A stretch of DNA of 64,000 nt from an uncultured Gallionella sp. GTDB lineage: Bacteria > Pseudomonadota > Gammaproteobacteria > Burkholderiales > Gallionellaceae. Below the pieces are notes generated by a model, which had not been told where the DNA came from, ran no database searches, and worked only from the letters and a program-made list of their open reading frames with translations. Shown in pieces: positions 1-64,000 of this stretch. Position 1 is the first letter of the stretch. Each line of letters starts with the position of its first letter. A program made the position numbers and the translations under genes. The DNA is taken from positions 3,176 through 67,175 of the forward strand of contig CAZSPN010000008.1 in assembly GCA_964608835.1 (NCBI GenBank), written 5' to 3'.

Positions 1-3000
1 CCAGGGTTAAATCGCCCGCACTGTTCAGCTCCACGCCAGGAATCAAATGTAGATTCGAGTTGTTCAACATACCCAAACGATTTTTGATGGTCGTGGCATT
101 CGTAGCGAAATTTTCTGCATCTGTTTTGTAAACTGCCGTGGTGGTTGCCGCGTTCGCTGCCGTTAACGAAGCTGGTGGCGTGTAAGTCTTAAATGCTTCA
201 ACCGTGACGCTCGCACCCGAACTTATATTGAGTGCCGTTCCACCCGTATTGTTGACTGCCACATCGGTATTGGCGGCATTGCGTGGCGCACGAAGCAACA
301 CACTGCCGCCCGCACCATCGCCACCCTGCACGGCTATCGGTTGATTATTCAGATCTATCGTTCCCGATGCGGTTTCAAGCGTGACTTTACCGCCTTTCTC
401 ATCCGTGCCTGTTGCATGGGCATCCAGCGACGCACCCGCTTTTAGCGTTATATCGTTCTGGGCTGCCAACAGGATGTTGCCAGCTTGTGTGCTGGAACTG
501 TCAATCTTGCCCGATACTTCTATCGACCCCGCATCCGCTGTCAAACGGAAAGTTTGTGCCTTGGCTCTGGCTGTGCCGGAGGTGTCGGCATCAATTGCCA
601 AATCACCCGTGCGAATACGCATGTCGCGCAGCGCGGTCAAGCCGCCAGACGTTAAGGTGTCATTTATTTTGGTCAGTGCGTTGGCGGTGCTTGCACTAAT
701 CAAATTATTCGCATCCAGCATGAACGAACCCTGCGCATACTTCGCGGCGGCGGCACCCTTTAATTCACCCGCCACCGATACCGCGCCTTTGGCTGCCGTG
801 AGGTTGATGACACCCGCATCGCCGCCGCCCGCTGCTCCCGACACATCCACCAGCGCGCCGCCTTGAATATTGATTCCGCCGTTATCCGCCACCAGCGATA
901 CGCTGCCCGCCTGGGCGTAAACCGTTTGCCCTGAGATGGTTTTACTGATACCTGTCGCCCAAGTTTTGGAACCATTGCCCAGCGTCACGCCATCGGTCGC
1001 ATCCGTACCTGTCGCGTGCAAAGTTACCGCGCCCGAAGACAGATTGATATTGCCTGTGTCCGCAATGCTTTTACCTTCGATAACCAGCTTGGCATTTAAC
1101 GCCTCGCCTGCCTGAATCGCCGCACCCGCAACAGATTGAATTGAGATTGCATCGTCTTTCGCCGTGATGGTCAGGCTGGCTTTATTCGCGGCAGTAATTT
1201 GTCCCGCTTGCAGCACCAGACTATGCGTCGTAGGAACACTTTCTCCCGACATCACCACGACACTACCCGTACCTTGTCCCGTGATTTTTTTTGCCGCAAC
1301 CAAAGCAACAGAATCAAATCCCTGAATGGATTTTTTTCCATCCGCCAACGTGATTTGATCGGCATTGATTTGTAAATTGCCTGCACCATAGGCGATTGCA
1401 GCCGATGTACCGGCATTGTTATTGGTCAGCGTGACATTGCTTGCGTCGATGATGTTGGTCAGTCCCGCATTAGCCACACCATTCAGGCTGCGGGTATTCA
1501 GCGTCAACGAATTCAACCGAGTACTCTGATTTTTTAGCGCAGCATTGCCATAAAAATTGATGTCGTTATAGCTGTGCAGCGTCAGGTCTTTGAAGGTCAG
1601 TGCGCGTGTCAGCAAATCACCGCTCAATGCCAGTGAAGTCGTGTTGGGTGTCGAATTTCCGATGTCGATGTTTTGCGCGGAAATACTTAACGATTTGCCA
1701 TTCAAAATGGCATTGTTACCAACGCTGGTGGCGTTGGATGAATCCAGCAACAACGCATCCTGCGCACCGACTGTCGCGCCGTCCTCAATGGTGAGTGTCG
1801 CGCTGGTATTGGCAAGGTTGGTTCGCGCAACCGAAACTTGCGGTGCGGCAGAAACACGCAACAACGCACCGTCACCGTTCACAGTGGTTGAACCGATTGC
1901 GATGTCGCCGATTTGTCCGGTAAGTGCCCCCTTACCTTCAATTTCACTGCCTGTTTTTACAGTCACCGCACTATTCGCCGCGAGAATAATTTCGGAACCG
2001 GTCAACACGCTCCCCGCGTTGTCCACCACCACATCGTCGGCTCCCACGGCAATATTCAAACCCGTCGCGCTTTGTGTTCGGACACCGCCTATCAGCAAAC
2101 TTTCCGCACCCAATTTATTCAGTGCACTGGTGGTCAGTTGCACTTCACCGTCAATAGCCGCACCCGCCGTGTTGACGATTTTGAAACCGGGGCCATCCAA
2201 ATCTACCATTGCCCCCCGCCCGTCTTTACCGGGCAACGCATTGAATGTCCCGTTCAATGCCAATTTCGCACCGCCACCCACGGCTGAAACAACCATCTGA
2301 CCCGCGTCTATTGGCAAACGCGGCGCGGATGTGCCATTGGTTGCCGCCTGATCCTTAAAAAACTGGTTGGCATAACTGTCGTGAAATTCAGACTGCGTGC
2401 GTACCACATCACCGGGTGTGACGGCAAAACCGGAATAGCGCGCATCCTGAATACCGGTTCCAACCGAGGCAAATTTACCCGCCATAATTTGTGTGCCATC
2501 AACCAGCGTGGTCGCGGGCAACTCCGGCTGCCTGTCGGCATAGCCCGCCACGGCGGTAACGCGATAAGCCCCTGGCAACAATGCATAGCTCGCTGGCAAC
2601 AGGGTGTAATAACCTGCTGCGATACCATTTCCACCTGCCAGATAAACACTCGCACCCGATTGCAGCGTGGTTTTGGAATTGGTTTGAGCATATTGCCCGG
2701 TCAATTGCGCGTCATACGGTGCAAAACCGGACACACCGGGAATAATGGCAAAGGTATTGGCGGGTGCTTTGCCCGGATCAAGCACGTTCACCGAACCGCC
2801 ACTGCCCGCGAAAAATTCGGTCGCATACAAATCGCCACCGCCCGCCAGATTTACAGTTGCGCCGTCTTGGATGTCAATGTTCGGCGAGGTGAACTTAACC
2901 TGTTTTTCCGGAGGAGCTGAAATTGAAACCAGCATGCCTGTCCCGGTCAGATCATATTTCCAATCTTTGCCTCCTTCGATTGAACCGAATGGAATTGTAA

Positions 3001-6000
3001 GTCCATCCGCCGACACCGAAGTCACACTACCTGCCGCCAAGGTCACGCTATTGCTGCCGCTCAAATTAAGCTTACCGAGCGGTGCTTTTATCACACCCTT
3101 TTGCTCGATTTCAGCCGCACTCAACGTCAACTGCCCCCCTGCCGACATCACCGGACTGGCATCATGCTGTCCGGGCAGAACGGTAATTTTCCCCGCCGCA
3201 TTGCCCGCATCATCTTGAACCGACAACTTGAATTGGGACAACGTGGAGGGATAAATCTGATCGGCTTGCAGGGTGATGTCGCCTTGTGTGGACAGACTTC
3301 CTGTCAATGCGGTCGTATCGGATACCCCATTCAAACGGATGTCACCGCTGCTGTTGAGCGACAATTGATTGACACCGGATACAGCCACATTACCCGTCAC
3401 ATCGATCAGCTGACCCGTCACGCCCAACGACCCGCTACCCGAAGCAGGCGTGGCACTTGGCAACCCCGCTTGGTTGGACAAGGTAACCTGTGCCGAAGTG
3501 ATGGTGCTGTTGCCATCCGAGATTAACTGCGACGCATCCAAGTTCACGCTGCGTCTGGCTTGAAGATTCACCCCGTCATTCAACGCTATCGAATTTTCGC
3601 TTTGCAGGATGACCTGATCAAAGCCGGAATTTTTCAGTGCGTTTGCATCCAGCAATGCCTTGCCCACAATAGGAGTCAATGCAACCAGACCGGCGTTCGC
3701 GTCGTCACCCGACAAATTTTCTTGCGTGGCAAAGCTGCCATTACCGCCGGAGGTTATTTTGATCTGGGCGGGATTAAGCGGGTACGCACCGGTGTTTAAG
3801 GGATCAAGAAACCCTGGGTTGTTATTCAAGGTTAATGAAAATTTTCCCGCCGCTGCCTGACTGCCCGCAGCTACAGCTGCTTTCATATCTCCGTCGAAAA
3901 ATCCGCCCATGTCGGTCTTGACCGAAATCGAGCCCGCGTCACCCGCTATCGGTGTGCGGCGATAACTTAAATTCAAATTACCGTCAGCCAGCTCTGGCAA
4001 ATCTATATTGGCCGTTGTGCCCGACACGTCCATCAACGAACCTTTTTGCGCGACCACAAAAGCATTATTTGCATTGATGTCAATCTTGCCGCCCGCCAAT
4101 ACCTGACCTTGAATCAAACCCTGCATATTGGGTGCGGCTGGCATAAACACGCCTCGACTGAGCAACTTGCTTTGGCTACCCAGCCAGATCGACTGTTCGG
4201 CGGTATATTGGTTTTTTGACGAACTCAGGCCCAGATTAATTTTTCCGGCGGGCGCGTCCAAGGTACCCAGCACAGTTAATTGTTTTGAGGCGTTGAGAGT
4301 AATGCTCGCAGTGGGTTCAACCCGGATGACCGCACCGTTATCCACTTTTAATTCACCGTTCTTTTCACTCAGCGTGATGCTGGTGGGTGCGCGTTGCCAG
4401 TCGGACAAGTAGCCTATCTCGGCAAACGTGTTCACATCCGCACCGCTGGCTTGCAGGGATGCTGCCTGACCCAGGATCAACGATTTTGCCTTGGGCTCAA
4501 TCACCGTTCCCTCATTAACCGTCAAACCCTTCAAACCCTGTGCGGTCAGGTCATAATTGGTAAAGCCGCCGTTCTGGAAAAATGTGGCGGGTAACACCAA
4601 AGTGCGGTCTGTAGTATTGGCCGAGCCACCCAGCTCAATGTCTCCCGCCTTGATTTTTAATGCGCCGCCCTTGCCACCCGCAGCACCGTAGCTGCGCAAA
4701 TCAAGTCCATCCAATGTTGCCTTGATGGGTACACCCGAAGCGGAGAAACCTCCGCCACTCGCCAATGAAATGTCGCCGCCTTTGCCGCCCTTAACTTTAT
4801 TTGCCGTATCGTTCCACGCCCCACCCGATGCATCCAGCAACGTACCCGATGCCACGAGCAAATCACCACCCGAATTCAGGGTTATTTTTCCGCCATTGGT
4901 CAACAACGGCTTGCTCAAGTCAGGCACACCCAACTGTGCGGAATCGTTCACCCACTGTCCGCGTGTTGAAATATGACCGGGATTATTGATACCACCCACC
5001 GTCAGCGCGCCTGCCTCCTGATTAAGCGAAGCAGTGGTCGCGGTGGTGGTCATTTTGACCGTGCCGGACGGCGCATCAATCGATCCCAGCATATTGACCG
5101 CATCGCCCTGTAGCGTGATGGCTCCGCCAGAGGCAAGTTGCACCGCTGTTCCCTCAGCAACGCTAACCGTCTTGTTGCTATACACTTCCAGACGATTCAG
5201 ACCATTGTCGGGGTTGAACAATTTAGTCGTGTCCAGCACGATATTTTGCTGATTGCCCGATGGCAACGCGTTCACATTGCCGCTCGCGTCGAACAGCGAA
5301 AAATTTCTCGCCAACGGTACAGCTCTGGTTTGTAGCGTGACGTTGCTGTTGATCAGGTAATCGGTAATACCTTCGGGGTTGGCTCTCGCGGCACTATTAC
5401 CAATGATTAACGAGCCGCCCTTCGGCATCATCTTCCAGATGTCTTTATAACTGCCCGTGCCGGGATCAACGTACGCCTGGCGCTGAAAATCACCTGCCAC
5501 GGTCTTGGCAATAATGTCGCCCTCCACCACAGCACGGGGAGCCAACACTGTCAGGCTTCCGGCTGATTTCCCCTCGACATAACCCGCATCCCATTGACCG
5601 CGAGCATCCCCACCCGCCAAGGTATTGAACGTTTCGACCACGCCCCATTTGTTGTGTTTGACGGTATAAGTCCCCAGAATTCCCTGATAGATGCGGTCTG
5701 CCGGTGCGTTGGCAATATCATATTTAACCCCATCGGAAATCAGCGTGGTGGTTTTGATATTCGCGCCTTCATAATTGATTTTTCCGCCGGAAAGATCAAC
5801 CTTCGCGTCGCTTTTCATCACCACATCGCCGGTAGATACCAACTTCACATTGCCACCCTCCGCAGTGCGTTCCGCCACCGTGCGCCCGACCTCAGATTCC
5901 ACACCCGCATAGTTAACCAGTGTGCTGCCCTTGCGCATGTCGATCGACACCTCTTTGCCTCGCAGGAAACCGTCCACGCGCTGCACGGGTGCATCTTGCA

Positions 6001-7600
6001 AAGGCGTGCCGAACAACTGCACATCCAGAATGTTACGTGCCACCGACACATTGGCATCACTGCCCGATACGTCTATCGAACTGCCGCTATCCAAAAATAC
6101 ACGTGCGGTATCGCCCGTAACTGCGGGTGCTGGAATAAAATTTGGATTCAAGAAACTGGTACTGAGATCGGGATTCTCCTTGGTTGGCGAGGCAACTTCC
6201 TGATAGGCCGAATTGATCGAAGCTTTAGGGATTAACCCGCTGGCAAGCACTTCAGCCACGGCAGGAATGGCAGGTGAGGTATCTGTCGCAGGCACTTCCT
6301 CTTGGGGAGCAACGTAAGGGACGTAGCTGCTAATCGCCGCCAGCGTCACTTTTCCGTCAGGTACGATGATCTTGCTGCCATTTTGCATATCGATAGTATT
6401 GCCCATCACTTCCACGATGGAGGATTTGAATCCTTGGCCGTCGGTATTGGTCGCGGTATCCGGCACAAACTTGTTCTGCTGTGGGTCAAAAATTTCCTGA
6501 GGTAACACAGCCGTCACACTGCCATCCGCCAGGGTTACCTTACCCGTCTGCGTTGCCCGATTATCATAGTGTGCATCTATCGTTCCTTTGGCCGGGACGA
6601 AAACATCCGTAAGATCATCCGCATTCTGGTTGGCACCTTGAACCCCGTAGCGAGCCAGCAATTTGATCGAGCCGTTTTCGGTCACCGATGTCGTTGCCGA
6701 GATACGTCCCTGTTGGTTGACAGCAAAGCCCACTAACGTGGTGTTACCGCGTTCAGCGACAATATCGGCTGCATTGGTGACCGTGCCTGCTTCGGTGTGT
6801 AACAGACCCTTGCCAGCCAGATTGGCATCCGCCACGCCCGGCGTATCCACATCCACTTCAACCAACACTCCGCGCAAATTCGGGTCTTGGCTGGCTTGCA
6901 AATACACTTTATTTCCCGCCGCCAACACGACTTGCCCGCTTGCTGTGGAAATGTTGCCGCTGTTTTCCACCACAGGTGCGAACAGCATGACGCGCTCACC
7001 ATTGATCGTCGCACCGCCTTCCACTTTGACAAAACCACCCGAACCGCTGAACGCGGGAAGGACTTTCGTATTGGTCAGATATCCTGCCGTAAAAAGTTCA
7101 TCTTTAATATCCAGGGAAGAGGCAATCAAGGCACCCACATTCACCTGTGCACCGTTACCAAACACAATGCCGTTCTGATTGATCAGATACACCTGTCCAT
7201 TGGAAGTCAGCGCACCGCTGATGTTGGTGGGGCTGGCATCCCAAATTTTATTGAGCGCACTAGAAGTAATAGACGGCTGGTCGAACTTAACGCTGTAACC
7301 TTTGGCGATATTGAAATCTCGCCAGTTGAGAATTGCAGTTTGCGTATTCTGTTTGATGGTCATCGCCGTGCCGCTGGTGCTTGCAGTTGCCGAACCGGCC
7401 TGAACAAACGGTGTGCTGATGCCGGTCGAATTACCACAAGACCCACCCGCACAAGGAGTTGGCAATGGCAACGATGCGGCAAGCATGCCGGGCGCAAAGG
7501 AAATCAAACCCGCAGCAGCCAGCGCGCTTACCAAAACATGGTTGCGCAGTTTGAATTTTCCAACTTGCCCGTTCACTGATTTTCGTTTGCTGTTTTTCAT
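1..7600 (-). CDS. TpsA-type two-partner-secretion exoprotein (filamentous haemagglutinin family); 5' part only, ORF continues beyond window start (>2,533 codons)
   Basis: ATG at 7600-7598 preceded by GAGG (7612-7609). My minus-strand translation gives MKNSKRKSVNGQVGKFKLRNHVLVSALAAAGLISFAPGMLAA, then TPS-domain motifs: TAILNWRDFNIAKGYSVKFDQPS, SALNKIWDASPTNISGALTSNGQVYLINQNGIVFGNGAQVNVGALIASSLDI and DPNLRGVLVEV. The frame is still open at position 2 (...NSAGDLTL). It is absent from the ORF track only because it has no stop in the window. The + strand ORFs here are antisense shadows. Confidence 0.9.
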   Translation of the reverse strand, partial: MKNSKRKSVNGQVGKFKLRNHVLVSALAAAGLISFAPGMLAASLPLPTPCAGGSCGNSTGISTPFVQAGSATASTSGTAMTIKQNTQTAILNWRDFNIAKGYSVKFDQPSITSSALNKIWDASPTNISGALTSNGQVYLINQNGIVFGNGAQVNVGALIASSLDIKDELFTAGYLTNTKVLPAFSGSGGFVKVEGGATINGERVMLFAPVVENSGNISTASGQVVLAAGNKVYLQASQDPNLRGVLVEVDVDTPGVADANLAGKGLLHTEAGTVTNAADIVAERGNTTLVGFAVNQQGRISATTSVTENGSIKLLARYGVQGANQNADDLTDVFVPAKGTIDAHYDNRATQTGKVTLADGSVTAVLPQEIFDPQQNKFVPDTATNTDGQGFKSSIVEVMGNTIDMQNGSKIIVPDGKVTLAAISSYVPYVAPQEEVPATDTSPAIPAVAEVLASGLIPKASINSAYQEVASPTKENPDLSTSFLNPNFIPAPAVTGDTARVFLDSGSSIDVSGSDANVSVARNILDVQLFGTPLQDAPVQRVDGFLRGKEVSIDMRKGSTLVNYAGVESEVGRTVAERTAEGGNVKLVSTGDVVMKSDAKVDLSGGKINYEGANIKTTTLISDGVKYDIANAPADRIYQGILGTYTVKHNKWGVVETFNTLAGGDARGQWDAGYVEGKSAGSLTVLAPRAVVEGDIIAKTVAGDFQRQAYVDPGTGSYKDIWKMMPKGGSLIIGNSAARANPEGITDYLINSNVTLQTRAVPLARNFSLFDASGNVNALPSGNQQNIVLDTTKLFNPDNGLNRLEVYSNKTVSVAEGTAVQLASGGAITLQGDAVNMLGSIDAPSGTVKMTTTATTASLNQEAGALTVGGINNPGHISTRGQWVNDSAQLGVPDLSKPLLTNGGKITLNSGGDLLVASGTLLDASGGAWNDTANKVKGGKGGDISLASGGGFSASGVPIKATLDGLDLRSYGAAGGKGGALKIKAGDIELGGSANTTDRTLVLPATFFQNGGFTNYDLTAQGLKGLTVNEGTVIEPKAKSLILGQAASLQASGADVNTFAEIGYLSDWQRAPTSITLSEKNGELKVDNGAVIRVEPTASITLNASKQLTVLGTLDAPAGKINLGLSSSKNQYTAEQSIWLGSQSKLLSRGVFMPAAPNMQGLIQGQVLAGGKIDINANNAFVVAQKGSLMDVSGTTANIDLPELADGNLNLSYRRTPIAGDAGSISVKTDMGGFFDGDMKAAVAAGSQAAAGKFSLTLNNNPGFLDPLNTGAYPLNPAQIKITSGGNGSFATQENLSGDDANAGLVALTPIVGKALLDANALKNSGFDQVILQSENSIALNDGVNLQARRSVNLDASQLISDGNSTITSAQVTLSNQAGLPSATPASGSGSLGVTGQLIDVTGNVAVSGVNQLSLNSSGDIRLNGVSDTTALTGSLSTQGDITLQADQIYPSTLSQFKLSVQDDAGNAAGKITVLPGQHDASPVMSAGGQLTLSAAEIEQKGVIKAPLGKLNLSGSNSVTLAAGSVTSVSADGLTIPFGSIEGGKDWKYDLTGTGMLVSISAPPEKQVKFTSPNIDIQDGATVNLAGGGDLYATEFFAGSGGSVNVLDPGKAPANTFAIIPGVSGFAPYDAQLTGQYAQTNSKTTLQSGASVYLAGGNGIAAGYYTLLPASYALLPGAYRVTAVAGYADRQPELPATTLVDGTQIMAGKFASVGTGIQDARYSGFAVTPGDVVRTQSEFHDSYANQFFKDQAATNGTSAPRLPIDAGQMVVSAVGGGAKLALNGTFNALPGKDGRGAMVDLDGPGFKIVNTAGAAIDGEVQLTTSALNKLGAESLLIGGVRTQSATGLNIAVGADDVVVDNAGSVLTGSEIILAANSAVTVKTGSEIEGKGALTGQIGDIAIGSTTVNGDGALLRVSAAPQVSVARTNLANTSATLTIEDGATVGAQDALLLDSSNATSVGNNAILNGKSLSISAQNIDIGNSTPNTTSLALSGDLLTRALTFKDLTLHSYNDINFYGNAALKNQSTRLNSLTLNTRSLNGVANAGLTNIIDASNVTLTNNNAGTSAAIAYGAGNLQINADQITLADGKKSIQGFDSVALVAAKKITGQGTGSVVVMSGESVPTTHSLVLQAGQITAANKASLTITAKDDAISIQSVAGAAIQAGEALNAKLVIEGKSIADTGNINLSSGAVTLHATGTDATDGVTLGNGSKTWATGISKTISGQTVYAQAGSVSLVADNGGINIQGGALVDVSGAAGGGDAGVINLTAAKGAVSVAGELKGAAAAKYAQGSFMLDANNLISASTANALTKINDTLTSGGLTALRDMRIRTGDLAIDADTSGTARAKAQTFRLTADAGSIEVSGKIDSSSTQAGNILLAAQNDITLKAGASLDAHATGTDEKGGKVTLETASGTIDLNNQPIAVQGGDGAGGSVLLRAPRNAANTDVAVNNTGGTALNISSGASVTVEAFKTYTPPASLTAANAATTTAVYKTDAENFATNATTIKNRLGMLNNSNLHLIPGVELNSAGDLTL

Positions 7601-7754
7601 TGACACTACCTCTTCAATAATTTTGTGCTGCCACCTGCCACGTCATTCCCGCCTGCGCGGGATAACCAGACACCTGCCCGCTTGCGGGCTTAGTTGAATG
7701 GCTAGTTGCTTCACCAATGACGCATTATTTATTCAGTACACAATCTGGATTGAC

Positions 7755-9353
7755 CTAAAACGTCCCCACTGCCTTAAACCCGACTCTCACCTTATCCGCT
7801 TGGGTAAACGTGGTTGACTTCAACGGCACCGCCACATCCACACCCAGCGTAAAACTTTTTCCCAGTTGCGTTCTTAAACCCAAACCCGTACTCGCCAAAT
7901 TGAATGAATCTGTTTGTCCTGACAGTGCCTCGCGCACCCGCAAGTGCGCGGCTTCCACAAACACCACCGCGCGCAAATCGCTGAACTTGCCTCTCGCCCA
8001 CTGCGGGCCGCGCAATTCCATGGTGACGTGCATACCGTCATCTCCCGCCTGCTCCGATTCGAGATAGCCGCGCACGCTGTCTGCTCCGCCCGCCGTAAAT
8101 TGCTCGTTGCTAATCAACGGTCCGCTTGCCAATTGCCCATCCAGCTTGGCAAACATCACCATACCCTTGGGTAAATTCCGGGTACGTTCAACCCCACCGC
8201 GCAGATAAAAATAATCGGGTTTGGCGTGATAGCGTTTGCATTCAAATTCACTGATCACTTGCCCGCTGCAATCGATCTTGCGATCACCTATTCCGCGCAA
8301 ATGAAAATTCAGCGTGGCATTTGCGGCACTCATCCCTGTTTCGTCCGGCATGTTGACGCTATAGCCAAGCGAAAACGGCAAATAGCTCATGGGGGTTTTC
8401 CCGGTATTGGTTCCCGCGAGCTGCTCCGCATCCAGAAAATGTTTATAGTCCGCTCCCAGTGTCGCGCTATGAAAAAATTTTTCGCGTGACGGCAACGGCA
8501 TCGCCAAGCGCGCACCGAGGATATTTCCTTTGCCCATCACCGACATCTCGCCTATCGTTGCCACATTGCTGCGCGAAATCACGCCGTAAATGGCGAGCTG
8601 GTTATCGCTGTTGACCAGCGGCATGAGATATGTGCCGGACAAGACTTTTACTTCACTGATTTTTTTCGGGGCAATTTGCGCTTGCAGTGACAAGCTGTGC
8701 GCGCGTTGCCACAAATTGTCATAACGCACCATGCCTGCCAGACGAAATTCACTGGTGTTGGGGCTGGCGTGGTTATTCAGTTCGATACTGGAATGCAACG
8801 GCAGTTGATCTTCCACTTTCAATTCCGCTTCCAGTTTTCCCGGTGTATTGCCCGGACGCATCACGGGAGTTACCTTGAGATCGGCCACACTGTTCACCGC
8901 CACCAACTGCTTTTGCAAGTCGGGGAAATACGGCACATTGCCTTCGGCTAATTCCGGTACTTTGGCCAAAATTTTGCTCAGCGAAAAATAACGCGAACCC
9001 ACCACGCGGGTTTTTTCCACACCGCCTTCCGTCACCTTCAATTGCACAATGCCGCTGCCCACACTTTGTTCGGGGATGTCCACCAACACCGTGAGATACC
9101 CCGCATCGTGATATTCCTTCTCCAGCGCGGTGCGTGCCTGCTCCACATCGACTATGGTTTTATCTTCGCCCAAATGACGATACACCGCCGCCTCGACGCG
9201 AATCGCGGGCAACAACGTATTGCCGCTCACCTGATACTCATGCACCGTAAACGCGTTTTTTTTGGCGGCACTCGGCGCAGCCATTTCTGCCGTGCTGGTG
9301 CAGGAAAAAAACAGCCCCGCACACAGTGATAAAATTTTAATTACTGCTTTCAT
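7755..9353 (-). CDS. TpsB outer-membrane transporter/activator (ShlB/FhaC/HecB family)
   Basis: The track ORF starts at TTG 9365. ATG 9353 is more likely and gives the signal peptide MKAVIKILSLCAGLFFSCTSTAEMA. POTRA-like N-terminus (FTVHEYQVSGNTLL, YHDAGYLTVLVDIPEQ). Beta-barrel ending GFKAVGTF with a terminal Phe. Lies directly upstream of tpsA. Confidence 0.88.
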   Translation of the reverse strand: MKAVIKILSLCAGLFFSCTSTAEMAAPSAAKKNAFTVHEYQVSGNTLLPAIRVEAAVYRHLGEDKTIVDVEQARTALEKEYHDAGYLTVLVDIPEQSVGSGIVQLKVTEGGVEKTRVVGSRYFSLSKILAKVPELAEGNVPYFPDLQKQLVAVNSVADLKVTPVMRPGNTPGKLEAELKVEDQLPLHSSIELNNHASPNTSEFRLAGMVRYDNLWQRAHSLSLQAQIAPKKISEVKVLSGTYLMPLVNSDNQLAIYGVISRSNVATIGEMSVMGKGNILGARLAMPLPSREKFFHSATLGADYKHFLDAEQLAGTNTGKTPMSYLPFSLGYSVNMPDETGMSAANATLNFHLRGIGDRKIDCSGQVISEFECKRYHAKPDYFYLRGGVERTRNLPKGMVMFAKLDGQLASGPLISNEQFTAGGADSVRGYLESEQAGDDGMHVTMELRGPQWARGKFSDLRAVVFVEAAHLRVREALSGQTDSFNLASTGLGLRTQLGKSFTLGVDVAVPLKSTTFTQADKVRVGFKAVGTF

Positions 9354-9506
9354 ATCCACGATCAACGCTGTCCTATCCGACCTTGAATTATGGTGCGTTT
9401 ACATTACGCACTCATTACATGCGGATTACAGGGAAGGCTAAACGAAGGAGCAAATGTTTGATTAAGACGGCAATATGCCGTACAGTTTTACTCAGGAGGG
9501 AACGCC

Positions 9507-9788
9507 ATGCCAACAGCTATTTCTACCGCCCGACTCGAAGCCCGAATCAGCACCGAATTGCATGCCACACTTAAACGTGCCGCCGAGATCTAAGGACGCA
9601 CCATGACCGATTTCGTTGTGTCCGCCGTGCAAGACGCAGCACAACGTGCTATCGAACAATCTGGCGTCATTAGGTTATCGCTTGCAGATCAGGAATTTTT
9701 TGCTTCGGCTTTGTTATCACCACCCAAACCAACACCCGCATTAAAACGGGCTTTTGCGCGCCGCAAAAGGTTGTTGAGTGCTGAATGA
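9507..9788 (+). pseudogene. DUF1778 (TacA-like, RHH) antitoxin interrupted by an in-frame TAA
   Basis: AGGAGGG (9494-9500) then ATG 9507. Reading is MPTAISTARLEARISTELHATLKRAAEI, TAA at 9591-9593, then GRTMTDFVVSAVQDAAQRAIEQSGVIRLSLADQEFFASALLSPPKPTPALKRAFARRKRLL in the same frame (9507, 9591 and 9603 are all divisible by 3). The two halves together look like one full-length antitoxin. TAA sits where Gln (CAA) would be expected. Confidence 0.6.
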
Positions 9789-9877
9789 GCGTAGCTAATT
9801 TTCGAGTTATCCTGCTCGACACAACGCTTGATCGCGCTACATCGTTTCTGCCATTAGCGACAGCGACCAAAATTTAA
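9785..9877 (+). pseudogene. Possible 30-codon remnant of the cognate GNAT-type toxin
   Basis: ATG 9785 overlaps the antitoxin stop (ATGA), as in coupled TA pairs. MSVANFRVILLDTTLDRATSFLPLATATKI then stop. It is far too short for an acetyltransferase. Only the L-D-R-x-x-S-F stretch recalls toxin N-termini. Weak call. Confidence 0.25.
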
Positions 9878-9930
9878 GCGACTTCTAAAAGTTCGTCACT
9901 GATGTAACCACCGATGCAGGGGTTCATGAA

Positions 9931-9965
9931 AAAGAAAAACCCCGGCATTACTGCCGGAGATTTTC
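9931..9965. repeat. Decayed copy of the 35-nt terminator repeat (left flank of the vapBC cassette)
   Basis: aaagaaaaaccccggcattactgccggagattttc matches 10687..10721 at 32 of 35 positions. The stem is reduced to CCGGCA/TGCCGG. Confidence 0.7.
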
Positions 9966-9989
9966 TTAGTAAACGACTTGTATTAGGAC

Positions 9990-10361
9990 TTATTTCAATT
10001 GCAACGCTTTGCAATCTAGTCCATCAATAGCTGAAAAAGCTTGATCGTTGGTCAACAGAACTGCTTGCTGCGTTAATGCACTGGCAGCGATAATTGCATC
10101 GGGAAGTTTCAAACGATTATTACGGCGTAACAAGATTGCTTGATGACGAACCGCATCGGATAACTGGATACGATCCAACACTTGCAACAGCTCCCGTATG
10201 CGCCGCGCCTCTTCTTCAGGCAAATTTTGGAACGAAAGCAGTTCAATTTCTGTAATAACTGAAATGCTGTACTGTCCTTCCGGTAACGGTAATGCCAAAC
10301 GCCCATTCACCAAATAAATGACAGCGTTGGTATCCAGCAAGTATCGCGTCATCAATTCCAT
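9990..10361 (-). CDS. vapC: PIN-domain toxin VapC
   Basis: 123-aa ORF with LLDTNAVIY near the N-terminus and LLTNDQAF near the C-terminus, both PIN acidic-residue contexts. An alternative ATG at 10352 gives an ATGA overlap with the upstream antitoxin stop. Confidence 0.85.
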   Translation of the reverse strand: MELMTRYLLDTNAVIYLVNGRLALPLPEGQYSISVITEIELLSFQNLPEEEARRIRELLQVLDRIQLSDAVRHQAILLRRNNRLKLPDAIIAASALTQQAVLLTNDQAFSAIDGLDCKALQLK

Positions 10362-10591
10362 TCCGCACGCACTGCTTGCTGGTACTCAATGCCGTCAACC
10401 TGCTTAAAAGCGGCAACAGAACCAGAAAATTGCATCAATGCTTGTGCATTCGAGTTCACATTGGGTCGTGCAGATTCTTCTTCAAGCACCACGACCAATT
10501 CATGTCGCCCAAGACGCACAGTCTCTGGTAATTTGAAAGTAACCATTCTGTCTGGCATTACTTCACAATCAATGTTTAACGTAAGCATCAT
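10352..10591 (-). CDS. Antitoxin partner of VapC (family not recognised)
   Basis: 79-aa ORF immediately upstream of and overlapping vapC. Size and position fit a type II antitoxin. Confidence 0.65.
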   Translation of the reverse strand: MMLTLNIDCEVMPDRMVTFKLPETVRLGRHELVVVLEEESARPNVNSNAQALMQFSGSVAAFKQVDGIEYQQAVRAEWN

Positions 10592-10686
10592 TTCTCCTAA
10601 CTTGATTGGGGTAGGTTATATGATTCAAGTCAATTGAGCAATAAACGATTGGAGCTTAGTAGCGCAATTGACAGAGCACCTCACCC

Positions 10687-10721
10687 AAAGAAAAACCCCG
10701 GCATTGCTGCCGGGGTTTTTC
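10687..10721. terminator. Bidirectional rho-independent terminator; intact copy of the 35-nt repeat
   Basis: A5 (10691-10695), then stem CCCCGGCA (10696-10703), loop ttgc, stem TGCCGGGG (10708-10715), then T5 (10716-10720). Lies 3' of the minus-strand gene ending at 10776. Confidence 0.7.
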
Positions 10722-10775
10722 ACTACCAAACTACCGTTTCTAAATTACCACTTCTAAACCGCTTGATACCTAAGC

Positions 10776-12215
10776 TTATTGCAATGTTGACAATGGTTGG
10801 CAAGTGTTACCGAAGTTACCCACGCGCAACACAGGCATAGCCGGGTCGAAGGGAGTGGAAACAGGCCAGCCATTTTCAGACAATGCAGCTACGCCTGGAA
10901 CAGGTGTGCCACCCGCGCCAGAAACGCCCAGAATTGCCGGATCACCGGAGAATTGCTTGAACAATGCATACGCGGCAGCTGTAGCACCGGTCAAATCGCC
11001 ACGGTCTTGCATAGTGGCTTCAACCACAACGTCGTACGCGCCTGTTGCCGCATTTTCTGTAGTAGCCGCAACACCGTTGATCGATGCAAACTGGTAATTG
11101 GAAGTTGTACCACCATCCAGACCCAACACGCCAACCGCGTAACCGCCGGCAGGTAACACCACCGAGTTAGCTGTACCCGCTGCAACCAGATTACCGTTCT
11201 TAACGTTGATCGCACCCAACGCACCAGTGAATGCACCCGCTGCCGTACCGAGTTTGGCGGCTGCCATGCAAGTTTTTACGTTGCCGGAAGAGCTGTTTTC
11301 AACCACCACCACGTTACCCGCTGCCACTGCTGTGGAAGAACCCAACGGTGCAGTAGTTGCCAAGTAGGTCAAAGGCGAAAGCGCGCCGGTCGAGCAAGGT
11401 TGACCAAAGAAACTAGCATTGATTGCAGCTTGCGTACCCGAACCGGCAACACGACGGCATACAATCACAGACTTGTTTGTTGCGGCTGGATCAATCACGC
11501 TCCAATCGGCAATGTTACCGCCCATCAGGCCGGTAGCTTGAGGCTTGGTCAGATTGGTGAACGGTGAACCCGTTGTAGTCACCAGACCCATGACCACACC
11601 CTGGATACCGGAAATTACCAAGCCATCAGGAACGGAACCTGTACCGCCATTGATGCTGGCAGCCAGTGTAGCTGGCTCAACGTCAGAGATACCCGCATCT
11701 GGCACAGCAACAACAGTAGTACCGGCAGTGCCTGTGTTGCAATTCCACAATGGGCGACCTGTAGCGCTATCTGTGCCAACCGAAGCAGCTCCGCAGTTAG
11801 CCATGCTGAGGCGGCTTACGGTGCCATAAGTTGAACCGGCAACCGGGTAAACACCTTGAGTTGAGCCACCCAATGCGGTTTCATAAATGATCAGATTTTT
11901 GCCTATGCCAGAGCCTGATGCTGTTTCCAGATCAGGATATGTTGTGAAATCTGTAGTATCTTTAACCTTGCCGTAGTAAGCGCGATAGTTTTTACCTGTT
12001 GAGGGAGCTGCAGTCGTACCATCAAAGTACACGTCAATCGTGGCGGAATCCATGATTGCACTGGCAGTTTGACCCAGCATAGTTTGCAGCGCGGAGGAAC
12101 CGGACACAAACATTTTTACGGTAGAAGCCGTAACCGGTGTAGTGTTGATATCTAGGGCATAAGCTTGGCTAGTACAAGCCAATGCACATGCAATTGCGAG
12201 AGTCTTCAGTTTCAT
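10776..12215 (-). CDS. Secreted protein, possibly with a PstS-like periplasmic-binding fold; function unknown
   Basis: 479 aa with signal peptide MKLKTLAIACALACTSQAYA. Motifs recall the phosphate-binding-protein fold (FVSGSSALQ, DAGISDVEP, GGNIADWSVI, CRRVAGSGTQ). Otherwise Gly/Ala/Thr/Ser-rich. Lies 93 nt downstream of a PEP-CTERM gene. Confidence 0.5.
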   Translation of the reverse strand: MKLKTLAIACALACTSQAYALDINTTPVTASTVKMFVSGSSALQTMLGQTASAIMDSATIDVYFDGTTAAPSTGKNYRAYYGKVKDTTDFTTYPDLETASGSGIGKNLIIYETALGGSTQGVYPVAGSTYGTVSRLSMANCGAASVGTDSATGRPLWNCNTGTAGTTVVAVPDAGISDVEPATLAASINGGTGSVPDGLVISGIQGVVMGLVTTTGSPFTNLTKPQATGLMGGNIADWSVIDPAATNKSVIVCRRVAGSGTQAAINASFFGQPCSTGALSPLTYLATTAPLGSSTAVAAGNVVVVENSSSGNVKTCMAAAKLGTAAGAFTGALGAINVKNGNLVAAGTANSVVLPAGGYAVGVLGLDGGTTSNYQFASINGVAATTENAATGAYDVVVEATMQDRGDLTGATAAAYALFKQFSGDPAILGVSGAGGTPVPGVAALSENGWPVSTPFDPAMPVLRVGNFGNTCQPLSTLQ

Positions 12216-12308
12216 TTTGATTCCTTTCAGTTAAGGGAAATACAAATCGTTTGTTGTGCCTATCCGGTTACGACAGCGACTACTCTGCCGCAACCGGTGA
12301 GGCGATAT

Positions 12309-13208
12309 TTATGCCAATGTCATGCTGGTATTTTGGTTTCTGCGGCGTGTTGCGATAAAGCCGATCAAACCAAAGCCGGACAACATCAAAGCCCACTCAC
12401 CTGGCTCCGGAACAGCAGCCACGGTGTAAGTCAGGTTACCGTTGCTGGCCAATGTCCAAGTCGAAGCACCTGCAGTGTTGCCAAATTGCGCAACAGAAGC
12501 CTTGGCAATAGTTGAAGTGCTGCTTGGTGTCAGATACCAGAAGTTCAAGGATGAACCCACACCTGCCGTGGTATTAAATGTGGACTTGGCAGACCAGTTA
12601 GTACCAAATTGCACAGAGCCTGAATATGCGGTCAGGTTAGGATTATTGCTCGCACCAGCCAATACAGACATTGCACCACTAGGCAGGATCTGGCTTACCG
12701 ACCCGTAGTACGCGCCGGTATTGCCTGAGCCGCCAAACTGATTCAAGTTGGAGTTGGCTTGGGAAGATGACAAGGAGTTAGTAGCACTCTTGATATTCAC
12801 GTTGGTTGTGGACAAATACTGCTGTCCCTTGAAACCTGTACCCACGCTGTCGCCACCTGTCACGTTCCAAATTGTGCTGGCCATGTTTACACCGGACAAA
12901 AAGGAAGTCAGCAAAGTATCTGCTGTAAACGAGGTAGTGCTAGCCATGCCTGAACCTGCTGTCAAAGCTGTTGAGGTACCTGTTACGCCATCGAAGAAAG
13001 ACGATGCAGCAATGCCCAAATCACGTGTGTAAGACACTTGGTTGACGGTATCCCAGATAGACAAAACCAGGTTTGAACCGCTACCTGCCACATTACCCGC
13101 AGCCGTATTGGACAAGCCGGTCATGTCGATGTTTGCAGCGTTTGCCTGACCTGCAACAACCAGGGTCAAAGCAGCAGCCAGCACTGTTTGTTTCAAATTC
13201 AATTTCAT
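12309..13208 (-). CDS. PEP-CTERM sorting-domain protein (Ser/Thr/Asn/Gly-rich cargo)
   Basis: Signal peptide MKLNLKQTVLAAALTLVVAGQANA. C-terminus is AVPEPGEWALMLSGFGLIGFIATRRRNQ, i.e. PEP motif, TM helix and Arg cluster. AAGGAG lies 8 nt before the ATG. Confidence 0.9.
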   Translation of the reverse strand: MKLNLKQTVLAAALTLVVAGQANAANIDMTGLSNTAAGNVAGSGSNLVLSIWDTVNQVSYTRDLGIAASSFFDGVTGTSTALTAGSGMASTTSFTADTLLTSFLSGVNMASTIWNVTGGDSVGTGFKGQQYLSTTNVNIKSATNSLSSSQANSNLNQFGGSGNTGAYYGSVSQILPSGAMSVLAGASNNPNLTAYSGSVQFGTNWSAKSTFNTTAGVGSSLNFWYLTPSSTSTIAKASVAQFGNTAGASTWTLASNGNLTYTVAAVPEPGEWALMLSGFGLIGFIATRRRNQNTSMTLA

Positions 13209-13600
13209 TGTAGAACTCCTTTAGTAAGGACACCCCTGAGAGAGCATCATTTTAAAAAGGCTTCGAACCCGTGAAGGCATCTTAGCCAAGATATTAAGCA
13301 GGTCATCAATGCACCGACTTCCTGCCACTACTTGGCAACCCGGCTATCTTCTCTGTGGGTGAAGATCCGTGGCTTTCCGGCCCCGCCTCGCAACGGGTGT
13401 GGCTTTGCTTTTAGACTGCACCAGTTTCTGCGCACTCTGGAACGACAAGATACAAACCTTTTATTGCAACAGCGTGTGTGAATCACTCAATTGATATAGG
13501 CTGTTCGGCTTATTTTTAGGTTACCTTGCACGCCCCCACCAACCGAACGGCAAAATAGCGGATGAGTATTAAAATTGATTGAATTTGGAATTGAAATGAG

Positions 13601-13616
13601 TAGTCCGAACGGCTCA
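13601..13616. promoter_or_regulatory. PEP-CTERM box copy (TAGTCCGAACGGCTCA)
   Basis: Matches the 16-bp palindrome family. Lies 392 nt upstream of the 13208 start. Weaker related cores are at 13497-13512 (TAGGCTGTTCGGCTTA) and 13543-13550 (CCGAACGG). Confidence 0.45.
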
Positions 13617-13732
13617 TTTTTGATGTAACTATTGACCCCGTAGTGAACTGTCCGTAACTCAAACGCTCCCTCTCTCATTACTCGATAAACAATGGCAATA
13701 GATTTGGCACGGTTTACCCGTGATACAGACAT

Positions 13733-13757
13733 CACCTCTCCCCTTGTGGGAGAGGTG
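13733..13757 (-). terminator. GC-rich hairpin 3' of the pseudopilin-like gene (no U-tract)
   Basis: Perfect 10-bp inverted repeat CACCTCTCCC (13733-13742) / GGGAGAGGTG (13748-13757) with a 5-nt loop. It is not followed by a T-run on the minus strand, so terminator function is uncertain. Confidence 0.35.
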
Positions 13758-13840
13758 TGGGAAGGAGGAATAGACTCCTCGAAAGCTTACAGTTCAAATC
13801 AGCGAATAAATCATGCTGAGCCAATAAGCAATGAAGTTTT

Positions 13841-14653
13841 TTACTGGTACTGCACCGCCAACGGCGATAACATTTTTCCGCCCAGACACGCGGCATATCG
13901 GCTCGCCGCCGAAGCCAGACAAGTAGCACCCACCGCATCGCCGAATTTTTTGGATAACCTGAAACAGATACCCAAGTCATTGCCGTGCATCACGTCGCAC
14001 ACGCGTTTTCTGCGCTCATCGGCAGTGTGTGTTTTGGGCTGCTGAGGTGGCGGTGCGACATATTCCGGTGGAATAATTTCAGCGGGTGGCGGTTTGGGTG
14101 TTGTGTTGCCGCCCTGATTGGCGACAACAGCGGGCAACGAGACTTGGGTGTAAATAAATTTCCAGTCCGAATAATGTTGTTTGTCCGCAAACGAAGCAAA
14201 TTCCTGGTCGAAATTTGCCACTTTGATCGGCTTGGTTTCCGACTTGCTGTACACACCCACGATGCCACTGTTGGCATCTTTTATCAGCCCCCATTCAACG
14301 CTCGCGGTAAAGGGATCAAAAAAGATTTTGCGTAAATGACGCTGAATCGTGGCGGCCCGCCTGTCTTCCACCAAATCGTCTAATTTTTTCGGCAATTGTT
14401 TTGGCTGACCGGTGAGAGGGTTTTCATAGGCATAATAAGAGCTGATGGCTTGCATGAATTGCTTGCCGACAAACAGCAGTTGCTTTTCCTTGTCGCGCTG
14501 CTGAGTCTGCGATGTAACCGTGGCAATCAATGCCAACGAGACTCCCATCAGGGCAACCGCAAACAACACACCGATATAAGTGAATCCGGCGTTGAGACGA
14601 GCGGGGCGGGTCAAACCAAAGCTACTGAACAGCGACACCCAGATTCTCTTCAA
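13841..14653 (-). CDS. Prepilin-type N-terminal-motif protein (pseudopilin-like) with a Pro-rich linker and a 4-Cys C-terminal domain
   Basis: 270 aa. ...RLNAGFTYIGVLFAVALMGVSLALI resembles the prepilin cleavage/methylation motif, but has Gly instead of Glu at +5. PKPPPAEIIPPEYVAPPPQQP linker. C-terminal Cys x4 (VCDV, GICF, ATCL, AACL). Overlaps dsbC-like by 32 nt. Confidence 0.65.
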   Translation of the reverse strand: MKRIWVSLFSSFGLTRPARLNAGFTYIGVLFAVALMGVSLALIATVTSQTQQRDKEKQLLFVGKQFMQAISSYYAYENPLTGQPKQLPKKLDDLVEDRRAATIQRHLRKIFFDPFTASVEWGLIKDANSGIVGVYSKSETKPIKVANFDQEFASFADKQHYSDWKFIYTQVSLPAVVANQGGNTTPKPPPAEIIPPEYVAPPPQQPKTHTADERRKRVCDVMHGNDLGICFRLSKKFGDAVGATCLASAASRYAACLGGKMLSPLAVQYQ

Positions 14654-15338
14654 TTATCTCATGCGGCTGATTGCCAAACAGCAATTTTCCGCTGGTGAAG
14701 ATCACGCCCGGCGTACCATTGATCCAATTGCCGGCGGCAAATTCGGCGAGTTGCTTGATGGGCGTTTCGCAATTTGTGTTGCTATCCTCGGGTTCTTTCT
14801 GGCGCACCAGCATATCTTCCCAAGCCCGTGCTCTGTCCTTTGCACACCATACCAATTGTGCCTTGCGCAACGAGTCGGGGTGAATATCCGCGAGCGGCAG
14901 TAAGAAGGTGTAGATGGTGACATCGGTCACACTTTCCAGTTCCTTTTCTATTCCCTGACAGAACGGGCACTCCGGATCCGAAAACAGCGCGAGTTTGCGC
15001 GCACCGGTTCCCTTGACTCTGACAATCGCTTTATCCAAAGGTAACTTTGCAAAATCGACCACGGTGAGTTTTTCTTTTTCCAACTGGGTCAAATTGATTT
15101 TGCTTTTGATGTTAACCAGATTGCCAAACAAACCCACTTCGCCTTTTTCATCGGTATAAGCGATATTCGCGCCGTTAAACGCCACCTGGTAAAGCCCGGC
15201 GTAAGGCAGTTTGGTAATCACCCCGACTTTAACATCGGGTAAATTCTTGGCGAACGATTCTCTGATTTCCATTTCTCCCGCTTGCGCCAGGCATGAAAAA
15301 CCAATCAGCATCAATCCCATTAAACTTTTGCTAAACAC
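14622..15338 (-). CDS. DsbC/DsbG-family periplasmic thiol:disulfide isomerase
   Basis: 238 aa. Signal peptide MFSKSLMGLMLIGFSCLAQA, N-terminal dimerisation-like region, thioredoxin fold with CPFC active site (FSDPECPFCQ). Confidence 0.85.
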   Translation of the reverse strand: MFSKSLMGLMLIGFSCLAQAGEMEIRESFAKNLPDVKVGVITKLPYAGLYQVAFNGANIAYTDEKGEVGLFGNLVNIKSKINLTQLEKEKLTVVDFAKLPLDKAIVRVKGTGARKLALFSDPECPFCQGIEKELESVTDVTIYTFLLPLADIHPDSLRKAQLVWCAKDRARAWEDMLVRQKEPEDSNTNCETPIKQLAEFAAGNWINGTPGVIFTSGKLLFGNQPHEIIEENLGVAVQ

Positions 15339-15373
15339 TTTTCACTCCTCAATACTGATATGTGGCATTGCCA

Positions 15374-16207
15374 CTATTTGGTTTTCAGAATTCCGAGGTC
15401 GATGGCTCTGGCAACCGCGTGTCCCCGCGTTTTTGCATTCAATTTTTTGAGGATATTCTGCACGTGGTTTTTCACTGTCAGCGGGCTGATAAACAGTTCA
15501 TCGGCAATGGTCTGATTGGTTTTACCCACTTTGATGAGGTTGATAATTTGAATTTCGCGCGCGCCCAATGATGCGGTTTCAGATGTATTAACTTCAATCG
15601 GGACGGGCTTGTGTACAACGATGCGGGCGAGTGCCGAGTCAAGAATAGGCAGCAACTCTTCCAGTATGTGGAGCAATCTCGCACTCAACACCTCTGTTAC
15701 ACCGGAGAAGTAAAAATAACTCTTCATCTGACCGTCCGCACTGCATAACCCATGCGCCACGATATTTTCCAATTCATAACGCTTTAGCATGTTTACCCAG
15801 GTGTGATCGAAATCGCCTATCGTTGTTTTCTGGCTGATGATGCAGCCTTTGCCAGATTTTCTGGCCCGATCTATCATTTTCAACAGCAGACTGTCTTCAG
15901 ACTGGCACAACTCTGAAAACTCCTCCTTTTTGAATTGTGGGTTGCTCGAAAAGGTGTAGAACCGTGGATACGGAACTATCTCCGACCAGATGGCGCACAT
16001 CAGTACTTCATGCGGCATCAAATACTGCAACTCGCACTGCGCCCAATTAAAAAACTGTTGCTCATTCGACACGCGTAGCGAACCGTTGACGATGGCAACC
16101 AGCCGATCCTGATCTTCCCCCTCCAGGGTTTTTCGCGCTTCAATAAGATGGTTCATATTATCTGCCCCCATCTTTTGATATGCTGAGGTTGTGTCCGTCA
16201 AAATCAT
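15374..16207 (-). CDS. epsA: LuxR-family transcriptional regulator, EpsA type (XrtB/PEP-CTERM-associated)
   Basis: 277 aa. C-terminal GerE/LuxR HTH (LGAREIQIINLIKVGKTNQTIADELFISPLTVKNHVQNILKKLNAKTRGHAVARAI) with a ~200-aa N-terminal domain. Located inside an XrtB-type locus. Confidence 0.8.
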   Translation of the reverse strand: MILTDTTSAYQKMGADNMNHLIEARKTLEGEDQDRLVAIVNGSLRVSNEQQFFNWAQCELQYLMPHEVLMCAIWSEIVPYPRFYTFSSNPQFKKEEFSELCQSEDSLLLKMIDRARKSGKGCIISQKTTIGDFDHTWVNMLKRYELENIVAHGLCSADGQMKSYFYFSGVTEVLSARLLHILEELLPILDSALARIVVHKPVPIEVNTSETASLGAREIQIINLIKVGKTNQTIADELFISPLTVKNHVQNILKKLNAKTRGHAVARAIDLGILKTK

Positions 16208-16210
16208 TTA

Positions 16211-16972
16211 TCAATTCACCACGCCCAATTTTGCAAGTTGCGCGACGATCATGGGTCTGTCCAAAACTTCCGCCCAATGGAATGGTGTGTATCCATTTAC
16301 CGGGCTGTAAGTATTCGCTCCCGCTTGAATCAGGCGTTGCGCCACATCGTCGTGACCTTCATAGATTGCCCAATAGAGCGGCGTCGTACCCTGACCTTCG
16401 ATCAGATTTACATCCGCACCGTGAGCCAGCAAAGCGTCCACATATTCCAAACGACCCAACTGCGCGGCAAGCACTAACGGTGGCTCACCGCGCTCGCTTC
16501 TCATGTTCACATCCGCACCCGCTTGAAGTAGCAGCTCAACATTTTCATCACGCTGAAAACGTATCGCACTCGCAAGTGGCGTGCCGCCAGAGTCATCCAG
16601 TACATCCAGCCGTGCACCCGCTTTGATGAGCATCTTGAGAACTTCAGTATCACGACGCATTGCTGCTGCACCAATAACGCTGTAACCCAGACTACCTTTG
16701 ACGTTAACGTCCGAACCCAATTCAATCAATCGACGCACCATATCCCGATTGGAGTAATACGAGGCTACCAAAATGGCACTATTCCCCCCCTTGTCCAGCG
16801 CGTTGGGATTGGCTCCAAACTCAAGCATCATCTTGAATATTCTCAGGTCACCCCGTGCCGACGCTTCAATCAAATTGAGATCATCATCTGTTGTCGCCGA
16901 GGCAGATTTAATACCGATACAAAGACTAAAAATCAGTACGCCAAAGGCAGCAAATAATTGCTTAACGTTCAT
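16211..16972 (-). CDS. Secreted ankyrin-repeat protein
   Basis: 253 aa. Signal peptide MNVKQLFAAFGVLIFSLCIGIKSASA. About 6 ankyrin repeats (GGNSAILVASYYSNRDMVRRLIELGSDVN, GGTPLASAIRFQRDENVELLLQAGADVN, GTTPLYWAIYEGHDDVAQRLIQAGAN). Its stop lies 3 nt before the epsA start. Confidence 0.88.
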   Translation of the reverse strand: MNVKQLFAAFGVLIFSLCIGIKSASATTDDDLNLIEASARGDLRIFKMMLEFGANPNALDKGGNSAILVASYYSNRDMVRRLIELGSDVNVKGSLGYSVIGAAAMRRDTEVLKMLIKAGARLDVLDDSGGTPLASAIRFQRDENVELLLQAGADVNMRSERGEPPLVLAAQLGRLEYVDALLAHGADVNLIEGQGTTPLYWAIYEGHDDVAQRLIQAGANTYSPVNGYTPFHWAEVLDRPMIVAQLAKLGVVN

Positions 16973-17129
16973 AAGTTATGCGGCAGGATTATCTTAATAA
17001 CCAAATCATTTTAGCCATCATTCATGTCAATTAGATTAAGACTTTGTGACATTCGCTTTACTTAATTTAACCGGCGTAATTCAATTTGGTTGAGTATCGT
17101 CATTGCGATAATTGGGTGTACAAACAATA

Positions 17130-17155
17130 ACGGCGAAGCTCGAAAACTTCGCCGT
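17130..17155 (-). terminator. Hairpin terminator 3' of the PEP-CTERM gene 17199..17780
   Basis: ACGGCGAAG (17130-17138) / CTTCGCCGT (17147-17155) with an 8-nt loop. T-rich on both sides (gtattattt on +, ttattgtttg on -). Confidence 0.5.
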
Positions 17156-17198
17156 ATTATTTACATTGCATAGGCTCGGAAAAACTATCGACCTAGTA

Positions 17199-17780
17199 TT
17201 AAGACGCAGAAAATCCCGCATGATGCTTACGACGGTTTGCGATAAACCCAATCAGTCCAAAACCCGCCAGAATCATCGCCCACTCACTCGCTTCCGGAAC
17301 AGCCACGATATTCAATATGCCTGTGTAGCTGCCTCCCGAGGTGCCGGAAATATTTCCAGAAACATGCAAAATATAGTTACCCGCCGTCAGCATAATTGGA
17401 TTGATGATTGCGGACGATGCCGTCCAACCCGCACCATTAAAACTCAACAAATTACTGGTCGCCATCAAAGTCCCGCTCGGTATGCCGCTCACGACATTTG
17501 TTCCGCCATACAAGCTGGTCTGAAGGCTATTGATGCCGAAAATACTTCCCAGGCTAATTGTGGAGGTAATTGAGTCCGTTGAAGCAGCGGGAATACTGAA
17601 CAAGTAATTGTCATTGAACTGCCCAACCGAGTTAGCAAATGTATTGCCAATAGTCAGCTGTGACGGAGGCAACTGATTTCCAAGATTTGTGTCCGCCGCC
17701 CTAACTTGTCCCGAAACGGCAAAAAAAGCCAATATGCCTAGAGCTGCATGTCGCATTAAAGTTGATCGTTCTTTTTTCAT
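17199..17780 (-). CDS. PEP-CTERM sorting-domain protein (paralogue of the N-terminal half of 29707..31086)
   Basis: 193 aa. Signal peptide ...LGILAFFAVSGQVRA. C-terminus AVPEASEWAMILAGFGLIGFIANRRKHHAGFSAS. Confidence 0.9.
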   Translation of the reverse strand: MKKERSTLMRHAALGILAFFAVSGQVRAADTNLGNQLPPSQLTIGNTFANSVGQFNDNYLFSIPAASTDSITSTISLGSIFGINSLQTSLYGGTNVVSGIPSGTLMATSNLLSFNGAGWTASSAIINPIMLTAGNYILHVSGNISGTSGGSYTGILNIVAVPEASEWAMILAGFGLIGFIANRRKHHAGFSAS

Positions 17781-17906
17781 AGATTTTTCCAGTATGTGTG
17801 TGAGCTATAAAATCGGCCAAATAAAAATGACTCTTATTGGTGCTCCCATAACTGTCACTCTACAAATTTAATGTTAAGAATAATGCAGTGTGTAGCGATT
17901 GCAATG

Positions 17907-17922
17907 TAGTCCGAAAGGACTA
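17907..17922. promoter_or_regulatory. PEP-CTERM box (TAGTCCGAAAGGACTA, perfect 6+6 palindrome)
   Basis: 126 nt separate it from the 17780 start. On the coding-sense strand, CATTAT follows after 21 nt, then ...TGTAGAGTGAC. Confidence 0.55.
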
Positions 17923-18015
17923 TTTTGCGAGAATTCAGCAGAAATGCGTGTTGCTAAAAAGCTAGGATTGTTTGTCCGATAATACTCGCCACAAACGGAA
18001 TTATTCGGCACTTCC

Positions 18016-19239
18016 CTACTGAATTTTTCTAATGGTATGGTTGTTGGTGTCCGCCACATACATGCTCATGCCATCAGTGGTGATGCTTGAAGGGGAACTA
18101 AATTTTGCGACTGGTCCACCACCCTCCGTTGAACCAGCGACACCTGTGCCAGCGAGGAGCGATACTTCGCTGCTGGCAAGCACGATTTTTCGGATGGTAT
18201 GGTTGCCACCTTCTGCCACATACACGTTAGTCCCGTCAGTGGTGATGCCGTAAGGTAGATTGAACCTCGCATTTGTACCGACTGCATTAGTCGAACCGCT
18301 TACAAGTGGCTCTCCTGCGAGCGGGGAGACGGTGCGGTTGGCGATTTCAATTTTTCGGATAGTGTGGTTACCACTATCGGCCACGTACAGATAAGTGCCG
18401 TCAGTCGTGATTCCCTCAGGAAATCTAAACATGGCCGCCGCACCCACACCATTGGATGATCCGCTGGAAAGTGCCACACCGGCAAGCGTGGAAACTGCGC
18501 CTGTGGCAATCACAATTTTTCTAATGGTATGGTTGTTGGTATCTGCTACGTATAAATTAACCCCATCCGTGGTGATGCCACGAGGTGCTTGAAATCTGGC
18601 ATCTGTACCTAGGTCAGCATCTTTACCTATGGTGTTGTCGGCTAGTGATCCAAAATCCCCTGCCTTTCCTGCAAGCGTGGAGACTGCGTTGGGTGCAGCA
18701 ATCGCAATTTTGCGTATGGTGTGGTTATCCGTATCCGCCACATATAAGTTGATGCCGTCCGTCGTGATACCGCGAATACCTCTGAACCTCGCCTCTTTAC
18801 CTATCGCGTTGTCGGTTAAACCAAATTCCCCGGCCTTGCCCGCGAGTGTGAAAACTACGCCCGTGGCAATCATAATCTTGCGTATCGTATAGTTAAAGCT
18901 ATCCGCAACGTAAAGGTTGACCCCGTCTGTGGTAACACCCAAAGGATTTTGAAACAAAGCAAGTGCCGGCGGACCATCATCCGAGCCGGGGAAACCCGAT
19001 GAGCCACCAAATGTGGAGACAATGGCTGTGAGATTAAGCGCAACCCCTTGTTTTGCACCGCCCATGAGTACGCTGCCCGCCGATTCCCCTCCACCTCCGC
19101 CACACCCGGCAAGTGCTAAAATGCCGCAAAATATTATGCTCATCCAAGCAAAATTAATCGTCTTATTGCTCGTAACGGCTTGGTGCATGACATTGCGTCC
19201 TTTAATTAAAATGGCCAAATAATTCGACAAACTGGACAC
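18016..19239 (-). CDS. NHL-repeat six-bladed beta-propeller lipoprotein
   Basis: 407 aa. Lipobox ILALAGCGGGGG. Six copies of G(I/V)TTDGxNLYVADxxNHTIRKI spaced ~45-55 aa apart. Starts 19 nt downstream of PEP-CTERM gene 19258..19809. The true start may be the internal Met (MHQAVTS...). Confidence 0.85.
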   Translation of the reverse strand: MSSLSNYLAILIKGRNVMHQAVTSNKTINFAWMSIIFCGILALAGCGGGGGESAGSVLMGGAKQGVALNLTAIVSTFGGSSGFPGSDDGPPALALFQNPLGVTTDGVNLYVADSFNYTIRKIMIATGVVFTLAGKAGEFGLTDNAIGKEARFRGIRGITTDGINLYVADTDNHTIRKIAIAAPNAVSTLAGKAGDFGSLADNTIGKDADLGTDARFQAPRGITTDGVNLYVADTNNHTIRKIVIATGAVSTLAGVALSSGSSNGVGAAAMFRFPEGITTDGTYLYVADSGNHTIRKIEIANRTVSPLAGEPLVSGSTNAVGTNARFNLPYGITTDGTNVYVAEGGNHTIRKIVLASSEVSLLAGTGVAGSTEGGGPVAKFSSPSSITTDGMSMYVADTNNHTIRKIQ

Positions 19240-19257
19240 TCCAAACTTTGTGGTAGT

Positions 19258-19809
19258 TCAAGCCGCGCAAGATTTTTCAGTGCGTTTTCGGCGATGGGCA
19301 ACCCATCCAATCAAACTGAAGCCGGTCAACATCAACACCCACTCTTCGGATTCGGGAATCGCGGCAACGTAATAACCATCATCCCACCCGCCCAATCCAT
19401 CCCGAATCTCATCCTCACGCTTATCCTGATGCGGAATCCACTGGTGGTGATCATCTTCAGTTTTCATCTTGCTGAAAATTGTCAAGGGAACCAAATCATT
19501 TTCTCCAACGAACTCACCAAAAAAATCAACTCCCCCATTAACATGTAGAAATTGGTAATTGTTGGTACTAAACACGCTTATCAAAGTTTTATTCGATGCG
19601 TTTTCGTAACCCCATGAATCCGGAATGGTGTATTTTTTATTTTCAATCAACTGGGTCAGCAGATTTTCATAATCATCATTTCCCAGAACGATGAATTTGC
19701 AATTCCCGCAAGACTGCGAAGATGCCATCGCCTGTCCAGACAAGGCTGACAGCATCATCAAGACGTGCAAGATTAAAACGGGTAATTTTAATTTCATAAC
19801 TTTCTCCAA
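19258..19809 (-). CDS. PEP-CTERM sorting-domain protein (acidic/His/Trp-rich pre-signal region)
   Basis: 183 aa. Signal peptide ...LMMLSALSGQAMA. C-terminus AAIPESEEWVLMLTGFSLIGWVAHRRKRTEKSCAA, a variant IPES motif. Confidence 0.85.
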   Translation of the reverse strand: MEKVMKLKLPVLILHVLMMLSALSGQAMASSQSCGNCKFIVLGNDDYENLLTQLIENKKYTIPDSWGYENASNKTLISVFSTNNYQFLHVNGGVDFFGEFVGENDLVPLTIFSKMKTEDDHHQWIPHQDKREDEIRDGLGGWDDGYYVAAIPESEEWVLMLTGFSLIGWVAHRRKRTEKSCAA

Positions 19810-19895
19810 CGAACCGTTGCCCTATCGACAGGCGAGACGACACCACAATACCGGCTGTGCATGACAAATATGTTTATGCAAATGCCAAACAAAGG

Positions 19896-19911
19896 TAGTC
19901 CGAACGGATTA
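19896..19911. promoter_or_regulatory. PEP-CTERM box (TAGTCCGAACGGATTA)
   Basis: 86 nt separate it from the 19809 start. CATAAA follows after 17 nt on the coding-sense strand. Confidence 0.55.
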
Positions 19912-20275
19912 TTTGATCTGCATCGATTGCCCCCCGCAGCACTCGAATTATTAATCGCGAGGCTGATCGGTCAGCTGAGAGTAGGAAGATCGTGACGAGG
20001 GTATTTGTCCACACATCATCTTGTGCCGCTTCATGGCCGAAGTTTGCTGAGTTATGCAAGCCTGTGCGTTTTTTGCTGCAACACCTTTGCCGCGTGTGCC
20101 AAAGCCAGACGATTTGCGTTTGTAGTCGGTAAGCGGGAAACAACCAACGCGCCGGGGATGTGCGCGTGCTGTAGTTTCCGGCAGGCCACATCGGGGCCAT
20201 ACAACAATAAGCGACTATCAACCTAGTCGGGAATTACCTGATTGCTGGGCTGGGTCACTTGCAAAAACTTGCAAG

Positions 20276-20914
20276 TCAGGCTGCGAAATTGCGTTTTATA
20301 TTGCGTTTACGACGGTTGGCAGCAAAGCCAATTACACCAAAACCTGCCAGCATTAACGCCCATTCACTCGCTTCAGGAACGGGAGAAACATGATTGTCAT
20401 CATCCCAGTCAGCAAAGTCATCGTCCAGCTCTTCATCATATTCATGATGATCCCAGCGGTTATCAGTCCGACCATCTTTATCCTTAAATACTGTCCTCGG
20501 TTCTATGAACGAACCGCCCCACTGTTGCTGGAGCTTCCGAGCGTCATGTGAATAATATTCATTTTTATTACGCAGAGTTATCAGGTGGTTGCTGCTTTCA
20601 AAAATGCTCTCCAAGTGATTGGGTGAAATGTCTCCGTAGTGAGGTCTCTCTGGAATTTTGTATTTAATTTCGTCACTGAATGAAGGAACCAAATCCCCAT
20701 AGTAGTTCCTCTCTGGAATTCTGTATTCACAATCACCCATTGACCAGCTCTTCTGGGCAAAAGAACAGCTGCCAAAAATTGCATTACCCGAAACGGATTG
20801 AATGCGCACATCACCATCGTGTAATGTCGCTGCTAAGCTTTCCCCCGCTAGTGCAATTAAAGCTGACAAGCCGAGAAACACTCTCAGCATAGAAATTGAT
20901 AATTTTGTATTCAT
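20276..20914 (-). CDS. PEP-CTERM sorting-domain protein (acidic/His/Trp-rich pre-signal region)
   Basis: 212 aa. Signal peptide ...LSALIALAGESLA. C-terminus SPVPEASEWALMLAGFGVIGFAANRRKRNIKRNFAA. Confidence 0.88.
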   Translation of the reverse strand: MNTKLSISMLRVFLGLSALIALAGESLAATLHDGDVRIQSVSGNAIFGSCSFAQKSWSMGDCEYRIPERNYYGDLVPSFSDEIKYKIPERPHYGDISPNHLESIFESSNHLITLRNKNEYYSHDARKLQQQWGGSFIEPRTVFKDKDGRTDNRWDHHEYDEELDDDFADWDDDNHVSPVPEASEWALMLAGFGVIGFAANRRKRNIKRNFAA

Positions 20915-21014
20915 GATTTCCCCCAGCTAAATAATCAAGCTGAAAACAACATAACAAGAGGACATCAAGATACTAGTAAAGTGTGACGATTTTATTATGA
21001 AAATATCGTAGCAA

Positions 21015-21030
21015 TAGTCCGAACAGACTA
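21015..21030. promoter_or_regulatory. PEP-CTERM box (TAGTCCGAACAGACTA)
   Basis: 100 nt separate it from the 20914 start. CATAAT follows after 15 nt on the coding-sense strand. Confidence 0.55.
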
Positions 21031-21074
21031 GATTGAGTGAAGTTTAACGAAGTGAACTTATTTCATAACGCAGG

Positions 21075-21935
21075 TTATTCGTGATGATGACTCAACAACG
21101 GATCAACCAGCAAACCATACGAAGATTGTGATGCGAGTAAGGAATGATGAGGTATCTGATGCTCCGCTTGTTGAGTGATGTCCACATTTTGCAAAGCGTT
21201 GGCAATGGCATCTTGTGCGGCCCTTGCCAATACGCGGCGGTTTTCTGTGGCAGCCGACAGTGCTGGCGTGAAAACCACCAACGCATTAAGTTGTGAACAG
21301 CGCAGTAATTGCCAGATAGACTGTATCAGAGTCATATCACCAATGAATGATGCCTCACTGCTGTGTTCACCCGCTTCATTTTGGTAATACAGTGCGACAG
21401 GGCATATCTTCATTCTTGCATCAATAGCGGGCTGAATAAGTGCGGAATGGAAATGCCCCACCTGCTTACCATCGGTTGTTGTGCCTTCAGGGAAAAGCCC
21501 GACACTCACACCCTGACCCAGTAACAAACTCAACCGCAAATTGATCGTCGCAGCATTCTGGCGCAACGCCCGCTCTATAAAGACAGTCCCCGTACGTTGG
21601 CTCAACCAACCGATAATAGGCCAATCACGCACTTCCGATTTGGCTATAAAGCGCGACGGGTGAATCGCATTCAACACAAAAATATCCAACCATGAAACAT
21701 GATTGGCAACAACCAAATAGCCGCCCTCGCCTCTTATGGGCTGTCGCCCTTCAATTTGAACGCCAATATTGAAGATGGTGAGCAGTTGCCTGCTCCAATT
21801 CTTTAGGATGCCGAGTTGTCTCTTAGAATTCAAATGAGGATAAACAATTGCCAGCAGAATTCCATTAACCAGATGTACGGCAAGGCGTACTCCGCGAAAT
21901 ACGCTCAGCAATGGGTGCGCCGGAAAGTTATTCAT
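21075..21935 (-). CDS. Lysophospholipid (1-acyl-sn-glycerol-3-phosphate-type) acyltransferase, PlsC family
   Basis: 286 aa. HX4D motif in VVANHVSWLDIFVL, plus FPEGTTTDG. Its start overlaps the upstream GGDEF gene stop by 4 nt. Confidence 0.8.
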   Translation of the reverse strand: MNNFPAHPLLSVFRGVRLAVHLVNGILLAIVYPHLNSKRQLGILKNWSRQLLTIFNIGVQIEGRQPIRGEGGYLVVANHVSWLDIFVLNAIHPSRFIAKSEVRDWPIIGWLSQRTGTVFIERALRQNAATINLRLSLLLGQGVSVGLFPEGTTTDGKQVGHFHSALIQPAIDARMKICPVALYYQNEAGEHSSEASFIGDMTLIQSIWQLLRCSQLNALVVFTPALSAATENRRVLARAAQDAIANALQNVDITQQAEHQIPHHSLLASQSSYGLLVDPLLSHHHE

Positions 21936-23017
21936 ATTGAATCCGCACCTCCTTCTTGAGGGAGCTGATTCAACCCCGGTAATAATGTGCGGCGGCGTTC
22001 TATAAACAGGCTATTCCCCGGTTTTTTCTTGGCCATGTCCTTGGCAATTGAAACTGCTTCTGCAACTTCGTAGTGAGAACCAAATAACTTCGGGGTAATC
22101 CACACCGCACCGATAGAAAGGGTGGGGAGGGGATAATGGACAAGACGACCTTGCCGATCCTCCATCATGTATCCACCGATGGCACGGTGTTCTTTGTCAA
22201 ATAAGGTTGCCGATGTTTTCGCGAATATCGTGAGAGCCTGGCTGCAACGCTGCTCCCAATCTTCGCTTTGCAATACAAAAATAAATTCATCTCCCACTAT
22301 ATGCCCGACAAAATCTTGCTTTGGGTCGCTCACGCCATTCAGCAATTCACCGACAAACTTAATCAGCTGATCCCCTTTGCTATACCCATACGCATCGTTA
22401 AACGATTTGAAATGATCCAAATCGGCATTACATACCGCAAATGAACTTCCAGCCTGGAGAAGATTCTCTATGCATTCATTGATAGATGATTTATCAGACA
22501 AGCACATCAAAGGATCGGCATCATTTTTATTTCCAGCCAACGTGCTGGTTATTTCACGTAACAAATCCTGTCCTGTAGCCAGCCCAATATATTGACCCTG
22601 ATCGATGATAATGAAGCCATCTGTAAAATGGCTGGGATTAGATGCACTCAAAATGTTGGTGAGTTCTTCGATAGCCGTGGATTTTTCTACTACCAATGGG
22701 TGTGCATCCATCGCATCGGTACAATGTTGCTTACCCAATAATTCACGATGGATAGATTGAGAAAATTTATCCACTAACTCATAACGGTGAATCAATCCCA
22801 GTGGACTGCCTTCTTTAGTCACGGGGATAGAACGCAAATTTTGATTGGCGGAAAATAAGGCAACGATTTCTTCAATCTCTGTTTCTGGCTTAACAGGTTC
22901 AACGTAACGCAAGATTTTTTCAACGGTCACATTGCCTGCCGTAGTGTGCGATTGCTGAACAAGTGACTTCATCGTAAACACTCTATGAATAACATAGGGT
23001 GTCAGAATACGACTCAA
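21932..23017 (-). CDS. CBS-pair + GGDEF-domain protein with a degenerate signature (VGDEF)
   Basis: 361 aa; the track start is TTG, and ATG 22972 (MKSLVQQ...) is plausible. Tandem CBS-like region. GGDEF-domain context ADLDHFKSFNDAYGYSKGD...GHIVGDEFIFVL. The signature codons at 22283-22297 read V-G-D-E-F. Confidence 0.75.
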   Translation of the reverse strand: MSRILTPYVIHRVFTMKSLVQQSHTTAGNVTVEKILRYVEPVKPETEIEEIVALFSANQNLRSIPVTKEGSPLGLIHRYELVDKFSQSIHRELLGKQHCTDAMDAHPLVVEKSTAIEELTNILSASNPSHFTDGFIIIDQGQYIGLATGQDLLREITSTLAGNKNDADPLMCLSDKSSINECIENLLQAGSSFAVCNADLDHFKSFNDAYGYSKGDQLIKFVGELLNGVSDPKQDFVGHIVGDEFIFVLQSEDWEQRCSQALTIFAKTSATLFDKEHRAIGGYMMEDRQGRLVHYPLPTLSIGAVWITPKLFGSHYEVAEAVSIAKDMAKKKPGNSLFIERRRTLLPGLNQLPQEGGADSI

Positions 23018-23106
23018 TTATTTCAATTAAGTTAAAGGAATGCTCAATCTGTTCATCCTGCCAACGCAAAGTATAAGCCTGGCAAACCCCTGTGCCAAAA
23101 ACGTGA

Positions 23107-23541
23107 TCAGGTGAAATCTGGCGAAATACTAAGCCGTAAAACTAATTGCGCATCACCCTCCCGCTACCTGCTACTGAGCCACCACACCGCCCCTTTTTTG
23201 ACACTCCAGTATTGCGGCTGTCCGGTCATCAACAGTCCCGCCACCTCGCCAAGTACAGGTTGATAACCAACAACCAGTACATACCCCTCTTCATTCGGCC
23301 AGTTGACGGCATGAAGGATGTCTTGGGTAGAGTATCCGGGCAATATGTGTGGCTCGGTCAAAATCGAACGTCCCAGCGATTGCGCCGTTTGCTGGGTGCG
23401 TCGGGCTGGGCTAACCAAAATACGGGTATCGGGCGGAAAGAGCTTGTTTAGGAGCGTTGCCATTGCATGGGCCTGCCGCTCCCCCTTTTGGTTATTTTGC
23501 GATCCATATCGAAAAAACCATCTACCGCTTCCACGCATCAA
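23107..23541 (-). pseudogene. SixA-like histidine phosphatase, decayed
   Basis: Backbone typical of SixA (ILVSPARRTQQTAQSL, VLVVGYQPVLGEVAGLL, WSVKKGAVWWL). Both expected catalytic His are Tyr: RYG with TAT at 23506-23508, and GYQP with TAT at 23263-23265. The N-terminal region is shortened. In-frame TAG at 23164-23166 is followed by 18 more family-like codons (REGDAQLVLRLSISPDFT) up to TGA at 23107-23109. Confidence 0.55.
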
Positions 23542-23569
23542 AAAAAACGGGCAACCCTAAGATTGCCCG
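23540..23569 (-). terminator. Canonical intrinsic terminator (minus strand) abutting the sixA-like start
   Basis: On the minus strand: CGGGCAA (23569-23563), 8-nt loop, TTGCCCG (23554-23548), then T8 (23547-23540) running directly into the TTG/ATG of the sixA-like ORF. No minus-strand gene lies upstream. Confidence 0.5.
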
Positions 23570-23737
23570 AATTGAGGAGAAAGCACACTTAGAGGAAGCA
23601 TGATTTCAGTGTTAATAATACGCGTCAATTCCTTCATATTTATTACAAAAATGTACTTTCATATTCGACAGCTTGAACATGCGTAAGCACGGCATAATGT
23701 CCAATGGCTATGTCAACCGTGTTAACTCAATCTGAAA

Positions 23738-24964
23738 ATGCGCCTGTCTTTTCATCTATTTCTGCTGTTGTGCTGGTATGCCGAATTTGCTCATGCAGGC
23801 ACGCCACAATTTTTCCTGCCCAAGTCTGGCTTCACTGCTGGAGACCTTGCAGTTATTGTAAATGACATGGATCCGCTGAGTCGCCAGATAGGCGATTATT
23901 ATCAGAAGCGTCGCAACATTCCCCAAAGAAATGTTATCCATGTGCGATTTCGCAAAGGGGCTTCGACCATGAGTCAAAGTGAGTTTGCACGAATCAAACT
24001 ACATATAGATCGAAAAGCACCCCGCACTGTGCAGGCCTTTGTACTCACTTGGGCAGTACCTTACCGGGTCGAATGCATGTCTATTACTTCAGCTTTTACT
24101 TTTGGCTTCAATAAAGCCTATTGTTCAAATAACTGCGGCCCAACCAAACCCAGTGTTTTCTATAACGCCAGCACTTCAGTGCCTCACACCGACCTAAATA
24201 TTCGCCCTACTATGGCATTGGCCGGAGCCAACTTTGCCAACGTAAAGGCCTTGATAGATCGGGGAGTTGAAGCGGATAACAGCCACCCTCATGGAACAGG
24301 CTATTTACTGAATACCAGCGATAAAGCCCGCAATGTCAGAGCTTCGACCTACCCGCAATTAGTTCGAGCAACCACCAGTCTAATCGAAGTAAAAATGCTG
24401 GAGACTGATTCAATTAAAGACAAAGCCGATGTGCTGTTTTATTTTACTGGCCTAGTTAGCGTCCCTTATCTGGACACCCTAAAGTTCCGCCCAGGTGCAA
24501 TTGCGGATCATCTGACTTCGGCGGGTGGTCAACTAACCGACAGTAGTCAAATGAGTAGTTTGCGCTGGCTAGAAGCTGGTGCGACAGGCAGTTATGGAGC
24601 AGTAGCCGAGCCATGTAACCACCTCGCAAAATTTCCTGATCCGGCACTGGTCATGTATTGGTATTTAGTGGGAAATTCGCTCATTGAAGCCTATTGGAAG
24701 AGTGTGCAATGGCCCGGTGAGGGTATCTTTATTGGAGAGCCTTTGGCCAAGCCTTACGGTGGGTTTGACGTGCAAACACATGGCAGTGAAGTTGTGCTGC
24801 GTACCCAGGCTTTACCACCAGGAACATACCGCTTGTTCGGCGCAAACTCCGTAGTTGGACCTTATTTTCCTGAACCGGTTAGCGTCGATGTGCATCTTGG
24901 AATGAATGAGCTGCACTTCAATAATTTGAACAAACCCGTTTATCGATTGATTCGTACCCGCTGA
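23738..24964 (+). CDS. Secreted protein of unknown function
   Basis: 408 aa with signal peptide MRLSFHLFLLLCWYAEFAHA and no motif I can assign. First gene of a + strand trio with the priming transferase and the CAAX protease. A possible sigma70-like promoter is TTGAAC (23673-23678) / TAATGT (23695-23700). Confidence 0.6.
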   Translation: MRLSFHLFLLLCWYAEFAHAGTPQFFLPKSGFTAGDLAVIVNDMDPLSRQIGDYYQKRRNIPQRNVIHVRFRKGASTMSQSEFARIKLHIDRKAPRTVQAFVLTWAVPYRVECMSITSAFTFGFNKAYCSNNCGPTKPSVFYNASTSVPHTDLNIRPTMALAGANFANVKALIDRGVEADNSHPHGTGYLLNTSDKARNVRASTYPQLVRATTSLIEVKMLETDSIKDKADVLFYFTGLVSVPYLDTLKFRPGAIADHLTSAGGQLTDSSQMSSLRWLEAGATGSYGAVAEPCNHLAKFPDPALVMYWYLVGNSLIEAYWKSVQWPGEGIFIGEPLAKPYGGFDVQTHGSEVVLRTQALPPGTYRLFGANSVVGPYFPEPVSVDVHLGMNELHFNNLNKPVYRLIRTR

Positions 24965-25080
24965 CTCGTAATCCATTCTCACAAAACCGTAACATTTCTC
25001 GTGGATGATGCTAATTTTGCTGAGGCAGGGTTCTCGCTTGCACCCTGAAATGCGCGTTCAGCAATGTTCAGTGGTAATTT

Positions 25081-26493
25081 ATGACGACTCAATTCAAAAC
25101 ACCCACTTCATTCCGCCGCTCCACTTCTCTTACGATAGAACGGTCAGGGCTATTAAATCTGGTGGAAGCTTTTCTTGATCCGCTGACTATCATTTTTTCT
25201 TTGTTTGCCTTGGTGCTGTTCAAAGAATCTGAATTAACGCCACCGTACTTGATTCTTTCGTTGTTGATATTTGCCATCAGCTTTCCAGGCGAAGCTCAAC
25301 TCAACATGCCGATGTTAAGCAAAATCCGGCACATTTATTTTGACTGGGCAATCAAAGTAGGCTTGCTCGCTTTCTTTGGCTATGCCAGCCGTTACCTGGA
25401 ATTTTTTGATTTTGATATTTTATTGACATGGTTGTGGCTGGCACCTACCAGTCAGGTAGCCACCCACATTCTGGCGCGTAAAGTCGCACCCGCTATTTTG
25501 AAAATTCAGGGGGAGACTCGCTATGCCATCATTGCCGGTATAACCGAGCAAAGCGTTGAACTCGCCTTACGTTTCAAGGATGACCCTTATTCAAACACTC
25601 ACATCTTGGGGTTTTTTGATGATAGAACCGAAGAACGGGTAGAGCACGATCTTTTATGCAGGAAGCTGGGAACACTGAATGACCTCCCCAGATTCGTCAA
25701 TGAAAATAAAGTGCCACTAATCTACCTGTCACTCCCCATGAGTACCCAGCCGCGTATTCTGTCGTTGTTGGACAAGCTGCGCGATACCACCGCCTCGATT
25801 TATTTTGTACCCGATATTTTTGTCACCGACTTGATTCAAGGTCGGCTAAGCACCGCTGCCGGTTTGCCCGTTGTTGCGGTATGCGAATCTCCATTCACCG
25901 GGTTTAATGGGGTCATTAAACGCATCAGTGATATTGTCTTATCCACCTTAATTCTATGCCTCATTATGCCCATCATGCTGGTAATTGCGATAGGCGTAAA
26001 GTTTAGCTCGCCTGGGCCTGTCATATTCAAGCAAAGACGCTATGGTCTGGATGGAAGAGATATTGTCGTTTATAAGTTCCGTTCCATGACCGTGTGCGAC
26101 GATGGCGATAAAATCCAGCAAGCGCAAAAATCCGACCGTCGTATCACACCATTGGGTGCTTTCCTGCGCAAAACCTCTTTGGACGAACTGCCCCAGTTCA
26201 TCAATGTTATGCAGGGCAGAATGAGTATCGTCGGCCCGCGTCCACACGCCGTTTCCCACAACGAAGAATACCGTAAGCTCATCAAAGGCTACATGGTGAG
26301 ACACAAAGTTAAACCAGGCATCACGGGTTGGGCACAAGTAAACGGTTACCGTGGTGAAACAGAAGTTTTGGATAAAATGGCTAAGCGTATCGATCACGAT
26401 CTGGAATACCTCAGAAACTGGTCGTTACGGCTCGATCTTTACATCATCATTAAAACTGCCCTAGTTGTGCTCAAAGACCGCCATGCCTATTAG
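25081..26493 (+). CDS. epsB: Polyprenyl-phosphate hexose-1-phosphate (priming) transferase, EpsB/WcaJ type
   Basis: 470 aa. N-terminal TM helices and a C-terminal bacterial sugar-transferase domain (PGPVIFKQRRYGLDGRDIVVYKFRSM, DELPQFINVMQGRMSIVGPRP, KPGITGWAQVNG). Confidence 0.85.
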   Translation: MTTQFKTPTSFRRSTSLTIERSGLLNLVEAFLDPLTIIFSLFALVLFKESELTPPYLILSLLIFAISFPGEAQLNMPMLSKIRHIYFDWAIKVGLLAFFGYASRYLEFFDFDILLTWLWLAPTSQVATHILARKVAPAILKIQGETRYAIIAGITEQSVELALRFKDDPYSNTHILGFFDDRTEERVEHDLLCRKLGTLNDLPRFVNENKVPLIYLSLPMSTQPRILSLLDKLRDTTASIYFVPDIFVTDLIQGRLSTAAGLPVVAVCESPFTGFNGVIKRISDIVLSTLILCLIMPIMLVIAIGVKFSSPGPVIFKQRRYGLDGRDIVVYKFRSMTVCDDGDKIQQAQKSDRRITPLGAFLRKTSLDELPQFINVMQGRMSIVGPRPHAVSHNEEYRKLIKGYMVRHKVKPGITGWAQVNGYRGETEVLDKMAKRIDHDLEYLRNWSLRLDLYIIIKTALVVLKDRHAY

Positions 26494-26552
26494 GCATGTG
26501 ACCGAGTCATAAACTGATCTCGCAGTTTCGTATCACAGAAATTTTTACCCGC

Positions 26553-27242
26553 ATGAAAACACTGCGCACTTATCTTGATGAACACCCTGCATTACCCAGG
26601 GTGCTTCCTTTTGTTCTGTACATCATTTTTCTCGCGTTTGAAGATGTCATCAAGAGTGTCTCCTCACTTGGCCAATTTGATACGCGCCTGATTTATCCAT
26701 GCAAAGTAGCATGTGTTGCGCTGTTGCTGGTTTACTTCTGGCACTTCTACGCAGAGCTTGCAAAGTTCAAATTACGATTGCATGAGGTATCGTGGAGTCT
26801 GGCTGTAGGTGTGGGCGTTTTTCTACTCTGGATTAACTTGGATTACTCATGGATGAGTTTTGGACAATCCACTGGTTACGATCCGCGCAACCTGGCGGGT
26901 GAAATTGATTGGTCATTAGCACTGTCTCGCTTGCTGGGAGCCGCTGTCGTCGTCCCGATTATGGAAGAGCTATTTTGGCGTTCATTTTTATTGCGTTGGC
27001 TGGCACATTCAAAATTTCTCAATGTATCCCCTGCACAAGTTGGGCTACGAGCATTATTGATAAGCTCTGTGATGTTCGGCATGGAACATGCCTTATGGCT
27101 GGCAGGCATTATTGCTGGATTCGCCTATAGCTGGCTGTATATGAAAAGCAAAAATCTGTGGAGCTCTGTCGTCGCGCACGCCACCACCAATGGCTTGCTT
27201 GGACTTTGGGTGCTGTACACAGGGCAGTGGCATTTCTGGTAA
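26553..27242 (+). CDS. CPBP (CAAX) family intramembrane glutamic endopeptidase, PEP-CTERM-locus associated
   Basis: 229 aa, polytopic. Motifs EExxxR (PIMEELFWRSF), FxxxH (MFGMEHALW) and HxxxN (VVAHATTNGL). Confidence 0.85.
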   Translation: MKTLRTYLDEHPALPRVLPFVLYIIFLAFEDVIKSVSSLGQFDTRLIYPCKVACVALLLVYFWHFYAELAKFKLRLHEVSWSLAVGVGVFLLWINLDYSWMSFGQSTGYDPRNLAGEIDWSLALSRLLGAAVVVPIMEELFWRSFLLRWLAHSKFLNVSPAQVGLRALLISSVMFGMEHALWLAGIIAGFAYSWLYMKSKNLWSSVVAHATTNGLLGLWVLYTGQWHFW

Positions 27243-27398
27243 ATTTTTACTGCACCATGTTGCCGAGCATTCAACCCATTGAATAGTTCGATGGCTTTTA
27301 GGTGCAAAGAATTCATCTCTTTGAAACAAATATTTCAATTTCTTGCAACACTCCTTGATTAAATTTACATCTGGTAATTTTGAAATTAGGAGAAGACA

Positions 27399-27557
27399 AT
27401 GCACGAACAACAGTGTGATGATTTTTTTATCCCGCCTTTTCTTTTGAAGCAACCGCTTCAATTCGAAAACGACAAAGATGAGGCAGCATTGGGAGACTTT
27501 CTAAAAGGTATCCAAGGCTGGGCCGAGTGTTTCTGGGTGGACGAATGCGTTGAATAA
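27399..27557 (+). CDS. Hypothetical small acidic Cys-containing protein (52 aa)
   Basis: Below the ORF-track size cutoff. AGGAGA lies 6 nt before ATG 27399. MHEQQCDDFFIPPFLLKQPLQFENDKDEAALGDFLKGIQGWAECFWVDECVE, then TAA at 27555-27557. No recognisable family. Confidence 0.3.
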   Translation: MHEQQCDDFFIPPFLLKQPLQFENDKDEAALGDFLKGIQGWAECFWVDECVE

Positions 27558-27623
27558 AATTAGCCTGAATGGGACTGATTGGCGATGTTACGGTTATTCG
27601 GGTAAATCAATCGGGATGTAAGC

Positions 27624-28511
27624 TTAGGATTTATTATTCAATAGGGCCTGCAGGTGAATCCCAAAATCTTCGCCAACTTCTTTGTGACGCAATCCAAAAG
27701 CCACGGTCGCCTGTAGATAACCCAGCTTTGAACCACAGTCGTAGCGTACTCCGTCATAGCGGTAAGCCAGAATTTGTTCTTCGCTCATCAGTGATGCAAT
27801 GCCATCGGTCAGCTGTATCTCCCCGCTCGCGCCAGGTTGTACACGCTCCAGATGCTTGAAAATACTGGGTGTAAGAATATATCGCCCCACCACCGCCAAA
27901 GTTGATGGCGCATCTTCCGGTTTGGGTTTTTCCACAATGGAGGAAATTTGTTCGATGCGCTCACTGACAGGTTTTGATTTCACAATACCGTAACGACTGG
28001 TGTCTTGGGGGGGCACATCCTCCACACCCAGCACGGAACAACGATAGTAATCGTAAGTTTCCACCATCTGCTTCACCACCGATGGCGTGCCATCGAGCAA
28101 ATCGTCCGCCAACAACACCGCGAACGGCTCATCCTCAATCACCGAACGTGCGCACAAAATAGCGTGACCCAACCCCAGTGCTTCAGGTTGACGAATATAA
28201 ATGCAGTTAACATGCTTGGGCAAAATCTCCTGCACTACTTTCAGCACCTCTAATTTACCTTTTAAAGCCAGTTCGTTTTCCAACTCATAAGCTTTATCAA
28301 AGTGGTCTTCGATGGCGCGCTTGCTGCGACCCGTCACAAAAATCAAATCGGTGATACCCGCCTCAATAGCCTCTTCCACCGCATACTGAATCAGCGGCTT
28401 ATCCACAACGGGCATCATCTCTTTGGGGCTGGCTTTGGTAGCAGGCAGAAAGCGGGTACCCATGCCCGCGACTGGAAACACTGCCTTACGAATTTTTTTC
28501 ATTACTGTCAC
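27624..28511 (-). CDS. galU: UTP--glucose-1-phosphate uridylyltransferase
   Basis: 295 aa. [33 protein letters not shown] and [11 protein letters not shown] motifs. Confidence 0.92.
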
Positions 28512-28526
28512 CGTGTCCCAATAAAA

Positions 28527-29549
28527 TTATTCTGCTCCAAAAACTGCGTACCCATTTGGATTAATGGATTGCCAACGCCATGCATCGCGGCACATCGTTT
28601 CAAGATCGCGCTTTGCGCGCCAACCCATTAACTCGTAAGCCAGCGCAGGGTCAGCGTAACAAGAAGCAATATCACCGGGTCGCCGATGTGTCATGCGGTA
28701 AGGAATGGCGCGCGTACACACCTTCTCAAAAGCTCGCACAATATCCAGCACACTATAACCAACACCCGTTCCGAGATTTACCGTCAGCTTGGTGTTATCC
28801 CTATCTAGCGCATCCAAAGCCGCCAGATGCCCAACCGCCAAATCCACAACGTGGATGTAGTCCCTTACACCCGTTCCATCATGGGTTGGGTAGTCATTGC
28901 CAAACACGGGTAACTCCTTGAGTCTGCCCACTGCAACCTGGCTGACAAAAGGCATGAGATTGCTTGGAATTCCATGGGGGTCTTCACCTATCAGTCCACT
29001 TTCGTGTGCACCCACCGGATTGAAATATCGCAACAGTGCAATGCGCCACGATGAATCTGATTCCGCCAAGTCGCGCAGAATTTCCTCGATCATCAATTTT
29101 GATCGTCCGTACGGATTCGTCGCAGACAACGGAAAGTGCTCCTGAATCGGTACGGTATGGGGACCGCCATAGACGGTTGCGGATGAACTAAAGACCAGAC
29201 GCTTTACCCCAAACTCCGCCATTGTCTCAAACAAGGCAATACTGCCGACGACATTGTTGTGATAATAATGCAGTGGCTTTTCCACCGATTCGCCAACTGC
29301 CTTCAGACCCGCGAAGTGAATGACCGCCTCGATAGGATAAGTCGAGAATAATTGTCTTAGTGTGTCGCGGTCATTCACATCCGCAATGACCATTGGAATA
29401 GACTTTCCGGTAATTTTCTCAACACGGTGGAGTGCTTCTATGCGGCTATTGCTGAGATTATCAATCACAACAACTTCATGCCCAGCCGCAAGCAACTCCA
29501 CGCAAGTATGCGAGCCGATATATCCGACACCACCCGTTACCAATATCAT
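28527..29549 (-). CDS. galE: UDP-glucose 4-epimerase
   Basis: 340 aa. [14 protein letters not shown] Rossmann motif, YGRSK (YxxxK), and colinear GalE-like sequence throughout. Confidence 0.9.
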
Positions 29550-29706
29550 TTACCATATCCCGTTTGCATCTCAATCACTCCACCACTGCTATGAGATATT
29601 GAGAGTAACAGTCGAATGTGACAGGAATTTTAATCCTCCCCACTCAAGCCGATATCAGGATGAAAGTAGGTTATGCTGGTGCAAACTAAAACACCAGCTT
29701 ATAAAT

Positions 29707-31086
29707 TTATCGGGCAGCCACTTCACCAACATTCGAAGCATTACCCCAAAAATTCCCCAGCAATTGCATAGCTGCGCCAATAACAAAAATGGTATTAGTC
29801 ACAAAATACCGTTTCCACAAACGGCGGGGTTCGGAACATAAGCGGTGCAACCACTCCAAACCATTGCGCTGCATCCACAAGGGTGCACGTTGCACCGTAC
29901 CTGCGTGATAATCAAAAGCGGCTCCCACTCCAATCATCACAGCATGGATACGGTTACGATGTGCTGCCATCCACTTTTCCTGCTTGGGACAGCCCAAACC
30001 TACAAACACAACACCCGCACCTGAAGCGTTAATGGATGTAACAGTTGCTTCGTCTTCAGCTTCGCTCAATACCCGAAATGGTGGCGAATATATTCCACCA
30101 ATTTGTAGGTTTGGAAATGCTGCACGCAATTTCGTGGAGAGCAACTGCAATGTTTCGTCAGTGCTACCATAGAAATATACAATCTCACCACCGCGCTCTG
30201 CCTGAGCGCAGTATTTCCACATCAAGTCTGGACCATTGATACGCTCCTGGCCATGGAATCCCTGTTCGCGCAACATCCACGCAACCGGCATCCCGTCCGG
30301 GGTGGCCATATCTGCTTGATTAACCACCCTCCTGAATTCCCCGTCCTGACTAGCCGTTACAACAGAATGCACATTGCAAATGCAAACATATCGTGACTCG
30401 CGTGCCTGAGACCAAATGGTGATACGTGCAAGTGTTTCGCTCCACGAAAACGCATTGATAAAAGTATCCATTACTTTTGCGCCATCTCGCTTTATCCTAT
30501 ATTCCTCCACCGCATATCCCCTGCGGCGAGCGGCAATGAAACCCATCATGCCCAAGCCCAAAACCAGCATTGCCCATTCTGCAATTTCAGGTACAGGAGA
30601 AATCACAGGAGAAATATTTAATGTTCCCGCATAACTCCCTCCAAATGTGCCAACCACATTCCCCGTAACCGATAAAATATAGTCTCCAGAATTCAAAGTT
30701 GTCGGGTTGATCACCGCAACTGTGCTATTGAAACCGTTTCCCGTATCAGAAAATATGCTACTTGTGGCAAGTAGCATTCCTCCGGGCATACCTGAATTGA
30801 TTGATGTCCCACTGTACAACCTGGTTTCCAAGCTGTTGATGCCAAATACACTTCCCAAGCGGATAGTCGAAGTAATGGAGTTAGCTGATGACGCGGGAAT
30901 ACTGAATAAATAATTATCGTAGAACTGCCCGGAGGGTGAATTAAAAACATTACCAACACTTAGAGTGGACGGTGCTGATTGGGTACCCAAGTTAACAGAA
31001 ACCGCCATTGCCGATTCAGAAACCGCAAGCAAGACAAACGATCCAAGTAATACCCGTTGTATTAAAACTAATAATCTAGGACGCAT
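29707..31086 (-). CDS. Fusion ORF: PEP-CTERM cargo protein (aa 1-~195) + WecB/TagA/CpsF (GT26) glycosyltransferase (aa 206-459)
   Basis: N-terminus has a signal peptide plus a domain colinear with 17199..17780. Sorting signal SPVPEIAEWAMLVLGLGMMGFIAARRR (nt 30594-30520). A 16-aa linker follows, then Met206 (ATG 30471-30469). GT26 motifs: ATPDGMPVAWMLR, VVFVGLGCPKQEKWM, GVGAAFDYHAGTVQRAP, GLEWLHRLCSEPRRLWKRY. Confidence 0.8.
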   Translation of the reverse strand: MRPRLLVLIQRVLLGSFVLLAVSESAMAVSVNLGTQSAPSTLSVGNVFNSPSGQFYDNYLFSIPASSANSITSTIRLGSVFGINSLETRLYSGTSINSGMPGGMLLATSSIFSDTGNGFNSTVAVINPTTLNSGDYILSVTGNVVGTFGGSYAGTLNISPVISPVPEIAEWAMLVLGLGMMGFIAARRRGYAVEEYRIKRDGAKVMDTFINAFSWSETLARITIWSQARESRYVCICNVHSVVTASQDGEFRRVVNQADMATPDGMPVAWMLREQGFHGQERINGPDLMWKYCAQAERGGEIVYFYGSTDETLQLLSTKLRAAFPNLQIGGIYSPPFRVLSEAEDEATVTSINASGAGVVFVGLGCPKQEKWMAAHRNRIHAVMIGVGAAFDYHAGTVQRAPLWMQRNGLEWLHRLCSEPRRLWKRYFVTNTIFVIGAAMQLLGNFWGNASNVGEVAAR

Positions 31087-31190
31087 AGTTTTCTCCAGTT
31101 AATCGACGTGCCAAAAAATTGACTCAAGCAATTTGTGGTCACTCTACTGACTGAATATGAAAATATTTGCAGTGCTAGTAACTGTTGGAT

Positions 31191-31206
31191 TAGTCCGAAC
31201 AGCCTA
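31191..31206. promoter_or_regulatory. PEP-CTERM box (TAGTCCGAACAGCCTA), proximal copy
   Basis: 104 nt separate it from the 31086 start. Followed on the sense strand after 31 nt by CATATTCAGTCAGTAGAGTGAC. Confidence 0.55.
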
Positions 31207-31306
31207 TTTCACGCAACCAAATTATTAATTTTGGTTTTATCAATTTCAGCGTTCAGTACTGTACTAACTGAATGTGAATTTTTTGTGTGGGGAAATGTGA
31301 AACAGG

Positions 31307-31322
31307 TAGTCCGAACGGACTA
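31307..31322. promoter_or_regulatory. PEP-CTERM box (TAGTCCGAACGGACTA, perfect palindrome), distal copy
   Basis: 220 nt separate it from the 31086 start. Followed on the sense strand after 30 nt by CACATTCAGTTAGTACAGTAC, i.e. a duplicated promoter module. Confidence 0.5.
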
Positions 31323-31657
31323 CAGAACAGCTTCGTTGAAGAAGTGGAATAAGGTTTTTTCATTCACCTTGTGGAGTTCTAGATAGAGTTACAGCGAAGC
31401 TTTCGGCTCAGGCGGGATGCCCCAACCAGGCACCTTACACACCACCATCCGAACCCTGATGTGCAAAAGTACCCAAAGCGCGGTCGGCTAATTCCAGACT
31501 TACAGGTAAACTATTGCCAATAATTTTTTGAATCCCGCACATCGTTTAACTTCGCCATGTTCGGGCATATTCAAAGAAAACCATCAGCAATTGAATGAGC
31601 GGACGAGTTTAATAGGCGATTATTACAAAAAGGTTTCAATTGCATGGCAAACGGGTG

Positions 31658-32800
31658 TTAGTCTTTTCTCGAATCTTTTAGGCAACTTTCAATACCTTCC
31701 GCAAAATTCAAGACCATCCGCTCCAGGGTATATTTTTTTGCGGCATCTTGCGCCGCCCTTTTGACAGACTCAAAGCGCGATTTATTATTTAGCAAGCCTA
31801 CCACCTCTATCGCATAAACCGCAGGGTCGTCGGTCAATACAAAACCATTCACACCATGTTCCAAATAGGCAATCTCCGGGCTGTGCCGAGCATTGTCCGT
31901 CGTGAACATCGGCACGCCCGCGCAGAATGCATCCAACACATGCAGGCCCACCAAGCCAGGATTTAAGACAACATCGGCCAATCTGAAATAGGCCGCTTTA
32001 TCCAATCCTTTTCTGACCCCAACCCAATGCACCCACGGTTTGTTTTTTATCAATTCTTTTAACTCAACCGCACTCGGCCCATCACCAATAATGACCAGCC
32101 TAAAGCCGGGCAACTTGGCATGAATAATGTCGGCAGCCTTGATCAAAAATTCCAATTTTTTGTCAGCATACAAAGAGCCACAAAACAAGCCAAGTTTGCC
32201 ATTTTCTGTAAGATCAAGCTCGCCACGCAGCCTAGTCATTTGCTCAAAGTCAACCGATGCCAAATCCGTAACAAACCTTTCGTTGTCGATAGCGTTATCC
32301 AGTACGGTAATTTTTTCTTTGGGGTAATGCTTGGCAAGCAAAATGTCTCGCGTCAACCCGGTATAGGCAAACCACCAATCCACGCGATTGAGCATGATGC
32401 GCTTCCATCGTTCACGAAATCCTGTCGGCGCATCGCTCTGAAAATTCACGCCATGCCCCCAATATGCCACCTTTCTGGATGACCACAGGCGGCTAAATAT
32501 CAGCGGATAGTTAGATAGAATGCGACTTTCCTGCATGACCACCACAAGGTCTGCATCGCGCAAGTCGGCATGGAAGGGCTGCCAAACGAGATCCTTTGTA
32601 CTCAGTTCCAAAAAATGGTTGTGTACCTCGCGCGCCCACGGTAACGAACCTTCATCTTTTTTAATCGATTCGCGTGGAGAAGCCTGACCATGAACCAGTT
32701 GCAAATCGATGCCGCTATCAAAGCAGGCTTTGCGTAACTGCTCAAACAAGCTGGTGCGGTAATGCAATAGCCTGTGTTGAAGGATGACAACCTTTTTCAC
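31658..32800 (-). CDS. Glycosyltransferase (GT-B fold, group 1/GT4-like)
   Basis: 380 aa. C-terminal half has GT4-like nucleotide-sugar binding region features (LVIIGDGP..., [24 protein letters not shown]). Confidence 0.7.
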
Positions 32801-33444
32801 TTGTCGTTTCCCTCGCTAAGAATTGCAGGTGAAATCATGCAATAGTCATAACCGCGTTCAGAAATATTGAACTGTCCGGATTGGATTGCTGCTTCATGTT
32901 TATTGATTTCATCTGCATCCGCAAACCGCAGCCCGATGACTTTTGCCGGAACACCAGCCGCAATCGAATACGACGGAATATCTTTCGTTACTACGCTGCC
33001 TGCCGCAATCACACTGCCGCGACCTATCGTTACACCCGTCAACACAATTGCTCCGTAGCCCAACCAAACATCGCTTCCAATAACCGCTTTTTCTTCTGTG
33101 TGAGAATTAGGAAAGCGATCACTGCCTACCCAAGGAGCGAAACGCACGGGAAAACCAATCGCGGAAAAATCGTGGTCATGCCGCCCAACAATCGCCACCC
33201 GATTGGCGACTAAACAATAGTCACCAATTTCACAGTTGGCTTCAATATGGACATCCTTGCCGATATAAACATTACTGCCGATGGCTATCTGCCTAGGTGC
33301 CCATATTCTGGTGCGCGCACCGATATGCAAATTGTCGCCATGCGTCAGAACTTTTCCGCTGGCAAGCACTTTGATTTTTGTTTGCACCCGCCGACTGGCG
33401 GCAAGCAACCATGATTTAACACTCATGCCTGACTTCCTCGACAA
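32797..33444 (-). CDS. Hexapeptide-repeat (LbH) acetyltransferase
   Basis: 215 aa. Left-handed beta-helix repeats ([33 protein letters not shown]; [36 protein letters not shown]). Confidence 0.8.
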
Positions 33445-34645
33445 GAGCCAATGCGCCTTTCACGCGATTTTCCCAACTCATATTTTTTACATGGGCAATT
33501 GCCGCATTAGCCATTGCCAAACGCTTGCCTTCATTGCCTGCCAACTTGCTCAACGCACCTGCCAAACCTTCGATCACAGCCGCCTCGTTGCATCCCTTCG
33601 TTGAAACTACAATAGCAGTTTCAGATGTCACCAGAGTGACAGGCCCACCCAAATTGAGGCAAATAACAGGCAAGCCATTTGCCTGGGCTTCCAGTACCAC
33701 ATTGCCGCTGGAATCATGCAGGCTGGGAAATAAAAAACAGTGCATAGTCTGAAACAATGTGAACAGCTCCTGTTGCGGGAGCTGGCTTACCCAACGAATC
33801 GTGCTTTGTATCCCCAACGTGTCTGCCACCCTGCGTAGTTCATATTCAAAGGGACCTTTACCCAGCAGCGTAAATTCGATCGGCACACCTTTTGCCACCG
33901 CACAAGCCACGGCACGTATCGCCAAATGCGCGCCCTTCCAGCCCAACAACCGACCCGCAAATAACACGCGCAACGGTTCATCTTGCTGGCGAGTTACCGC
34001 CTGAATGCCAGCTGGCGCGTCAATACCGATTTCAGGATAAACGATCGCGCGATGGCGGAACGGCCACGGTAATGCTTGCCGGGTGTCTTCTGTCTTGGTG
34101 AGAATGAGCGTGGCTTTGCTGTATGCCGCCCACAAAAATGGATCGAACAGCGTCGCTTTATTGAGTAGCGTTCGTAACACCTCTTTGACTTTCTCGCTAC
34201 CGCGTATGGATTGCTTGAGTATCCACGGCGCATCCTCCCCACCGCCCACGGGGCCAAACACAAACGGAATGCCGAGATAACCCAAAAAAGAGGGATGACG
34301 GAACACACCGTAAGTGCAATGTATCGCCAGCTCAAATTTTTGTTCCCGGTGCAAGTGTTGTGCAAAACCCAGCAAGCCAAACTGCCATGCGGTGTAAAGC
34401 AACTGCGCCGTGGTCGAATTGAGCGGCACGGCTTGTAGCCATTTTGGCCTGAAATACATAACACGAAGATTCGGCGGTAACTGCACCCCATCCGCCTCAA
34501 CGGATGATCGGCGGGTCACATCAGTCACCACTGTGACTTCATGATATTTAGCCAGTTCAACGGCCCAACGCCAACCCACACCGGGTTCGCTGCCCACATT
34601 GGGTGCAAACGCAAAAGCACTGAGCAAAATTCTCATGCTGAACAA
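33416..34645 (-). CDS. Glycosyltransferase family 4 (group 1)
   Basis: 409 aa. [30 protein letters not shown] is a typical GT4 E-x7-E region. Confidence 0.8.
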
Positions 34646-34661
34646 TGGCTGCCGTTAATCT

Positions 34662-35294
34662 TCATATTTTTTGGGCAACGATTAAATAGCTACCATACAG
34701 ATTCAGCAATGGAAAGTGCATTCCGATATAGCGAGTCATCTTGCCGGAGCCGAAAATCTTGACTCGTGAAAAACCATGCATTAAAAGGCGATGCCTCAAG
34801 ACACGATGATGGTGCTGAGTGAGATGGCTGGTGCCAAAAACTGTTTCCCCACCCCACAAATTTTTCAAGTAGCCTGGATTTGGCGTAGTCATCAACAATG
34901 TGCCGCCAATTTTTAACACCCGCTGGCACTCGCAGAGCGTGGGGTCAACATCCGAAGGATACAAATGCTCAAGAAATTCGCCCGCAACAATCGCATCATA
35001 GGTTTGGTCGGAGGTCGGAATTTTATTGGACAAACCATACACTCGCCCGGCGTAACAGGAAGGGAGTGCATCCAAACGAGATTGAACACAATCCAATCCA
35101 CTTAGAACAATATCCGGGGAAATTTCTTTGAGACGCGCCCCGCCTCGACCCGTGTTGCACCCTATATCCAAAACGTGAATCGCCCCTTTGGGCAGAGAGC
35201 GGTGAAATTGTTCGTACCGCTCCAAAGTAAATGGATCATGCTCGGAGATATTCTGCTCGGTATTTTGTACTTCGTAGCTTTTATGGGAGTCCAT
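34662..35294 (-). CDS. Class I SAM-dependent methyltransferase
   Basis: 210 aa. Motif I VLDIGCNTGRGG and post-I/II spacing (AIVAGEFLEHL, GGTLLMTTPN). Confidence 0.8.
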   Translation of the reverse strand: MDSHKSYEVQNTEQNISEHDPFTLERYEQFHRSLPKGAIHVLDIGCNTGRGGARLKEISPDIVLSGLDCVQSRLDALPSCYAGRVYGLSNKIPTSDQTYDAIVAGEFLEHLYPSDVDPTLCECQRVLKIGGTLLMTTPNPGYLKNLWGGETVFGTSHLTQHHHRVLRHRLLMHGFSRVKIFGSGKMTRYIGMHFPLLNLYGSYLIVAQKI

Positions 35295-35382
35295 ACTTAA
35301 ATTCCAATGGCGAAAAATACAATGGCATCGCCTCGCAGAGGCGCAGTACTTTGCCCGACTTTCATTACATATCTATTACTAC

Positions 35383-36345
35383 TTATACTTTCTTAAGCAA
35401 CCGTATTGAAAGCAACTGCCCGGTCATTTTGCTCGCCACGAAAGCTAAAACCGGAATTGAGGCTATTGCCACAAGCCAGCCTATTGGAAACTCCCAATGC
35501 CGTTGGGCGATAACGGGAACGAGCGGGACTTGCACCAAATAAATCTCCAGTGTTATGCCCGCCAGAAATACAGCCGCAGGATAAATACCAGTCGAATTGG
35601 CAAATTTAGTAACAGCCTGCGCACTAAAGAAGCGGAATGCGAACAGCCCAAACGGAAAAAGTATCAGGTGCAATAAAAATTGCAGTTCCCATAAATTTAG
35701 CCAAGCCAGAGCAACCATCAATCCAAAAAATCCCAACACACTTGCAATCATTAAGCTCGCGTCTTTTATTGGGCTGGATTGGCAGGATCGCTTACTCAAC
35801 CACGCGCCCCACAACGTAATCTGAAAATATACGATCCATTTGAAGTGGCTTGCTTCAATGGAAAAATGGCTCAAGTCCAAAAGGAGAAAATAACAAAGGA
35901 AATAAGGGATACCCAAAAGCACGATGGACATCAGGATGGCTTTCTCGGAAAACTTGCCAAACCAATAAAACAGGGCATAAAACAACGCAATTGCACAAAC
36001 AAACCAATACTGTAATGGCCAGAACAGCTTGAAAAACCAGTCGCTCACGGCCATTTCATGCCACTCGCCCCCGATAAAAATCACTACCAACGTCACTACC
36101 CACAAAACCGGGAAAATCTTGCTCAAGCGACGTAGCCAATAGCTCAAAAATGGCTCTTGTGATGCCGCGCCCGAATTCAAACTCATTGCCAGACCATACC
36201 CGGACAGCAAAAAGAATAATGTATTACCCAAAGCACCGCCCGTTCCCAATCTGGCATCAGGGTACAAGGCATCAAAATGTGAGTTAGTAATCAACAAAAC
36301 GGCCAGACAACGCACCAATGACGTATCAATACGCACAGCAGTCAT
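35383..36345 (-). CDS. Membrane acyltransferase (acyltransferase-3 family; sugar O-acylation)
   Basis: 320 aa, ~10 TM segments. N-terminal LLITNSHFDALYP...GGALGNTLFFLLSGYGL is typical of AT3 O-acyltransferases. Confidence 0.7.
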   Translation of the reverse strand: MTAVRIDTSLVRCLAVLLITNSHFDALYPDARLGTGGALGNTLFFLLSGYGLAMSLNSGAASQEPFLSYWLRRLSKIFPVLWVVTLVVIFIGGEWHEMAVSDWFFKLFWPLQYWFVCAIALFYALFYWFGKFSEKAILMSIVLLGIPYFLCYFLLLDLSHFSIEASHFKWIVYFQITLWGAWLSKRSCQSSPIKDASLMIASVLGFFGLMVALAWLNLWELQFLLHLILFPFGLFAFRFFSAQAVTKFANSTGIYPAAVFLAGITLEIYLVQVPLVPVIAQRHWEFPIGWLVAIASIPVLAFVASKMTGQLLSIRLLKKV

Positions 36346-36382
36346 AGCTTAAAAACCACAACAAAATTTTCAGCTGGGCTGC

Positions 36383-37720
36383 TCAATTGGCTGACCAGGC
36401 AAGTTTTTCAGAACGCATCAATATGGGTGAACTGCCCACATTTAATGTTTTGGCATGATCCAAGTCAACGTATAGACCTTTGATATTTTCATACCCAATC
36501 GTATGCCACTCCTCAGGCGGCTTCACATTAGTATCCCCAGACGTATTCCACAGTATTCGAGCTTTTTTATCGCCACGTGACAAAGTACATACCCACAATT
36601 TATTATCTTCCGACTTGCAACCATCTAACGTCGCCTTTCTTAGCCACCGCACGGTGGTGGTGTAGGCCAAACCCGCATCATTGATCGCCTCGCCTTTATT
36701 GCTGGTTAGAGACATCTTTGGAATATCCCACGAGTAATAATAATTTCGATCCAGCCCTGAAGCTGCGCCCAAAATTAAAGAACGCGATACCATCGCCGCA
36801 CCTTGCGTCATGTCGTAAGCGGGGGATTCTCCGGGCTCCAATTTTCTGGAAGGCGTTTTGGGGTCGAAAATATAGAACCCCGATTCGGTATTCCACAACG
36901 GCATATTTTCCAGACCGTAACGCTTCATCACCTTGCGTGTCTCTGCAACGAGAAAAGGAATCTCTTCAGCGGTATCGGTGTAGTAATGAAACCCGACGAC
37001 ATCGATATATTTTCCTCCTCCCGCTTTAAGAAACTCGTCCACACGCCGAATCCCAAACACATTACCCGAAGGCGACATGGAAACAATCTTGGCATCAAAA
37101 TCAACCTGTCCGATTTCTTTTTTTGCGATGCGTGCCATTTCCACCATTTTTGCCACTGGGAAATAACGTTTATCCGCGACCCCGTGGTCGATCTCCGTAA
37201 AGAGGGGTTCGTTCATCAGCTCATAGTATTTAATGCGCCCCTTGTAGCGAAATGCGACAGTACGCACATAATTTTCCCAATCCGCCATGTCTCTGGGACA
37301 TTGTGCTACACCCATATTTTTTATCGCCATTTCCGGGTCAAGTGCTGCCCACGGTGGCGGATAACCCAATGTCAGCAATACTTCCGTGCCGTGCATTTCT
37401 GCTCTGGCAATGGCTTGGTCTAGCTTTTCAAAATGCCATTCACCTTTGCGTGGCTCAAGTCCCTCCCATGCGGTTTCTACCGTGATAACCCGCCATGAAT
37501 AAACTGGCGTATAGGGCCAAGGGGTTGTTGATGCCCCCCAGCGAATATGCATCCCGAAAAAATCGTTATTGACTTGTCTGGGCTGGGCAAGATTTTGCGC
37601 AGCCAGTTTTTCCGAACCCTCCGAAATACGAAAGGAAAAGGCAAAAATCATCAGGATGATTGATCCCATAATAAGGATTTTTGAAGCCAGCCCATGAAAG
37701 AATCTGCCCCGCGGATTCAC
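36383..37720 (-). CDS. Clan GH-A glycoside hydrolase (GH5/GH39-like), membrane-anchored/secreted
   Basis: 445 aa. N-terminal TM helix (ILIMGSIILMIFAF). Acid/base context YYELMNEP and nucleophile context LWNTESGF, about 110 aa apart. Confidence 0.65.
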   Translation of the reverse strand: MNPRGRFFHGLASKILIMGSIILMIFAFSFRISEGSEKLAAQNLAQPRQVNNDFFGMHIRWGASTTPWPYTPVYSWRVITVETAWEGLEPRKGEWHFEKLDQAIARAEMHGTEVLLTLGYPPPWAALDPEMAIKNMGVAQCPRDMADWENYVRTVAFRYKGRIKYYELMNEPLFTEIDHGVADKRYFPVAKMVEMARIAKKEIGQVDFDAKIVSMSPSGNVFGIRRVDEFLKAGGGKYIDVVGFHYYTDTAEEIPFLVAETRKVMKRYGLENMPLWNTESGFYIFDPKTPSRKLEPGESPAYDMTQGAAMVSRSLILGAASGLDRNYYYSWDIPKMSLTSNKGEAINDAGLAYTTTVRWLRKATLDGCKSEDNKLWVCTLSRGDKKARILWNTSGDTNVKPPEEWHTIGYENIKGLYVDLDHAKTLNVGSSPILMRSEKLAWSAN

Positions 37721-38583
37721 AGTGTTTTATCACCAAACAGCCGGGGCGACAGGGCTCTTAAATAAGGACGCATCCAATGCAATAATTTGAGTGGCCCTCC
37801 ATAACGCCAGCAAAATATCCACCATTCTTTTAAGGGATACTTTTTGGGTTGTACAACGGATTTCAAACGCTCGGATAACTTGGAGGACTGAATATGTCGA
37901 TCCAGATTCCACCTACAAAAACCCACCGATCCGGGATTGACCCAAACTGAACAGCCCGCCTTGCGAGCCCTCAGACCATAATCAAAATCCCCGATTCCGT
38001 GAGTGAATATCGTATCCAAATTACCCACACGTTTTGCCACCTCTGCAGGAATCAGGGCACAGTTGCCATTCAATGTGCCGCACTCAACTGGCTCGCTATC
38101 GGCCACGACAAGGTCAAAGTAAAAGGGGCGTAGCCACCCCCGTGAACTTCTGCCCGAATAAGTCGGCAACCCACTCTCGGCATCCACAGTTGTGCCAACA
38201 ACAATTGCGGGCTTTTCGTGCCAGCCTTGCAATAATCCAGAGGTACGCAACATCGCTTCAAGTGCATGTGGCAACAACTGCGTATCGTCATTTAACCAGA
38301 GGTAATAATCATAGTGATGCTTAAGTGCCTCACCAAAGGCGAGTCTCATTCCGCCACTCCAAAAAAGGCTGCCATCGCCACGCAGTATCGTGACTTCTGG
38401 GTAGGCTGATTTCACCACTTCCGCAGTTCCATCCCGGCTGCCATCATCGGTCAAATAGACCTCTATGGAAGCGTCTGGCGGGAGTGTCGCTGCAAACAAT
38501 GCCTGAAAGCATGACAGCGTCATTTCCCGCCGATTATGCACGGTGAGCAAGACGGCTAACCTCATATCAGCCGCGTAAAACAC
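37717..38583 (-). CDS. Glycosyltransferase family 2
   Basis: 288 aa. LAVLLTVHNRREMTLSCFQAL...YLTDDGSRDGT (GT-A, DxD-type region). 4-nt overlap with the downstream hydrolase gene. Confidence 0.8.
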   Translation of the reverse strand: MFYAADMRLAVLLTVHNRREMTLSCFQALFAATLPPDASIEVYLTDDGSRDGTAEVVKSAYPEVTILRGDGSLFWSGGMRLAFGEALKHHYDYYLWLNDDTQLLPHALEAMLRTSGLLQGWHEKPAIVVGTTVDAESGLPTYSGRSSRGWLRPFYFDLVVADSEPVECGTLNGNCALIPAEVAKRVGNLDTIFTHGIGDFDYGLRARKAGCSVWVNPGSVGFCRWNLDRHIQSSKLSERLKSVVQPKKYPLKEWWIFCWRYGGPLKLLHWMRPYLRALSPRLFGDKTL

Positions 38584-38893
38584 AAGATCATTTTTTATTT
38601 CCAGAGTCGGGCATTGAAAACGACGAGAATCGCGCTACTCTAGCAAGGTGGCGTGACAGAAATGTGACCATTCTTCAATGCCCAATATTTCATTGATGAG
38701 GTTGAACAGCGCGCAAACTTGCGTGTGCTGCGTCGAAGGTATTGTATGCGCATGGGATTTTGAACCCAGCCAGACGGATGCCTTGCATTTGTTTTTGATA
38801 CTCAAGGATTTGAAAAAATTACTCGGAGCAAAATAAGATGAGCAAAAAATTTAGCTCGTCGAAATGTGAATGGATTAGCAGCCTTCGGCAGAC

Positions 38894-40243
38894 TCATACT
38901 GGTCGCCCAACACTATTTGAAGAATAATTCGCAATTTTAGCTTTGCGGTTAGCCATTGATGTACTCAGCGTCAGTGCCAAGCCAATGAGAACAAATTGAA
39001 TTTCTGGTGCTTGATAAGTCATATAAAACAACATTTGACCGATAAGTAAAACCGCCAGCAAGCGGGGCTCAACCACCCCTCCATCAAACGTCTTTTCTGC
39101 CATGAATTTCCGAATAGCAATGAGATAAACCAACAACATTGCAAGCAGGCCAATGCTGCCGCCCCGTAGTATCGTCAATACATAGTAATTATGAGGATTA
39201 ACATTCACTTTGGCGTCGTTCTGCGCTTTTACATATCGCTCATAGCCAGAGCCAAATGGTTTGCCGACAAGTAACGCCAAAGGTCCATCATGCGCCCAGC
39301 CATTAAGCAATTCGAATGCACTTTGCATACGCCACATAAAGGTGCTTTTTTCCGAACCCGCTTCTTCAACGGAATGCTCTAGTGAATTTGAAATCACATC
39401 CAATTTCCCAGTGGTAATGAGCGGACCTAACAAAACTGCACTAACCATTGCACCAATCAAAAACTGCTTCTTAATTCTTTTGCGGTTCTCTGGCATCCAT
39501 ATATAAATTAAAGCCAGAGATATCAATGTAACGACCCACACTGATCGATGTTGTAGCACTAAGACGCAGCAAAGCATAATCGGCAGCATCCATGCCCACC
39601 ACTTGGAGCCGGAATTTCCCAATCTCAAATAATAGGCAATGACAACTGATTGCGCCAAAAACAATGTTTGCGATGCGGGAACCACGCGTAAAGATGCCCC
39701 CCCCTCATTCCATGAACTCACCCAGCTGAGTCCAATGCCCATCGCGATCCAGCGAAAACATACCAGTGGAACCATTATCGCAGCGATCAACACCCAAGTA
39801 CGAAAAATATCATCCACTTGTTTACGGTTAAGCTGGAAAGTCATTAGATACGTCGCTCCTGCCCAAAAAGCGAAAAATTGGCGGAATTCAACACCTGCGG
39901 TTGACTTAAATTTGAGCAATCCCACAACAAATAATCCAAACAATATCGCACCCAACAATAGCCAAAGCCAATGTGAAGTTTGATATTTTTTGATTTTGAA
40001 TAGCCTGAATAGCCCGATCATGGCAAACATCGAGTAAAGCAAGTCAGGCGCAAAAATGGTTATCCCTATTGGGAATGCGGGCAAGGGGAAAAAAGAATCA
40101 ACCAAGAATAACCAAAATGCCAGCTTCACACCCATCACGGGATCGTAACTACAACGCCAATAAAAGTAGCTTGCACCTATTGGAACTAGCACCGCAATCA
40201 AAAACGGGAACACCAGTATCATCAATGTCAATAAATCAGGCAC
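38894..40243 (-). CDS. Wzy-type polymerase / O-antigen-ligase-like membrane protein
   Basis: 449 aa, >=10 TM segments with a large loop containing NPHNYYVLTILRGGSIGLL (Wzy_C-like H-N...G..G context). Confidence 0.65.
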   Translation of the reverse strand: MPDLLTLMILVFPFLIAVLVPIGASYFYWRCSYDPVMGVKLAFWLFLVDSFFPLPAFPIGITIFAPDLLYSMFAMIGLFRLFKIKKYQTSHWLWLLLGAILFGLFVVGLLKFKSTAGVEFRQFFAFWAGATYLMTFQLNRKQVDDIFRTWVLIAAIMVPLVCFRWIAMGIGLSWVSSWNEGGASLRVVPASQTLFLAQSVVIAYYLRLGNSGSKWWAWMLPIMLCCVLVLQHRSVWVVTLISLALIYIWMPENRKRIKKQFLIGAMVSAVLLGPLITTGKLDVISNSLEHSVEEAGSEKSTFMWRMQSAFELLNGWAHDGPLALLVGKPFGSGYERYVKAQNDAKVNVNPHNYYVLTILRGGSIGLLAMLLVYLIAIRKFMAEKTFDGGVVEPRLLAVLLIGQMLFYMTYQAPEIQFVLIGLALTLSTSMANRKAKIANYSSNSVGRPV

Positions 40244-41684
40244 TCAATGCCTCTCTACTATCGGCTGACTTACCTACAACAGTATTCATAATTTTCTTGC
40301 TATTGGCGTTTGCCACCATACTCATCAGCAATACGAATAAAATAAAATGCGCATAAAATGTTATATCCAGAACCCCATTTCTAAATGGGGTTTCTGAAAT
40401 TGAACGTGTTAAAAAAACCACCACCAAAGCAAGTGACACTCCTCGCGTAGTCGAGAAATATTGCACGCCCAACTTAACGAGTGTGAAAACATAAATCGCC
40501 AGACCTATAACGCCCAGTATGCCAGACGCTCCCAACGTTTGAAGAAATTGGTTGTGCGCCATGCCTACAATATAGCGAAATTGTGGCGCGTATTGCAGCC
40601 GGTATTCCACATCCCACAATCTTGGACCATACCCAAAAATCGGATTTTCTTGCCAAGAGCGCAGCGTAATTTCCCAAATATTCGTTCTGCCAGTTAAAGA
40701 AATCAGGCTGTTATAAGTTTGTGTATCTAACCCGCTTAACCATTTTTCAACACCCATTCCGATCAACCAGATAAGTCCACCCATTCCGAGCAGTAGGATA
40801 AAGATCCCCATAATGATCGGCATTGCAGAATATCTAACACGAGCTGTCGTTAATATCGAAAATTTGTATACACAAAATATGCCGTATGCCAATACCATGC
40901 TGACCCAAGCTGTTTTAGACTGGGTGGCAATCAACACACCCATGCTAACCAACCAAGCCAGTTTTCGGTAAAGTGTACTGCGGGTGTCGTCTGCCATGTC
41001 CAATACCAAATAAAGCAAAGCTGCTATACCCAAGCCATTTGAATGAGAAAAGATTCCATTCAAACGAAAATTAAATCCCGGAATTAAAGTCAGCGCATGA
41101 CCCGTTGACCATGTTGGTGCAAGCACACCAAACAATGCGCTCAGCGAAATACAAACCAACAAGACACGTTTGAATTGCTGGACATACCACGACCAATCTT
41201 CAGCCGGACGTGCAAAATAAACCAAGGTGAAAATTAGCGGCTCATACAACATAAAGTGATTAAAGCTTGGTCGCGTACCCGCCACCATACTGATAAATGA
41301 GGGGGCAATCAGTAACAGATATGCAAAAAACAGCCCGCTGCCCGCCCTGATTTCAATTTGCTTACTGTGCAATTTCTTGACTATCAATATCAATCCATAG
41401 CCAAGAACGAGATAGATCAAACCCCTCGCACCCCACCCACCCAAAAAGCGGATAATTTTCGGGGGAATCCATACATCTCTCAGTACGCCGTTAACAAACT
41501 CTCCGCGAGCGATTGTCAAATCTGACAGTACTGGGATTATTCCCAATATCCCAATCAGCCCACCCCAGAATATTTTTTGATCGCGGTGACCCGTTATGCG
41601 GAACAAACCCCAAAGCATAAAGGTGAAAACCAATGGGATAAGTACGGCAGCGATAAAATAGGCCGGTGTTATCAAATACCTCAT
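40236..41684 (-). CDS. O-antigen-ligase-like (Wzy_C) membrane protein, second copy
   Basis: 482 aa, polytopic. GMAHNQFLQTLGASGILGVIGL motif. 8-nt overlap with the downstream Wzy-like gene. Confidence 0.65.
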   Translation of the reverse strand: MRYLITPAYFIAAVLIPLVFTFMLWGLFRITGHRDQKIFWGGLIGILGIIPVLSDLTIARGEFVNGVLRDVWIPPKIIRFLGGWGARGLIYLVLGYGLILIVKKLHSKQIEIRAGSGLFFAYLLLIAPSFISMVAGTRPSFNHFMLYEPLIFTLVYFARPAEDWSWYVQQFKRVLLVCISLSALFGVLAPTWSTGHALTLIPGFNFRLNGIFSHSNGLGIAALLYLVLDMADDTRSTLYRKLAWLVSMGVLIATQSKTAWVSMVLAYGIFCVYKFSILTTARVRYSAMPIIMGIFILLLGMGGLIWLIGMGVEKWLSGLDTQTYNSLISLTGRTNIWEITLRSWQENPIFGYGPRLWDVEYRLQYAPQFRYIVGMAHNQFLQTLGASGILGVIGLAIYVFTLVKLGVQYFSTTRGVSLALVVVFLTRSISETPFRNGVLDITFYAHFILFVLLMSMVANANSKKIMNTVVGKSADSREALSA

Positions 41685-42283
41685 TATGAAGTCTCGATTT
41701 TTTTTACAACCCGCGACGGATTGCCCGCCACCACCACATTCTCCGGCACGTTTTTAGTGACCACCGAACCCGCGCCAACTATGCTGTTTTTGCCTATGGA
41801 AACACCCTTTAGGATGATGGATCCCGCTCCGACAAAAACATTGTCTGCAATACTTATTGGCAATGCGGCAATATCATCCGGGTTAGTGTTATTTCTTCTG
41901 CCTTGTGCCCTGATTGCATGAAAGTCGGTATCCACAATTGTCACATCCGCGCCAAATAAGCATTCTGCTCCAATGATCACTTCAACCGCCGCGCAAATCA
42001 CTGTGCCGCTCAAACCGGAATTTTTACCGATGGAGATACGTGCCCCCGGACGCAAAGTACGCAAAATAACAGGTCTTGAAACACCCAAATCGGTTGAATA
42101 ACTCTCCGAACACAACACCACTTTTTCACCCAGCTCAATCGCGGATTCTTTAGCCATAGTCACAATAGGCAAGCCATTCAGACCAACCCCTATACCCAAC
42201 TTCACCCCTTTTCGACGCAGTGCGGCTTTACCAAACATGTTGGTCACTCTATACCGCACAGTATGGAACGCTCGCATCAGCAT
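41684..42283 (-). CDS. Hexapeptide-repeat (LbH) acetyltransferase
   Basis: 199 aa. IGKNSGLSGTVICAAVEVIIGAECLFGADVTIVDTDFH and IADNVFVGAGSIILKGVSIGKNSIVGAGSVVTKNVPENVVVAGNPSRVV. Confidence 0.8.
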   Translation of the reverse strand: MLMRAFHTVRYRVTNMFGKAALRRKGVKLGIGVGLNGLPIVTMAKESAIELGEKVVLCSESYSTDLGVSRPVILRTLRPGARISIGKNSGLSGTVICAAVEVIIGAECLFGADVTIVDTDFHAIRAQGRRNNTNPDDIAALPISIADNVFVGAGSIILKGVSIGKNSIVGAGSVVTKNVPENVVVAGNPSRVVKKIETS

Positions 42284-43512
42284 GTAACGCGTTCCTTTTC
42301 GATTGCAGCTTGATAAATTGCAAGGTAGGCGGCAGCAACTGCGCCGACCGTAAACATTGACTCAACCCGCGCTCGTGCGGCTTGCGAATATCGCATGTAG
42401 TTATCCGGGGTCAGCACATGTTCAATCGCCTGATAAATAGCCTGTTCCTGGCTTACATCGCACAACACCCCTCCTTCACCAACCACCCAGGGTACAGCAC
42501 CACTGCACTCCCCAGCCACGATTGGCAAACCCATCGCCATTGCCTCGGCTATGGACATACCAAATGATTCTTCCAAGGATGGATGAAGCAGCAAGTCTGT
42601 ATTGGATACGGCTTCCAGCAATTGCCTATGAGGTACTGCTCCATGAAACACCATTCCATCAGCAATGCCTTGCTGTTTCGCCCAAGCTTCAGCCGTTTGT
42701 CCGATACCGAAATCACGTCCATATAGATGCAACTCGACTTCTGAATGGCTCGCTCTAAATCTGGCATACGCTTGCATGGCGGGTTGAGGATTTTTGAGTG
42801 CCTGCCAACCATTGCACACCATGGCGAAACGCGGTGATGCCGGGGCAGTACGTACTTTCCCCAAGGTCAACGCGAAAGCATCTACGGGATTGGGTATCAC
42901 GGATATGGGCATACGAGTCATGCCCTGCACCTCATCTCGCATGTAGGGCGAAACTGCTGTTACCGAACGTGATTTAAGCAAAACCTTGCGCGCCATGACT
43001 GCCCGCAACCAGCGATACAAACTCTGCGTGGGTTTGGCTCGGCTATAAAATCTAGCCACTTTGTAGGGAGAATCATGGCAAGTTACTACGCAAGGCAAAC
43101 CTGTTTGCTGTGCGGCTAATGCAAACTCATATGTCCAATGCGCGTGTAGCACTTCTGGTGCTGTCTGAAGAATAGCCCTTTGCAATTGCTCACGTTCGAA
43201 GCCAAACAAATCGAGGATGCGACCAATACGTAATCCATTAAACCGCCATGCCCGTAAACGCATTGGGTAGTAGCTCAGTGAAAAATTATTGCCACGCACA
43301 ACCACCGCGCCGCCATCAAGCGGGATGTCGTCAGATAGCGTAAAGGCTGATACGCGATGTCCTTGCTTCAGCAGTTCGGCGATCAGAGTTGCCAACAACG
43401 GTGCACCTTCATATCCTACAGGCAGCGTTGTTACCTCGCCTTGAATAAGATGGCTGATGTCTGCGCTAGCGATGGGACCAACAATGCCAATATGCATTGG
43501 CTCATCCCCCAA
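42277..43512 (-). CDS. Glycosyltransferase family 4 (group 1)
   Basis: 411 aa; the likely start is Met6 (MHIGIVGP). HPSLEESFGMSIAEAMAMGLPIVAGECSGAVPWVV. Confidence 0.8.
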   Translation of the reverse strand: MGDEPMHIGIVGPIASADISHLIQGEVTTLPVGYEGAPLLATLIAELLKQGHRVSAFTLSDDIPLDGGAVVVRGNNFSLSYYPMRLRAWRFNGLRIGRILDLFGFEREQLQRAILQTAPEVLHAHWTYEFALAAQQTGLPCVVTCHDSPYKVARFYSRAKPTQSLYRWLRAVMARKVLLKSRSVTAVSPYMRDEVQGMTRMPISVIPNPVDAFALTLGKVRTAPASPRFAMVCNGWQALKNPQPAMQAYARFRASHSEVELHLYGRDFGIGQTAEAWAKQQGIADGMVFHGAVPHRQLLEAVSNTDLLLHPSLEESFGMSIAEAMAMGLPIVAGECSGAVPWVVGEGGVLCDVSQEQAIYQAIEHVLTPDNYMRYSQAARARVESMFTVGAVAAAYLAIYQAAIEKERVTC

Positions 43513-44584
43513 CTTTTCGGATGGGTACTACGCCGTATTGCACGAGGTCTGCCTCAATTCGCAAATGCTCCCTACGCGCTACTAGACTTTGCAAAAAACC
43601 TTCCGGAACAACGCCATCAAGTCCAATTGGTAAGCCGCGCCCAGTATTGCTGTCACCCAGCGAAATATGGTTCAACAAAGCTCTTTGAGTCGCACTATTT
43701 TCTTTTTGTTGTTCTGGCTCATGCCCCCATATCGAGTAATGGCCAGAATCATGATGCTGTAAATTCGGCTCAAACCAGAGATAAGGTGCATCCGACAAAA
43801 ATGCCGCCCAAGCACTGTATGACGAGACCGAGCAAACCAATAAATCAGCCTTTGCAAGCGCAATCAAGTCGGAGCAGTCGGAATCTGGAATGTCTGTCGT
43901 AGTCACTGCGGGGATAACATCAAGCAAAGGTTTTAACTGTTCAGATGATCCATCAGAAACAACAAGGAACTGCACTTCGTCGCCCAGAATAGTTGTTATG
44001 GACTTGGCAATGTTTATGTACCAAAACAAAGGGAGTGCCAAATTGAAACGCCCGTGATAATCCGAAAAATCACGTGGTGCTGCACCAAAATCGCCAAGCC
44101 GAACATGCATACCGACTACAAGTTTATTTGAGTGCAGACTTTGTTTGATGCGCAGTAAGTTCCGCGCAGCAAATCGGCTTTGATATAACGTTGAAAATAC
44201 GAAATCCCGTGCGTCCGCTATATGCCGATAACCTCCCCACATACCCTCAGTAACGAGCAAATAGCATGATCGATCATGGAGTCGCTCAACATCGGCGAAG
44301 TTGCGAAAAGCATCCACGAAATTACCTCCTCCATGGCGAAGATAATCAACCTCTTTGAACTCAACTACTGGAAGCAAATGCTCCAGTGCCTGATGCAAAA
44401 ACCAGTCGTAGCGTGGCGTGCCAAAGTGCCGCCAATATCGACGTTTGTTTAATCCGAATGCTGGCTTCAAAGCGTACGCACCCACAACTTGAGCTGCAAG
44501 AAAAGCGCGTGCCCAAGAAGTCAATTCATTGCCAAGTCCGACACCACGCGCTCTAACACGTGGAATACTTAAACGTAACTTCAC
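43502..44584 (-). CDS. GT11-like glycosyltransferase (putative alpha-1,2-fucosyltransferase)
   Basis: 360 aa. Three motifs resemble GT11: GVGLGNELTSWA (cf. GGLGNQ), GMHVRLGDF (cf. HxRRGDY) and CSVSSYSAWAAFLS (cf. SxFSWWAAWL). GDP-fucose genes lie 2.3 kb away. Confidence 0.5.
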   Translation of the reverse strand: MKLRLSIPRVRARGVGLGNELTSWARAFLAAQVVGAYALKPAFGLNKRRYWRHFGTPRYDWFLHQALEHLLPVVEFKEVDYLRHGGGNFVDAFRNFADVERLHDRSCYLLVTEGMWGGYRHIADARDFVFSTLYQSRFAARNLLRIKQSLHSNKLVVGMHVRLGDFGAAPRDFSDYHGRFNLALPLFWYINIAKSITTILGDEVQFLVVSDGSSEQLKPLLDVIPAVTTTDIPDSDCSDLIALAKADLLVCSVSSYSAWAAFLSDAPYLWFEPNLQHHDSGHYSIWGHEPEQQKENSATQRALLNHISLGDSNTGRGLPIGLDGVVPEGFLQSLVARREHLRIEADLVQYGVVPIRKVGG

Positions 44585-44611
44585 TTGAGCGCCTTATGTA
44601 AATTAGCCGAT

Positions 44612-45313
44612 TCAGACTCTACAAAATAGTAAATTCAAGCCCAAATCCGATGCAATTCGATAGCCGTTGTTACATAAGTAGATAATAGACTCTTCATTCC
44701 TTTTTCCATCGGCAGTTAATGCCTCAAGGCAAATATAAACAGGCTTCCACTTTTCTAAATTTATAGATTTAAGGGCTGACAGCTCATGCCCCTCTATATC
44801 AACTGATAACAATGAGATTGGCGCAGCCAAACCCTTAGCTTCAAGTATAGAGTCGATAGTTTTGATCTTCGTTTGCACCTTTCTCCTAAATTTGTATCCG
44901 CTGCGTTGGTATTGATCGGACAGGTCTTTATCCAGTGTAGAAAGTACATCAGATTCAAACTCAAACAATGTCATCTCACCACTCTGCTCACCTATGCCAA
45001 CGCATTCAAATAAATCTTCTGGCCTCCATTTTTCATATAGATCTGTGAATCTAGGCAACGGATCAACACAAAGACCTCGCCAACCATTCAAATACAATAG
45101 ATAGGTATTGTTTATTTTGAATGGGTGATTGCACCCTATATCTACATAGCAACCCTTTGCGTTGCTCTCGTTAAGTAAGCGCATTATTTCAACATCCTCC
45201 CCATGCTGGGCGAAAGAACCATTTTTTAAGCAACTTCTATGTGAGATAACATCACGTACCGACTGAACCAGTTCGTAAAGCCAAGGAAATTTAAGTAATA
45301 GTGATTTGTACAA
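44612..45313 (-). CDS. FkbM-family methyltransferase
   Basis: 233 aa. GCYVDIGCNHP SAM-binding context; size and layout fit FkbM-type sugar O-methyltransferases. Confidence 0.6.
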   Translation of the reverse strand: MYKSLLLKFPWLYELVQSVRDVISHRSCLKNGSFAQHGEDVEIMRLLNESNAKGCYVDIGCNHPFKINNTYLLYLNGWRGLCVDPLPRFTDLYEKWRPEDLFECVGIGEQSGEMTLFEFESDVLSTLDKDLSDQYQRSGYKFRRKVQTKIKTIDSILEAKGLAAPISLLSVDIEGHELSALKSINLEKWKPVYICLEALTADGKRNEESIIYLCNNGYRIASDLGLNLLFCRV

Positions 45314-45374
45314 ACAACACCTCCTAGTATTTGTAGGGAGGCTTTATGCCAACCTTGTTCTCGATTACCCGGAT

Positions 45375-46886
45375 TCATGGCATTCCAGTTTTCAAAGCAA
45401 TCACACGACAAAAGAGTCTGGCAATTTTTGAGTCTGTCGATCTAGAAATCAGCAACCGAGCTAGATCATCTCCAATCAACAATCCCGGAAATAGATGCAA
45501 CGCACTCCAACAAACAACCGCAGGCAGCAGAAATTGAGCCAAATCGAGTCCATGCTGACTCATAAGCGTAACGGGTATAAATTCCCCACTAATAAACACT
45601 ACCAACGTTGCCAACAATGCCAAAACAATTCCGCCAAGTAATGCCCGCATGGTTTTTGAATGCGTAAGTTGAATACTTTTTGCCAGTGCCAGATAAACCA
45701 ACGAAAATCTAATGAAGTAAATGCAAGGAATAATCCATACAGCATTTTTCAACGGATAGTCCGCGAATGTCACAAATCCTATAACGAGTGCGATTGCGGA
45801 AAACATTTGTATCTTGAATTCAACTGCCACAGCACCTGTCGCCCACAAAGCAGGTCCAGTGACAGCAAGGAGTACATAGAAAGGCACGACAACGCAAAAT
45901 ACAGAGAAAAGTGGAATGGCTTCGTCCCACCGACTTCCATAAAGCAGATGGATCACAAATTCCGCCTTGAGTCCCAACAAAACAAACACGGGAAGAGTTA
46001 TTAAAGTAGTCAACGATATAAGTGCGGTATAACCACGACGCATCCTTTCCGAGTCGTTTTGCACTCTTGATGCAGATGAAAAAACAACAGACTGAACAGA
46101 GTTCACCATCAAAGATGTGGGTGACCGTGAGAGATTATTAGCTGCGGCGTACGCTCCCAACGATGCGATACCCCATTGCCTGCCGATAATGATTCGATCC
46201 AAATTTTCAATCGACCAATTCGCTAAATTTGTTCCCAATACATTCAAGCCGAAATTACGAAATTCAACATTTCCTTTCAGCAATGGCTTGAGCGTATGTC
46301 TAACAACTGAGTATGCAAATAATAAAACAAGCATTGCCTGCACCATGAACCCTATTACTAAACTCCACACCCCCGCGCCAAAGTGCGCCAAGGAAACGGC
46401 TACAACCCCGAACCCAACCAGATATCCAGACAACTGAATTATTTGGCAACGTTTTGCATCAAGATCACGCAACATCAAAGACACACTTATGTTTGAAAGT
46501 GCTTGTAAAACAATAATAGGGCCGCACACTGCGATTGGTAAAGCCAAGCTGGCATCACCCAAGAACCCTGCTAATTGGGGTGCAAACAAAATCACCAACA
46601 TCCCAATAACAAATGACAAAGTGAGTACCCATCCGAATGCATAACTTACGTCATCATTTGTGATTTTGTCTTTTTGAATGAGCGCAGCTCCGAAACCACT
46701 ATCTGCCAGAAGCCAGCCAAATCCAACGACAACTAGAACTGCCGTATATTTCCCGAAAATTTCTGGACCCAATGTTCGTGCGAGCCACACTTGGATTGCC
46801 AGTTGCGAGAAAATTTTCCCGATTCCACCAAAGTAGTTCCAGAGTACCGCTTGGAAACTCCGATTTGCCAAATCGTCCTTCATCAA
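45375..46886 (-). CDS. Wzx-type flippase (MOP/polysaccharide biosynthesis protein family)
   Basis: 503 aa, ~12-14 TM segments. N-terminal VLWNYFGGIGKIFSQLAIQVWLARTLGPEIFG is typical of polysaccharide-transport MOP proteins. Confidence 0.7.
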   Translation of the reverse strand: MMKDDLANRSFQAVLWNYFGGIGKIFSQLAIQVWLARTLGPEIFGKYTAVLVVVGFGWLLADSGFGAALIQKDKITNDDVSYAFGWVLTLSFVIGMLVILFAPQLAGFLGDASLALPIAVCGPIIVLQALSNISVSLMLRDLDAKRCQIIQLSGYLVGFGVVAVSLAHFGAGVWSLVIGFMVQAMLVLLFAYSVVRHTLKPLLKGNVEFRNFGLNVLGTNLANWSIENLDRIIIGRQWGIASLGAYAAANNLSRSPTSLMVNSVQSVVFSSASRVQNDSERMRRGYTALISLTTLITLPVFVLLGLKAEFVIHLLYGSRWDEAIPLFSVFCVVVPFYVLLAVTGPALWATGAVAVEFKIQMFSAIALVIGFVTFADYPLKNAVWIIPCIYFIRFSLVYLALAKSIQLTHSKTMRALLGGIVLALLATLVVFISGEFIPVTLMSQHGLDLAQFLLPAVVCWSALHLFPGLLIGDDLARLLISRSTDSKIARLFCRVIALKTGMP

Positions 46887-47863
46887 TAATTCGTAATTTC
46901 AGGAGCAGCTAAGCAAAAGTCTACGTAAGCCAATGCTATGCCCTCGTGCAAAGCAATGGTAGGCTTCCAGCCCAGCGTGCGAATTCTCGAAACATCCATC
47001 ACCTTACGCATCGTGCCGTCCGGCTTGGAAGTGTCCTGAACAAATTTGCCTTGATAACCTACCACCTCGGCAATGGTCTCCGCCAATGCCCGTATGGTCA
47101 AATCTTCGCCCTTCCCCACGTTGATGAGCGGGCATTGCACGGGGGTCACCAGCGCGTCATAACGTGGTGCATCCAATGTGGCGAGGAACACCAAAGCACT
47201 CGCCAAGTCATCCACGTAGAGGAACTCGCGTTTCGGTGTGCCGCTGCCCCACAGCACCACTTCGCTCGCATTAACCGCTTTTGCTTCGTGCATTTTGCGT
47301 ATCAATGCGGGCAGGACATGCGAGTTATTCAAATCATAGTTGTCGCCGGGCCCGTATAAATTGGTCGGCATCGCGGCCAGCCACTTGGTGCCGTATTGAC
47401 GGTTGTATGACCAGCACATTTCAATGCCGGCAATTTTTGCCAGCGCGTAGGGACGGTTGGTGGCTTCCAGCTGACCCGTGAGAAGATATTCTTCTTTGAT
47501 GGGCTGCGGACAATCACGCGGATAGATGCAGGAGCTGCCCAAAAAAATCAGGCGATTTACTTTGCTCGTATGGGCTGCACGGCAGATGTTGGCTTCGATG
47601 AGCAAGTTGCTCATCAAAAAATCCACCGGCAAGGTGTTGTTGGCGTGGATACCGCCCACTTTGGCTGCGGCGAGAAATACAATTTCAGGGCGTTCTTGAT
47701 TAAAGAATTGCTGCGTTGCAGCGGCATCTTCCAAGTCCAATTCGGCATGAGTACGCGTAACCAAATTGGTGTAACCCTGCCGTTGCAGCTCACGGACAAT
47801 GGCACTTCCCGCCAAGCCGCGATGCCCCGCCACATAAATTTTTGCACTTTTATCCATTGCCAT
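46883..47863 (-). CDS. fcl: GDP-L-fucose synthase (GDP-4-keto-6-deoxy-D-mannose 3,5-epimerase/4-reductase)
   Basis: 326 aa. IYVAGHRGLAGSAIVREL, YALAKIAG (YxxxK); directly abuts gmd. Confidence 0.9.
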   Translation of the reverse strand: MAMDKSAKIYVAGHRGLAGSAIVRELQRQGYTNLVTRTHAELDLEDAAATQQFFNQERPEIVFLAAAKVGGIHANNTLPVDFLMSNLLIEANICRAAHTSKVNRLIFLGSSCIYPRDCPQPIKEEYLLTGQLEATNRPYALAKIAGIEMCWSYNRQYGTKWLAAMPTNLYGPGDNYDLNNSHVLPALIRKMHEAKAVNASEVVLWGSGTPKREFLYVDDLASALVFLATLDAPRYDALVTPVQCPLINVGKGEDLTIRALAETIAEVVGYQGKFVQDTSKPDGTMRKVMDVSRIRTLGWKPTIALHEGIALAYVDFCLAAPEITNY

Positions 47864-48958
47864 TTACTCGTTGTAATCGTAAGCGGCAAAGCCATGCTGC
47901 TTGACCAACTCATCACGCTTGGCACTTTTGAGGTCCTCACGCACCATCTCCGCGACCAATTCGTGGAAGGTGATCTTGGGTGTCCAACCGAGCTTTTGTT
48001 TGGCTTTGCTGGGGTCACCCAACAAGGTTTCGACTTCGGTAGGACGGAAGTAACGGGCATCCACTTGCACGATACATTTGCCGGTAGCGTTGTCGTAGCC
48101 CTTTTCATATACTCCTTTACCTTCCCAACGCACGTCAATGTCGAGTTCTTTGGCGGCAATGCTGACGAATTCGCGCACGCTGTATTGCACACCGGTGGCA
48201 ATCACAAAGTCCTCGGCCTGCTCTTGTTGCAACATCAGCCATTGCATCTCAACGTAGTCTTTGGCATGCCCCCAGTCACGCAGGGAGTCCATATTGCCCA
48301 GATACAAACGCTCTTGCAGACCCAGCTTGATACGCGCCAAGGCACGGGTGATCTTGCGCGTGACGAAAGTTTCGCCGCGTATCGGTGATTCGTGGTTGAA
48401 CAGGATGCCGTTGCAGGCATAGATGCCGTAAGCCTCGCGGTAATTTACCGTGATCCAGTAACCATACAATTTGGCAACCGCATACGGGCTGCGCGGGTAG
48501 AACGGGGTGGTTTCTTTTTGCGGGACTTCTTGCACCAGACCATACAACTCGGAAGTGGAGGCTTGATAGAAACGCGTTTTCTTTTCCAAGCCGAGGATGC
48601 GGATCGCCTCAAGGATGCGCAAGGTACCAATACCGTCGGCATTGGCAGTGTATTCCGGCGTTTCAAACGAAACCGCGACATGGCTCATCGCGGCGAGGTT
48701 ATAAATTTCGTCCGGCTGCACCTGCTGAATAATGCGGATCAAATTGGTGGAATCGGTCAGGTCACCGTAATGCAAAACGAAGTTAGCCTGTTTGACGTGC
48801 GGGTCTTGATACAGATGGTCAATACGGTCGGTGTTGAACAAGGATGAACGGCGTTTTACGCCATGGACGATGTAGCCCTTCTTCAGCAGAAACTCCGCAA
48901 GGTATGCGCCGTCTTGACCCGTGATGCCCGTGATTAGTGCTACTTTTTGTGTACTCAT
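47864..48958 (-). CDS. gmd: GDP-mannose 4,6-dehydratase
   Basis: 364 aa. [33 protein letters not shown] and YAVAKLY motifs. Confidence 0.93.
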
Positions 48959-49115
48959 TATTACCTCAAATTGCAGTTAAATTTACCCATATTCCAGCAA
49001 GCAATTGAAAAAAGAACAAGGCGGCAAGTTAATTTTTGTGCGGGTAGTACAGTTGAGTACAGCGAGCAAAAATTAATGCAACCGACGTAGTTATCATTTC
49101 TATTGCGAACTGGAA

Positions 49116-50531
49116 TCAGCCTCGGCCGTAATTGTCTTCATATCGTTGAATATCATCTTCGCCCAAATATGTGCCCACCTGAATTTCAACAATATGCAGT
49201 GGCTCATTACCCAAATTTTCCAGGCGATGTTTTGTGCCAATAGGAATGTAAGTGCTTTCGTTTTTTCTTACCGTAAACACCTCCTCGCCATTGGTCACGG
49301 TTGCCGTGCCCGATACCACCACCCAGTGTTCGGAGCGTTGCCGATGGCTTTGCAAACTCAATCGCGCGCCCGGCGCAACTTCAATGCGTTTAATTTTGAA
49401 GCCATCCTGATCTTCTTCCAACACGGTGTAACTTCCCCACGGGCGATTAACCTTGGCGTGGAATATATGCTCGGTTGCGCCCCGCGCGGTAAGTTCATCT
49501 ACCACCTCCCGCACCCGCTGGGTCTGGTCGCTCTTCGCCACCAATACGGCATCAGCGGTTTCGATCACGCATATATCTTCAATGCCGATAGCCGCAACCA
49601 AGCGCTTTTCAGCACGGATCAGACTGTTTTTGCAATCCACTGCCACCACATTACCTTGCAGGGCATTACCATTTTTGTCCTGTGCGGAAATCTCATGCAC
49701 TGCCTGCCAACTTCCCACATCGTTCCAGCCAATTTCGCAGGGAATCAGCGAGACACGGCTGGATTTTTCCAGTACGCCGTAGTCAATCGAAATAGAAGGC
49801 ATGGCAGCGAAATGTTTTTCTACTGCCTGCTGAAATGACCCTGCTGCACGGCTTTCAGCAATAATGGTTTGCACCACGCTATATACCGTCGGCAAATACT
49901 GTTGAATTTCGGCAAGTATCGCGGAAGCGCGCCACACAAACATGCCGGAGTTCCAATAGTAGTTGCCTTCCTGCAAAAACTTCTCAGCCGTTTTTTCATC
50001 GGGCTTTTCGGTGAACCGATCCACCGCATAAACATCAGATGAAACATTGTCGCGATGTGCTTTGATGTAACCAAAGCCTGTATCGGGACGGTTGGGCTGT
50101 ATGCCAAAGGTAATCAGCTTGCCACTTTCCGCCGCTGCAATCGCAACATTCAAGTGTTCACGGAATTGCACTTCGTCTTTGATGATGTGGTCGGCAGGCA
50201 ACACGACCATTACCGGGTCATTACCGTCATCCATCAGGTACGCCGCCGCCAATGCAATCGCGGGGGCGGTATTGCGGCCTATCGGCTCAAACAAAGTTTG
50301 ATAAGGTAGCAGGGCGTGGTAGGCCTCGCCTTTGGCATGGGCTTCCTGGGTAACAATGAGTACATTTTTGTTATCAATGACTGGTGACAAACGGTTGATG
50401 GTGGTTTGCAACAAGGTCGCATCACCATCCAATGCCAAAAATTGCTTGGGCAAATTTTGCCGCGACAGCGGCCACAACCGACTACCGCTGCCGCCAGCAA
50501 GAATGACAGCGTTGACTTGACGATTACTCAC
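49116..50531 (-). CDS. manC: Mannose-1-phosphate guanylyltransferase / mannose-6-phosphate isomerase (type II PMI-GMP)
   Basis: 471 aa. AVILAGGSGSRLWPLSR nucleotidyltransferase motif. C-terminal cupin (RPWGSYTVL...LSLQSHRQRSEHWVVVSGTA). Confidence 0.9.
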   Translation of the reverse strand: MSNRQVNAVILAGGSGSRLWPLSRQNLPKQFLALDGDATLLQTTINRLSPVIDNKNVLIVTQEAHAKGEAYHALLPYQTLFEPIGRNTAPAIALAAAYLMDDGNDPVMVVLPADHIIKDEVQFREHLNVAIAAAESGKLITFGIQPNRPDTGFGYIKAHRDNVSSDVYAVDRFTEKPDEKTAEKFLQEGNYYWNSGMFVWRASAILAEIQQYLPTVYSVVQTIIAESRAAGSFQQAVEKHFAAMPSISIDYGVLEKSSRVSLIPCEIGWNDVGSWQAVHEISAQDKNGNALQGNVVAVDCKNSLIRAEKRLVAAIGIEDICVIETADAVLVAKSDQTQRVREVVDELTARGATEHIFHAKVNRPWGSYTVLEEDQDGFKIKRIEVAPGARLSLQSHRQRSEHWVVVSGTATVTNGEEVFTVRKNESTYIPIGTKHRLENLGNEPLHIVEIQVGTYLGEDDIQRYEDNYGRG

Positions 50532-50584
50532 GCATTTTCTCCAGCAATCCTATTTGTTTGGCTTCACGCTAACGCTTAATGAGA

Positions 50585-51277
50585 CTAATTTTCAAAATTT
50601 CCTGCAATGCGCAAACGATCTTCCTTGCTCATCGCTGCCAACATTTCTTTAACAAAATTATCTTGGATGCGATAAGCCTCTTTGTCATCAGCATTGATTG
50701 ATGAAACGCGCACCAGCATTCCATCCGGGACTTTCCCAGTTAATCCGTAGCGCAATTGCGCTATTTTTTGCTGCATTCCTTTCAAGGCAACCGCTTTATC
50801 ACCCACCGTAATCCAGTAGGTAATCGGCTCATTGCGATTCCCCTGGGTTGCGAATAAACGTTTGATTGGCAATGCACCAAATGCAGTGGAAAGCATATCC
50901 AACCTGTCTCTTTCCACTTGAAAACCCTGCGCCGTGTAGCAAATTTCCGGACGATGAACTTGCAATCCATCGCTCTGATTTCCACCGTAGGCTATCGATA
51001 ACATAATGCGGGTTCCGTGCTTATCAAGGTATGCCCTAGATAAGGTTTGCGCGTATAGCTCAGCGAGTAAGACTTTTCTTTCCGGACTGATAATTTGTTC
51101 CAAAACCACCGGATCCAAATGCCACTCACCAAACTGACTCGGAATCATTTTTTCAAGGTTAACGGCCGGCATGGAGTCCGCAAGTTTTTTTGTTGGCTTC
51201 AAATAGGTTGCCGATGCGGATGCAAAGATCATCAATAAGCCGACAAACAAAGCCTGCTTGTTTGCCCCCATTATCAT
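50585..51277 (-). CDS. epsI: EpsI-family protein (exosortase accessory)
   Basis: 230 aa with a single N-terminal TM/signal segment. Overlaps the exosortase gene stop by 4 nt, the standard XrtB-EpsI arrangement. Confidence 0.8.
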   Translation of the reverse strand: MIMGANKQALFVGLLMIFASASATYLKPTKKLADSMPAVNLEKMIPSQFGEWHLDPVVLEQIISPERKVLLAELYAQTLSRAYLDKHGTRIMLSIAYGGNQSDGLQVHRPEICYTAQGFQVERDRLDMLSTAFGALPIKRLFATQGNRNEPITYWITVGDKAVALKGMQQKIAQLRYGLTGKVPDGMLVRVSSINADDKEAYRIQDNFVKEMLAAMSKEDRLRIAGNFEN

Positions 51278-52146
51278 TTGCTTTTCACCTGTTGAGGCGA
51301 GAGAACAAAATGGCTCGCCCCATCCAGAACAAGAAACGCGCTGAGTGCGACCATGAAAAGTACTATCCCCGCCATGTTGTGAGCAAAGCCTTGACCCACT
51401 TCATCTCCGAAATAATAGGTGATCAACACCAAAATAATGACGCGCAGTACGTTTGCAAAAAAGGCGATTGGAATAATGCTGGCCAATAGAATGGTGTTGT
51501 GCACCCAGCTCGAACGTCCCACAAAATACGCATAAAACATTCCCAATGCACTCAGGCTAAACATAGAGTTCAACCCCGAACAGGCATCTGCCACCAGCAG
51601 TTGGTATTGACCTATCGAGAGCATGACCCCGCTTCTGGCGACCGGATAATCGAACCAGTACAAAATATTTTCGGCCAGAATGGAAACCTGTTGTTTGAGG
51701 GAACCGGTCAGGGTATCAATCACAAAACCCGGTAACGGTATCAGGAATACGAGGAACAACAATGGAAACCAAAAATGCTTTGCAACACTTGAACCAAAAA
51801 CCAACAACATGACACCCAGGAGTAATGGTATCTGTGCACCCACTTCAAAAAGATATATTTCCTGCGAACGTCCAACGATGTATAGAATCAGACCGATGAT
51901 CAGCAAGATCAGGCCGCTGATGGGATTTTTTTTCTGCCCATCGTCACGGAGTTTTAATCTTCCTTGCCAAATTAACCACAGCACAACAGCAAGCACAATT
52001 GGACCATGCGCATACTCTTCACTTGTCCATAAAGTGAACGCGATAGACTTGTAGGTGGGAACAATCAGCAGCAGCAGCCCAAACAAAGCAGGCCACCAAG
52101 ATACCCACAGTGAATCCGCCGATTTGAGCTTTAAGATATTCAACAT
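51274..52146 (-). CDS. xrtB: Exosortase (short, XrtB-like; EpsH)
   Basis: 290 aa, ~8 TM segments. Conserved exosortase residues in context: LLVADACSGLNSMF (Cys), FFANVLRVI (Arg), GFAHNMAG (His). The XrtB subtype is inferred from the separate epsI plus the epsA/epsL/epsD-G neighbours. Confidence 0.85.
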   Translation of the reverse strand: MLNILKLKSADSLWVSWWPALFGLLLLIVPTYKSIAFTLWTSEEYAHGPIVLAVVLWLIWQGRLKLRDDGQKKNPISGLILLIIGLILYIVGRSQEIYLFEVGAQIPLLLGVMLLVFGSSVAKHFWFPLLFLVFLIPLPGFVIDTLTGSLKQQVSILAENILYWFDYPVARSGVMLSIGQYQLLVADACSGLNSMFSLSALGMFYAYFVGRSSWVHNTILLASIIPIAFFANVLRVIILVLITYYFGDEVGQGFAHNMAGIVLFMVALSAFLVLDGASHFVLSPQQVKSK

Positions 52147-52167
52147 CGCACGATTCGCAACAGCAGG

Positions 52168-53067
52168 TCAAAACTCACTCAAGACAGTGCCTATCACTTC
52201 CGCGCCAGACAGTGTCAAGCTTTCCACCTGTTGGCGTACTAGCTCAATCGACGAAAAATTTTTGCGCACCGCTACTATTGCCGCCCCTGCCCGTGCGGAA
52301 ATCATCTGGGCATCCGCAAAATCAACGGCGGGCGGTGTGTCCATCAAAATGACATCGAATGATTCACTCAGGCTGCTCAGGAATTCTGTAAATACAGGCC
52401 GCCCCAATAACTCTTGTGGGTTGGGCGGGGTCGCACCGGCAGTCAGCACAGAGAGATCAACAAATTTATTGATCCGCTGTATTGCCTGAAAATTGCCTCT
52501 ACCCGAAAGTATCGTCGATAAACCTTGCGAATTTTCCAACTTGAAAAGCTCGTGCTGACTGGGGTTGCGCAAATCTGCGTCAATCAGCAAAGTACGCTCG
52601 CCCAACTGGGAAAAAACAACGGCCAGATTGGCGGCAAGAAAGCTGCGACCTTCACCCCGATCCGGGCTGACAATAGCCAACGTTTTACTGTCGGCATAGC
52701 CGGTAAATCTTCTTAACATCAACTGATTGCGCAAGGTACGCAAAGCCTCGGCTTGCTGGCAATAGGGGTCATAAGCCGCGACCATGGCCTTGGATACCGT
52801 TTCATCACCAGGCAACAAATATGGGTAGTCGTACTGGTTTGATAGTGCATATTGCACATCCTGCCGGGTTAGCAAGCCCAATTCAATTCCGGCATCACCA
52901 AACAGGATTTGCTCGGCTTTCTGTAATTTTAATATCTGCTCGACATTTTTGATGGACAGCTTACCCGTATCAACCAATATCGCACCCAATGATTTGTTCG
53001 GCGGTAATTTTTCAGATTGCATTAGCATGTGTTTGTCAGCCACGTTTGAGTCAATAATTTTCATCAT
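52168..53067 (-). CDS. epsG: EpsG-type chain-length-determinant P-loop ATPase (BY-kinase-like)
   Basis: 299 aa. N-terminal GspE-N-like repeat (LGAILVDTGKLSIKNVEQILKLQ). Walker A reads SPDRGEGRS, with Arg where Lys is canonical (CGC at 52647-52645). Walker A' is LLIDADLR and Walker B is DVILMDTPP. No Tyr cluster at the C-terminus (...GTVLSEF). Confidence 0.8.
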   Translation of the reverse strand: MMKIIDSNVADKHMLMQSEKLPPNKSLGAILVDTGKLSIKNVEQILKLQKAEQILFGDAGIELGLLTRQDVQYALSNQYDYPYLLPGDETVSKAMVAAYDPYCQQAEALRTLRNQLMLRRFTGYADSKTLAIVSPDRGEGRSFLAANLAVVFSQLGERTLLIDADLRNPSQHELFKLENSQGLSTILSGRGNFQAIQRINKFVDLSVLTAGATPPNPQELLGRPVFTEFLSSLSESFDVILMDTPPAVDFADAQMISARAGAAIVAVRKNFSSIELVRQQVESLTLSGAEVIGTVLSEF

Positions 53068-53078
53068 GTCCAGTGCGA

Positions 53079-54506
53079 CTATGCTGTAGCCAAAGTTTTT
53101 TTGAGCTTTAATTTCAGCATCAGGATATCGATCATCTTTATCAGCCTAATTTTTATGCCGGAAGGTTTTTGCTTCCTAGCAAACTCGACCAAAACAGGCA
53201 AACTTGTCGCCGCAATTAAAGCTTCCATCGTTCTGATTCTGGGATTAAGCATTTCCGCGACAAATATCGCTCCCACGCCCAGCAGTGTTCCACCAAATAC
53301 CGCCAACAACAGATTCATATAAATTTTTGGGGAAGAGCGATCCGTTGGTTCTGTTGCCGGAGTTAGTACTGAAATGTTGGTTTGATTGGACTGGCTTTTC
53401 AAATTGCTCTCGGTGTAACGCTGCACCAACACGTCATAGGCCTTTTGAGCCGATTCCACATCATTCTCAAGCACTGCAATCTGGTCACGCTGACCGCTAT
53501 CTTGAATTGCTTTTCTCTTATGTGTCTCAATGGTTGCCTTCAATGCCGAACCCTTTTGCACACTCACGCGATTAGCAGTGTTGATACTGCTCAAAATTTG
53601 TTGCGTCTCGTCATTTAATTTTTGTTTTAAGGTGGTGATTTGACCTTCCATCGCCTGATACTGGGGATGGTTTTTTCCCAAATTACGACTGAGTTCTTGC
53701 AGCTTTACTTCAAGCCTGATGATTTCTATTTTGAGGTTCTGAATGGTTGAATTTTGCATCACATCCACCAACGTATCCCCGGCGGACTGCCGCTTACTCT
53801 GAATCTCGGCCAATTGGGTTTCATTCAAAACCAACTGCCCGGACAGTTCTGCAATCTTGGAATTTTCCACGCTCTGCATTCTGCTACCGACAGAAACCAT
53901 ACCGGAATTTTTTTGGAAGGCGGCGAGGCGTGCTTGAGTTTGCTCCAACTCGGCACGCAATTCCTTAGCTCTCAATTGAAACCACTGCGCATACTGCTTG
54001 GCTGGCTCAACCTTTAACTCCAGATTGGTGTTGATATAAGCCTGCGCAAAAGCATTGGCTATCAATGCGGCAAAAGCAGGATCTTCCGCCGTAAATGAAA
54101 TGTTAATGACATCGCTTTCACGCGAGGGTTTAACCTCAAGCTTCTGGGCAAGTAATTTACCCAACCACACGACCAATTGTCCTTTCCCATCCGTAGCTGA
54201 GCGCCACTGCTCTCTAATTTGCGGATTCTCATCTAGCTTTAGCAACTTCACGACACTTTGTGCAACACGGTCACTGGTAATAATTTCGTTCTGTGTTGCC
54301 ATGTAACTGGACATAGCCATCCCACCCATGGATAAACCCACCAATGGATCAGGCGACCTGACATCCAGCAACACTGAAGTTGAAGCGACGTATTTATTCG
54401 GCAAAAGGAGATTAACCAGCAGCACCAAAGCGACTGTTACTATTAATACAAAAAGTGCGATTTTGTAGCGCGCCAGAAGGATGTTGAGAAACTGCGTAAA
54501 GTTCAT
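53079..54506 (-). CDS. epsF: EpsF-type chain-length determinant (Wzz/PCP family)
   Basis: 475 aa. N-terminal TM (ALFVLIVTVALVLLVNLLL), long coiled-coil periplasmic region, C-terminal TM (LLLAVFGGTLLGVGAIFVAEML). Confidence 0.85.
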   Translation of the reverse strand: MNFTQFLNILLARYKIALFVLIVTVALVLLVNLLLPNKYVASTSVLLDVRSPDPLVGLSMGGMAMSSYMATQNEIITSDRVAQSVVKLLKLDENPQIREQWRSATDGKGQLVVWLGKLLAQKLEVKPSRESDVINISFTAEDPAFAALIANAFAQAYINTNLELKVEPAKQYAQWFQLRAKELRAELEQTQARLAAFQKNSGMVSVGSRMQSVENSKIAELSGQLVLNETQLAEIQSKRQSAGDTLVDVMQNSTIQNLKIEIIRLEVKLQELSRNLGKNHPQYQAMEGQITTLKQKLNDETQQILSSINTANRVSVQKGSALKATIETHKRKAIQDSGQRDQIAVLENDVESAQKAYDVLVQRYTESNLKSQSNQTNISVLTPATEPTDRSSPKIYMNLLLAVFGGTLLGVGAIFVAEMLNPRIRTMEALIAATSLPVLVEFARKQKPSGIKIRLIKMIDILMLKLKLKKTLATA

Positions 54507-54529
54507 TTGAGTACCTTCAATTTTTTCGA

Positions 54530-55336
54530 CTAAAACAGGCTCTCACGAACATAAAGGACATCATCCATTTTTACCGCGTCAGTTAGTGCAAGGGATATTT
54601 CTTCCGACTTTCCATCCGCACTACGCCGAAATATTTTGATGTCTTTCTGCGTCCCTCGCAGAGTTGGCCCGCCACTTTGCGCCAATGCCTGCATCAAAGT
54701 CATACTGCGTTCTAACCGGTAAGAGCCTGGTCGCTGAACTTCGCCATAGATGTAAAACATCGGGGTGCGATGCACATAGATAACATCCCCTCCCTCGACC
54801 AAAATATCGTCTTCGCGCTTGTCATCCAAAAACAAACCGACAAGATCAATTTCTTTGCGGATATTTTTTCCATTGCGCACACCGACTAAAATGATGCTAT
54901 CCGAACCCTGCCCTGCAATCCCTCCCGCAATCGCCAACATATCTGAAACATGGGTGTTATATACTTCAAGAGGGAATCGACCGGGTCTGTTCACTTGCCC
55001 CAAAACTGAAACTTGGCTGCCTCTAATTTGTGCCAACACAATGTTGACCTGCGGCTGCTGAACGAATCCACCTTCCTTCAACAGGGTGGCAATTTTTTTC
55101 TCGGCGGTTGTTATCGTCAACCCACCCAGCTCCACATTGCCAATCAACGGATATGAAACAACACCACTCTCGGAAATGCGTGCCTCTGTTGTAAAGTCCG
55201 GGTTCTGAAAAACTACGATACGCACAATGTCACCCGCCCCCAGGCGGTAATCATTGCTCTCGGCTGCGTGGGCAGTTACTCCGCACATCACTAGCAGCCA
55301 CAGCAATAGCTGCCGCACAATTCCTTTGCAAATCAT
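54530..55336 (-). CDS. epsE: Polysaccharide export protein (Wza-like periplasmic/OM component), EpsE type
   Basis: 268 aa with a signal peptide. YRLGAGDIVRIVVFQNPDF (Poly_export motif) plus an SLBB-like C-terminal half. Confidence 0.85.
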   Translation of the reverse strand: MICKGIVRQLLLWLLVMCGVTAHAAESNDYRLGAGDIVRIVVFQNPDFTTEARISESGVVSYPLIGNVELGGLTITTAEKKIATLLKEGGFVQQPQVNIVLAQIRGSQVSVLGQVNRPGRFPLEVYNTHVSDMLAIAGGIAGQGSDSIILVGVRNGKNIRKEIDLVGLFLDDKREDDILVEGGDVIYVHRTPMFYIYGEVQRPGSYRLERSMTLMQALAQSGGPTLRGTQKDIKIFRRSADGKSEEISLALTDAVKMDDVLYVRESLF

Positions 55337-55406
55337 GAAAATCCTCGAAAGTATTTTTTTAAACCATCCGAAAAATTTGACGTAAAAAATCCGCTCACTT
55401 TTCTCA

Positions 55407-56372
55407 TCACTTCAGACTGGAAATGGCCTTTGCCACATCGGGAGCTGTTGCTGACTCCTGTTTTTTTTCAGATTCACTAGCAGCAATAACCGGCTTGGCA
55501 TCTGCTACGGGCTCCGCACCCGGCACAAACTCTCCAAAGTATTCAATTTTGGCAATTTTCTTGAGTGAGCTTAATTCTTTGGCGATTTCCTCTTTTACCC
55601 GAGTGTTGCCGAGATATTGCTGGATAGAAGCTGATACGGTTTTTTCGTCAACGGGCGCGGCTTGTGAAGCAACAACTTGTAGTATCGCCAAAGCAGCGGG
55701 ACCCTCAATCAAAGTCATCTCACCATTTTTTAACCCGCCAATTTTGGATAAGATTTCAAAAGGTGTTTCTTCGGCAGAATGGGTACTGGCGTTGCCATTA
55801 AACGGGATACTTTTATTCTTCAACCCACTCGCAATGGCTTCCAATGACGCGCCTTTGGCAATTTGGTCACGCAAGCTGGCAGCTAGCCCAGGCTGGGCAG
55901 CAATGTTAAGCTCACGCAAATTAAAGATGCGTCTTTGTGCAAATAATTCAGGATGGGAGGCATAGTACTTACTGATTTCCTCCGGTGTTACTTTTGCCGC
56001 AGAAGCACGGATTTTATCCAAGTAGGCACTCGCCAATATGTTTCGCTTGGCCTCCTCAATCGCTTGCATCACCGCTGGATCCCTGTCCAACTTTGTACTG
56101 ATTGCCTGCCGCATAGCGAGTTGCTGATCAATTAAATTATCAAGCACCTCGTGCTTTACTTGTGTTGCGGTTTTGCCGGGGATTTCCTGCATTTTGGCAA
56201 ATACGTTATTCACTTGACCGATGGTAATCTCATCCTTGTCAACCTTAGCCGCCACTTGAGTCGCCGATTTTTTGGATTCGCCACAGCCTGACAATAACGG
56301 AACAATTGCCAACGCCGCCATACACAACAATCGTGAGCGACAGTAAATTTGTGCGGTATTTGACGTACTCAT
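55407..56372 (-). CDS. epsD: EpsD-family lipoprotein (SurA-N/PPIase-like chaperone)
   Basis: 321 aa. Lipobox PLLSGCG. SurA-like helical N-domain (VAKVDKDEITIGQVN...LDNLIDQQL). Its position between epsL and epsE is as in XrtB loci. Confidence 0.7.
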   Translation of the reverse strand: MSTSNTAQIYCRSRLLCMAALAIVPLLSGCGESKKSATQVAAKVDKDEITIGQVNNVFAKMQEIPGKTATQVKHEVLDNLIDQQLAMRQAISTKLDRDPAVMQAIEEAKRNILASAYLDKIRASAAKVTPEEISKYYASHPELFAQRRIFNLRELNIAAQPGLAASLRDQIAKGASLEAIASGLKNKSIPFNGNASTHSAEETPFEILSKIGGLKNGEMTLIEGPAALAILQVVASQAAPVDEKTVSASIQQYLGNTRVKEEIAKELSSLKKIAKIEYFGEFVPGAEPVADAKPVIAASESEKKQESATAPDVAKAISSLK

Positions 56373-56524
56373 ATAAACCTTTTGCTCCTTAGTTTTAATG
56401 AAAGCTGGATGCTTTATGGATTTGAATTGTAGATAGTCAAGATTACAGAATGATGACTGCTTACTTTGCTGTCATGGAGCCAAAACACGTGCTGTTGAGT
56501 GGAAGTGAATTAACCGCGAAGCGA

Positions 56525-57754
56525 TCAGAAATTTGCCTGTGCGGAAATGGAGACAGTGTTGTTATCAAACCCAAACGAAGAATAGTTTACGGGTGTTGAA
56601 ATACGCTTCTCATGCAGAATAGAAGTGCTGACGGCAACTATTTTTGTTGGAAACCAGTCAATCCCTATCGATTCGGAATGTGTCTCATCTTTGCGGGCAA
56701 TCGCACCCGGCACGACAGCACCGCGATAATCATTGCCCCCCCGATTGAACGATGCGCGCATAACTATTTGGGGGTTAATCTGCCATGTTGGCGAGATTGA
56801 AAAACGGTCGGCAACATAATAACTGCTGGCAGCATCCCACCAGCTGCTCAAATTTCTTTGCCAATTCAGAGCAAGAGAGGTCTTGCCGGAAGCTTTTAAA
56901 ACGTAATGTATTCTACCCTGTGTTGCACTGTAGTCACGTTGGGGGAAATTAAGGCCACGATGCTGTAAATCCATCAGAGTGACGGTCAAAACCGACTTCC
57001 CGGTAATGTCCCAGCCTGCCTGAAGCTCCAACTGCTTCTCTGTTGAGCCCGTATCAATAAGTGTTGCCGGGTTAGCAATCTGATTGGCATTTGCTCCCCT
57101 CACGTTGCGTGAAATCAGTGCAACTGTTCTGCTTTGAGTCTCATAATACTTAACCCCCAACTCGGATGAATTGTTGCGTGAACCTTGATTGTTAGTGGTA
57201 TTTATGCTGTTTGTAGAGTGTCCGCTGGACACGCCAAATAACCAGTGCCATTTACTTCCACCGCCCCAATCACCATTAACACTAAGGCTATCAACCGTAC
57301 TCAAATTCCGTGTATATATCCTCGTGTCGGCAGGATTGCTTAGTGTCTGGGTTCGCGCAGCATTCAACCGGCCCTTAAACTTCGAGCTAATTTGTCCATT
57401 CCATACACCTTTTATAGACGAGCTGGTGTAATCAAGATTGGGAAAATTATTGTATTTTACATTTGTCGCATTCGCGTTAATTGTCACCTCTTGATTCGAG
57501 TATTTCTTTTCGATATCGAGACCAATAGAAAAAAAACGCGTCATATCTGACTTATTGTCTTTCCCAAGATATAGTTGCGGATCAAAATCTGAAGGCAGCC
57601 TGAAAACATTATCGTCATAGTTAATACCACCACTCATCGTATAGTTGAGCGTATCGAATTGATCGGCCAAGACAGGCTGCACCGCCAATAGGCAACAAGA
57701 CGAAGTGACTAGGAATTTTTTAATAACGTAAATTAAGTGTTTTTGACCGGGCAT
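56525..57754 (-). CDS. epsL: Outer-membrane beta-barrel protein, EpsL type
   Basis: 409 aa with a signal peptide (..CCLLAVQPVLA). Alternating-hydrophobicity strands, Ser/Asn/Gly-rich loops, terminal ...SISAQANF. First gene of the core eps operon. Confidence 0.6.
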   Translation of the reverse strand: MPGQKHLIYVIKKFLVTSSCCLLAVQPVLADQFDTLNYTMSGGINYDDNVFRLPSDFDPQLYLGKDNKSDMTRFFSIGLDIEKKYSNQEVTINANATNVKYNNFPNLDYTSSSIKGVWNGQISSKFKGRLNAARTQTLSNPADTRIYTRNLSTVDSLSVNGDWGGGSKWHWLFGVSSGHSTNSINTTNNQGSRNNSSELGVKYYETQSRTVALISRNVRGANANQIANPATLIDTGSTEKQLELQAGWDITGKSVLTVTLMDLQHRGLNFPQRDYSATQGRIHYVLKASGKTSLALNWQRNLSSWWDAASSYYVADRFSISPTWQINPQIVMRASFNRGGNDYRGAVVPGAIARKDETHSESIGIDWFPTKIVAVSTSILHEKRISTPVNYSSFGFDNNTVSISAQANF

Positions 57755-58020
57755 GGAAAATCTAACTCTAAAAAACAGTGCCTACACAATTAGGGCTGAT
57801 CAGCATGACATGCTTACATTACTCATTTATGAAAACCCCTCTCAAATCGCATAATCAATCTTGAACAACGCGCAATATCCCCCGATTAATTTAACATTCC
57901 CTTAACCTGACAGTAACGCTGGTGAAATATTTTCATGCGATGGTGCACGCATGAAAAATACTGCTCCAAAAAATAGTCGTCTCCGCTTAAGCTTCATTTA
58001 TCGGATGCGATGACATCAGA

Positions 58021-58797
58021 ATGCAACAAGTCCGCTCGATATTCCTGTCAGATATCCACCTGGGAACCAAGGCCTGCCAAGCCAATTACTTGTTGGAATT
58101 TCTGAAGGAGTATTCCTCTGAATACGTGTTTCTTTTAGGCGATATTGTTGACTTGTGGTCGATGAGCCGAGGTGGCGTACATTGGTCACCCGCACAAAAT
58201 ACCTTCGTTCAAAAAATGTTGCGGCGTTCACGGCACGGCGAAAAAGTAATTTTCATTCCTGGCAACCACGATGAAGCAATGCGCGAATACGTTGGCACTT
58301 CTTTTGGTGATGTCCTGATAGCACATGAGTACATTCACACGGCGGCCGATGGACTACGATACTTGTTAATTCATGGAGACGAATTCGATCATGTCACCAT
58401 GCATCACAAGTGGGTCGCCATTTTAGGTGATATGGCTTACAACTTATTAGTAAGATTAAATATCTATTTATCCTGGTTGCGCCGAACGTGCAGACGATCC
58501 GGCTACTGGTCTTTGGCAGGCTATGCCAAGCGCAAGGTAAAAACTGCGGTGAATTTCATCTTCAACTTTGAAGATTCTGTTATCCGCCATGCCCGTGAAC
58601 TGGGATTGGACGGTGCAATATGTGGTCATATCCATTGGCCGGCTATAAAACAAGTGAACGGCCTGACCTATCTCAATTGCGGCGATTGGGTTGATAGCTG
58701 CACTGCCATCGTTGAACACCTGGATGGACGAATGGAACTCATTCACTGGAACGTCACCCACAAAGTCAGCACTGTTCCAGCCGTTAACAATCATTGA
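58021..58797 (+). CDS. LpxH-like metallophosphoesterase (UDP-2,3-diacylglucosamine diphosphatase family)
   Basis: 258 aa. IFLSDIHLG, LLGDIVDLW, IPGNHDE, LIHGDEFD and CGHIH motifs. Confidence 0.75.
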   Translation: MQQVRSIFLSDIHLGTKACQANYLLEFLKEYSSEYVFLLGDIVDLWSMSRGGVHWSPAQNTFVQKMLRRSRHGEKVIFIPGNHDEAMREYVGTSFGDVLIAHEYIHTAADGLRYLLIHGDEFDHVTMHHKWVAILGDMAYNLLVRLNIYLSWLRRTCRRSGYWSLAGYAKRKVKTAVNFIFNFEDSVIRHARELGLDGAICGHIHWPAIKQVNGLTYLNCGDWVDSCTAIVEHLDGRMELIHWNVTHKVSTVPAVNNH

Positions 58798-59180
58798 GGA
58801 ATAAATTCACGGTGGAAAGTCCATACAAAGGAAAAACAGGCATCAAACGGTTATTAAATGCCTTCAAGTATTCGTGTGCTGGCCTACAAGAAGCCTATCG
58901 CAATGAAGATGCGTTCCGTCAGGAAGTTTTATTGGCAACAATTCTATTGCCTCTCGCTTTTTGGTTAGAGCAAACCATGATTGGACGGGCATTGATGATT
59001 GCTAGTGTGTTATTGCTTATCATCGTCGAGCTGCTTAACTCCGCAATCGAAGCTGCCGTTGATCGTATTTCTCTTGATGATCACAACCTCGCCAAGCGTG
59101 CGAAAGACATAGGCAGTGCAGCGGTTTTAATCAGCCTGATAAATGTCGTTGTGGTCTGGTTTCTGGTTTTATTGAACTAA
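58794..59180 (+). CDS. dgkA: Diacylglycerol kinase
   Basis: 128 aa, 3 TM segments. NEDAFRQEV...VELLNSAIEAAVDRIS...AKDIGSAAV, colinear with DgkA. 4-nt overlap with the upstream gene. Confidence 0.85.
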   Translation: MRNKFTVESPYKGKTGIKRLLNAFKYSCAGLQEAYRNEDAFRQEVLLATILLPLAFWLEQTMIGRALMIASVLLLIIVELLNSAIEAAVDRISLDDHNLAKRAKDIGSAAVLISLINVVVVWFLVLLN

Positions 59181-59195
59181 CCTCACATACTCAAT

Positions 59196-60404
59196 ATGAA
59201 AATCCTATTTATCTCCGATGTCTATTATCCCCGCATCAACGGAGTTTCTACTTCTATTGAAACATTTCGCCACAACCTGAGTGCTATCGGACACACAGTT
59301 CATTTGATTGCCCCAGAATACACTACCCTCAGTGCTGACGAAACTGGCATTCTTCGTGTTCCCTCAAAAAATATACCGCTTGATCCGGAAGATCGGCTCA
59401 TGAGTTACCGCTGGGTGATCCAACAAGTCGAAAAATTACGCGCAGAAAAATATGACATCATCCACATTCAAACTCCTTTCGTGGCTCATTATTTAGGAAT
59501 CAAGCTATCACACTTGATGTGCATCCCTTGTGTCGAAACCTATCACACTTTCTTTGAGGAGTATCTGTACCACTACATTCCTTTTGTACCCAAAGGCTTG
59601 ATGAAAATTATTGCCAAACGTTTTTCTCGCCATCAGGGAAACAGCTTGGATGGCATGGTCGTTCCTTCGCACCCAATGTTGAATGTATTAAAGGACTACC
59701 TCATCACAACCCACACAGAGGTCATCCCAACGGGGATTGAGCCCTCCAGCTTCGCTCCTGGTGATCGTGAAGCATTTCGTAATACTTATTCCATTCCACA
59801 AGATCAACCAGTTTTGCTCTTTGTGGGTCGTGTCGCACATGAAAAGAACATCGGATTTTTGCTAAGGATGCTGGGGCTGGTTAAACAAGAAATTCACGAT
59901 GTGCTTTTCGTCATCGCGGGTGAAGGCCCTGCCCGTAAAATTTTGGAGCAAGAAGTCAAAGAGCTTGGCCTAAGCGAAAACGTTATGTTTATCGGCTACC
60001 TAGATCGCAATACAGAATTAAACAGCTGCTATCGCTCCGCTGACATTTTTGTTTTTTCTTCACGGACAGAAACGCAAGGTCTAGTATTATTGGAAGCCAT
60101 GGCTCAAGGCGTGCCTGTGGTCTCAACTGCAGAGTTAGGTACGCGCGATGTCTTGCGTGATGGCGAAGGTGTGTGGATTGCAAAAGAAGAGTTGGTCGAC
60201 TTCTCTGAAAAAATCATCAAGATGTTGCGCAACTCTGATGTGCGTAAAAATCTTGGGGAAGCAGGACGGGAATACGCGCATGGTTGGTCTGCCAGAAAAC
60301 AAGCCGATCGTATGGTGGAGTTTTATCAAACAACACTTGCCACATCCACGCTACCCCAGCATGAACTGGCATTGAATTCCACGGCAAATCCTTCGAACAA
60401 CTAA
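59196..60404 (+). CDS. Glycosyltransferase family 4 (diacylglycerol-glycosyltransferase-like)
   Basis: 402 aa. MKILFISDVYYPRINGVSTSI N-terminus and FSSRTETQGLVLLEAMAQGVPVVSTAELGTRDVL E-x7-E region. Confidence 0.8.
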   Translation: MKILFISDVYYPRINGVSTSIETFRHNLSAIGHTVHLIAPEYTTLSADETGILRVPSKNIPLDPEDRLMSYRWVIQQVEKLRAEKYDIIHIQTPFVAHYLGIKLSHLMCIPCVETYHTFFEEYLYHYIPFVPKGLMKIIAKRFSRHQGNSLDGMVVPSHPMLNVLKDYLITTHTEVIPTGIEPSSFAPGDREAFRNTYSIPQDQPVLLFVGRVAHEKNIGFLLRMLGLVKQEIHDVLFVIAGEGPARKILEQEVKELGLSENVMFIGYLDRNTELNSCYRSADIFVFSSRTETQGLVLLEAMAQGVPVVSTAELGTRDVLRDGEGVWIAKEELVDFSEKIIKMLRNSDVRKNLGEAGREYAHGWSARKQADRMVEFYQTTLATSTLPQHELALNSTANPSNN

Positions 60405-60632
60405 GTGGATGCTGCCACATCAATAATTGGAGGAAGGGTTGTAAATATTGTCCCTGATTTGTCTGTTTATCCTGATGCAGATAGGCTTGTATTGATTTCA
60501 CCTGTACCCGAACCCGATACTTACATTTTGCTTCTGATGGGATTTATTTGCCTTATTGGTTTTCAACGCATCATGTCCCGCCGTGAAAAGTTTGGCATGT
60601 TTCAAAATAAATTCTCTTGCGCCTCTATGTAA
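60405..60632 (+). pseudogene. Orphan PEP-CTERM sorting-signal remnant
   Basis: The ORF opens at the codon immediately after the GT4 stop, in the same frame. It encodes ...LISPVPEPDTYILLLMGFICLIGFQRIMSRRE (VPEP at 60504-60515). There is no signal peptide, no ATG and no credible RBS-start pair upstream. Confidence 0.5.
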
Positions 60633-60768
60633 TTCAGCCCTTTCGGTAGTGTTACACGAATAGATATTTCGTTTCCCCGTTCCTCCATTCGGTCTAGCTA
60701 CAAGCTGAAATTTCATCAATCTGTCATCTTCAATAGCTACTATTGAAACATTAAACAGGCTATAGGAA

Positions 60769-61224
60769 ATGGCATCCATGACGCGATTCGGTGTGACTAA
60801 TAAAACTCTTCTCACTCGTGCGAGTGTGCAGGGTTTTACCTTGCTTGAATTGCTGGTGGTAATGGTCATTATCGGATTGTTGGCAGGTTACGTTGGGCCC
60901 AAGTATTTTGCACAAATCGGAAAATCGGAAGTGAAGGCGGCAAAGGCGCAAATAGATGCACTGGGGAAATCGCTGGATCAATATCGCTTGGATGTCGGAC
61001 ATTACCCCAGTTCCGAGCAAGGGTTGGCGGCACTTTTTACCAAGCCAAGCAACGAGGCAAAGTGGGAAGGACCATACCTGCAAAAAGATGTACCGAATGA
61101 TCCTTGGGGCAAGCCTTATGTGTATCGCCACCCTGGCGAGCATGGTGAATATGATCTGCTTTCGTTGGGCAAAGACGGCCAGGCTGGTAGGTCTGACGAA
61201 ACCGCAGACATCACCAATTGGTAG
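60769..61224 (+). CDS. gspG: Type II secretion major pseudopilin GspG
   Basis: QGFTLLELLVVMVIIGLLAGYV prepilin motif and DPWGKPYVYRHPGEHGEYDLLSLGKDGQ. ATG 60778 (9 nt after AGGAA) may be the true start. Confidence 0.9.
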   Translation: MASMTRFGVTNKTLLTRASVQGFTLLELLVVMVIIGLLAGYVGPKYFAQIGKSEVKAAKAQIDALGKSLDQYRLDVGHYPSSEQGLAALFTKPSNEAKWEGPYLQKDVPNDPWGKPYVYRHPGEHGEYDLLSLGKDGQAGRSDETADITNW

Positions 61225-61232
61225 GTACGTTG

Positions 61233-62426
61233 ATGCAATTTGAAATGAAAGTACTGCGACGTGGCGAAGGGGTAAGTCTTCTTTCAGTCGCAGCCATGAA
61301 TGAAAGCGATGCCGCAGCTCTGGCTAAAAATCAGGGTTACACCGTGCTTGGGATTAAATCCGGTGGCGGTATGGCCTTGCCGAAATTCAAACGGTCGGGT
61401 AATGGATTTCCCCTGGTGTTGTTTAGTCAAGAGCTGCTCGCGTTATTGGATGCGGGTCTCAGCTTGGTCGAGGCATTGGAAACCTTGGCCGAAAAAGAAC
61501 GGCACGGTGAGGCGAAAAAAATATTCGATGCCATCGTCGCGCGTTTGTACGAAGGGCAACCCCTCTCGACGGCCTTGCAGGATTTTCCATCCGCGTTTCC
61601 GCCACTGTTTGTTGCCTCGATACGCACCAGTGAAAAAACCGGCGGCTTGAGTGATGCCCTTGGTAGATTTGTTGCCTATCAGTCACAACTGGATTTTGTG
61701 CGCAAAAAAATCATCAGCGCGTCCATCTATCCTGTTTTGTTGATGTTTGTGGGCGGATTGGTAGTGATGTTTTTGCTGACCTATATAGTCCCCAAGTTTG
61801 CGGTGATTTACGAAGGGAATGCCGCCAATCTGCCTGTGTTATCCCAGTTGTTGCTGCAATGGGGTACGTTGCTTAAAACCCACGGGCTGCTGGTTCTGTC
61901 GGCGCTACTAAGTGTTTTATCCGGCGGTGTATATGGCATTACCAGACCCTCTGTAAAAGTATGGGTCATGCAAAAACTATGGCATATCCCCGCCGTGGGA
62001 GAGCGTATGCACGTCTATCAGTTGGCACGCTTTTACCGAACACTGTCGATGTTGCTCAAAGGCGGTATTCCGGTGGTCAGTGCATTGGAAATGGTGTCGG
62101 GCTTGCTTCAGCCAGTATTGCGCGCCAAGTTAAAACTCGCTTCACGTGCCATCAGCGAAGGACAAACTATTTCTCACGCAATGGAAGCGCAGGAGCTGAC
62201 CACGCCCGTGTCGTTGCGCATGTTGCGCGTGGGTGAACGGACTGGAAATGTGGGTGAAATGATGGAGCGCATCGCCGCTTTTTATGATGAAGAAATGGCA
62301 CGCTGGGTCGATTGGTTTACGAAATTGTTCGAGCCGATTTTGATGGCACTGATAGGGTTGGTCATTGGTGTGATCGTCATTCTGATGTACATGCCCGTGT
62401 TCGATATGGCGGGGAACATTCAATGA
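61233..62426 (+). CDS. gspF: Type II secretion inner-membrane platform protein GspF
   Basis: ATG 61233 (the track start 61218 is TTG). Two GspF/PilC repeats (LALLDAGLSLVEALE..., LSMLLKGGIPVVSALE...). 3 TM segments. Confidence 0.88.
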   Translation: MQFEMKVLRRGEGVSLLSVAAMNESDAAALAKNQGYTVLGIKSGGGMALPKFKRSGNGFPLVLFSQELLALLDAGLSLVEALETLAEKERHGEAKKIFDAIVARLYEGQPLSTALQDFPSAFPPLFVASIRTSEKTGGLSDALGRFVAYQSQLDFVRKKIISASIYPVLLMFVGGLVVMFLLTYIVPKFAVIYEGNAANLPVLSQLLLQWGTLLKTHGLLVLSALLSVLSGGVYGITRPSVKVWVMQKLWHIPAVGERMHVYQLARFYRTLSMLLKGGIPVVSALEMVSGLLQPVLRAKLKLASRAISEGQTISHAMEAQELTTPVSLRMLRVGERTGNVGEMMERIAAFYDEEMARWVDWFTKLFEPILMALIGLVIGVIVILMYMPVFDMAGNIQ

Positions 62427-64000
62427 ACATTATGGCATTAGACGTGCTTAAGGTTTCACTTACCGCCGATGATTTGCGCAGGGCATACGCAGAAGCAAAA
62501 CGTATCGGCTGCAATGTCACCCAAGTGATTGAGGAAAATCACGGTGCCAGTCCCAGCTTTGCTATTACCGAAATTGCGCGTCTGTTTCACTATCCAGTAT
62601 TGGATATGTCCGCATTAAATGGCTATACACCCGCTTTTGAGATTATCCCATTCACTGAGGTGGCAAGCCGTGAGTGCATGGTGCTGCGCGACGGTAGCAG
62701 CAAGCTCGCGGTTATTTTTTGCGATCCGTTCAATACTGAAGGTCAGGAGTGGATTGAAGCACGCACGGGAAGTGTCACTTGGTATCTGGTTCACCCTTAT
62801 GATTTCTCTGCCTATCTTGCGCGTTATGAAGCGGGATTGCGAGCGATGGATAGCGTTGTTACGGATGTAAATAGCGTCACGAGTGATGGCGTGAAGGTGG
62901 AAACGCTATCCCTCAAAGGCATTAGTGAAGATACCAGCCCTGTTGTAAAGCTAGTTCACTCCACGCTCTACGACGCGCTCAAAGCAGGTGCGAGCGATAT
63001 TCACTTTGAATCCAACCCCAATGGCTTTCGTATTAAATATCGCATAGATGGCGTGTTAACTTCGGTGAACGAAGTGTCAGGCGTGGAAATGGCGGAGCAA
63101 GTTGTTTCGCGCATTAAGGTGATGTCTGAGTTGGATATTGGCGAACGGCGCACGCCGCAAGACGGACGGTTCAAAGTGGGGATGCAGGGTCGTGATGTGG
63201 ATTTCCGTGTCTCGATTATGCCGAGCAGTTTTGGCGAAGATGCGGTACTCCGTATTTTGGATCGACAAACGTTGTCTGACCAAATAAACGGATTGACACT
63301 CGACATACTGGGCTTCGACGCGGATAGCATTGCCAAGCTGCGGATGCTGGCCCGTGAGCCTTACGGCATGGTACTGGTGACAGGGCCAACGGGTAGTGGG
63401 AAGACCAGTACCTTGTATGCCGCAATCAGCGAAATAAATGATGGCGAGGAAAAAATTGTCACCATCGAAGATCCGGTCGAATATCAGTTGCCTGGCGTAT
63501 TGCAAATTCCGGTAAACGAAAAAAAGGGACTGACGTTTGCGCGTGGGCTGCGTTCAATTTTGCGGCATGACCCGGACAAAATCATGGTGGGTGAAATCCG
63601 TGACCCGGAAACCGCGCAAATAGCGATTCAATCAGCCCTGACTGGACACTTGGTTTTTACCACCGTACACGCCAACAATGTGTTTGATGTGATTGGGCGA
63701 TTCATACACATGGGGGTTGATCCATACAGTTTCGTAGCCGCGCTCAATGGCATTTTGGCACAGCGTTTGGTGCGTCTGACCTGCACGAGTTGCGCCGAGC
63801 CGCAGCAACCTTCCGCCGACACATTAAAGTCATCTGGCATCACCCCCGAGCAGGCCAAGGAATATCGGTTTGTTTCCGGGCGCGGGTGTGGCCAGTGTCG
63901 TGGCACGGGATTCAAAGGGAGAAAAGCCATCGCCGAGATGCTCCATCTGAATGACGAAATCAGAGAACTCATTGTCGCCAAAGAACCAATCCGTCGTATT
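62423..64000 (+). CDS. gspE: Type II secretion ATPase GspE (3' end beyond the window)
   Basis: My own translation from ATG 62423 (ATGA overlap with the gspF stop). SPVVKLVHSTLYDALKAGASDIHFE, GERRTPQDGRF, Walker A VLVTGPTGSGKTST, Walker B/Asp box IMVGEIRD, His box TGHLVFTTVHAN, tetracysteine CTSC...CGQC. Open for 526 codons to position 64000. Confidence 0.9.
   Translation, partial: MNIMALDVLKVSLTADDLRRAYAEAKRIGCNVTQVIEENHGASPSFAITEIARLFHYPVLDMSALNGYTPAFEIIPFTEVASRECMVLRDGSSKLAVIFCDPFNTEGQEWIEARTGSVTWYLVHPYDFSAYLARYEAGLRAMDSVVTDVNSVTSDGVKVETLSLKGISEDTSPVVKLVHSTLYDALKAGASDIHFESNPNGFRIKYRIDGVLTSVNEVSGVEMAEQVVSRIKVMSELDIGERRTPQDGRFKVGMQGRDVDFRVSIMPSSFGEDAVLRILDRQTLSDQINGLTLDILGFDADSIAKLRMLAREPYGMVLVTGPTGSGKTSTLYAAISEINDGEEKIVTIEDPVEYQLPGVLQIPVNEKKGLTFARGLRSILRHDPDKIMVGEIRDPETAQIAIQSALTGHLVFTTVHANNVFDVIGRFIHMGVDPYSFVAALNGILAQRLVRLTCTSCAEPQQPSADTLKSSGITPEQAKEYRFVSGRGCGQCRGTGFKGRKAIAEMLHLNDEIRELIVAKEPIRRI

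Follow-up and report, generated by a model that had tools for sequence, protein, structure and literature searches.

An inverted repeat before PEP-CTERM genes is most likely the previously undescribed operator of EpsA, a LuxR-type regulator

The window, that is the whole 64,000-nt stretch of DNA that was analysed, contains five intact genes for PEP-CTERM proteins, all on the minus strand, together with the regulator gene epsA (Table 1). A c-di-GMP-I-GGC riboswitch, also conserved in the relative L095, is a second layer of control on one of the five, gene 12309-13208; a GGDEF gene is present in the locus as well. The start of a second PEP-CTERM gene had been placed at 19809, where the codon is TTG, and the ATG at 19797, which has a GGAG ribosome-binding site, gives a gap to the upstream repeat of 98 nt instead of 86. 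The hairpin that follows gene 17199-17780 argues against simple read-through from the repeat at 17907 into ank-epsA, and no copy lies directly before ank-epsA in the window.

The earlier assignment of EpsA is borne out by model TIGR03020 (196.5 bits against a cutoff of 170). Its C-terminus matches the CsgD model weakly, and the Pfam autoinducer-binding model does not match the protein. Over its full length, the AlphaFold model (pLDDT 87) most resembles QscR, RhlR, CviR, SdiA and TraR, and its N-terminal domain is predicted to fold like the ligand-binding domains of quorum-sensing LuxR proteins. Helix TVKNH and adjoining residues do not vary in a set of homologues with just 23-62% identity. In a scan of the 51 largest ORFs, a set that covers most of the locus, leaves out a few ORFs longer than 150 aa and includes several without a family match, EpsA was the sole protein recognised as DNA-binding.

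Six copies of a 16-bp repeat had been reported before these genes; their coordinates and sequences, all read on the plus strand, are confirmed, and the gaps given for them (86, 100, 104, 126, 220 and 392 nt) are arithmetically correct. Described as a palindrome, the repeat is indeed a 16-bp inverted repeat, but not a true palindrome, since 7-bp arms flank a 2-bp centre (AA or TT) in the 7-2-7 consensus TAGTCCG-WW-CGGACTA, hereafter the box. The pattern TAGTCCGAANNGNNTA has five matches in the window against 0.00 in shuffles, and the consensus with at most three mismatches matches only the six sites in 64 kb, where 0.23 are expected. Scoring every one of the 64,000 positions with a weight matrix brings up a further, degenerate box at 13497-13512, the seventh (rank 7, score 14.0); the next position in rank (10.8) lies inside coding sequence. 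All seven boxes are intergenic, each 5' of a PEP-CTERM gene, and there is none elsewhere in the 64 kb. That every PEP-CTERM gene has a box is true of the five intact genes but not of a 75-aa ORF at 60405-60632, which has a sub-threshold PEP-CTERM-like tail and no signal peptide. The gene-proximal half is invariant across the six copies (0 versus 8 mismatches), but not in the seventh copy or in other genomes. The six share one centre orientation and the seventh has the opposite one. Box 13601 is identical in L095, L200, L201, L203 and L205 despite diverged flanks, and the seventh box is likewise conserved in these five relatives, again within diverged flanks.

Table 1. Boxes, candidate -10 elements, target genes and other features of the window
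Feature	Position	Strand	Remarks
Target: PEP-CTERM protein, 299 aa	12309..13208	-	PF07589, TIGR02595, PEPxxWA-CTERM
c-di-GMP-I-GGC riboswitch	13330..13412	-	Leader of 12309-13208; RF03167, 59.9 bits, gathering score 59
Candidate -10 TATCTT	13447..13452	-	45 nt after box 13497
Seventh box, TAGGCTGTTCGGCTTA on +, TAAGCCGAACAGCCTA on coding strand	13497..13512	.	Proximal; 104 bp from box 13601
Candidate -10 TATTTT	13552..13557	-	44 nt after box 13601
Box TAGTCCGAACGGCTCA	13601..13616	.	Distal box of riboswitch-controlled PEP-CTERM gene
epsA, proposed binder	15374..16207	-	GerE helix-turn-helix at aa 213-266
Terminator-like hairpin, 11 pairs	17130..17155	-	Directly 3' of gene 17199-17780
Target: FxDxF-family PEP-CTERM protein, 193 aa	17199..17780	-	NF038126, 95.6 bits
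Candidate -10 TAGAGT	17857..17862	-	45 nt after box 17907
Box TAGTCCGAAAGGACTA	17907..17922	.	126 nt to ATG at 17780
Target unit: PEP-CTERM gene, then NHL-repeat protein gene	18016..19797	-	19258-19797, 19 nt, 18016-19239
Candidate -10 TATTGT	19845..19850	-	46 nt after box 19896
Box TAGTCCGAACGGATTA	19896..19911	.	98 nt to ATG at 19797
Target: PEP-CTERM protein, 212 aa	20276..20914	-	
Candidate -10 TATCTT	20967..20972	-	43 nt after box 21015
Box TAGTCCGAACAGACTA	21015..21030	.	100 nt to ATG at 20914
Target: PEP-CTERM protein fused in frame to WecB/TagA/CpsF glycosyltransferase	29707..31086	-	PEP-CTERM protein aa 21-189, glycosyltransferase aa 254-430
Candidate -10 TAGAGT	31141..31146	-	45 nt after box 31191
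Box TAGTCCGAACAGCCTA	31191..31206	.	Proximal; 104 nt to ATG at 31086; 116 bp from distal box
Candidate -10 TACAGT	31258..31263	-	44 nt after box 31307
Box, consensus copy TAGTCCGAACGGACTA	31307..31322	.	Distal of two before PEP-CTERM::WecG gene; weight-matrix score 26.3

The sequence downstream of the box is constrained as well. Within the window's clade, TAnnnT stands at offset 43-46 in 19 of 20 box regions against a background of 7.6%, in a set that includes orthologous promoters and hence observations that are not independent. With this best -10 candidate, the box would be centred near -64. Many other genera show a different arrangement, in which a TTGnnn -35 hexamer directly adjoins the box and the -10 begins 24 nt downstream of it; the -10 weight-matrix score there has its maximum at offset 24 and only on the gene side (mean -3.1 versus about -7.5 elsewhere), for a probable box centre near -43.5. 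The original prediction had AT-rich -10-like hexamers 15-23 nt after the box and its centre roughly over the -35 region, which differs from the geometry suggested for this clade. The conservation includes a second block, at offset 28-37, compatible with an alternative start that would put the box centre at -51.5. At the seventh box, orthologues of the candidate -10 read TAGCAT, TAATCT, TAATCT and TAATGT at the same offset, and the implied start would lie about 28 nt before the riboswitch. Consensus scans detect no good sigma-70 promoter after any box, and no box-to-ATG interval contains a -24/-12 (sigma-54) match.

The proposed link to PEP-CTERM ORFs extends well beyond this locus, the box recurring before sorting-signal genes in many betaproteobacterial genera. 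In our genome scan, a sorting-signal ORF adjoins 30-34 of the 66 exact matches in Proteobacteria, compared with 1 of 58 in other phyla; no target was recognised for about half of the exact matches in Proteobacteria. An EpsA homologue and a box match share an 8-kb locus in nine loci. In the reciprocal test, 80 EpsA loci picked by protein alone (583 kb) contain 22 boxes with at most two mismatches versus 0.05 in shuffles, an enrichment of more than 400-fold. A box lies within 450 nt upstream of epsA in 12 of 65 loci (~0.2 expected), the remaining 53 having none with up to three mismatches in that interval, and within 450 nt downstream in 8 of 71, mostly before a PEP-CTERM gene. Genera with the box span a GC content of 37 to 72%, and the genes that follow it belong to unrelated families: in other genomes these include epsA itself, a glmS-wecG operon and an extracellular nuclease, among others, and TolQ/ExbB-like and ExeM/NucH nuclease genes carry boxes away from any visible epsA. 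Both centre orientations (AA and TT) occur, and paired boxes are spaced 101-125 bp apart.

Taken together, these observations suggest that the box is a double-stranded DNA operator of a dimeric helix-turn-helix regulator, most probably EpsA, a LuxR/GerE-family protein whose gene belongs to XrtB-type exopolysaccharide loci, and that this regulator activates sigma-70 cargo promoters, a reading we consider probable. The earlier proposal of a protein operator, likely of EpsA, gains from the enrichment of boxes in EpsA loci and upstream of epsA, and from the invariant recognition helix, whose match to an invariant box we count in favour of EpsA as the binder. From sequence, we infer EpsA as the binder, activation as its effect, and the positions of transcription starts. 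One EpsA dimer would occupy each 7-2-7 site and activate a weak sigma-70 promoter directly downstream, with the -10 starting at offset 43-46 (as TAnnnT) in this clade and at offset 24 in many other genera; the two resulting box positions, 21 bp or two helical turns apart, would present the dimer on the same DNA face. Its targets in the window would be the five PEP-CTERM (exosortase B cargo) genes of an XrtB-type eps locus, one a glycosyltransferase fusion, one followed by the NHL-repeat gene and one gated by the c-di-GMP riboswitch, while a box before epsA in other genomes would provide autoregulation, and biosynthetic and extracellular nuclease genes would be controlled there too. The operator had been taken to define a cargo regulon, with no copy before biosynthetic operons. 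This restriction does not hold: the gene at 31086 contains a WecB/TagA/CpsF domain, so the box does precede one biosynthetic function here, and epsA, the glmS-wecG operon and the nuclease extend the set elsewhere.

The operator of this PEP-CTERM/eps regulon could be genuine and yet be bound by another factor encoded elsewhere, EpsA being one of the regulated genes. The connection between EpsA and the box rests on association, in the majority of EpsA loci no box is recognisable upstream of epsA, the TolQ/ExbB-like and ExeM/NucH genes have theirs at a distance from it, and the second conserved block beside the box hints at another factor. However, GerE-type dimers bind exactly this kind of 7-2-7 dyad, EpsA is the one DNA-binding protein recognised in the scan of the 51 largest ORFs, its invariant helix parallels the invariant box, and loci selected by their EpsA protein alone have boxes clustered no more than 450 nt from epsA, so we regard a different binder as unlikely.

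It is less plausible still that EpsA binds the box as a repressor or anti-activator, keeping the marked genes silent until a signal arrives. QscR, its best structural match, was named a repressor, and sites that adjoin or overlap promoter elements can occlude RNA polymerase. However, the box is always upstream of the -35/-10 elements and not over the -10 or the start, an interval of two helical turns separates the two positions that it prefers, as with activators, the missing good sigma-70 promoter is typical of activator-dependent promoters, and NarL activates from the same geometry (PMC7419079).

The original prediction also offered an RNA hairpin with a 6-bp stem and a 4-nt loop, placed in the 5' leader of PEP-CTERM mRNAs, which we now consider very improbable. 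Perfect copies do form stable folds, with -12.5 and -10.2 kcal/mol for the regions around 17907 and 31307, and any transcription from the distal promoters of paired boxes would run through the proximal box. However, in 44 boxes 67 arm changes affect one side only, 2 are compensatory and 3 are double changes without complementarity, which argues that the box is not an RNA stem; the minimum-energy fold is the hairpin in just 3 of the 7 window copies, the other z-scores exceed -2, both centre orientations exist, a conserved -10-like hexamer follows the box at a fixed distance, and Rfam gives no match to it. The last reading, in which the suggested small repeat element is a dispersed (REP-/MITE-like) one, or else the box is a by-product of duplicated paralogous promoters, in either case with no regulatory role, draws on the paralogy of the PEP-CTERM genes and the shared orientation of the six original copies, but is hardly credible when alignment between copies ends at the 16 bp, orthologous sites are kept while their flanks diverge, the same 16 bp precede unrelated families across many genera and a wide range of GC content, and neither coding sequence nor other intergenic regions of the window hold a copy.

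Read as an EpsA operator, the box has a close parallel in NarL/NarP of Escherichia coli, where two inverted 7-bp elements with a 2-bp spacer also receive one GerE helix-turn-helix dimer. NarL activates from such 7-2-7 repeats abutting the -35 (centre -44.5) and also from -67.5 and -77.5 (PMC7419079). Both half-sites begin with TA in the two systems, and some NarL/NarP promoters have paired sites, as here, where the spacing is 101-125 bp. By contrast, the half-site is TAGTCCG in the box and TACYYMT for NarL, the box marks matrix and cargo genes instead of respiration genes, and EpsA lacks a receiver domain, having an N-terminal domain predicted to resemble a LuxR ligand-binding domain. Quorum-sensing LuxR-type receptors (LuxR, TraR, LasR, QscR) bind as dimers to dyad-symmetric boxes that as a rule overlap the -35 or lie a short way upstream of it, and often regulate their own genes. 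This pattern is matched in many genera by the probable box centre near -43.5, and the EpsA model aligns over its full length with members of that group; however, the box measures 16 bp compared with 18-20 bp for lux/tra/las boxes and is unrelated to them in sequence, and the window showed no luxI-type gene.

Among PEP-CTERM systems, a regulator was tied to cargo genes by phylogenetic profile in Haft et al. 2006, who described a PrsR site (motif 1, ending TTTACA) with a sigma-54 promoter (motif 2) before proteobacterial PEP-CTERM genes and noted that further motifs were still to be found (PMC1569441). Like the PrsR site, the box is a cis-element conserved within the extended regions that precede single-gene PEP-CTERM units. 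It differs in sequence and lacks the TTTACA motif, the 51 scanned ORFs include no PrsK/PrsR-type gene, and the window's system would be XrtB/EpsA with sigma-70-like promoters instead of PrsR with sigma-54. CsgD and VpsT are, like EpsA, LuxR-family proteins with a GerE helix-turn-helix, and as master regulators of biofilm matrix genes they switch on extracellular matrix components, although their receiver-like N-domains and binding sites set them apart from EpsA and the box. Their regulons are tied to c-di-GMP, a tie that may have its counterpart here in the riboswitch and the GGDEF gene of the locus.

Where metagenomic loci are chosen by their EpsA protein alone, the 16-bp box is strongly enriched in them. 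In 80 such loci (583 kb) we counted 22 boxes with at most two mismatches against 0.05 in shuffled sequence, an enrichment of more than 400-fold. Of the 65 loci with enough upstream sequence, 12 have a box (at most three mismatches) in the 450 nt upstream of epsA, and 8 of 71 have one in the 450 nt downstream, usually before a PEP-CTERM gene; the shuffle rate predicts about 0.2 loci. Sites that recur upstream of the gene of a regulator, across many independent lineages, are what usually links a motif to an autoregulated transcription factor. With this enrichment and these epsA-proximal sites, an EpsA operator, as originally predicted, is the best-supported explanation of the box. The box has several properties of the operator of a LuxR/GerE-family dimer: a 16-bp dyad composed of two half-sites, half-site degeneracy without compensatory arm changes, and a cognate GerE regulator, EpsA, that is encoded and co-distributed with the sites. 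We consider it highly probable that the box is the protein operator of an eps/PEP-CTERM regulon, and EpsA is the likely protein that binds it.

Within the window, an exact search with the half-site TAGTCCGAA recovers all six copies of the original prediction at their predicted coordinates, each on the + strand. The pattern TAGTCCGAANNGNNTA has five matches against none in shuffles, and TAGTCCGAACGGACTA with at most three mismatches occurs in the same six places only, against 0.23 expected. A weight matrix of the symmetrised half-site, built from independent instances, ranks the six known copies first and adds a seventh to the original count; the runner-up after it scores 10.8 and falls within coding sequence. 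All seven precede one gene class. The dyad symmetry described for the box is real but not strictly palindromic: 7-bp arms, TAGTCCG and CGGACTA, flank a 2-bp centre of AA or TT, and positions 1-6 of the half-site matrix are strongly conserved. The six original copies agree in the orientation of this centre, but we dropped its reading as a strand signal, as both orientations occur once the seventh copy and other genomes are included. The gene-proximal half, reported as invariant, is so in those six copies but not outside the window, and we reject it as a general rule. Boxes are often paired, in two spacing classes of ~101-125 bp and ~20-24 bp, which may reflect cooperative binding or tandem promoters.

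The closest DNA loci to the window, among the matches listed from species representatives that do not include the source genome, are 66-75% identical; the best EpsA match (95% identical) lies on a 2.7-kb contig, and the closest named EpsA homologues are in Gallionella and Sulfuricella MAGs. Both boxes of the PEP-CTERM gene with a c-di-GMP riboswitch in its leader are kept in related loci (L095, L200, L201/L202, L203, L205) at a spacing of 101-104 bp, although the DNA between and around them has diverged. Relatives also carry a box before the orthologue of gene 17199-17780 or before the ankyrin-epsA gene string, and in one of them (L201) a box lies 218 nt before an operon of glmS-like, epimerase and wecG genes. 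The putative regulon, originally predicted as one of cargo genes, is wider than cargo.

An exact scan with TAGTCCGAACNGNCTA of one genome per species (596 Gb) returned at least 119 loci, a sample rather than a census; by our own arithmetic ~4,400 chance matches are expected, and the sample therefore mixes chance and signal. Among the matches listed, an exosortase-type sorting-tail ORF adjoins 1 of 58 in Actinomycetota and other phyla, where most fall in coding sequence, against 30 of 66 in proteobacterial records (mostly Betaproteobacteria), to which an HMM of the sorting tail adds four; the two groups separate clearly. Genera with a box beside such an ORF, again among the matches listed, include Rhodoferax, Curvibacter, Methylophilus, Methylotenera, Sulfuritalea, Duganella, Massilia, Roseateles, Aquabacterium, Nitrosospira and Gallionellaceae. 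Several other listed matches lie beside VPLPA-CTERM variants, ank-epsA (L095, L108), an EpsA paralogue (L059) or homologues of TIGR03790 with a gene for an ExeM/NucH extracellular nuclease behind them, and nine listed loci hold an EpsA homologue and a box match within the same 8 kb.

Several further neighbours of the box deserve mention. In Duganella and Pseudoduganella (L079 5015, L111 7327) it precedes by 16-110 nt a gene for an ExeM/NucH extracellular endonuclease of ~1,000 aa, which in Oxalobacteraceae adjoins the TIGR03790 homologue; from this position, the regulon may include an extracellular-DNA nuclease. Boxes also stand before TolQ/ExbB-like proteins with a long N-terminal extension (L061 800, L038 963) and before small proteins consisting only of a cyclic-nucleotide-binding domain, adjoining eps genes (L059 3889, L086 748). 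At L204 7159-7194 the box forms the centre of a perfect palindrome of 36 bp, ACAAGCAATA-TAGTCCGAACGGACTA-TATTGCTTGT, 101 nt before a small PEP-CTERM gene.

The original prediction offered two alternatives to an operator. As an RNA hairpin in the 5' leader, the box forms the minimum-energy structure in three of the seven window copies, with z-scores above −2 in four; among 44 boxes, arm changes are one-sided in 67 cases against 2 both-sided with complementarity kept and 3 both-sided without, an Rfam search of the window matches the c-di-GMP riboswitch alone and leaves the box uncovered, and conserved −10-like hexamers lie downstream of the box. On these grounds, the lack of covariation among them, we reject the hairpin. 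A dispersed repeat (REP or MITE) is likewise rejected, since the copies have only the 16 bp in common, with flanks that do not align, and keep to one gene class and to orthologous positions. The pattern of arm changes, folding and flanks fits the half-site degeneracy of a putative protein-binding site, not a structured RNA or a mobile repeat.

Returning to EpsA as the likely binder, Pfam assigns the protein a GerE domain only (residues 213-266), whose helix-turn-helix core, GK.N..I...L..S..TVKNH, is invariant across homologues of 23-62% identity and parallels the near-invariant box. The AlphaFold model (mean pLDDT 87) matches at full length the quorum-sensing LuxR-type receptors QscR, RhlR, CviR, SdiA, TraR and LasR with E-values of 6e-11 to 1e-7, and its N-terminal domain resembles the ligand-binding domains of CviR and CepR2 (target TM-score 0.62-0.65).

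Features of the window bearing on the box and its genes
Feature	Position	Strand	Details
Half-site TAGTCCGAA, exact copies	13601, 17907, 19896, 21015, 31191, 31307	+	six copies
Seventh box	13497-13512		weight-matrix score 14.0
Paired boxes	13497/13601, 31191/31307		also in other genomes: L074, L011; L122, L167, L088
Second conserved block	13460-13469, 13564-13573, 17870-17879, 19859-19868, 20978-20987, 31154-31163	−	28-37 nt after box
PEP-CTERM genes behind boxes	12309-13208, 17199-17780, 19258-19797, 20276-20914	−	
PEP-CTERM::WecB/TagA/CpsF glycosyltransferase ORF	29707-31086	−	behind boxes; no stop codon between the two parts
c-di-GMP-I-GGC riboswitch	13330-13412	−	RF03167, 59.9 bits vs gathering score 59
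479-aa protein and ShlB/TpsB-type transporter	7755-12215	−	downstream of the riboswitch-controlled cargo gene
Ankyrin-repeat, EpsA, DsbC-like and prepilin-like gene string	13841-16972	−	prepilin-like N-terminus GFTYIGVLFAVALMG
EpsA	15374-16207	−	TIGR03020, 196.5 bits
GGDEF gene	21932-23017		same locus as riboswitch
ORF with PEP-CTERM-like tail PVPEPDTYILLLMGFICLIGFQRIMSRR	60405-60632	+	75 aa, directly after glycosyltransferase gene
gspG and gspF (type II secretion)	60769-62426	+	flanking the eps locus

The genes behind the boxes belong to a complete XrtB-type exopolysaccharide locus, whose minus strand carries EpsL, EpsD, EpsE, EpsF, EpsG, exosortase B and a B-type EpsI together with sugar-nucleotide genes, a flippase and many glycosyltransferases; WcaJ, a TIGR03790-family protein, a PEP-CTERM-associated CAAX-like protease, a GGDEF protein, GalE and GalU are also encoded in the window. 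Five box-fronted genes encode PEP-CTERM proteins. For the gene ending at 19258, the ATG at 19797 is a likelier start than the TTG at 19809; an NHL-repeat gene follows this gene by 19 nt. In the fused ORF, the PEP-CTERM part has a signal peptide, an FxDxF-type domain and a sorting tail ending ARRR; wecG is a separate gene in the relative L201, unlike here, and the ORF may be a genuine fusion or owe its form to the loss of a stop codon or to an error in sequencing. A six-frame search of the window found one further PEP-CTERM-like tail, in a 75-aa ORF that has neither signal peptide nor box and is probably a relic or gene remnant; the claim that every PEP-CTERM gene has a box accordingly stands for the five genes but not for this ORF.

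The riboswitch in the leader of the first PEP-CTERM gene is kept in the Gallionellaceae relative L095. With box and riboswitch both in place, this cargo gene appears to be under dual box and c-di-GMP control. The string of ankyrin-repeat, EpsA, DsbC-like and prepilin-like genes is kept in L095, L108, L200-L203 and L205, and this conservation suggests that the three partner proteins work with EpsA. Downstream of the riboswitch-controlled gene are a conserved 479-aa protein that matched no family and a transporter of the ShlB/TpsB type. They are followed in relatives by a TPS-domain protein of ~3,400 aa, an arrangement that indicates two-partner secretion genes next to the eps locus. Flanking that locus on the other strand are gspG and gspF, of type II secretion.

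A consensus sigma-70 scan found no good promoter downstream of any box, which is what activator-dependent promoters should show, and in the main region its total count fell below the mean of the shuffles; the −10 element was therefore sought by box-anchored comparison of 33 non-window instances oriented toward the gene, with offsets counted in nt after the box. The −10 weight matrix peaks at offset 24 (mean −3.1; other offsets score about −7.5 and the mirror side −8.1), on the gene side exclusively, and a second cluster lies at offsets 43-46. In 9 of the 33 instances TTG comes directly after the box; on the mirror side it adjoins the box in 2. The peak and this TTG together predict, for many genera, the arrangement box, TTGnnn, 17 bp, TAnnnT, which would place the box centre near −43.5. 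Within the clade of the window, TAnnnT starts 43-46 nt after the box in 19 of 20 box regions (the orthologous promoters among them are not independent), against a background of 7.6% per four-offset window. The hexamers TAGAGT, TATTGT, TATCTT, TAATCT, TAGCAT and TAACGT are fixed at positions 1, 2 and 6 and vary at 3-5, which is the signature of a candidate −10 hexamer. The original placement of the box over the −35 region is amended: its centre in this clade is probably near −64. The two predicted centres lie 21 bp apart, a distance of two helical turns. A transcription start ~28 nt before the aptamer is predicted by this geometry for the riboswitch gene.

A second conserved block, of types TTGTCACATT, TTGTAATGCT and TTTAATATTC, is kept in relatives and lies only 11 bp upstream of the candidate −10; it may be an extended −10 that belongs to another start, or be bound by another factor. 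We rejected TTGTCA (offset 28-33) as the −35 of TAnnnT because the spacer would be 11 bp. A terminator-like hairpin directly 3' of gene 17199-17780 means that box 17907 cannot be claimed to drive epsA in the window.

More speculatively, EpsA may be an orphan LuxR-type receptor whose quorum-sensing-like ligand-binding domain senses a non-AHL signal. Its box, at −43.5 or −64 on one helix face, would drive a self-reinforcing 'matrix cargo' regulon of exosortase B substrates, a matrix nuclease, sugar-nucleotide and glycosyltransferase genes and epsA itself. EpsA might act together with a second factor or an unusual promoter element, for which the TTGTCACATT-type block is a candidate, and at least one target would, through the riboswitch, be under an AND gate of transcription plus leader. 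That all of these parts hold jointly we regard as unlikely.

Among environmental and biofilm-forming bacteria, PEP-CTERM/exosortase systems are widespread, and to our knowledge their cargo and control are known almost solely from genome context; for XrtB-type systems we know of a named regulator, EpsA, and of no site. The box matters because control and membership of the exosortase B regulon become directly testable. It allows the XrtB cargo and matrix regulon to be listed in any betaproteobacterial genome, supplies direct probes for EMSA and reporter work, offers a handle on the signal sensed by the LuxR-receptor-like domain of EpsA, and would explain how cargo genes scattered through a locus are co-expressed with polysaccharide synthesis. 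It bears on the formation of flocs and biofilms in Gallionella, Sulfuricella, Methylophilaceae, Comamonadaceae and Oxalobacteraceae, and on how Curvibacter colonises its host.

We found no paper on an EpsA binding site and none containing the box sequence, apart from an unrelated primer; a Curvibacter preprint notes EpsA only as having a LuxR domain. The PEP-CTERM upstream motif proposed in 2006 for XrtA-type systems is a 17-nt PrsR site ending TTTACA, followed ~63 nt later by a −24(GG)/−12(GC) sigma-54 promoter, and further such motifs were said to await discovery (PMC1569441). We reject this architecture for the box: the sequence is unrelated, a search for TGGCAC-N5-TTGCW with at most two mismatches found no sigma-54 promoter between any box and its start codon (43 matches in the window against 51.7 expected, without enrichment), and the 51 largest ORFs of the window have no match to the PrsK, PrsR or PrsT families. 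EpsA itself has no autoinducer-binding family match, and no luxI gene was seen. Quorum-sensing LuxR receptors bind 18-20-bp dyads near −42.5; their fold is common to the predicted model of EpsA, whereas the box is shorter and its sequence unrelated. NarL is a GerE-type dimer on 7-2-7 inverted repeats that activates from a −35-abutting site (centre −44.5) and from −67.5 and −77.5 (PMC7419079). The box, known here from sequence, is alike in geometry, while the half-site and the sensor domain differ.

What the first reader, a model, noticed from the sequence alone, without database searches (positions are those of the whole stretch)
29707..31086. A complete PEP-CTERM cargo protein fused, through its sorting signal, to a complete GT26 glycosyltransferase
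Seen in sequence:
- Residues 1-~195 form a full exosortase substrate. There is a signal peptide, then a domain colinear with the stand-alone PEP-CTERM protein at 17199..17780 (GQFYDNYLFSIPASSANSITSTIRLGSVFGINSLE versus GQFNDNYLFSIPAASTDSITSTISLGSIFGINSLQ). The sorting signal VPEIAEWAMLVLGLGMMGFIAARRR (nt 30594-30520) follows.
- In the paralogue the ORF stops 8 codons after the basic cluster (RRKHHAGFSAS*). Here it runs on for 16 codons (GYAVEEYRIKRDGAKV) into Met206 and a full-length 254-aa WecB/TagA/CpsF domain.
- No Shine-Dalgarno-like sequence precedes Met206 (CGAGATGGCGCAAAAGTA-ATG).

Established knowledge: PEP-CTERM signals are described as extreme C-terminal tripartite signals (PEP motif, TM helix, basic cluster) that exosortase is thought to cleave and remove.

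Inference: the topology is self-consistent. The cargo would be outside, the helix N-out/C-in, and the basic cluster and GT domain cytoplasmic. Exosortase cleavage at VPE could therefore release the cargo and leave a membrane-anchored glycosyltransferase, coupling cargo export 1:1 to an EPS-synthesis enzyme. Alternatively the PEP-CTERM helix may serve as an uncleaved anchor. I am not aware that this architecture has been described.
Basis: partly seen in the sequence, partly recalled or inferred. Interest (0 to 1): 0.8.

Follow-up and report, generated by a model that had tools for sequence, protein, structure and literature searches.

The report
Exosortase cargo fused to a glycosyltransferase
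One gene in a slime-polysaccharide gene cluster joins a complete exported protein, including its normally C-terminal sorting tag, to a cytoplasmic sugar-transferring enzyme; the fusion is conserved in a small group of Gallionellaceae-like bacteria and could serve as a natural reporter for the still-unproven cutting activity of exosortases.

Summary
ORF 29707..31086(-) encodes 459 aa. These are a signal peptide, a full FxDxF-family PEP-CTERM module (motif, helix, RRR), a variable ~10-aa linker and a complete GT26 (WecB/TagA/CpsF) enzyme with the TagA catalytic residues.

It is not a sequencing error. About 30 distinct proteins (57-92% identity) have the same architecture. They come from metagenomes, MAGs, a 3.14-Mb MAG chromosome and Sideroxydans sp. 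CL21.

The family is one young clade, with a single representative at 50% clustering. About 76 other species have the GT alone. One lineage (L093/L094) has the two halves as adjacent separate genes, so the fusion joined neighbouring genes.

The exported domain, the sorting signal and the GT are under purifying selection. The linker drifts freely but always stays in frame. Met206 is not conserved. A possible internal start (GTG193 with an SD) exists in the window but not in all orthologues.

The gene lies in a complete XrtB locus and carries the palindrome found upstream of the window's four stand-alone PEP-CTERM genes.

The closest precedent is Haloferax HVO_0405, a strain-specific fusion with a central sorting signal that archaeosortase cleaves. 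Cleavage here is inferred, not shown. I rate it a new variant of a known kind, of moderate interest.

The parts
29707..31086 (-). Whole fusion gene, 459 codons plus stop
   Evidence: conserved full-length orthologues
31003..31086 (-). Signal peptide, residues 1-28 (MRPRLLVLIQRVLLGSFVLLAVSESAMA|V)
   Evidence: Hydrophobic window 3-31 and an AXA site read from the sequence. Helix 3-21 in the model. dN/dS about 0.47.
30607..31002 (-). FxDxF beta-sandwich cargo domain, residues 29-160
   Evidence: NF038126 match. 52% identity to paralogue. All-beta in the AF2 model at pLDDT about 70-80. dN/dS about 0.24.
30520..30606 (-). PEP-CTERM sorting signal, now internal: residues 161-189, with motif (I)SPVPExAEW, helix 168-186 and RRR 187-189
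   Evidence: V165, P166, E167, A169, W171, G177 and R187 are 89-100% conserved. dN/dS about 0.31.
30490..30519 (-). Linker, residues 190-199: variable in sequence and in length (0 to +7 codons) among orthologues, always in frame
   Evidence: (dN/dS about 1.1)
29710..30489 (-). GT26 / GT-E glycosyltransferase (WecB/TagA/CpsF), residues 200-459, including the C-terminal membrane-binding and catalytic appendage
   Evidence: PF03808 and TIGR00696. TagA structures 7MPK, 5WB4. Catalytic residues conserved. dN/dS about 0.08.
30508..30522 (-). Candidate internal start: AGGGGA (30522-30517), 6-nt spacer, GTG codon 193 (30510-30508). It aligns to within one residue of the start codon of stand-alone GT orthologues.
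   Evidence: Not conserved in L008, L012, L013.
31091..31096 (-). Shine-Dalgarno GGAGAA of the fusion gene
   Evidence: dG -6.4; the same element is present in L001, L006 and L008 and as CGGAGA in L011, while L012 has CTGGTG (dG -2.8) and L013 GGGAGG (dG -11.6)
31191..31322 (-). Upstream regulatory region with two copies of the palindrome TAGTCCGTTCGGACTA (31307-31322, 0 mismatches; 31191-31206, 2 mismatches)
17199..17780 (-). Stand-alone FxDxF PEP-CTERM paralogue, 193 aa, normal terminal signal, same palindrome upstream at 17907-17922
50585..52146 (-). Exosortase B (XrtB, 51274..52146) and EpsI B-type (50585..51277), the presumed processing enzyme
   Evidence: TIGR03113 at 341 bits (cutoff 275); NF045609 at 287 bits (cutoff 220).
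26553..27242 (+). PEP-CTERM-associated CAAX prenyl-protease-related protein
   Evidence: TIGR03008, 245 bits, cutoff 81
25081..26493 (+). WcaJ-type undecaprenyl-phosphate glucose phosphotransferase, the priming enzyme whose lipid-linked product the GT26 could extend
   Evidence: TIGR03023, 504 bits. The link to the GT26 is inference.
15374..16207 (-). XrtB/PEP-CTERM-associated LuxR-type regulator EpsA, a candidate binder of the palindrome
   Evidence: TIGR03020, 196.5 bits, cutoff 170. Binding is inference.

Best explanation
This is a real, evolutionarily maintained fusion of two formerly adjacent genes of an XrtB exopolysaccharide locus: an FxDxF-family PEP-CTERM cargo gene and the locus's only GT26 glycosyltransferase gene.

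Shown: the stop codon and spacer between them were lost, so a single 459-aa polypeptide is encoded.

Inferred from sequence: the signal peptide takes the beta-sandwich domain across the inner membrane. The PEP-CTERM helix (168-186) then acts as a stop-transfer segment, and the RRR cluster, linker and GT stay in the cytoplasm. That is where GT26 enzymes work on undecaprenyl-diphosphate-linked acceptors.

Inferred by analogy with ArtA and HVO_0405: XrtB recognises the still-conserved SPVPExAEW signature at the outer face of the membrane and cuts there. This sends the FxDxF domain along the normal PEP-CTERM route. What remains is a roughly 290-residue glycosyltransferase with a new N-terminal transmembrane anchor, in addition to its own C-terminal amphipathic appendage.

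Consequences of the fusion:
- The GT comes under the palindrome-bearing regulatory region typical of the PEP-CTERM genes here.
- The GT is delivered co-translationally to the membrane.
- The GT is made in fixed stoichiometry with the cargo.
For: 1. Not an artefact. There are about 30 distinct fused proteins of 419-481 aa at 57-92% identity. They include WP_283743522.1 of Sideroxydans sp. CL21 (3.77-Mb contig), a 3.14-Mb MAG chromosome and Gallionellaceae MAGs.

2. Origin from neighbouring genes. L093 and L094 (independent samples) carry a separate 184-aa FxDxF PEP-CTERM gene that is 43% identical to the N-half. A 141-nt spacer and a stand-alone GT follow it.

3. Both halves are under selection, and so is the reading frame. 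dN/dS is about 0.24 for the cargo, 0.31 for the signal and 0.08 for the GT. The linker is about 1.1 with four length states, yet it never has a stop or frameshift.

4. The signature motif, not the helix core, is the best-conserved part of the junction. E167 and W171 are 100% conserved, V165 96%, P166 and A169 89%.

5. L008, L012 and L013 have no credible internal start before the GT. The fused gene is the only GT26 in the 64-kb locus. The strongly conserved GT must therefore work as part of, or derived from, the fusion polypeptide.

6. The GT looks active. D264, N238, R282, Q369/E370 and R415/R422/R426 match TagA D65, N39, R83, Q167/E168 and R214/R221/R224.

7. XrtB, EpsI-B and the CAAX protease are in the window.

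8. The palindrome TAGTCCGTTCGGACTA lies 97-106 nt upstream of every fused gene, 159 nt upstream of the split-state cargo gene, and upstream of the window's four other PEP-CTERM genes. It is absent upstream of GT-only orthologues.

9. Precedent: ArtA, a homologue of exosortases, cleaves HVO_0405 at a central PGF signal followed by a NifU domain (PMC7157517, PMC6098224).

10. GT26 enzymes are active only when membrane-associated (PMC6493773, PMC9804384). Other GT26 proteins carry N-terminal multi-TM fusions, so tethering is plausible.
Against: - No experimental data bear on cleavage. Exosortase proteolysis itself has little direct evidence: it was 'not yet experimentally analyzed' in 2018 (PMC6098224) and information was 'scarce' in 2024 (PMC10957091).
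- Haft et al. 2006 suggested that PEP-CTERM signals with long tails may be non-functional.
- Generic PEP-CTERM models score the signal weakly. NF035944 gives 18.8 bits against a cutoff of 35, and Pfam PF07589 gives no hit.
- HVO_0405 is strain-specific and its uncleaved form is unstable, so the analogy is to an accident of evolution rather than to a designed system.
- In the GT tree, unfused GTs (P0037, P0039-42, P0044) nest among the fused ones with weak support. The fusion is therefore dispensable and may have been reversed or gained more than once.
- The window, L006 and L011 have SD-plus-start candidates in the linker, so some GT may be made independently.
- dS is near saturation, so the dN/dS values are rough.
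Confidence: 0.55

Rival explanations
1. Uncleaved bitopic enzyme. The former sorting helix now serves only as a permanent transmembrane anchor. The protein works intact, with a periplasmic beta-sandwich (possibly glycan-binding) domain wired to a cytoplasmic GT26, for example to position the enzyme at the EPS assembly site or to sense periplasmic polymer.
For: The topology is equally consistent. GT26 enzymes need membrane association (PMC6493773, PMC9804384), and other GT26 proteins have N-terminal TM fusions. The beta-domain weakly resembles binding-module sandwiches such as C-CPE and CBM6. The generic PEP-CTERM HMM scores are weak.
Against: The VPExAEW signature is more conserved than the helix core, which a mere anchor would not require. 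The same motif occurs in four terminal PEP-CTERM proteins of the window. XrtB is present, and nothing in the sequence suggests how the signal would escape it. ArtA cleaves the analogous central signal (PMC7157517).
Confidence: 0.2
2. Tolerated, near-neutral fusion. The GT is still made mainly by internal initiation at the old start site (GTG193 in the window). The read-through fusion product is a minor by-product that exosortase or quality control simply removes. The fusion persists only because it does no harm.
For: Window GTG193 has an SD as strong as the gene's own and sits at the ancestral GT start position. L006 and L011 have similar Met-plus-SD sites. The linker evolves neutrally. Unfused and split relatives exist within or near the clade, so the fusion is not essential. 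Uncleaved HVO_0405 is unstable (PMC7157517).
Against: L008, L012 and L013 lack any credible internal start, yet their GTs are intact and conserved. Several independent linker indels are all in frame, and no stop has appeared in about 30 sequences. That is unexpected if the frame were irrelevant. There is an ascertainment caveat, because broken versions would be scored as split. Ribosomes starting at the strong upstream site must read into the GT in any case.
Confidence: 0.2
3. Sequencing or assembly artefact: a missed stop codon or frameshift between two separate genes in this window.
For: One relative (L090) does show a frameshift, but it lies inside the N-domain and on a contig with other split genes.
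Against: The same open frame is found in about 30 distinct sequences from many samples, technologies and assemblies, including Sideroxydans sp. CL21 and a closed MAG chromosome.
Confidence: 0.01

Closest known systems
Haloferax volcanii HVO_0405, an ArtA (archaeosortase A) substrate with a central PGF tripartite signal (Abdul Halim et al. 2017, J Bacteriol 199:e00802-16; described in PMC7157517 and PMC6098224)
   Same: Both arose by fusion of a sorting-signal cargo gene with the downstream adjacent gene. In both, the tripartite signal (motif, helix, basic cluster) ends up in the middle and a cytoplasmic domain follows. The processing enzyme family (archaeosortase/exosortase) is homologous. ArtA-dependent cleavage at the central site was shown experimentally.
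   Different: HVO_0405 is archaeal, a Tat substrate, has a PGF motif and carries a NifU-domain partner. It is described as strain-specific, and its uncleaved form is unstable. The present case is bacterial, Sec-type and PEP/XrtB. Its partner is an enzyme of the same EPS pathway. It is conserved across a clade down to 57% identity, with both halves under purifying selection. Cleavage is not shown here.
Canonical PEP-CTERM / exosortase substrates, FxDxF family (NF038126; Haft et al. 2006, PMC1569441)
   Same: It has a signal peptide, an FxDxF domain, a VPExxEW motif, a helix and a basic cluster. It sits in an exosortase B locus and has its own upstream regulatory region, like the four stand-alone PEP-CTERM genes in the window.
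   Different: The signal is 270 residues from the C-terminus. In Haft 2006 the median is 3 further residues and 87% have fewer than 10, and long-tail cases were suspected to be non-functional. RefSeq names the Sideroxydans orthologue simply 'FxDxF family PEP-CTERM protein', ignoring the GT.
GT26 / GT-E glycosyltransferases TagA/TarA and WecG (PMC6493773, PMC8784642, PMC9804384)
   Same: The fold and catalytic constellation match: Asp base, Asn, Arg, Gln-Glu and three appendage arginines. The C-terminal helices that mediate peripheral membrane binding are present. The context is a lipid-linked glycan pathway.
   Different: TagA Thr37, which positions ManNAc, is Ile236 here, so the donor sugar is probably different. 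Known members are peripheral membrane proteins without a TM segment. This one would be covalently tethered by an N-terminal helix derived from a sorting signal.
Other N-terminally extended GT26 proteins (multi-TM plus GT26; tandem GT26) seen in the representative search
   Same: They show that GT26 domains tolerate, and often carry, N-terminal membrane-embedded extensions or duplications.
   Different: None of the 150 best representatives has a signal peptide, a PEP motif, a single helix and a basic cluster in front of the GT.

Membership tests
PEP-CTERM exosortase substrate (FxDxF family, NF038126) | Family HMM match above the curated cutoff, covering the sorting region | tested here: met
   NF038126 at 87.7 bits (cutoff 50), residues 21-188, model positions 8-165 of 165
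PEP-CTERM exosortase substrate | N-terminal signal peptide | tested here: met
   Basic n-region, hydrophobic stretch 3-31 and AMA|V site. This is a simple hydropathy reading, not a dedicated predictor.
PEP-CTERM exosortase substrate | Tripartite signal: PEP-type motif abutting a TM helix, followed by a basic cluster | tested here: met
   SPVPEIAEW, helix 168-186 (Kyte-Doolittle mean 1.83) and RRR 187-189. The motif is 89-100% conserved in 27 orthologues. The third position of 'PEP' is I/A/V rather than P, as in the window's other PEP-CTERM proteins.
PEP-CTERM exosortase substrate | Generic sorting-domain HMM (Pfam PF07589 / NF035944) above cutoff | tested here: not met
   PF07589 gives no hit at E<=0.1. 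NF035944 gives 18.8 bits against a cutoff of 35. The stand-alone paralogue is itself borderline (20.9 against 20.7; 27.5 against 35).
PEP-CTERM exosortase substrate | Signal located at the extreme C-terminus (median 3 further residues, 87% with fewer than 10; Haft 2006) | tested here: not met
   270 residues follow the basic cluster
PEP-CTERM exosortase substrate | Exosortase encoded in the same genome | tested here: met
   XrtB 51274..52146(-), EpsI-B 50585..51277(-), and pepcterm_CAAX 26553..27242(+)
PEP-CTERM exosortase substrate | Exosortase-dependent cleavage and removal of the signal | not testable with these tools
   Needs protein-level experiments. Only the archaeal analogue has been shown (PMC7157517).
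GT26 / WecB-TagA-CpsF glycosyltransferase (GT-E fold) | Family HMMs above cutoff | tested here: met
   PF03808 at 213 bits (cutoff 27.4); TIGR00696 at 185 bits (cutoff 69)
GT26 / WecB-TagA-CpsF glycosyltransferase (GT-E fold) | Catalytic residues defined in TagA (Asp65 base, Asn39, Arg83, Gln167/Glu168, Arg214/221/224; Thr37) | tested here: met
   D264, N238, R282, Q369/E370 and R415/R422/R426 align and are invariant in the fused family. Thr37 is replaced by Ile236.
GT26 / WecB-TagA-CpsF glycosyltransferase (GT-E fold) | Fold similarity to solved TagA | tested here: met
   Foldseek against 5WB4, 5WFG, 7N41 and 7MPK gives E about 1e-9 and TM(target) 0.60-0.65. The model is of modest confidence (pLDDT 58).
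Specific GT26 equivalogs (EpsA NF041872, WecG NF002980, TarA NF041710) | Score above the equivalog cutoff | tested here: not met
   134 against 500, 107 against 323 and 99 against 350 bits. Donor and acceptor specificity therefore remain unknown.
Central-signal sortase-type substrate of the HVO_0405 kind | Arose by fusion of a cargo gene with the adjacent downstream gene | tested here: met
   Split state in L093/L094, and shared synteny of fused and unfused loci

The most novel reading that the evidence does not exclude
The fusion is a pro-enzyme checkpoint. The GT26 would become competent, as a membrane-bound monomer placed next to the XrtB/EPS machinery, only after or through engagement and cleavage of its own PEP-CTERM signal by exosortase. 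Synthesis of the lipid-linked repeat unit would then be licensed by, and stoichiometrically tied to, export of a matrix protein. This would be a post-translational coupling of protein sorting to polysaccharide synthesis, something long suspected for exosortase systems but never demonstrated.
Probability: 0.12. Interest if true: 0.8.

Novelty: new variant of a known kind. Interest (0 to 1): 0.55.

Why it matters
Exosortases are widespread in environmental, biofilm-forming and floc-forming bacteria, but their proteolytic or transpeptidase activity has barely been tested. One reason is that the fragment removed from a normal substrate is only about 25 residues long and hard to detect. In Haloferax, the accidental fusion HVO_0405 became the standard reporter for archaeosortase cleavage precisely because its C-terminal fragment is large.

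This family offers the same tool for a bacterial exosortase (XrtB). It is a natural substrate whose two cleavage products would be about 14 kDa and about 31 kDa. One orthologue is in a cultured isolate, Sideroxydans sp. CL21.

It is also a 'Rosetta-stone' link between a PEP-CTERM cargo family of unknown role (FxDxF) and a defined step of EPS repeat-unit synthesis.

Finally, it shows that a long tail after a PEP-CTERM signal need not mean a dead signal. Annotation pipelines currently name these proteins after one half only.

Tried and rejected
- **Sequencing artefact:** rejected by about 30 concordant orthologues.
- **Met206 as the GT start:** rejected as a conserved feature. It is Ile, Leu or Val in 25 of 27 orthologues and has a weak SD.
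- **Sigma-54 / PrsR motif of Haft 2006 upstream of the gene:** the TGGCAC-like string at 31113-31108 lies too close to the start codon, is not conserved in orthologues, and does not match the described motif 1 ending TTTACA. The conserved element is instead a 16-nt palindrome.
- **Independent PEP-CTERM-GT26 fusions elsewhere:** none among the 150 best representatives of an exhaustive profile search.
- **FxDxF modules fused to other domains:** the N-half search returned only 8 stand-alone proteins of about 193 aa. The index has low sensitivity, so this is not conclusive.
- **PEP-CTERM remnants upstream of close unfused GTs (L004, L091, L092):** none found. The 'NGFVERRK' N-terminus of P0039 is probably chance similarity.
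- **Omics evidence for the Sideroxydans CL21 orthologue:** nothing in the supplements held for PMC12442390.
- **The 2017 HVO_0405 paper (PMC5350275):** not held. Its content is cited through PMC7157517 and PMC6098224.
- **Structure prediction:** it gave only a modest model (pLDDT 58). The beta-domain's similarity to C-CPE/CBM-like sandwiches is therefore treated as weak.
- **GT-domain NJ tree:** deep nodes are poorly supported (the fused MRCA has support 6 of 100). The number of gains and losses of the fusion cannot be stated.
Full report
**1. What is there**

The ORF 29707..31086 on the minus strand is open for 459 codons.
- NCBIfam's FxDxF-family PEP-CTERM model (NF038126) matches residues 21-188 from model position 8 to the last position, 165. 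The score is 87.7 bits against a cutoff of 50.
- Pfam PF03808 (E 2e-63) and TIGR00696 match residues ~254-430.
- The N-half is 52% identical over residues 1-192 to the stand-alone PEP-CTERM gene 17199..17780(-).
- A simple hydropathy scan finds exactly two hydrophobic segments: the signal peptide (3-31, ending AMA|V) and residues 168-186 (IAEWAMLVLGLGMMGFIAA). The second is preceded by SPVPE and followed by RRR.

**2. Is it an artefact? No**

A search with the full-length protein found about 30 distinct clusters of 419-481 aa. They cover 91-100% of the query at 57-92% identity.

In the alignment, every one has the cargo domain, the VPE motif, the helix, the basic cluster, a short linker and the GT in one frame.

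Their sources include:
- groundwater and other metagenomes from several studies;
- WP_283743522.1 of the isolate Sideroxydans sp. CL21, on a 3.77-Mb contig;
- a 3.14-Mb MAG chromosome;
- Gallionellaceae MAGs.

I re-derived the open frame from DNA for L001-L003 and L006-L013. One relative, L090, has a single frameshift inside the N-domain. That contig also has another gene split in two, so it is probably a long-read error.

**3. How widespread, and how did it arise?**

The family is one clade.
- An exhaustive profile search of 1.84 billion representatives (50% clusters) gave a single fused representative at 803 bits. The next hit scored 449 bits. None of the other 149 best hits has a PEP motif, helix and basic cluster before the GT.
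- Among the 80 best loci from one genome per GTDB species, four are fused. All four are Gallionellaceae or unclassified beta/gammaproteobacterial MAGs. The other 76 have a stand-alone GT with nothing comparable in frame upstream. These include Thiobacillus, Rhodocyclaceae, Methylophilaceae, Sulfuriferula and some Gallionella.
- Synteny is shared between fused and unfused loci. The common pattern is GT4, sometimes AsnB, then the GT, then GalE and GalU, with Bac_transf, GerE and DsbC further on.

L093 and L094, from independent samples, show the split state:
- a separate 184-aa FxDxF PEP-CTERM gene, 43% identical to the window's N-half, ending ...VRRKKNNENAMIGMCGV*;
- then 141 nt of spacer;
- then a stand-alone GT starting MSTSEVSKTYRQGTEVID.

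So the fusion joined two neighbouring genes by loss of the stop codon and spacer.

In a neighbour-joining tree of the GT domain, the fused proteins form one group. A few unfused GTs nest inside it and P0034, P0035 and P0038 are sister to it. Support is weak, so I cannot count gains and losses.

**4. Selection**

I computed dN/dS on seven distinct fused coding sequences. dS is close to saturation, so the numbers are rough.

| Region | Residues | dN/dS |
|---|---|---|
| Signal peptide | 1-28 | ~0.47 |
| FxDxF domain | 29-160 | ~0.24 |
| PEP-CTERM signal | 161-189 | ~0.31 |
| Linker | 190-199 | ~1.1 |
| GT | 200-445 | ~0.08 |

The linker also varies in length, with 0, +3, +5 or +7 codons among these seven. 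It is always in frame and never contains a stop.

Within the junction, the best-conserved positions are those of the signature motif and the start of the basic cluster: V165 96%, P166 89%, E167 100%, A169 89%, W171 100%, G177 100% and R187 100%. The helix core merely stays hydrophobic.

This pattern is what one expects if the cargo is made and used, if the sorting signal is still read by an enzyme, and if the frame linking it to the GT matters. One caveat is ascertainment: broken versions would have been classed as split or GT-only.

**5. The start of the GT**

Stand-alone orthologues begin about 13 residues before the window's Met206 (for example MKSVTNRDGAKVID and MNSGINREGAKVID). R(D/E)GAKV(I/M)D is therefore the GT's own N-terminus. 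Met206 is Ile, Leu or Val in 25 of 27 fused proteins and has a poor SD (dG -3.7).

The window does have an in-frame GTG at codon 193 (30510-30508).
- It aligns to within one residue of the stand-alone start.
- It is preceded at 6 nt by AGGGGA, formed by the R189-G190 codons.
- Its dG of -6.5 matches the -6.4 of the gene's own SD. Only 5% of start-like codons inside the GT reach -6.

L006 and L011 have comparable Met-plus-SD sites. L008, L012 and L013 have none. Internal initiation is therefore possible in some lineages but is not a conserved property of the family. In the lineages without it, the highly conserved GT can only come from the fusion polypeptide. The fused gene is also the only GT26 in the 64-kb locus.

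**6. The enzyme half**

It matches solved TagA/TarA structures by sequence (7MPK E 1e-39 with the family profile) and by fold (E ~1e-9, TM 0.60-0.65 on the target).

The residues that Kattke et al. identified in TagA align with invariant residues of the fused family:

| TagA | Window |
|---|---|
| Asp65 (base) | D264 |
| Asn39 | N238 |
| Arg83 | R282 |
| Gln167/Glu168 | Q369/E370 |
| Arg214/221/224 (appendage) | R415/R422/R426 |

Thr37, proposed to position ManNAc, is Ile236 here. The specific equivalog models (EpsA, WecG, TarA) are far below their cutoffs. The donor sugar is therefore probably not ManNAc(A). From context I infer that the enzyme extends the Und-PP-glucose made by the WcaJ-type primer at 25081..26493.

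TagA and WecG are peripheral membrane proteins that are active only at the membrane, through their C-terminal helices (PMC6493773, PMC9804384). Those helices are retained here.

**7. The surroundings**

The window holds a complete XrtB-type EPS locus:
- EpsL, EpsD, EpsE, EpsF, EpsG, XrtB (51274..52146) and EpsI-B;
- GDP-sugar genes, Wzx, several GTs and modifying enzymes;
- then the fusion gene, GalE and GalU;
- divergently, the CAAX-protease-related protein, WcaJ and a TIGR03790 protein.

Downstream lie four ordinary PEP-CTERM genes, at 12309..13208, 17199..17780, 19258..19809 and 20276..20914. All have the same [AV]PExxEW motif and end 8-11 residues after the basic cluster. The XrtB-associated LuxR-type regulator EpsA is at 15374..16207.

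A 16-nt palindrome, TAGTCCGTTCGGACTA, marks these genes.
- It lies upstream of each of the four PEP-CTERM genes and, in two copies, upstream of the fusion gene. That is six sites, giving 10 strand-specific matches against 0.23 expected.
- It is conserved, with at most two mismatches, 97-106 nt upstream of every fused orthologue and 159 nt upstream of the separate cargo gene in the split loci.
- It is not found directly upstream of the GT in any GT-only locus: 75 of the 76 scan loci have none, L091 and L092 have none, and L004's only hit is about 3.1 kb upstream.

The fusion therefore moved the GT under a PEP-CTERM-type control region. The element differs from the motif-1 / sigma-54 arrangement of Haft 2006. 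That EpsA binds it is my inference.

**8. Mechanism: what is shown and what is inferred**

Shown:
- One polypeptide is encoded.
- Both halves and the signal are conserved.
- The topology signals are those of a type-I membrane protein with the GT inside.
- The exosortase machinery is present.

Inferred: XrtB cuts at the VPE signature. This would release the FxDxF domain to the usual PEP-CTERM pathway and leave a helix-anchored GT26. The inference rests on three things:
- the motif's conservation;
- the identical motifs of the terminal PEP-CTERM proteins next door;
- the archaeal precedent, HVO_0405.

[quoted passage not shown] ArtA cleaves it at its central PGF signal (PMC6098224, PMC7157517).

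I put cleavage at somewhat better than even. The main rivals are an uncleaved bitopic enzyme and a tolerated fusion with the GT made partly from an internal start. The AF2 model (pLDDT 58) shows the expected beads-on-a-string layout: a signal helix, a beta-sandwich at 29-160, one long helix from 167, and a GT-E domain. It adds little beyond that.

**9. Comparison with what is known, and novelty**

Haft et al. [quoted passage not shown] I found no paper describing a PEP-CTERM signal followed by an enzyme domain, or this combination. Public annotation names these proteins after one half only.

The principle has one published archaeal example, which is strain-specific and whose uncleaved form is unstable. 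Here the fusion is bacterial and clade-conserved, and it links two components of the same EPS pathway. I therefore rate it a new variant of a known kind.

Its main value is practical. It is a natural large-fragment reporter for exosortase cleavage, and a Rosetta-stone link between FxDxF cargo and a GT26 step. I give it an interest score of 0.55.

Noticed in passing
window 31307-31322, 31191-31206, 21015-21030, 19896-19911, 17907-17922, 13601-13616; also L001, L006, L008, L011-L013, L090, L093, L094: The 16-nt palindrome TAGTCCGTTCGGACTA lies about 85-160 nt upstream of three of the window's stand-alone PEP-CTERM genes and of the fusion gene's proximal copy. A 3-mismatch copy lies about 390 nt upstream of 12309..13208. 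In total there are six sites (10 strand-specific matches) against 0.23 expected. It is conserved (0-2 mismatches) upstream of all fused orthologues. It differs from the sigma-54/PrsR motifs of Haft 2006. It may be the operator of the XrtB-associated LuxR-type regulator EpsA (15374..16207).
   Followed up: partly
window 31323-31542: Remnants of an exosortase-locus asparagine-synthase-like gene (AsnB). They match residues 1-46 and 146-188 of the 628-aa protein of L001. About 1.9 kb present in the 92%-identical relative L001 (and in L008) is deleted here, leaving the 570-bp gap between the GT4 gene and the fusion gene.
   Followed up: partly
window 30592-30615 (-): A window-specific in-frame tandem duplication of 12 nt (ATTTCTCCTGTG/ATTTCTCCTGTA) gives ISPV-ISPV immediately before the PE of the sorting motif. 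It is absent from all 26 other fused orthologues, including the 92%-identical P0002.
   Followed up: no
L093 3305-4855; L094 1834-3384: This is the split state of the same gene pair: a separate 184-aa FxDxF PEP-CTERM gene, a 141-nt spacer and a stand-alone GT26. It is either the ancestral arrangement or a reversal of the fusion.
   Followed up: yes
P0189, P0195, P0196, P0203, P0214, P0222, P0233, P0243, P0245, P0248, P0258 (about 480-530 aa); P0134, P0136, P0140-P0144 (about 500-560 aa): Other GT26 architectures appear in the representative library. One group has an N-terminal block of 3-5 predicted TM helices followed by GT26. The other consists of apparent tandem GT26 duplications. They were not characterised further.
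   Followed up: no
window 21075-23017 (-): An OlsA-like lyso-lipid acyltransferase (21075..21935) and a GGDEF protein (21932..23017) sit directly next to the PEP-CTERM gene cluster. Acyl-amino-acid lipid synthases have been reported to be linked to exosortase systems (Craig et al. 2011, cited in PMC4886054).
   Followed up: no
window 16211-16972 (-): An ankyrin-repeat protein is encoded immediately upstream of the EpsA regulator. The equivalent position in relatives (L004, L006) holds an unannotated protein of about 253 aa next to a GerE-family gene and DsbC.
   Followed up: no
L090 3628-5062: This is a fused orthologue with one frameshift inside the FxDxF domain, on a contig where an NTP-transferase gene is also split. 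It is probably a long-read assembly error rather than a pseudogene.
   Followed up: partly
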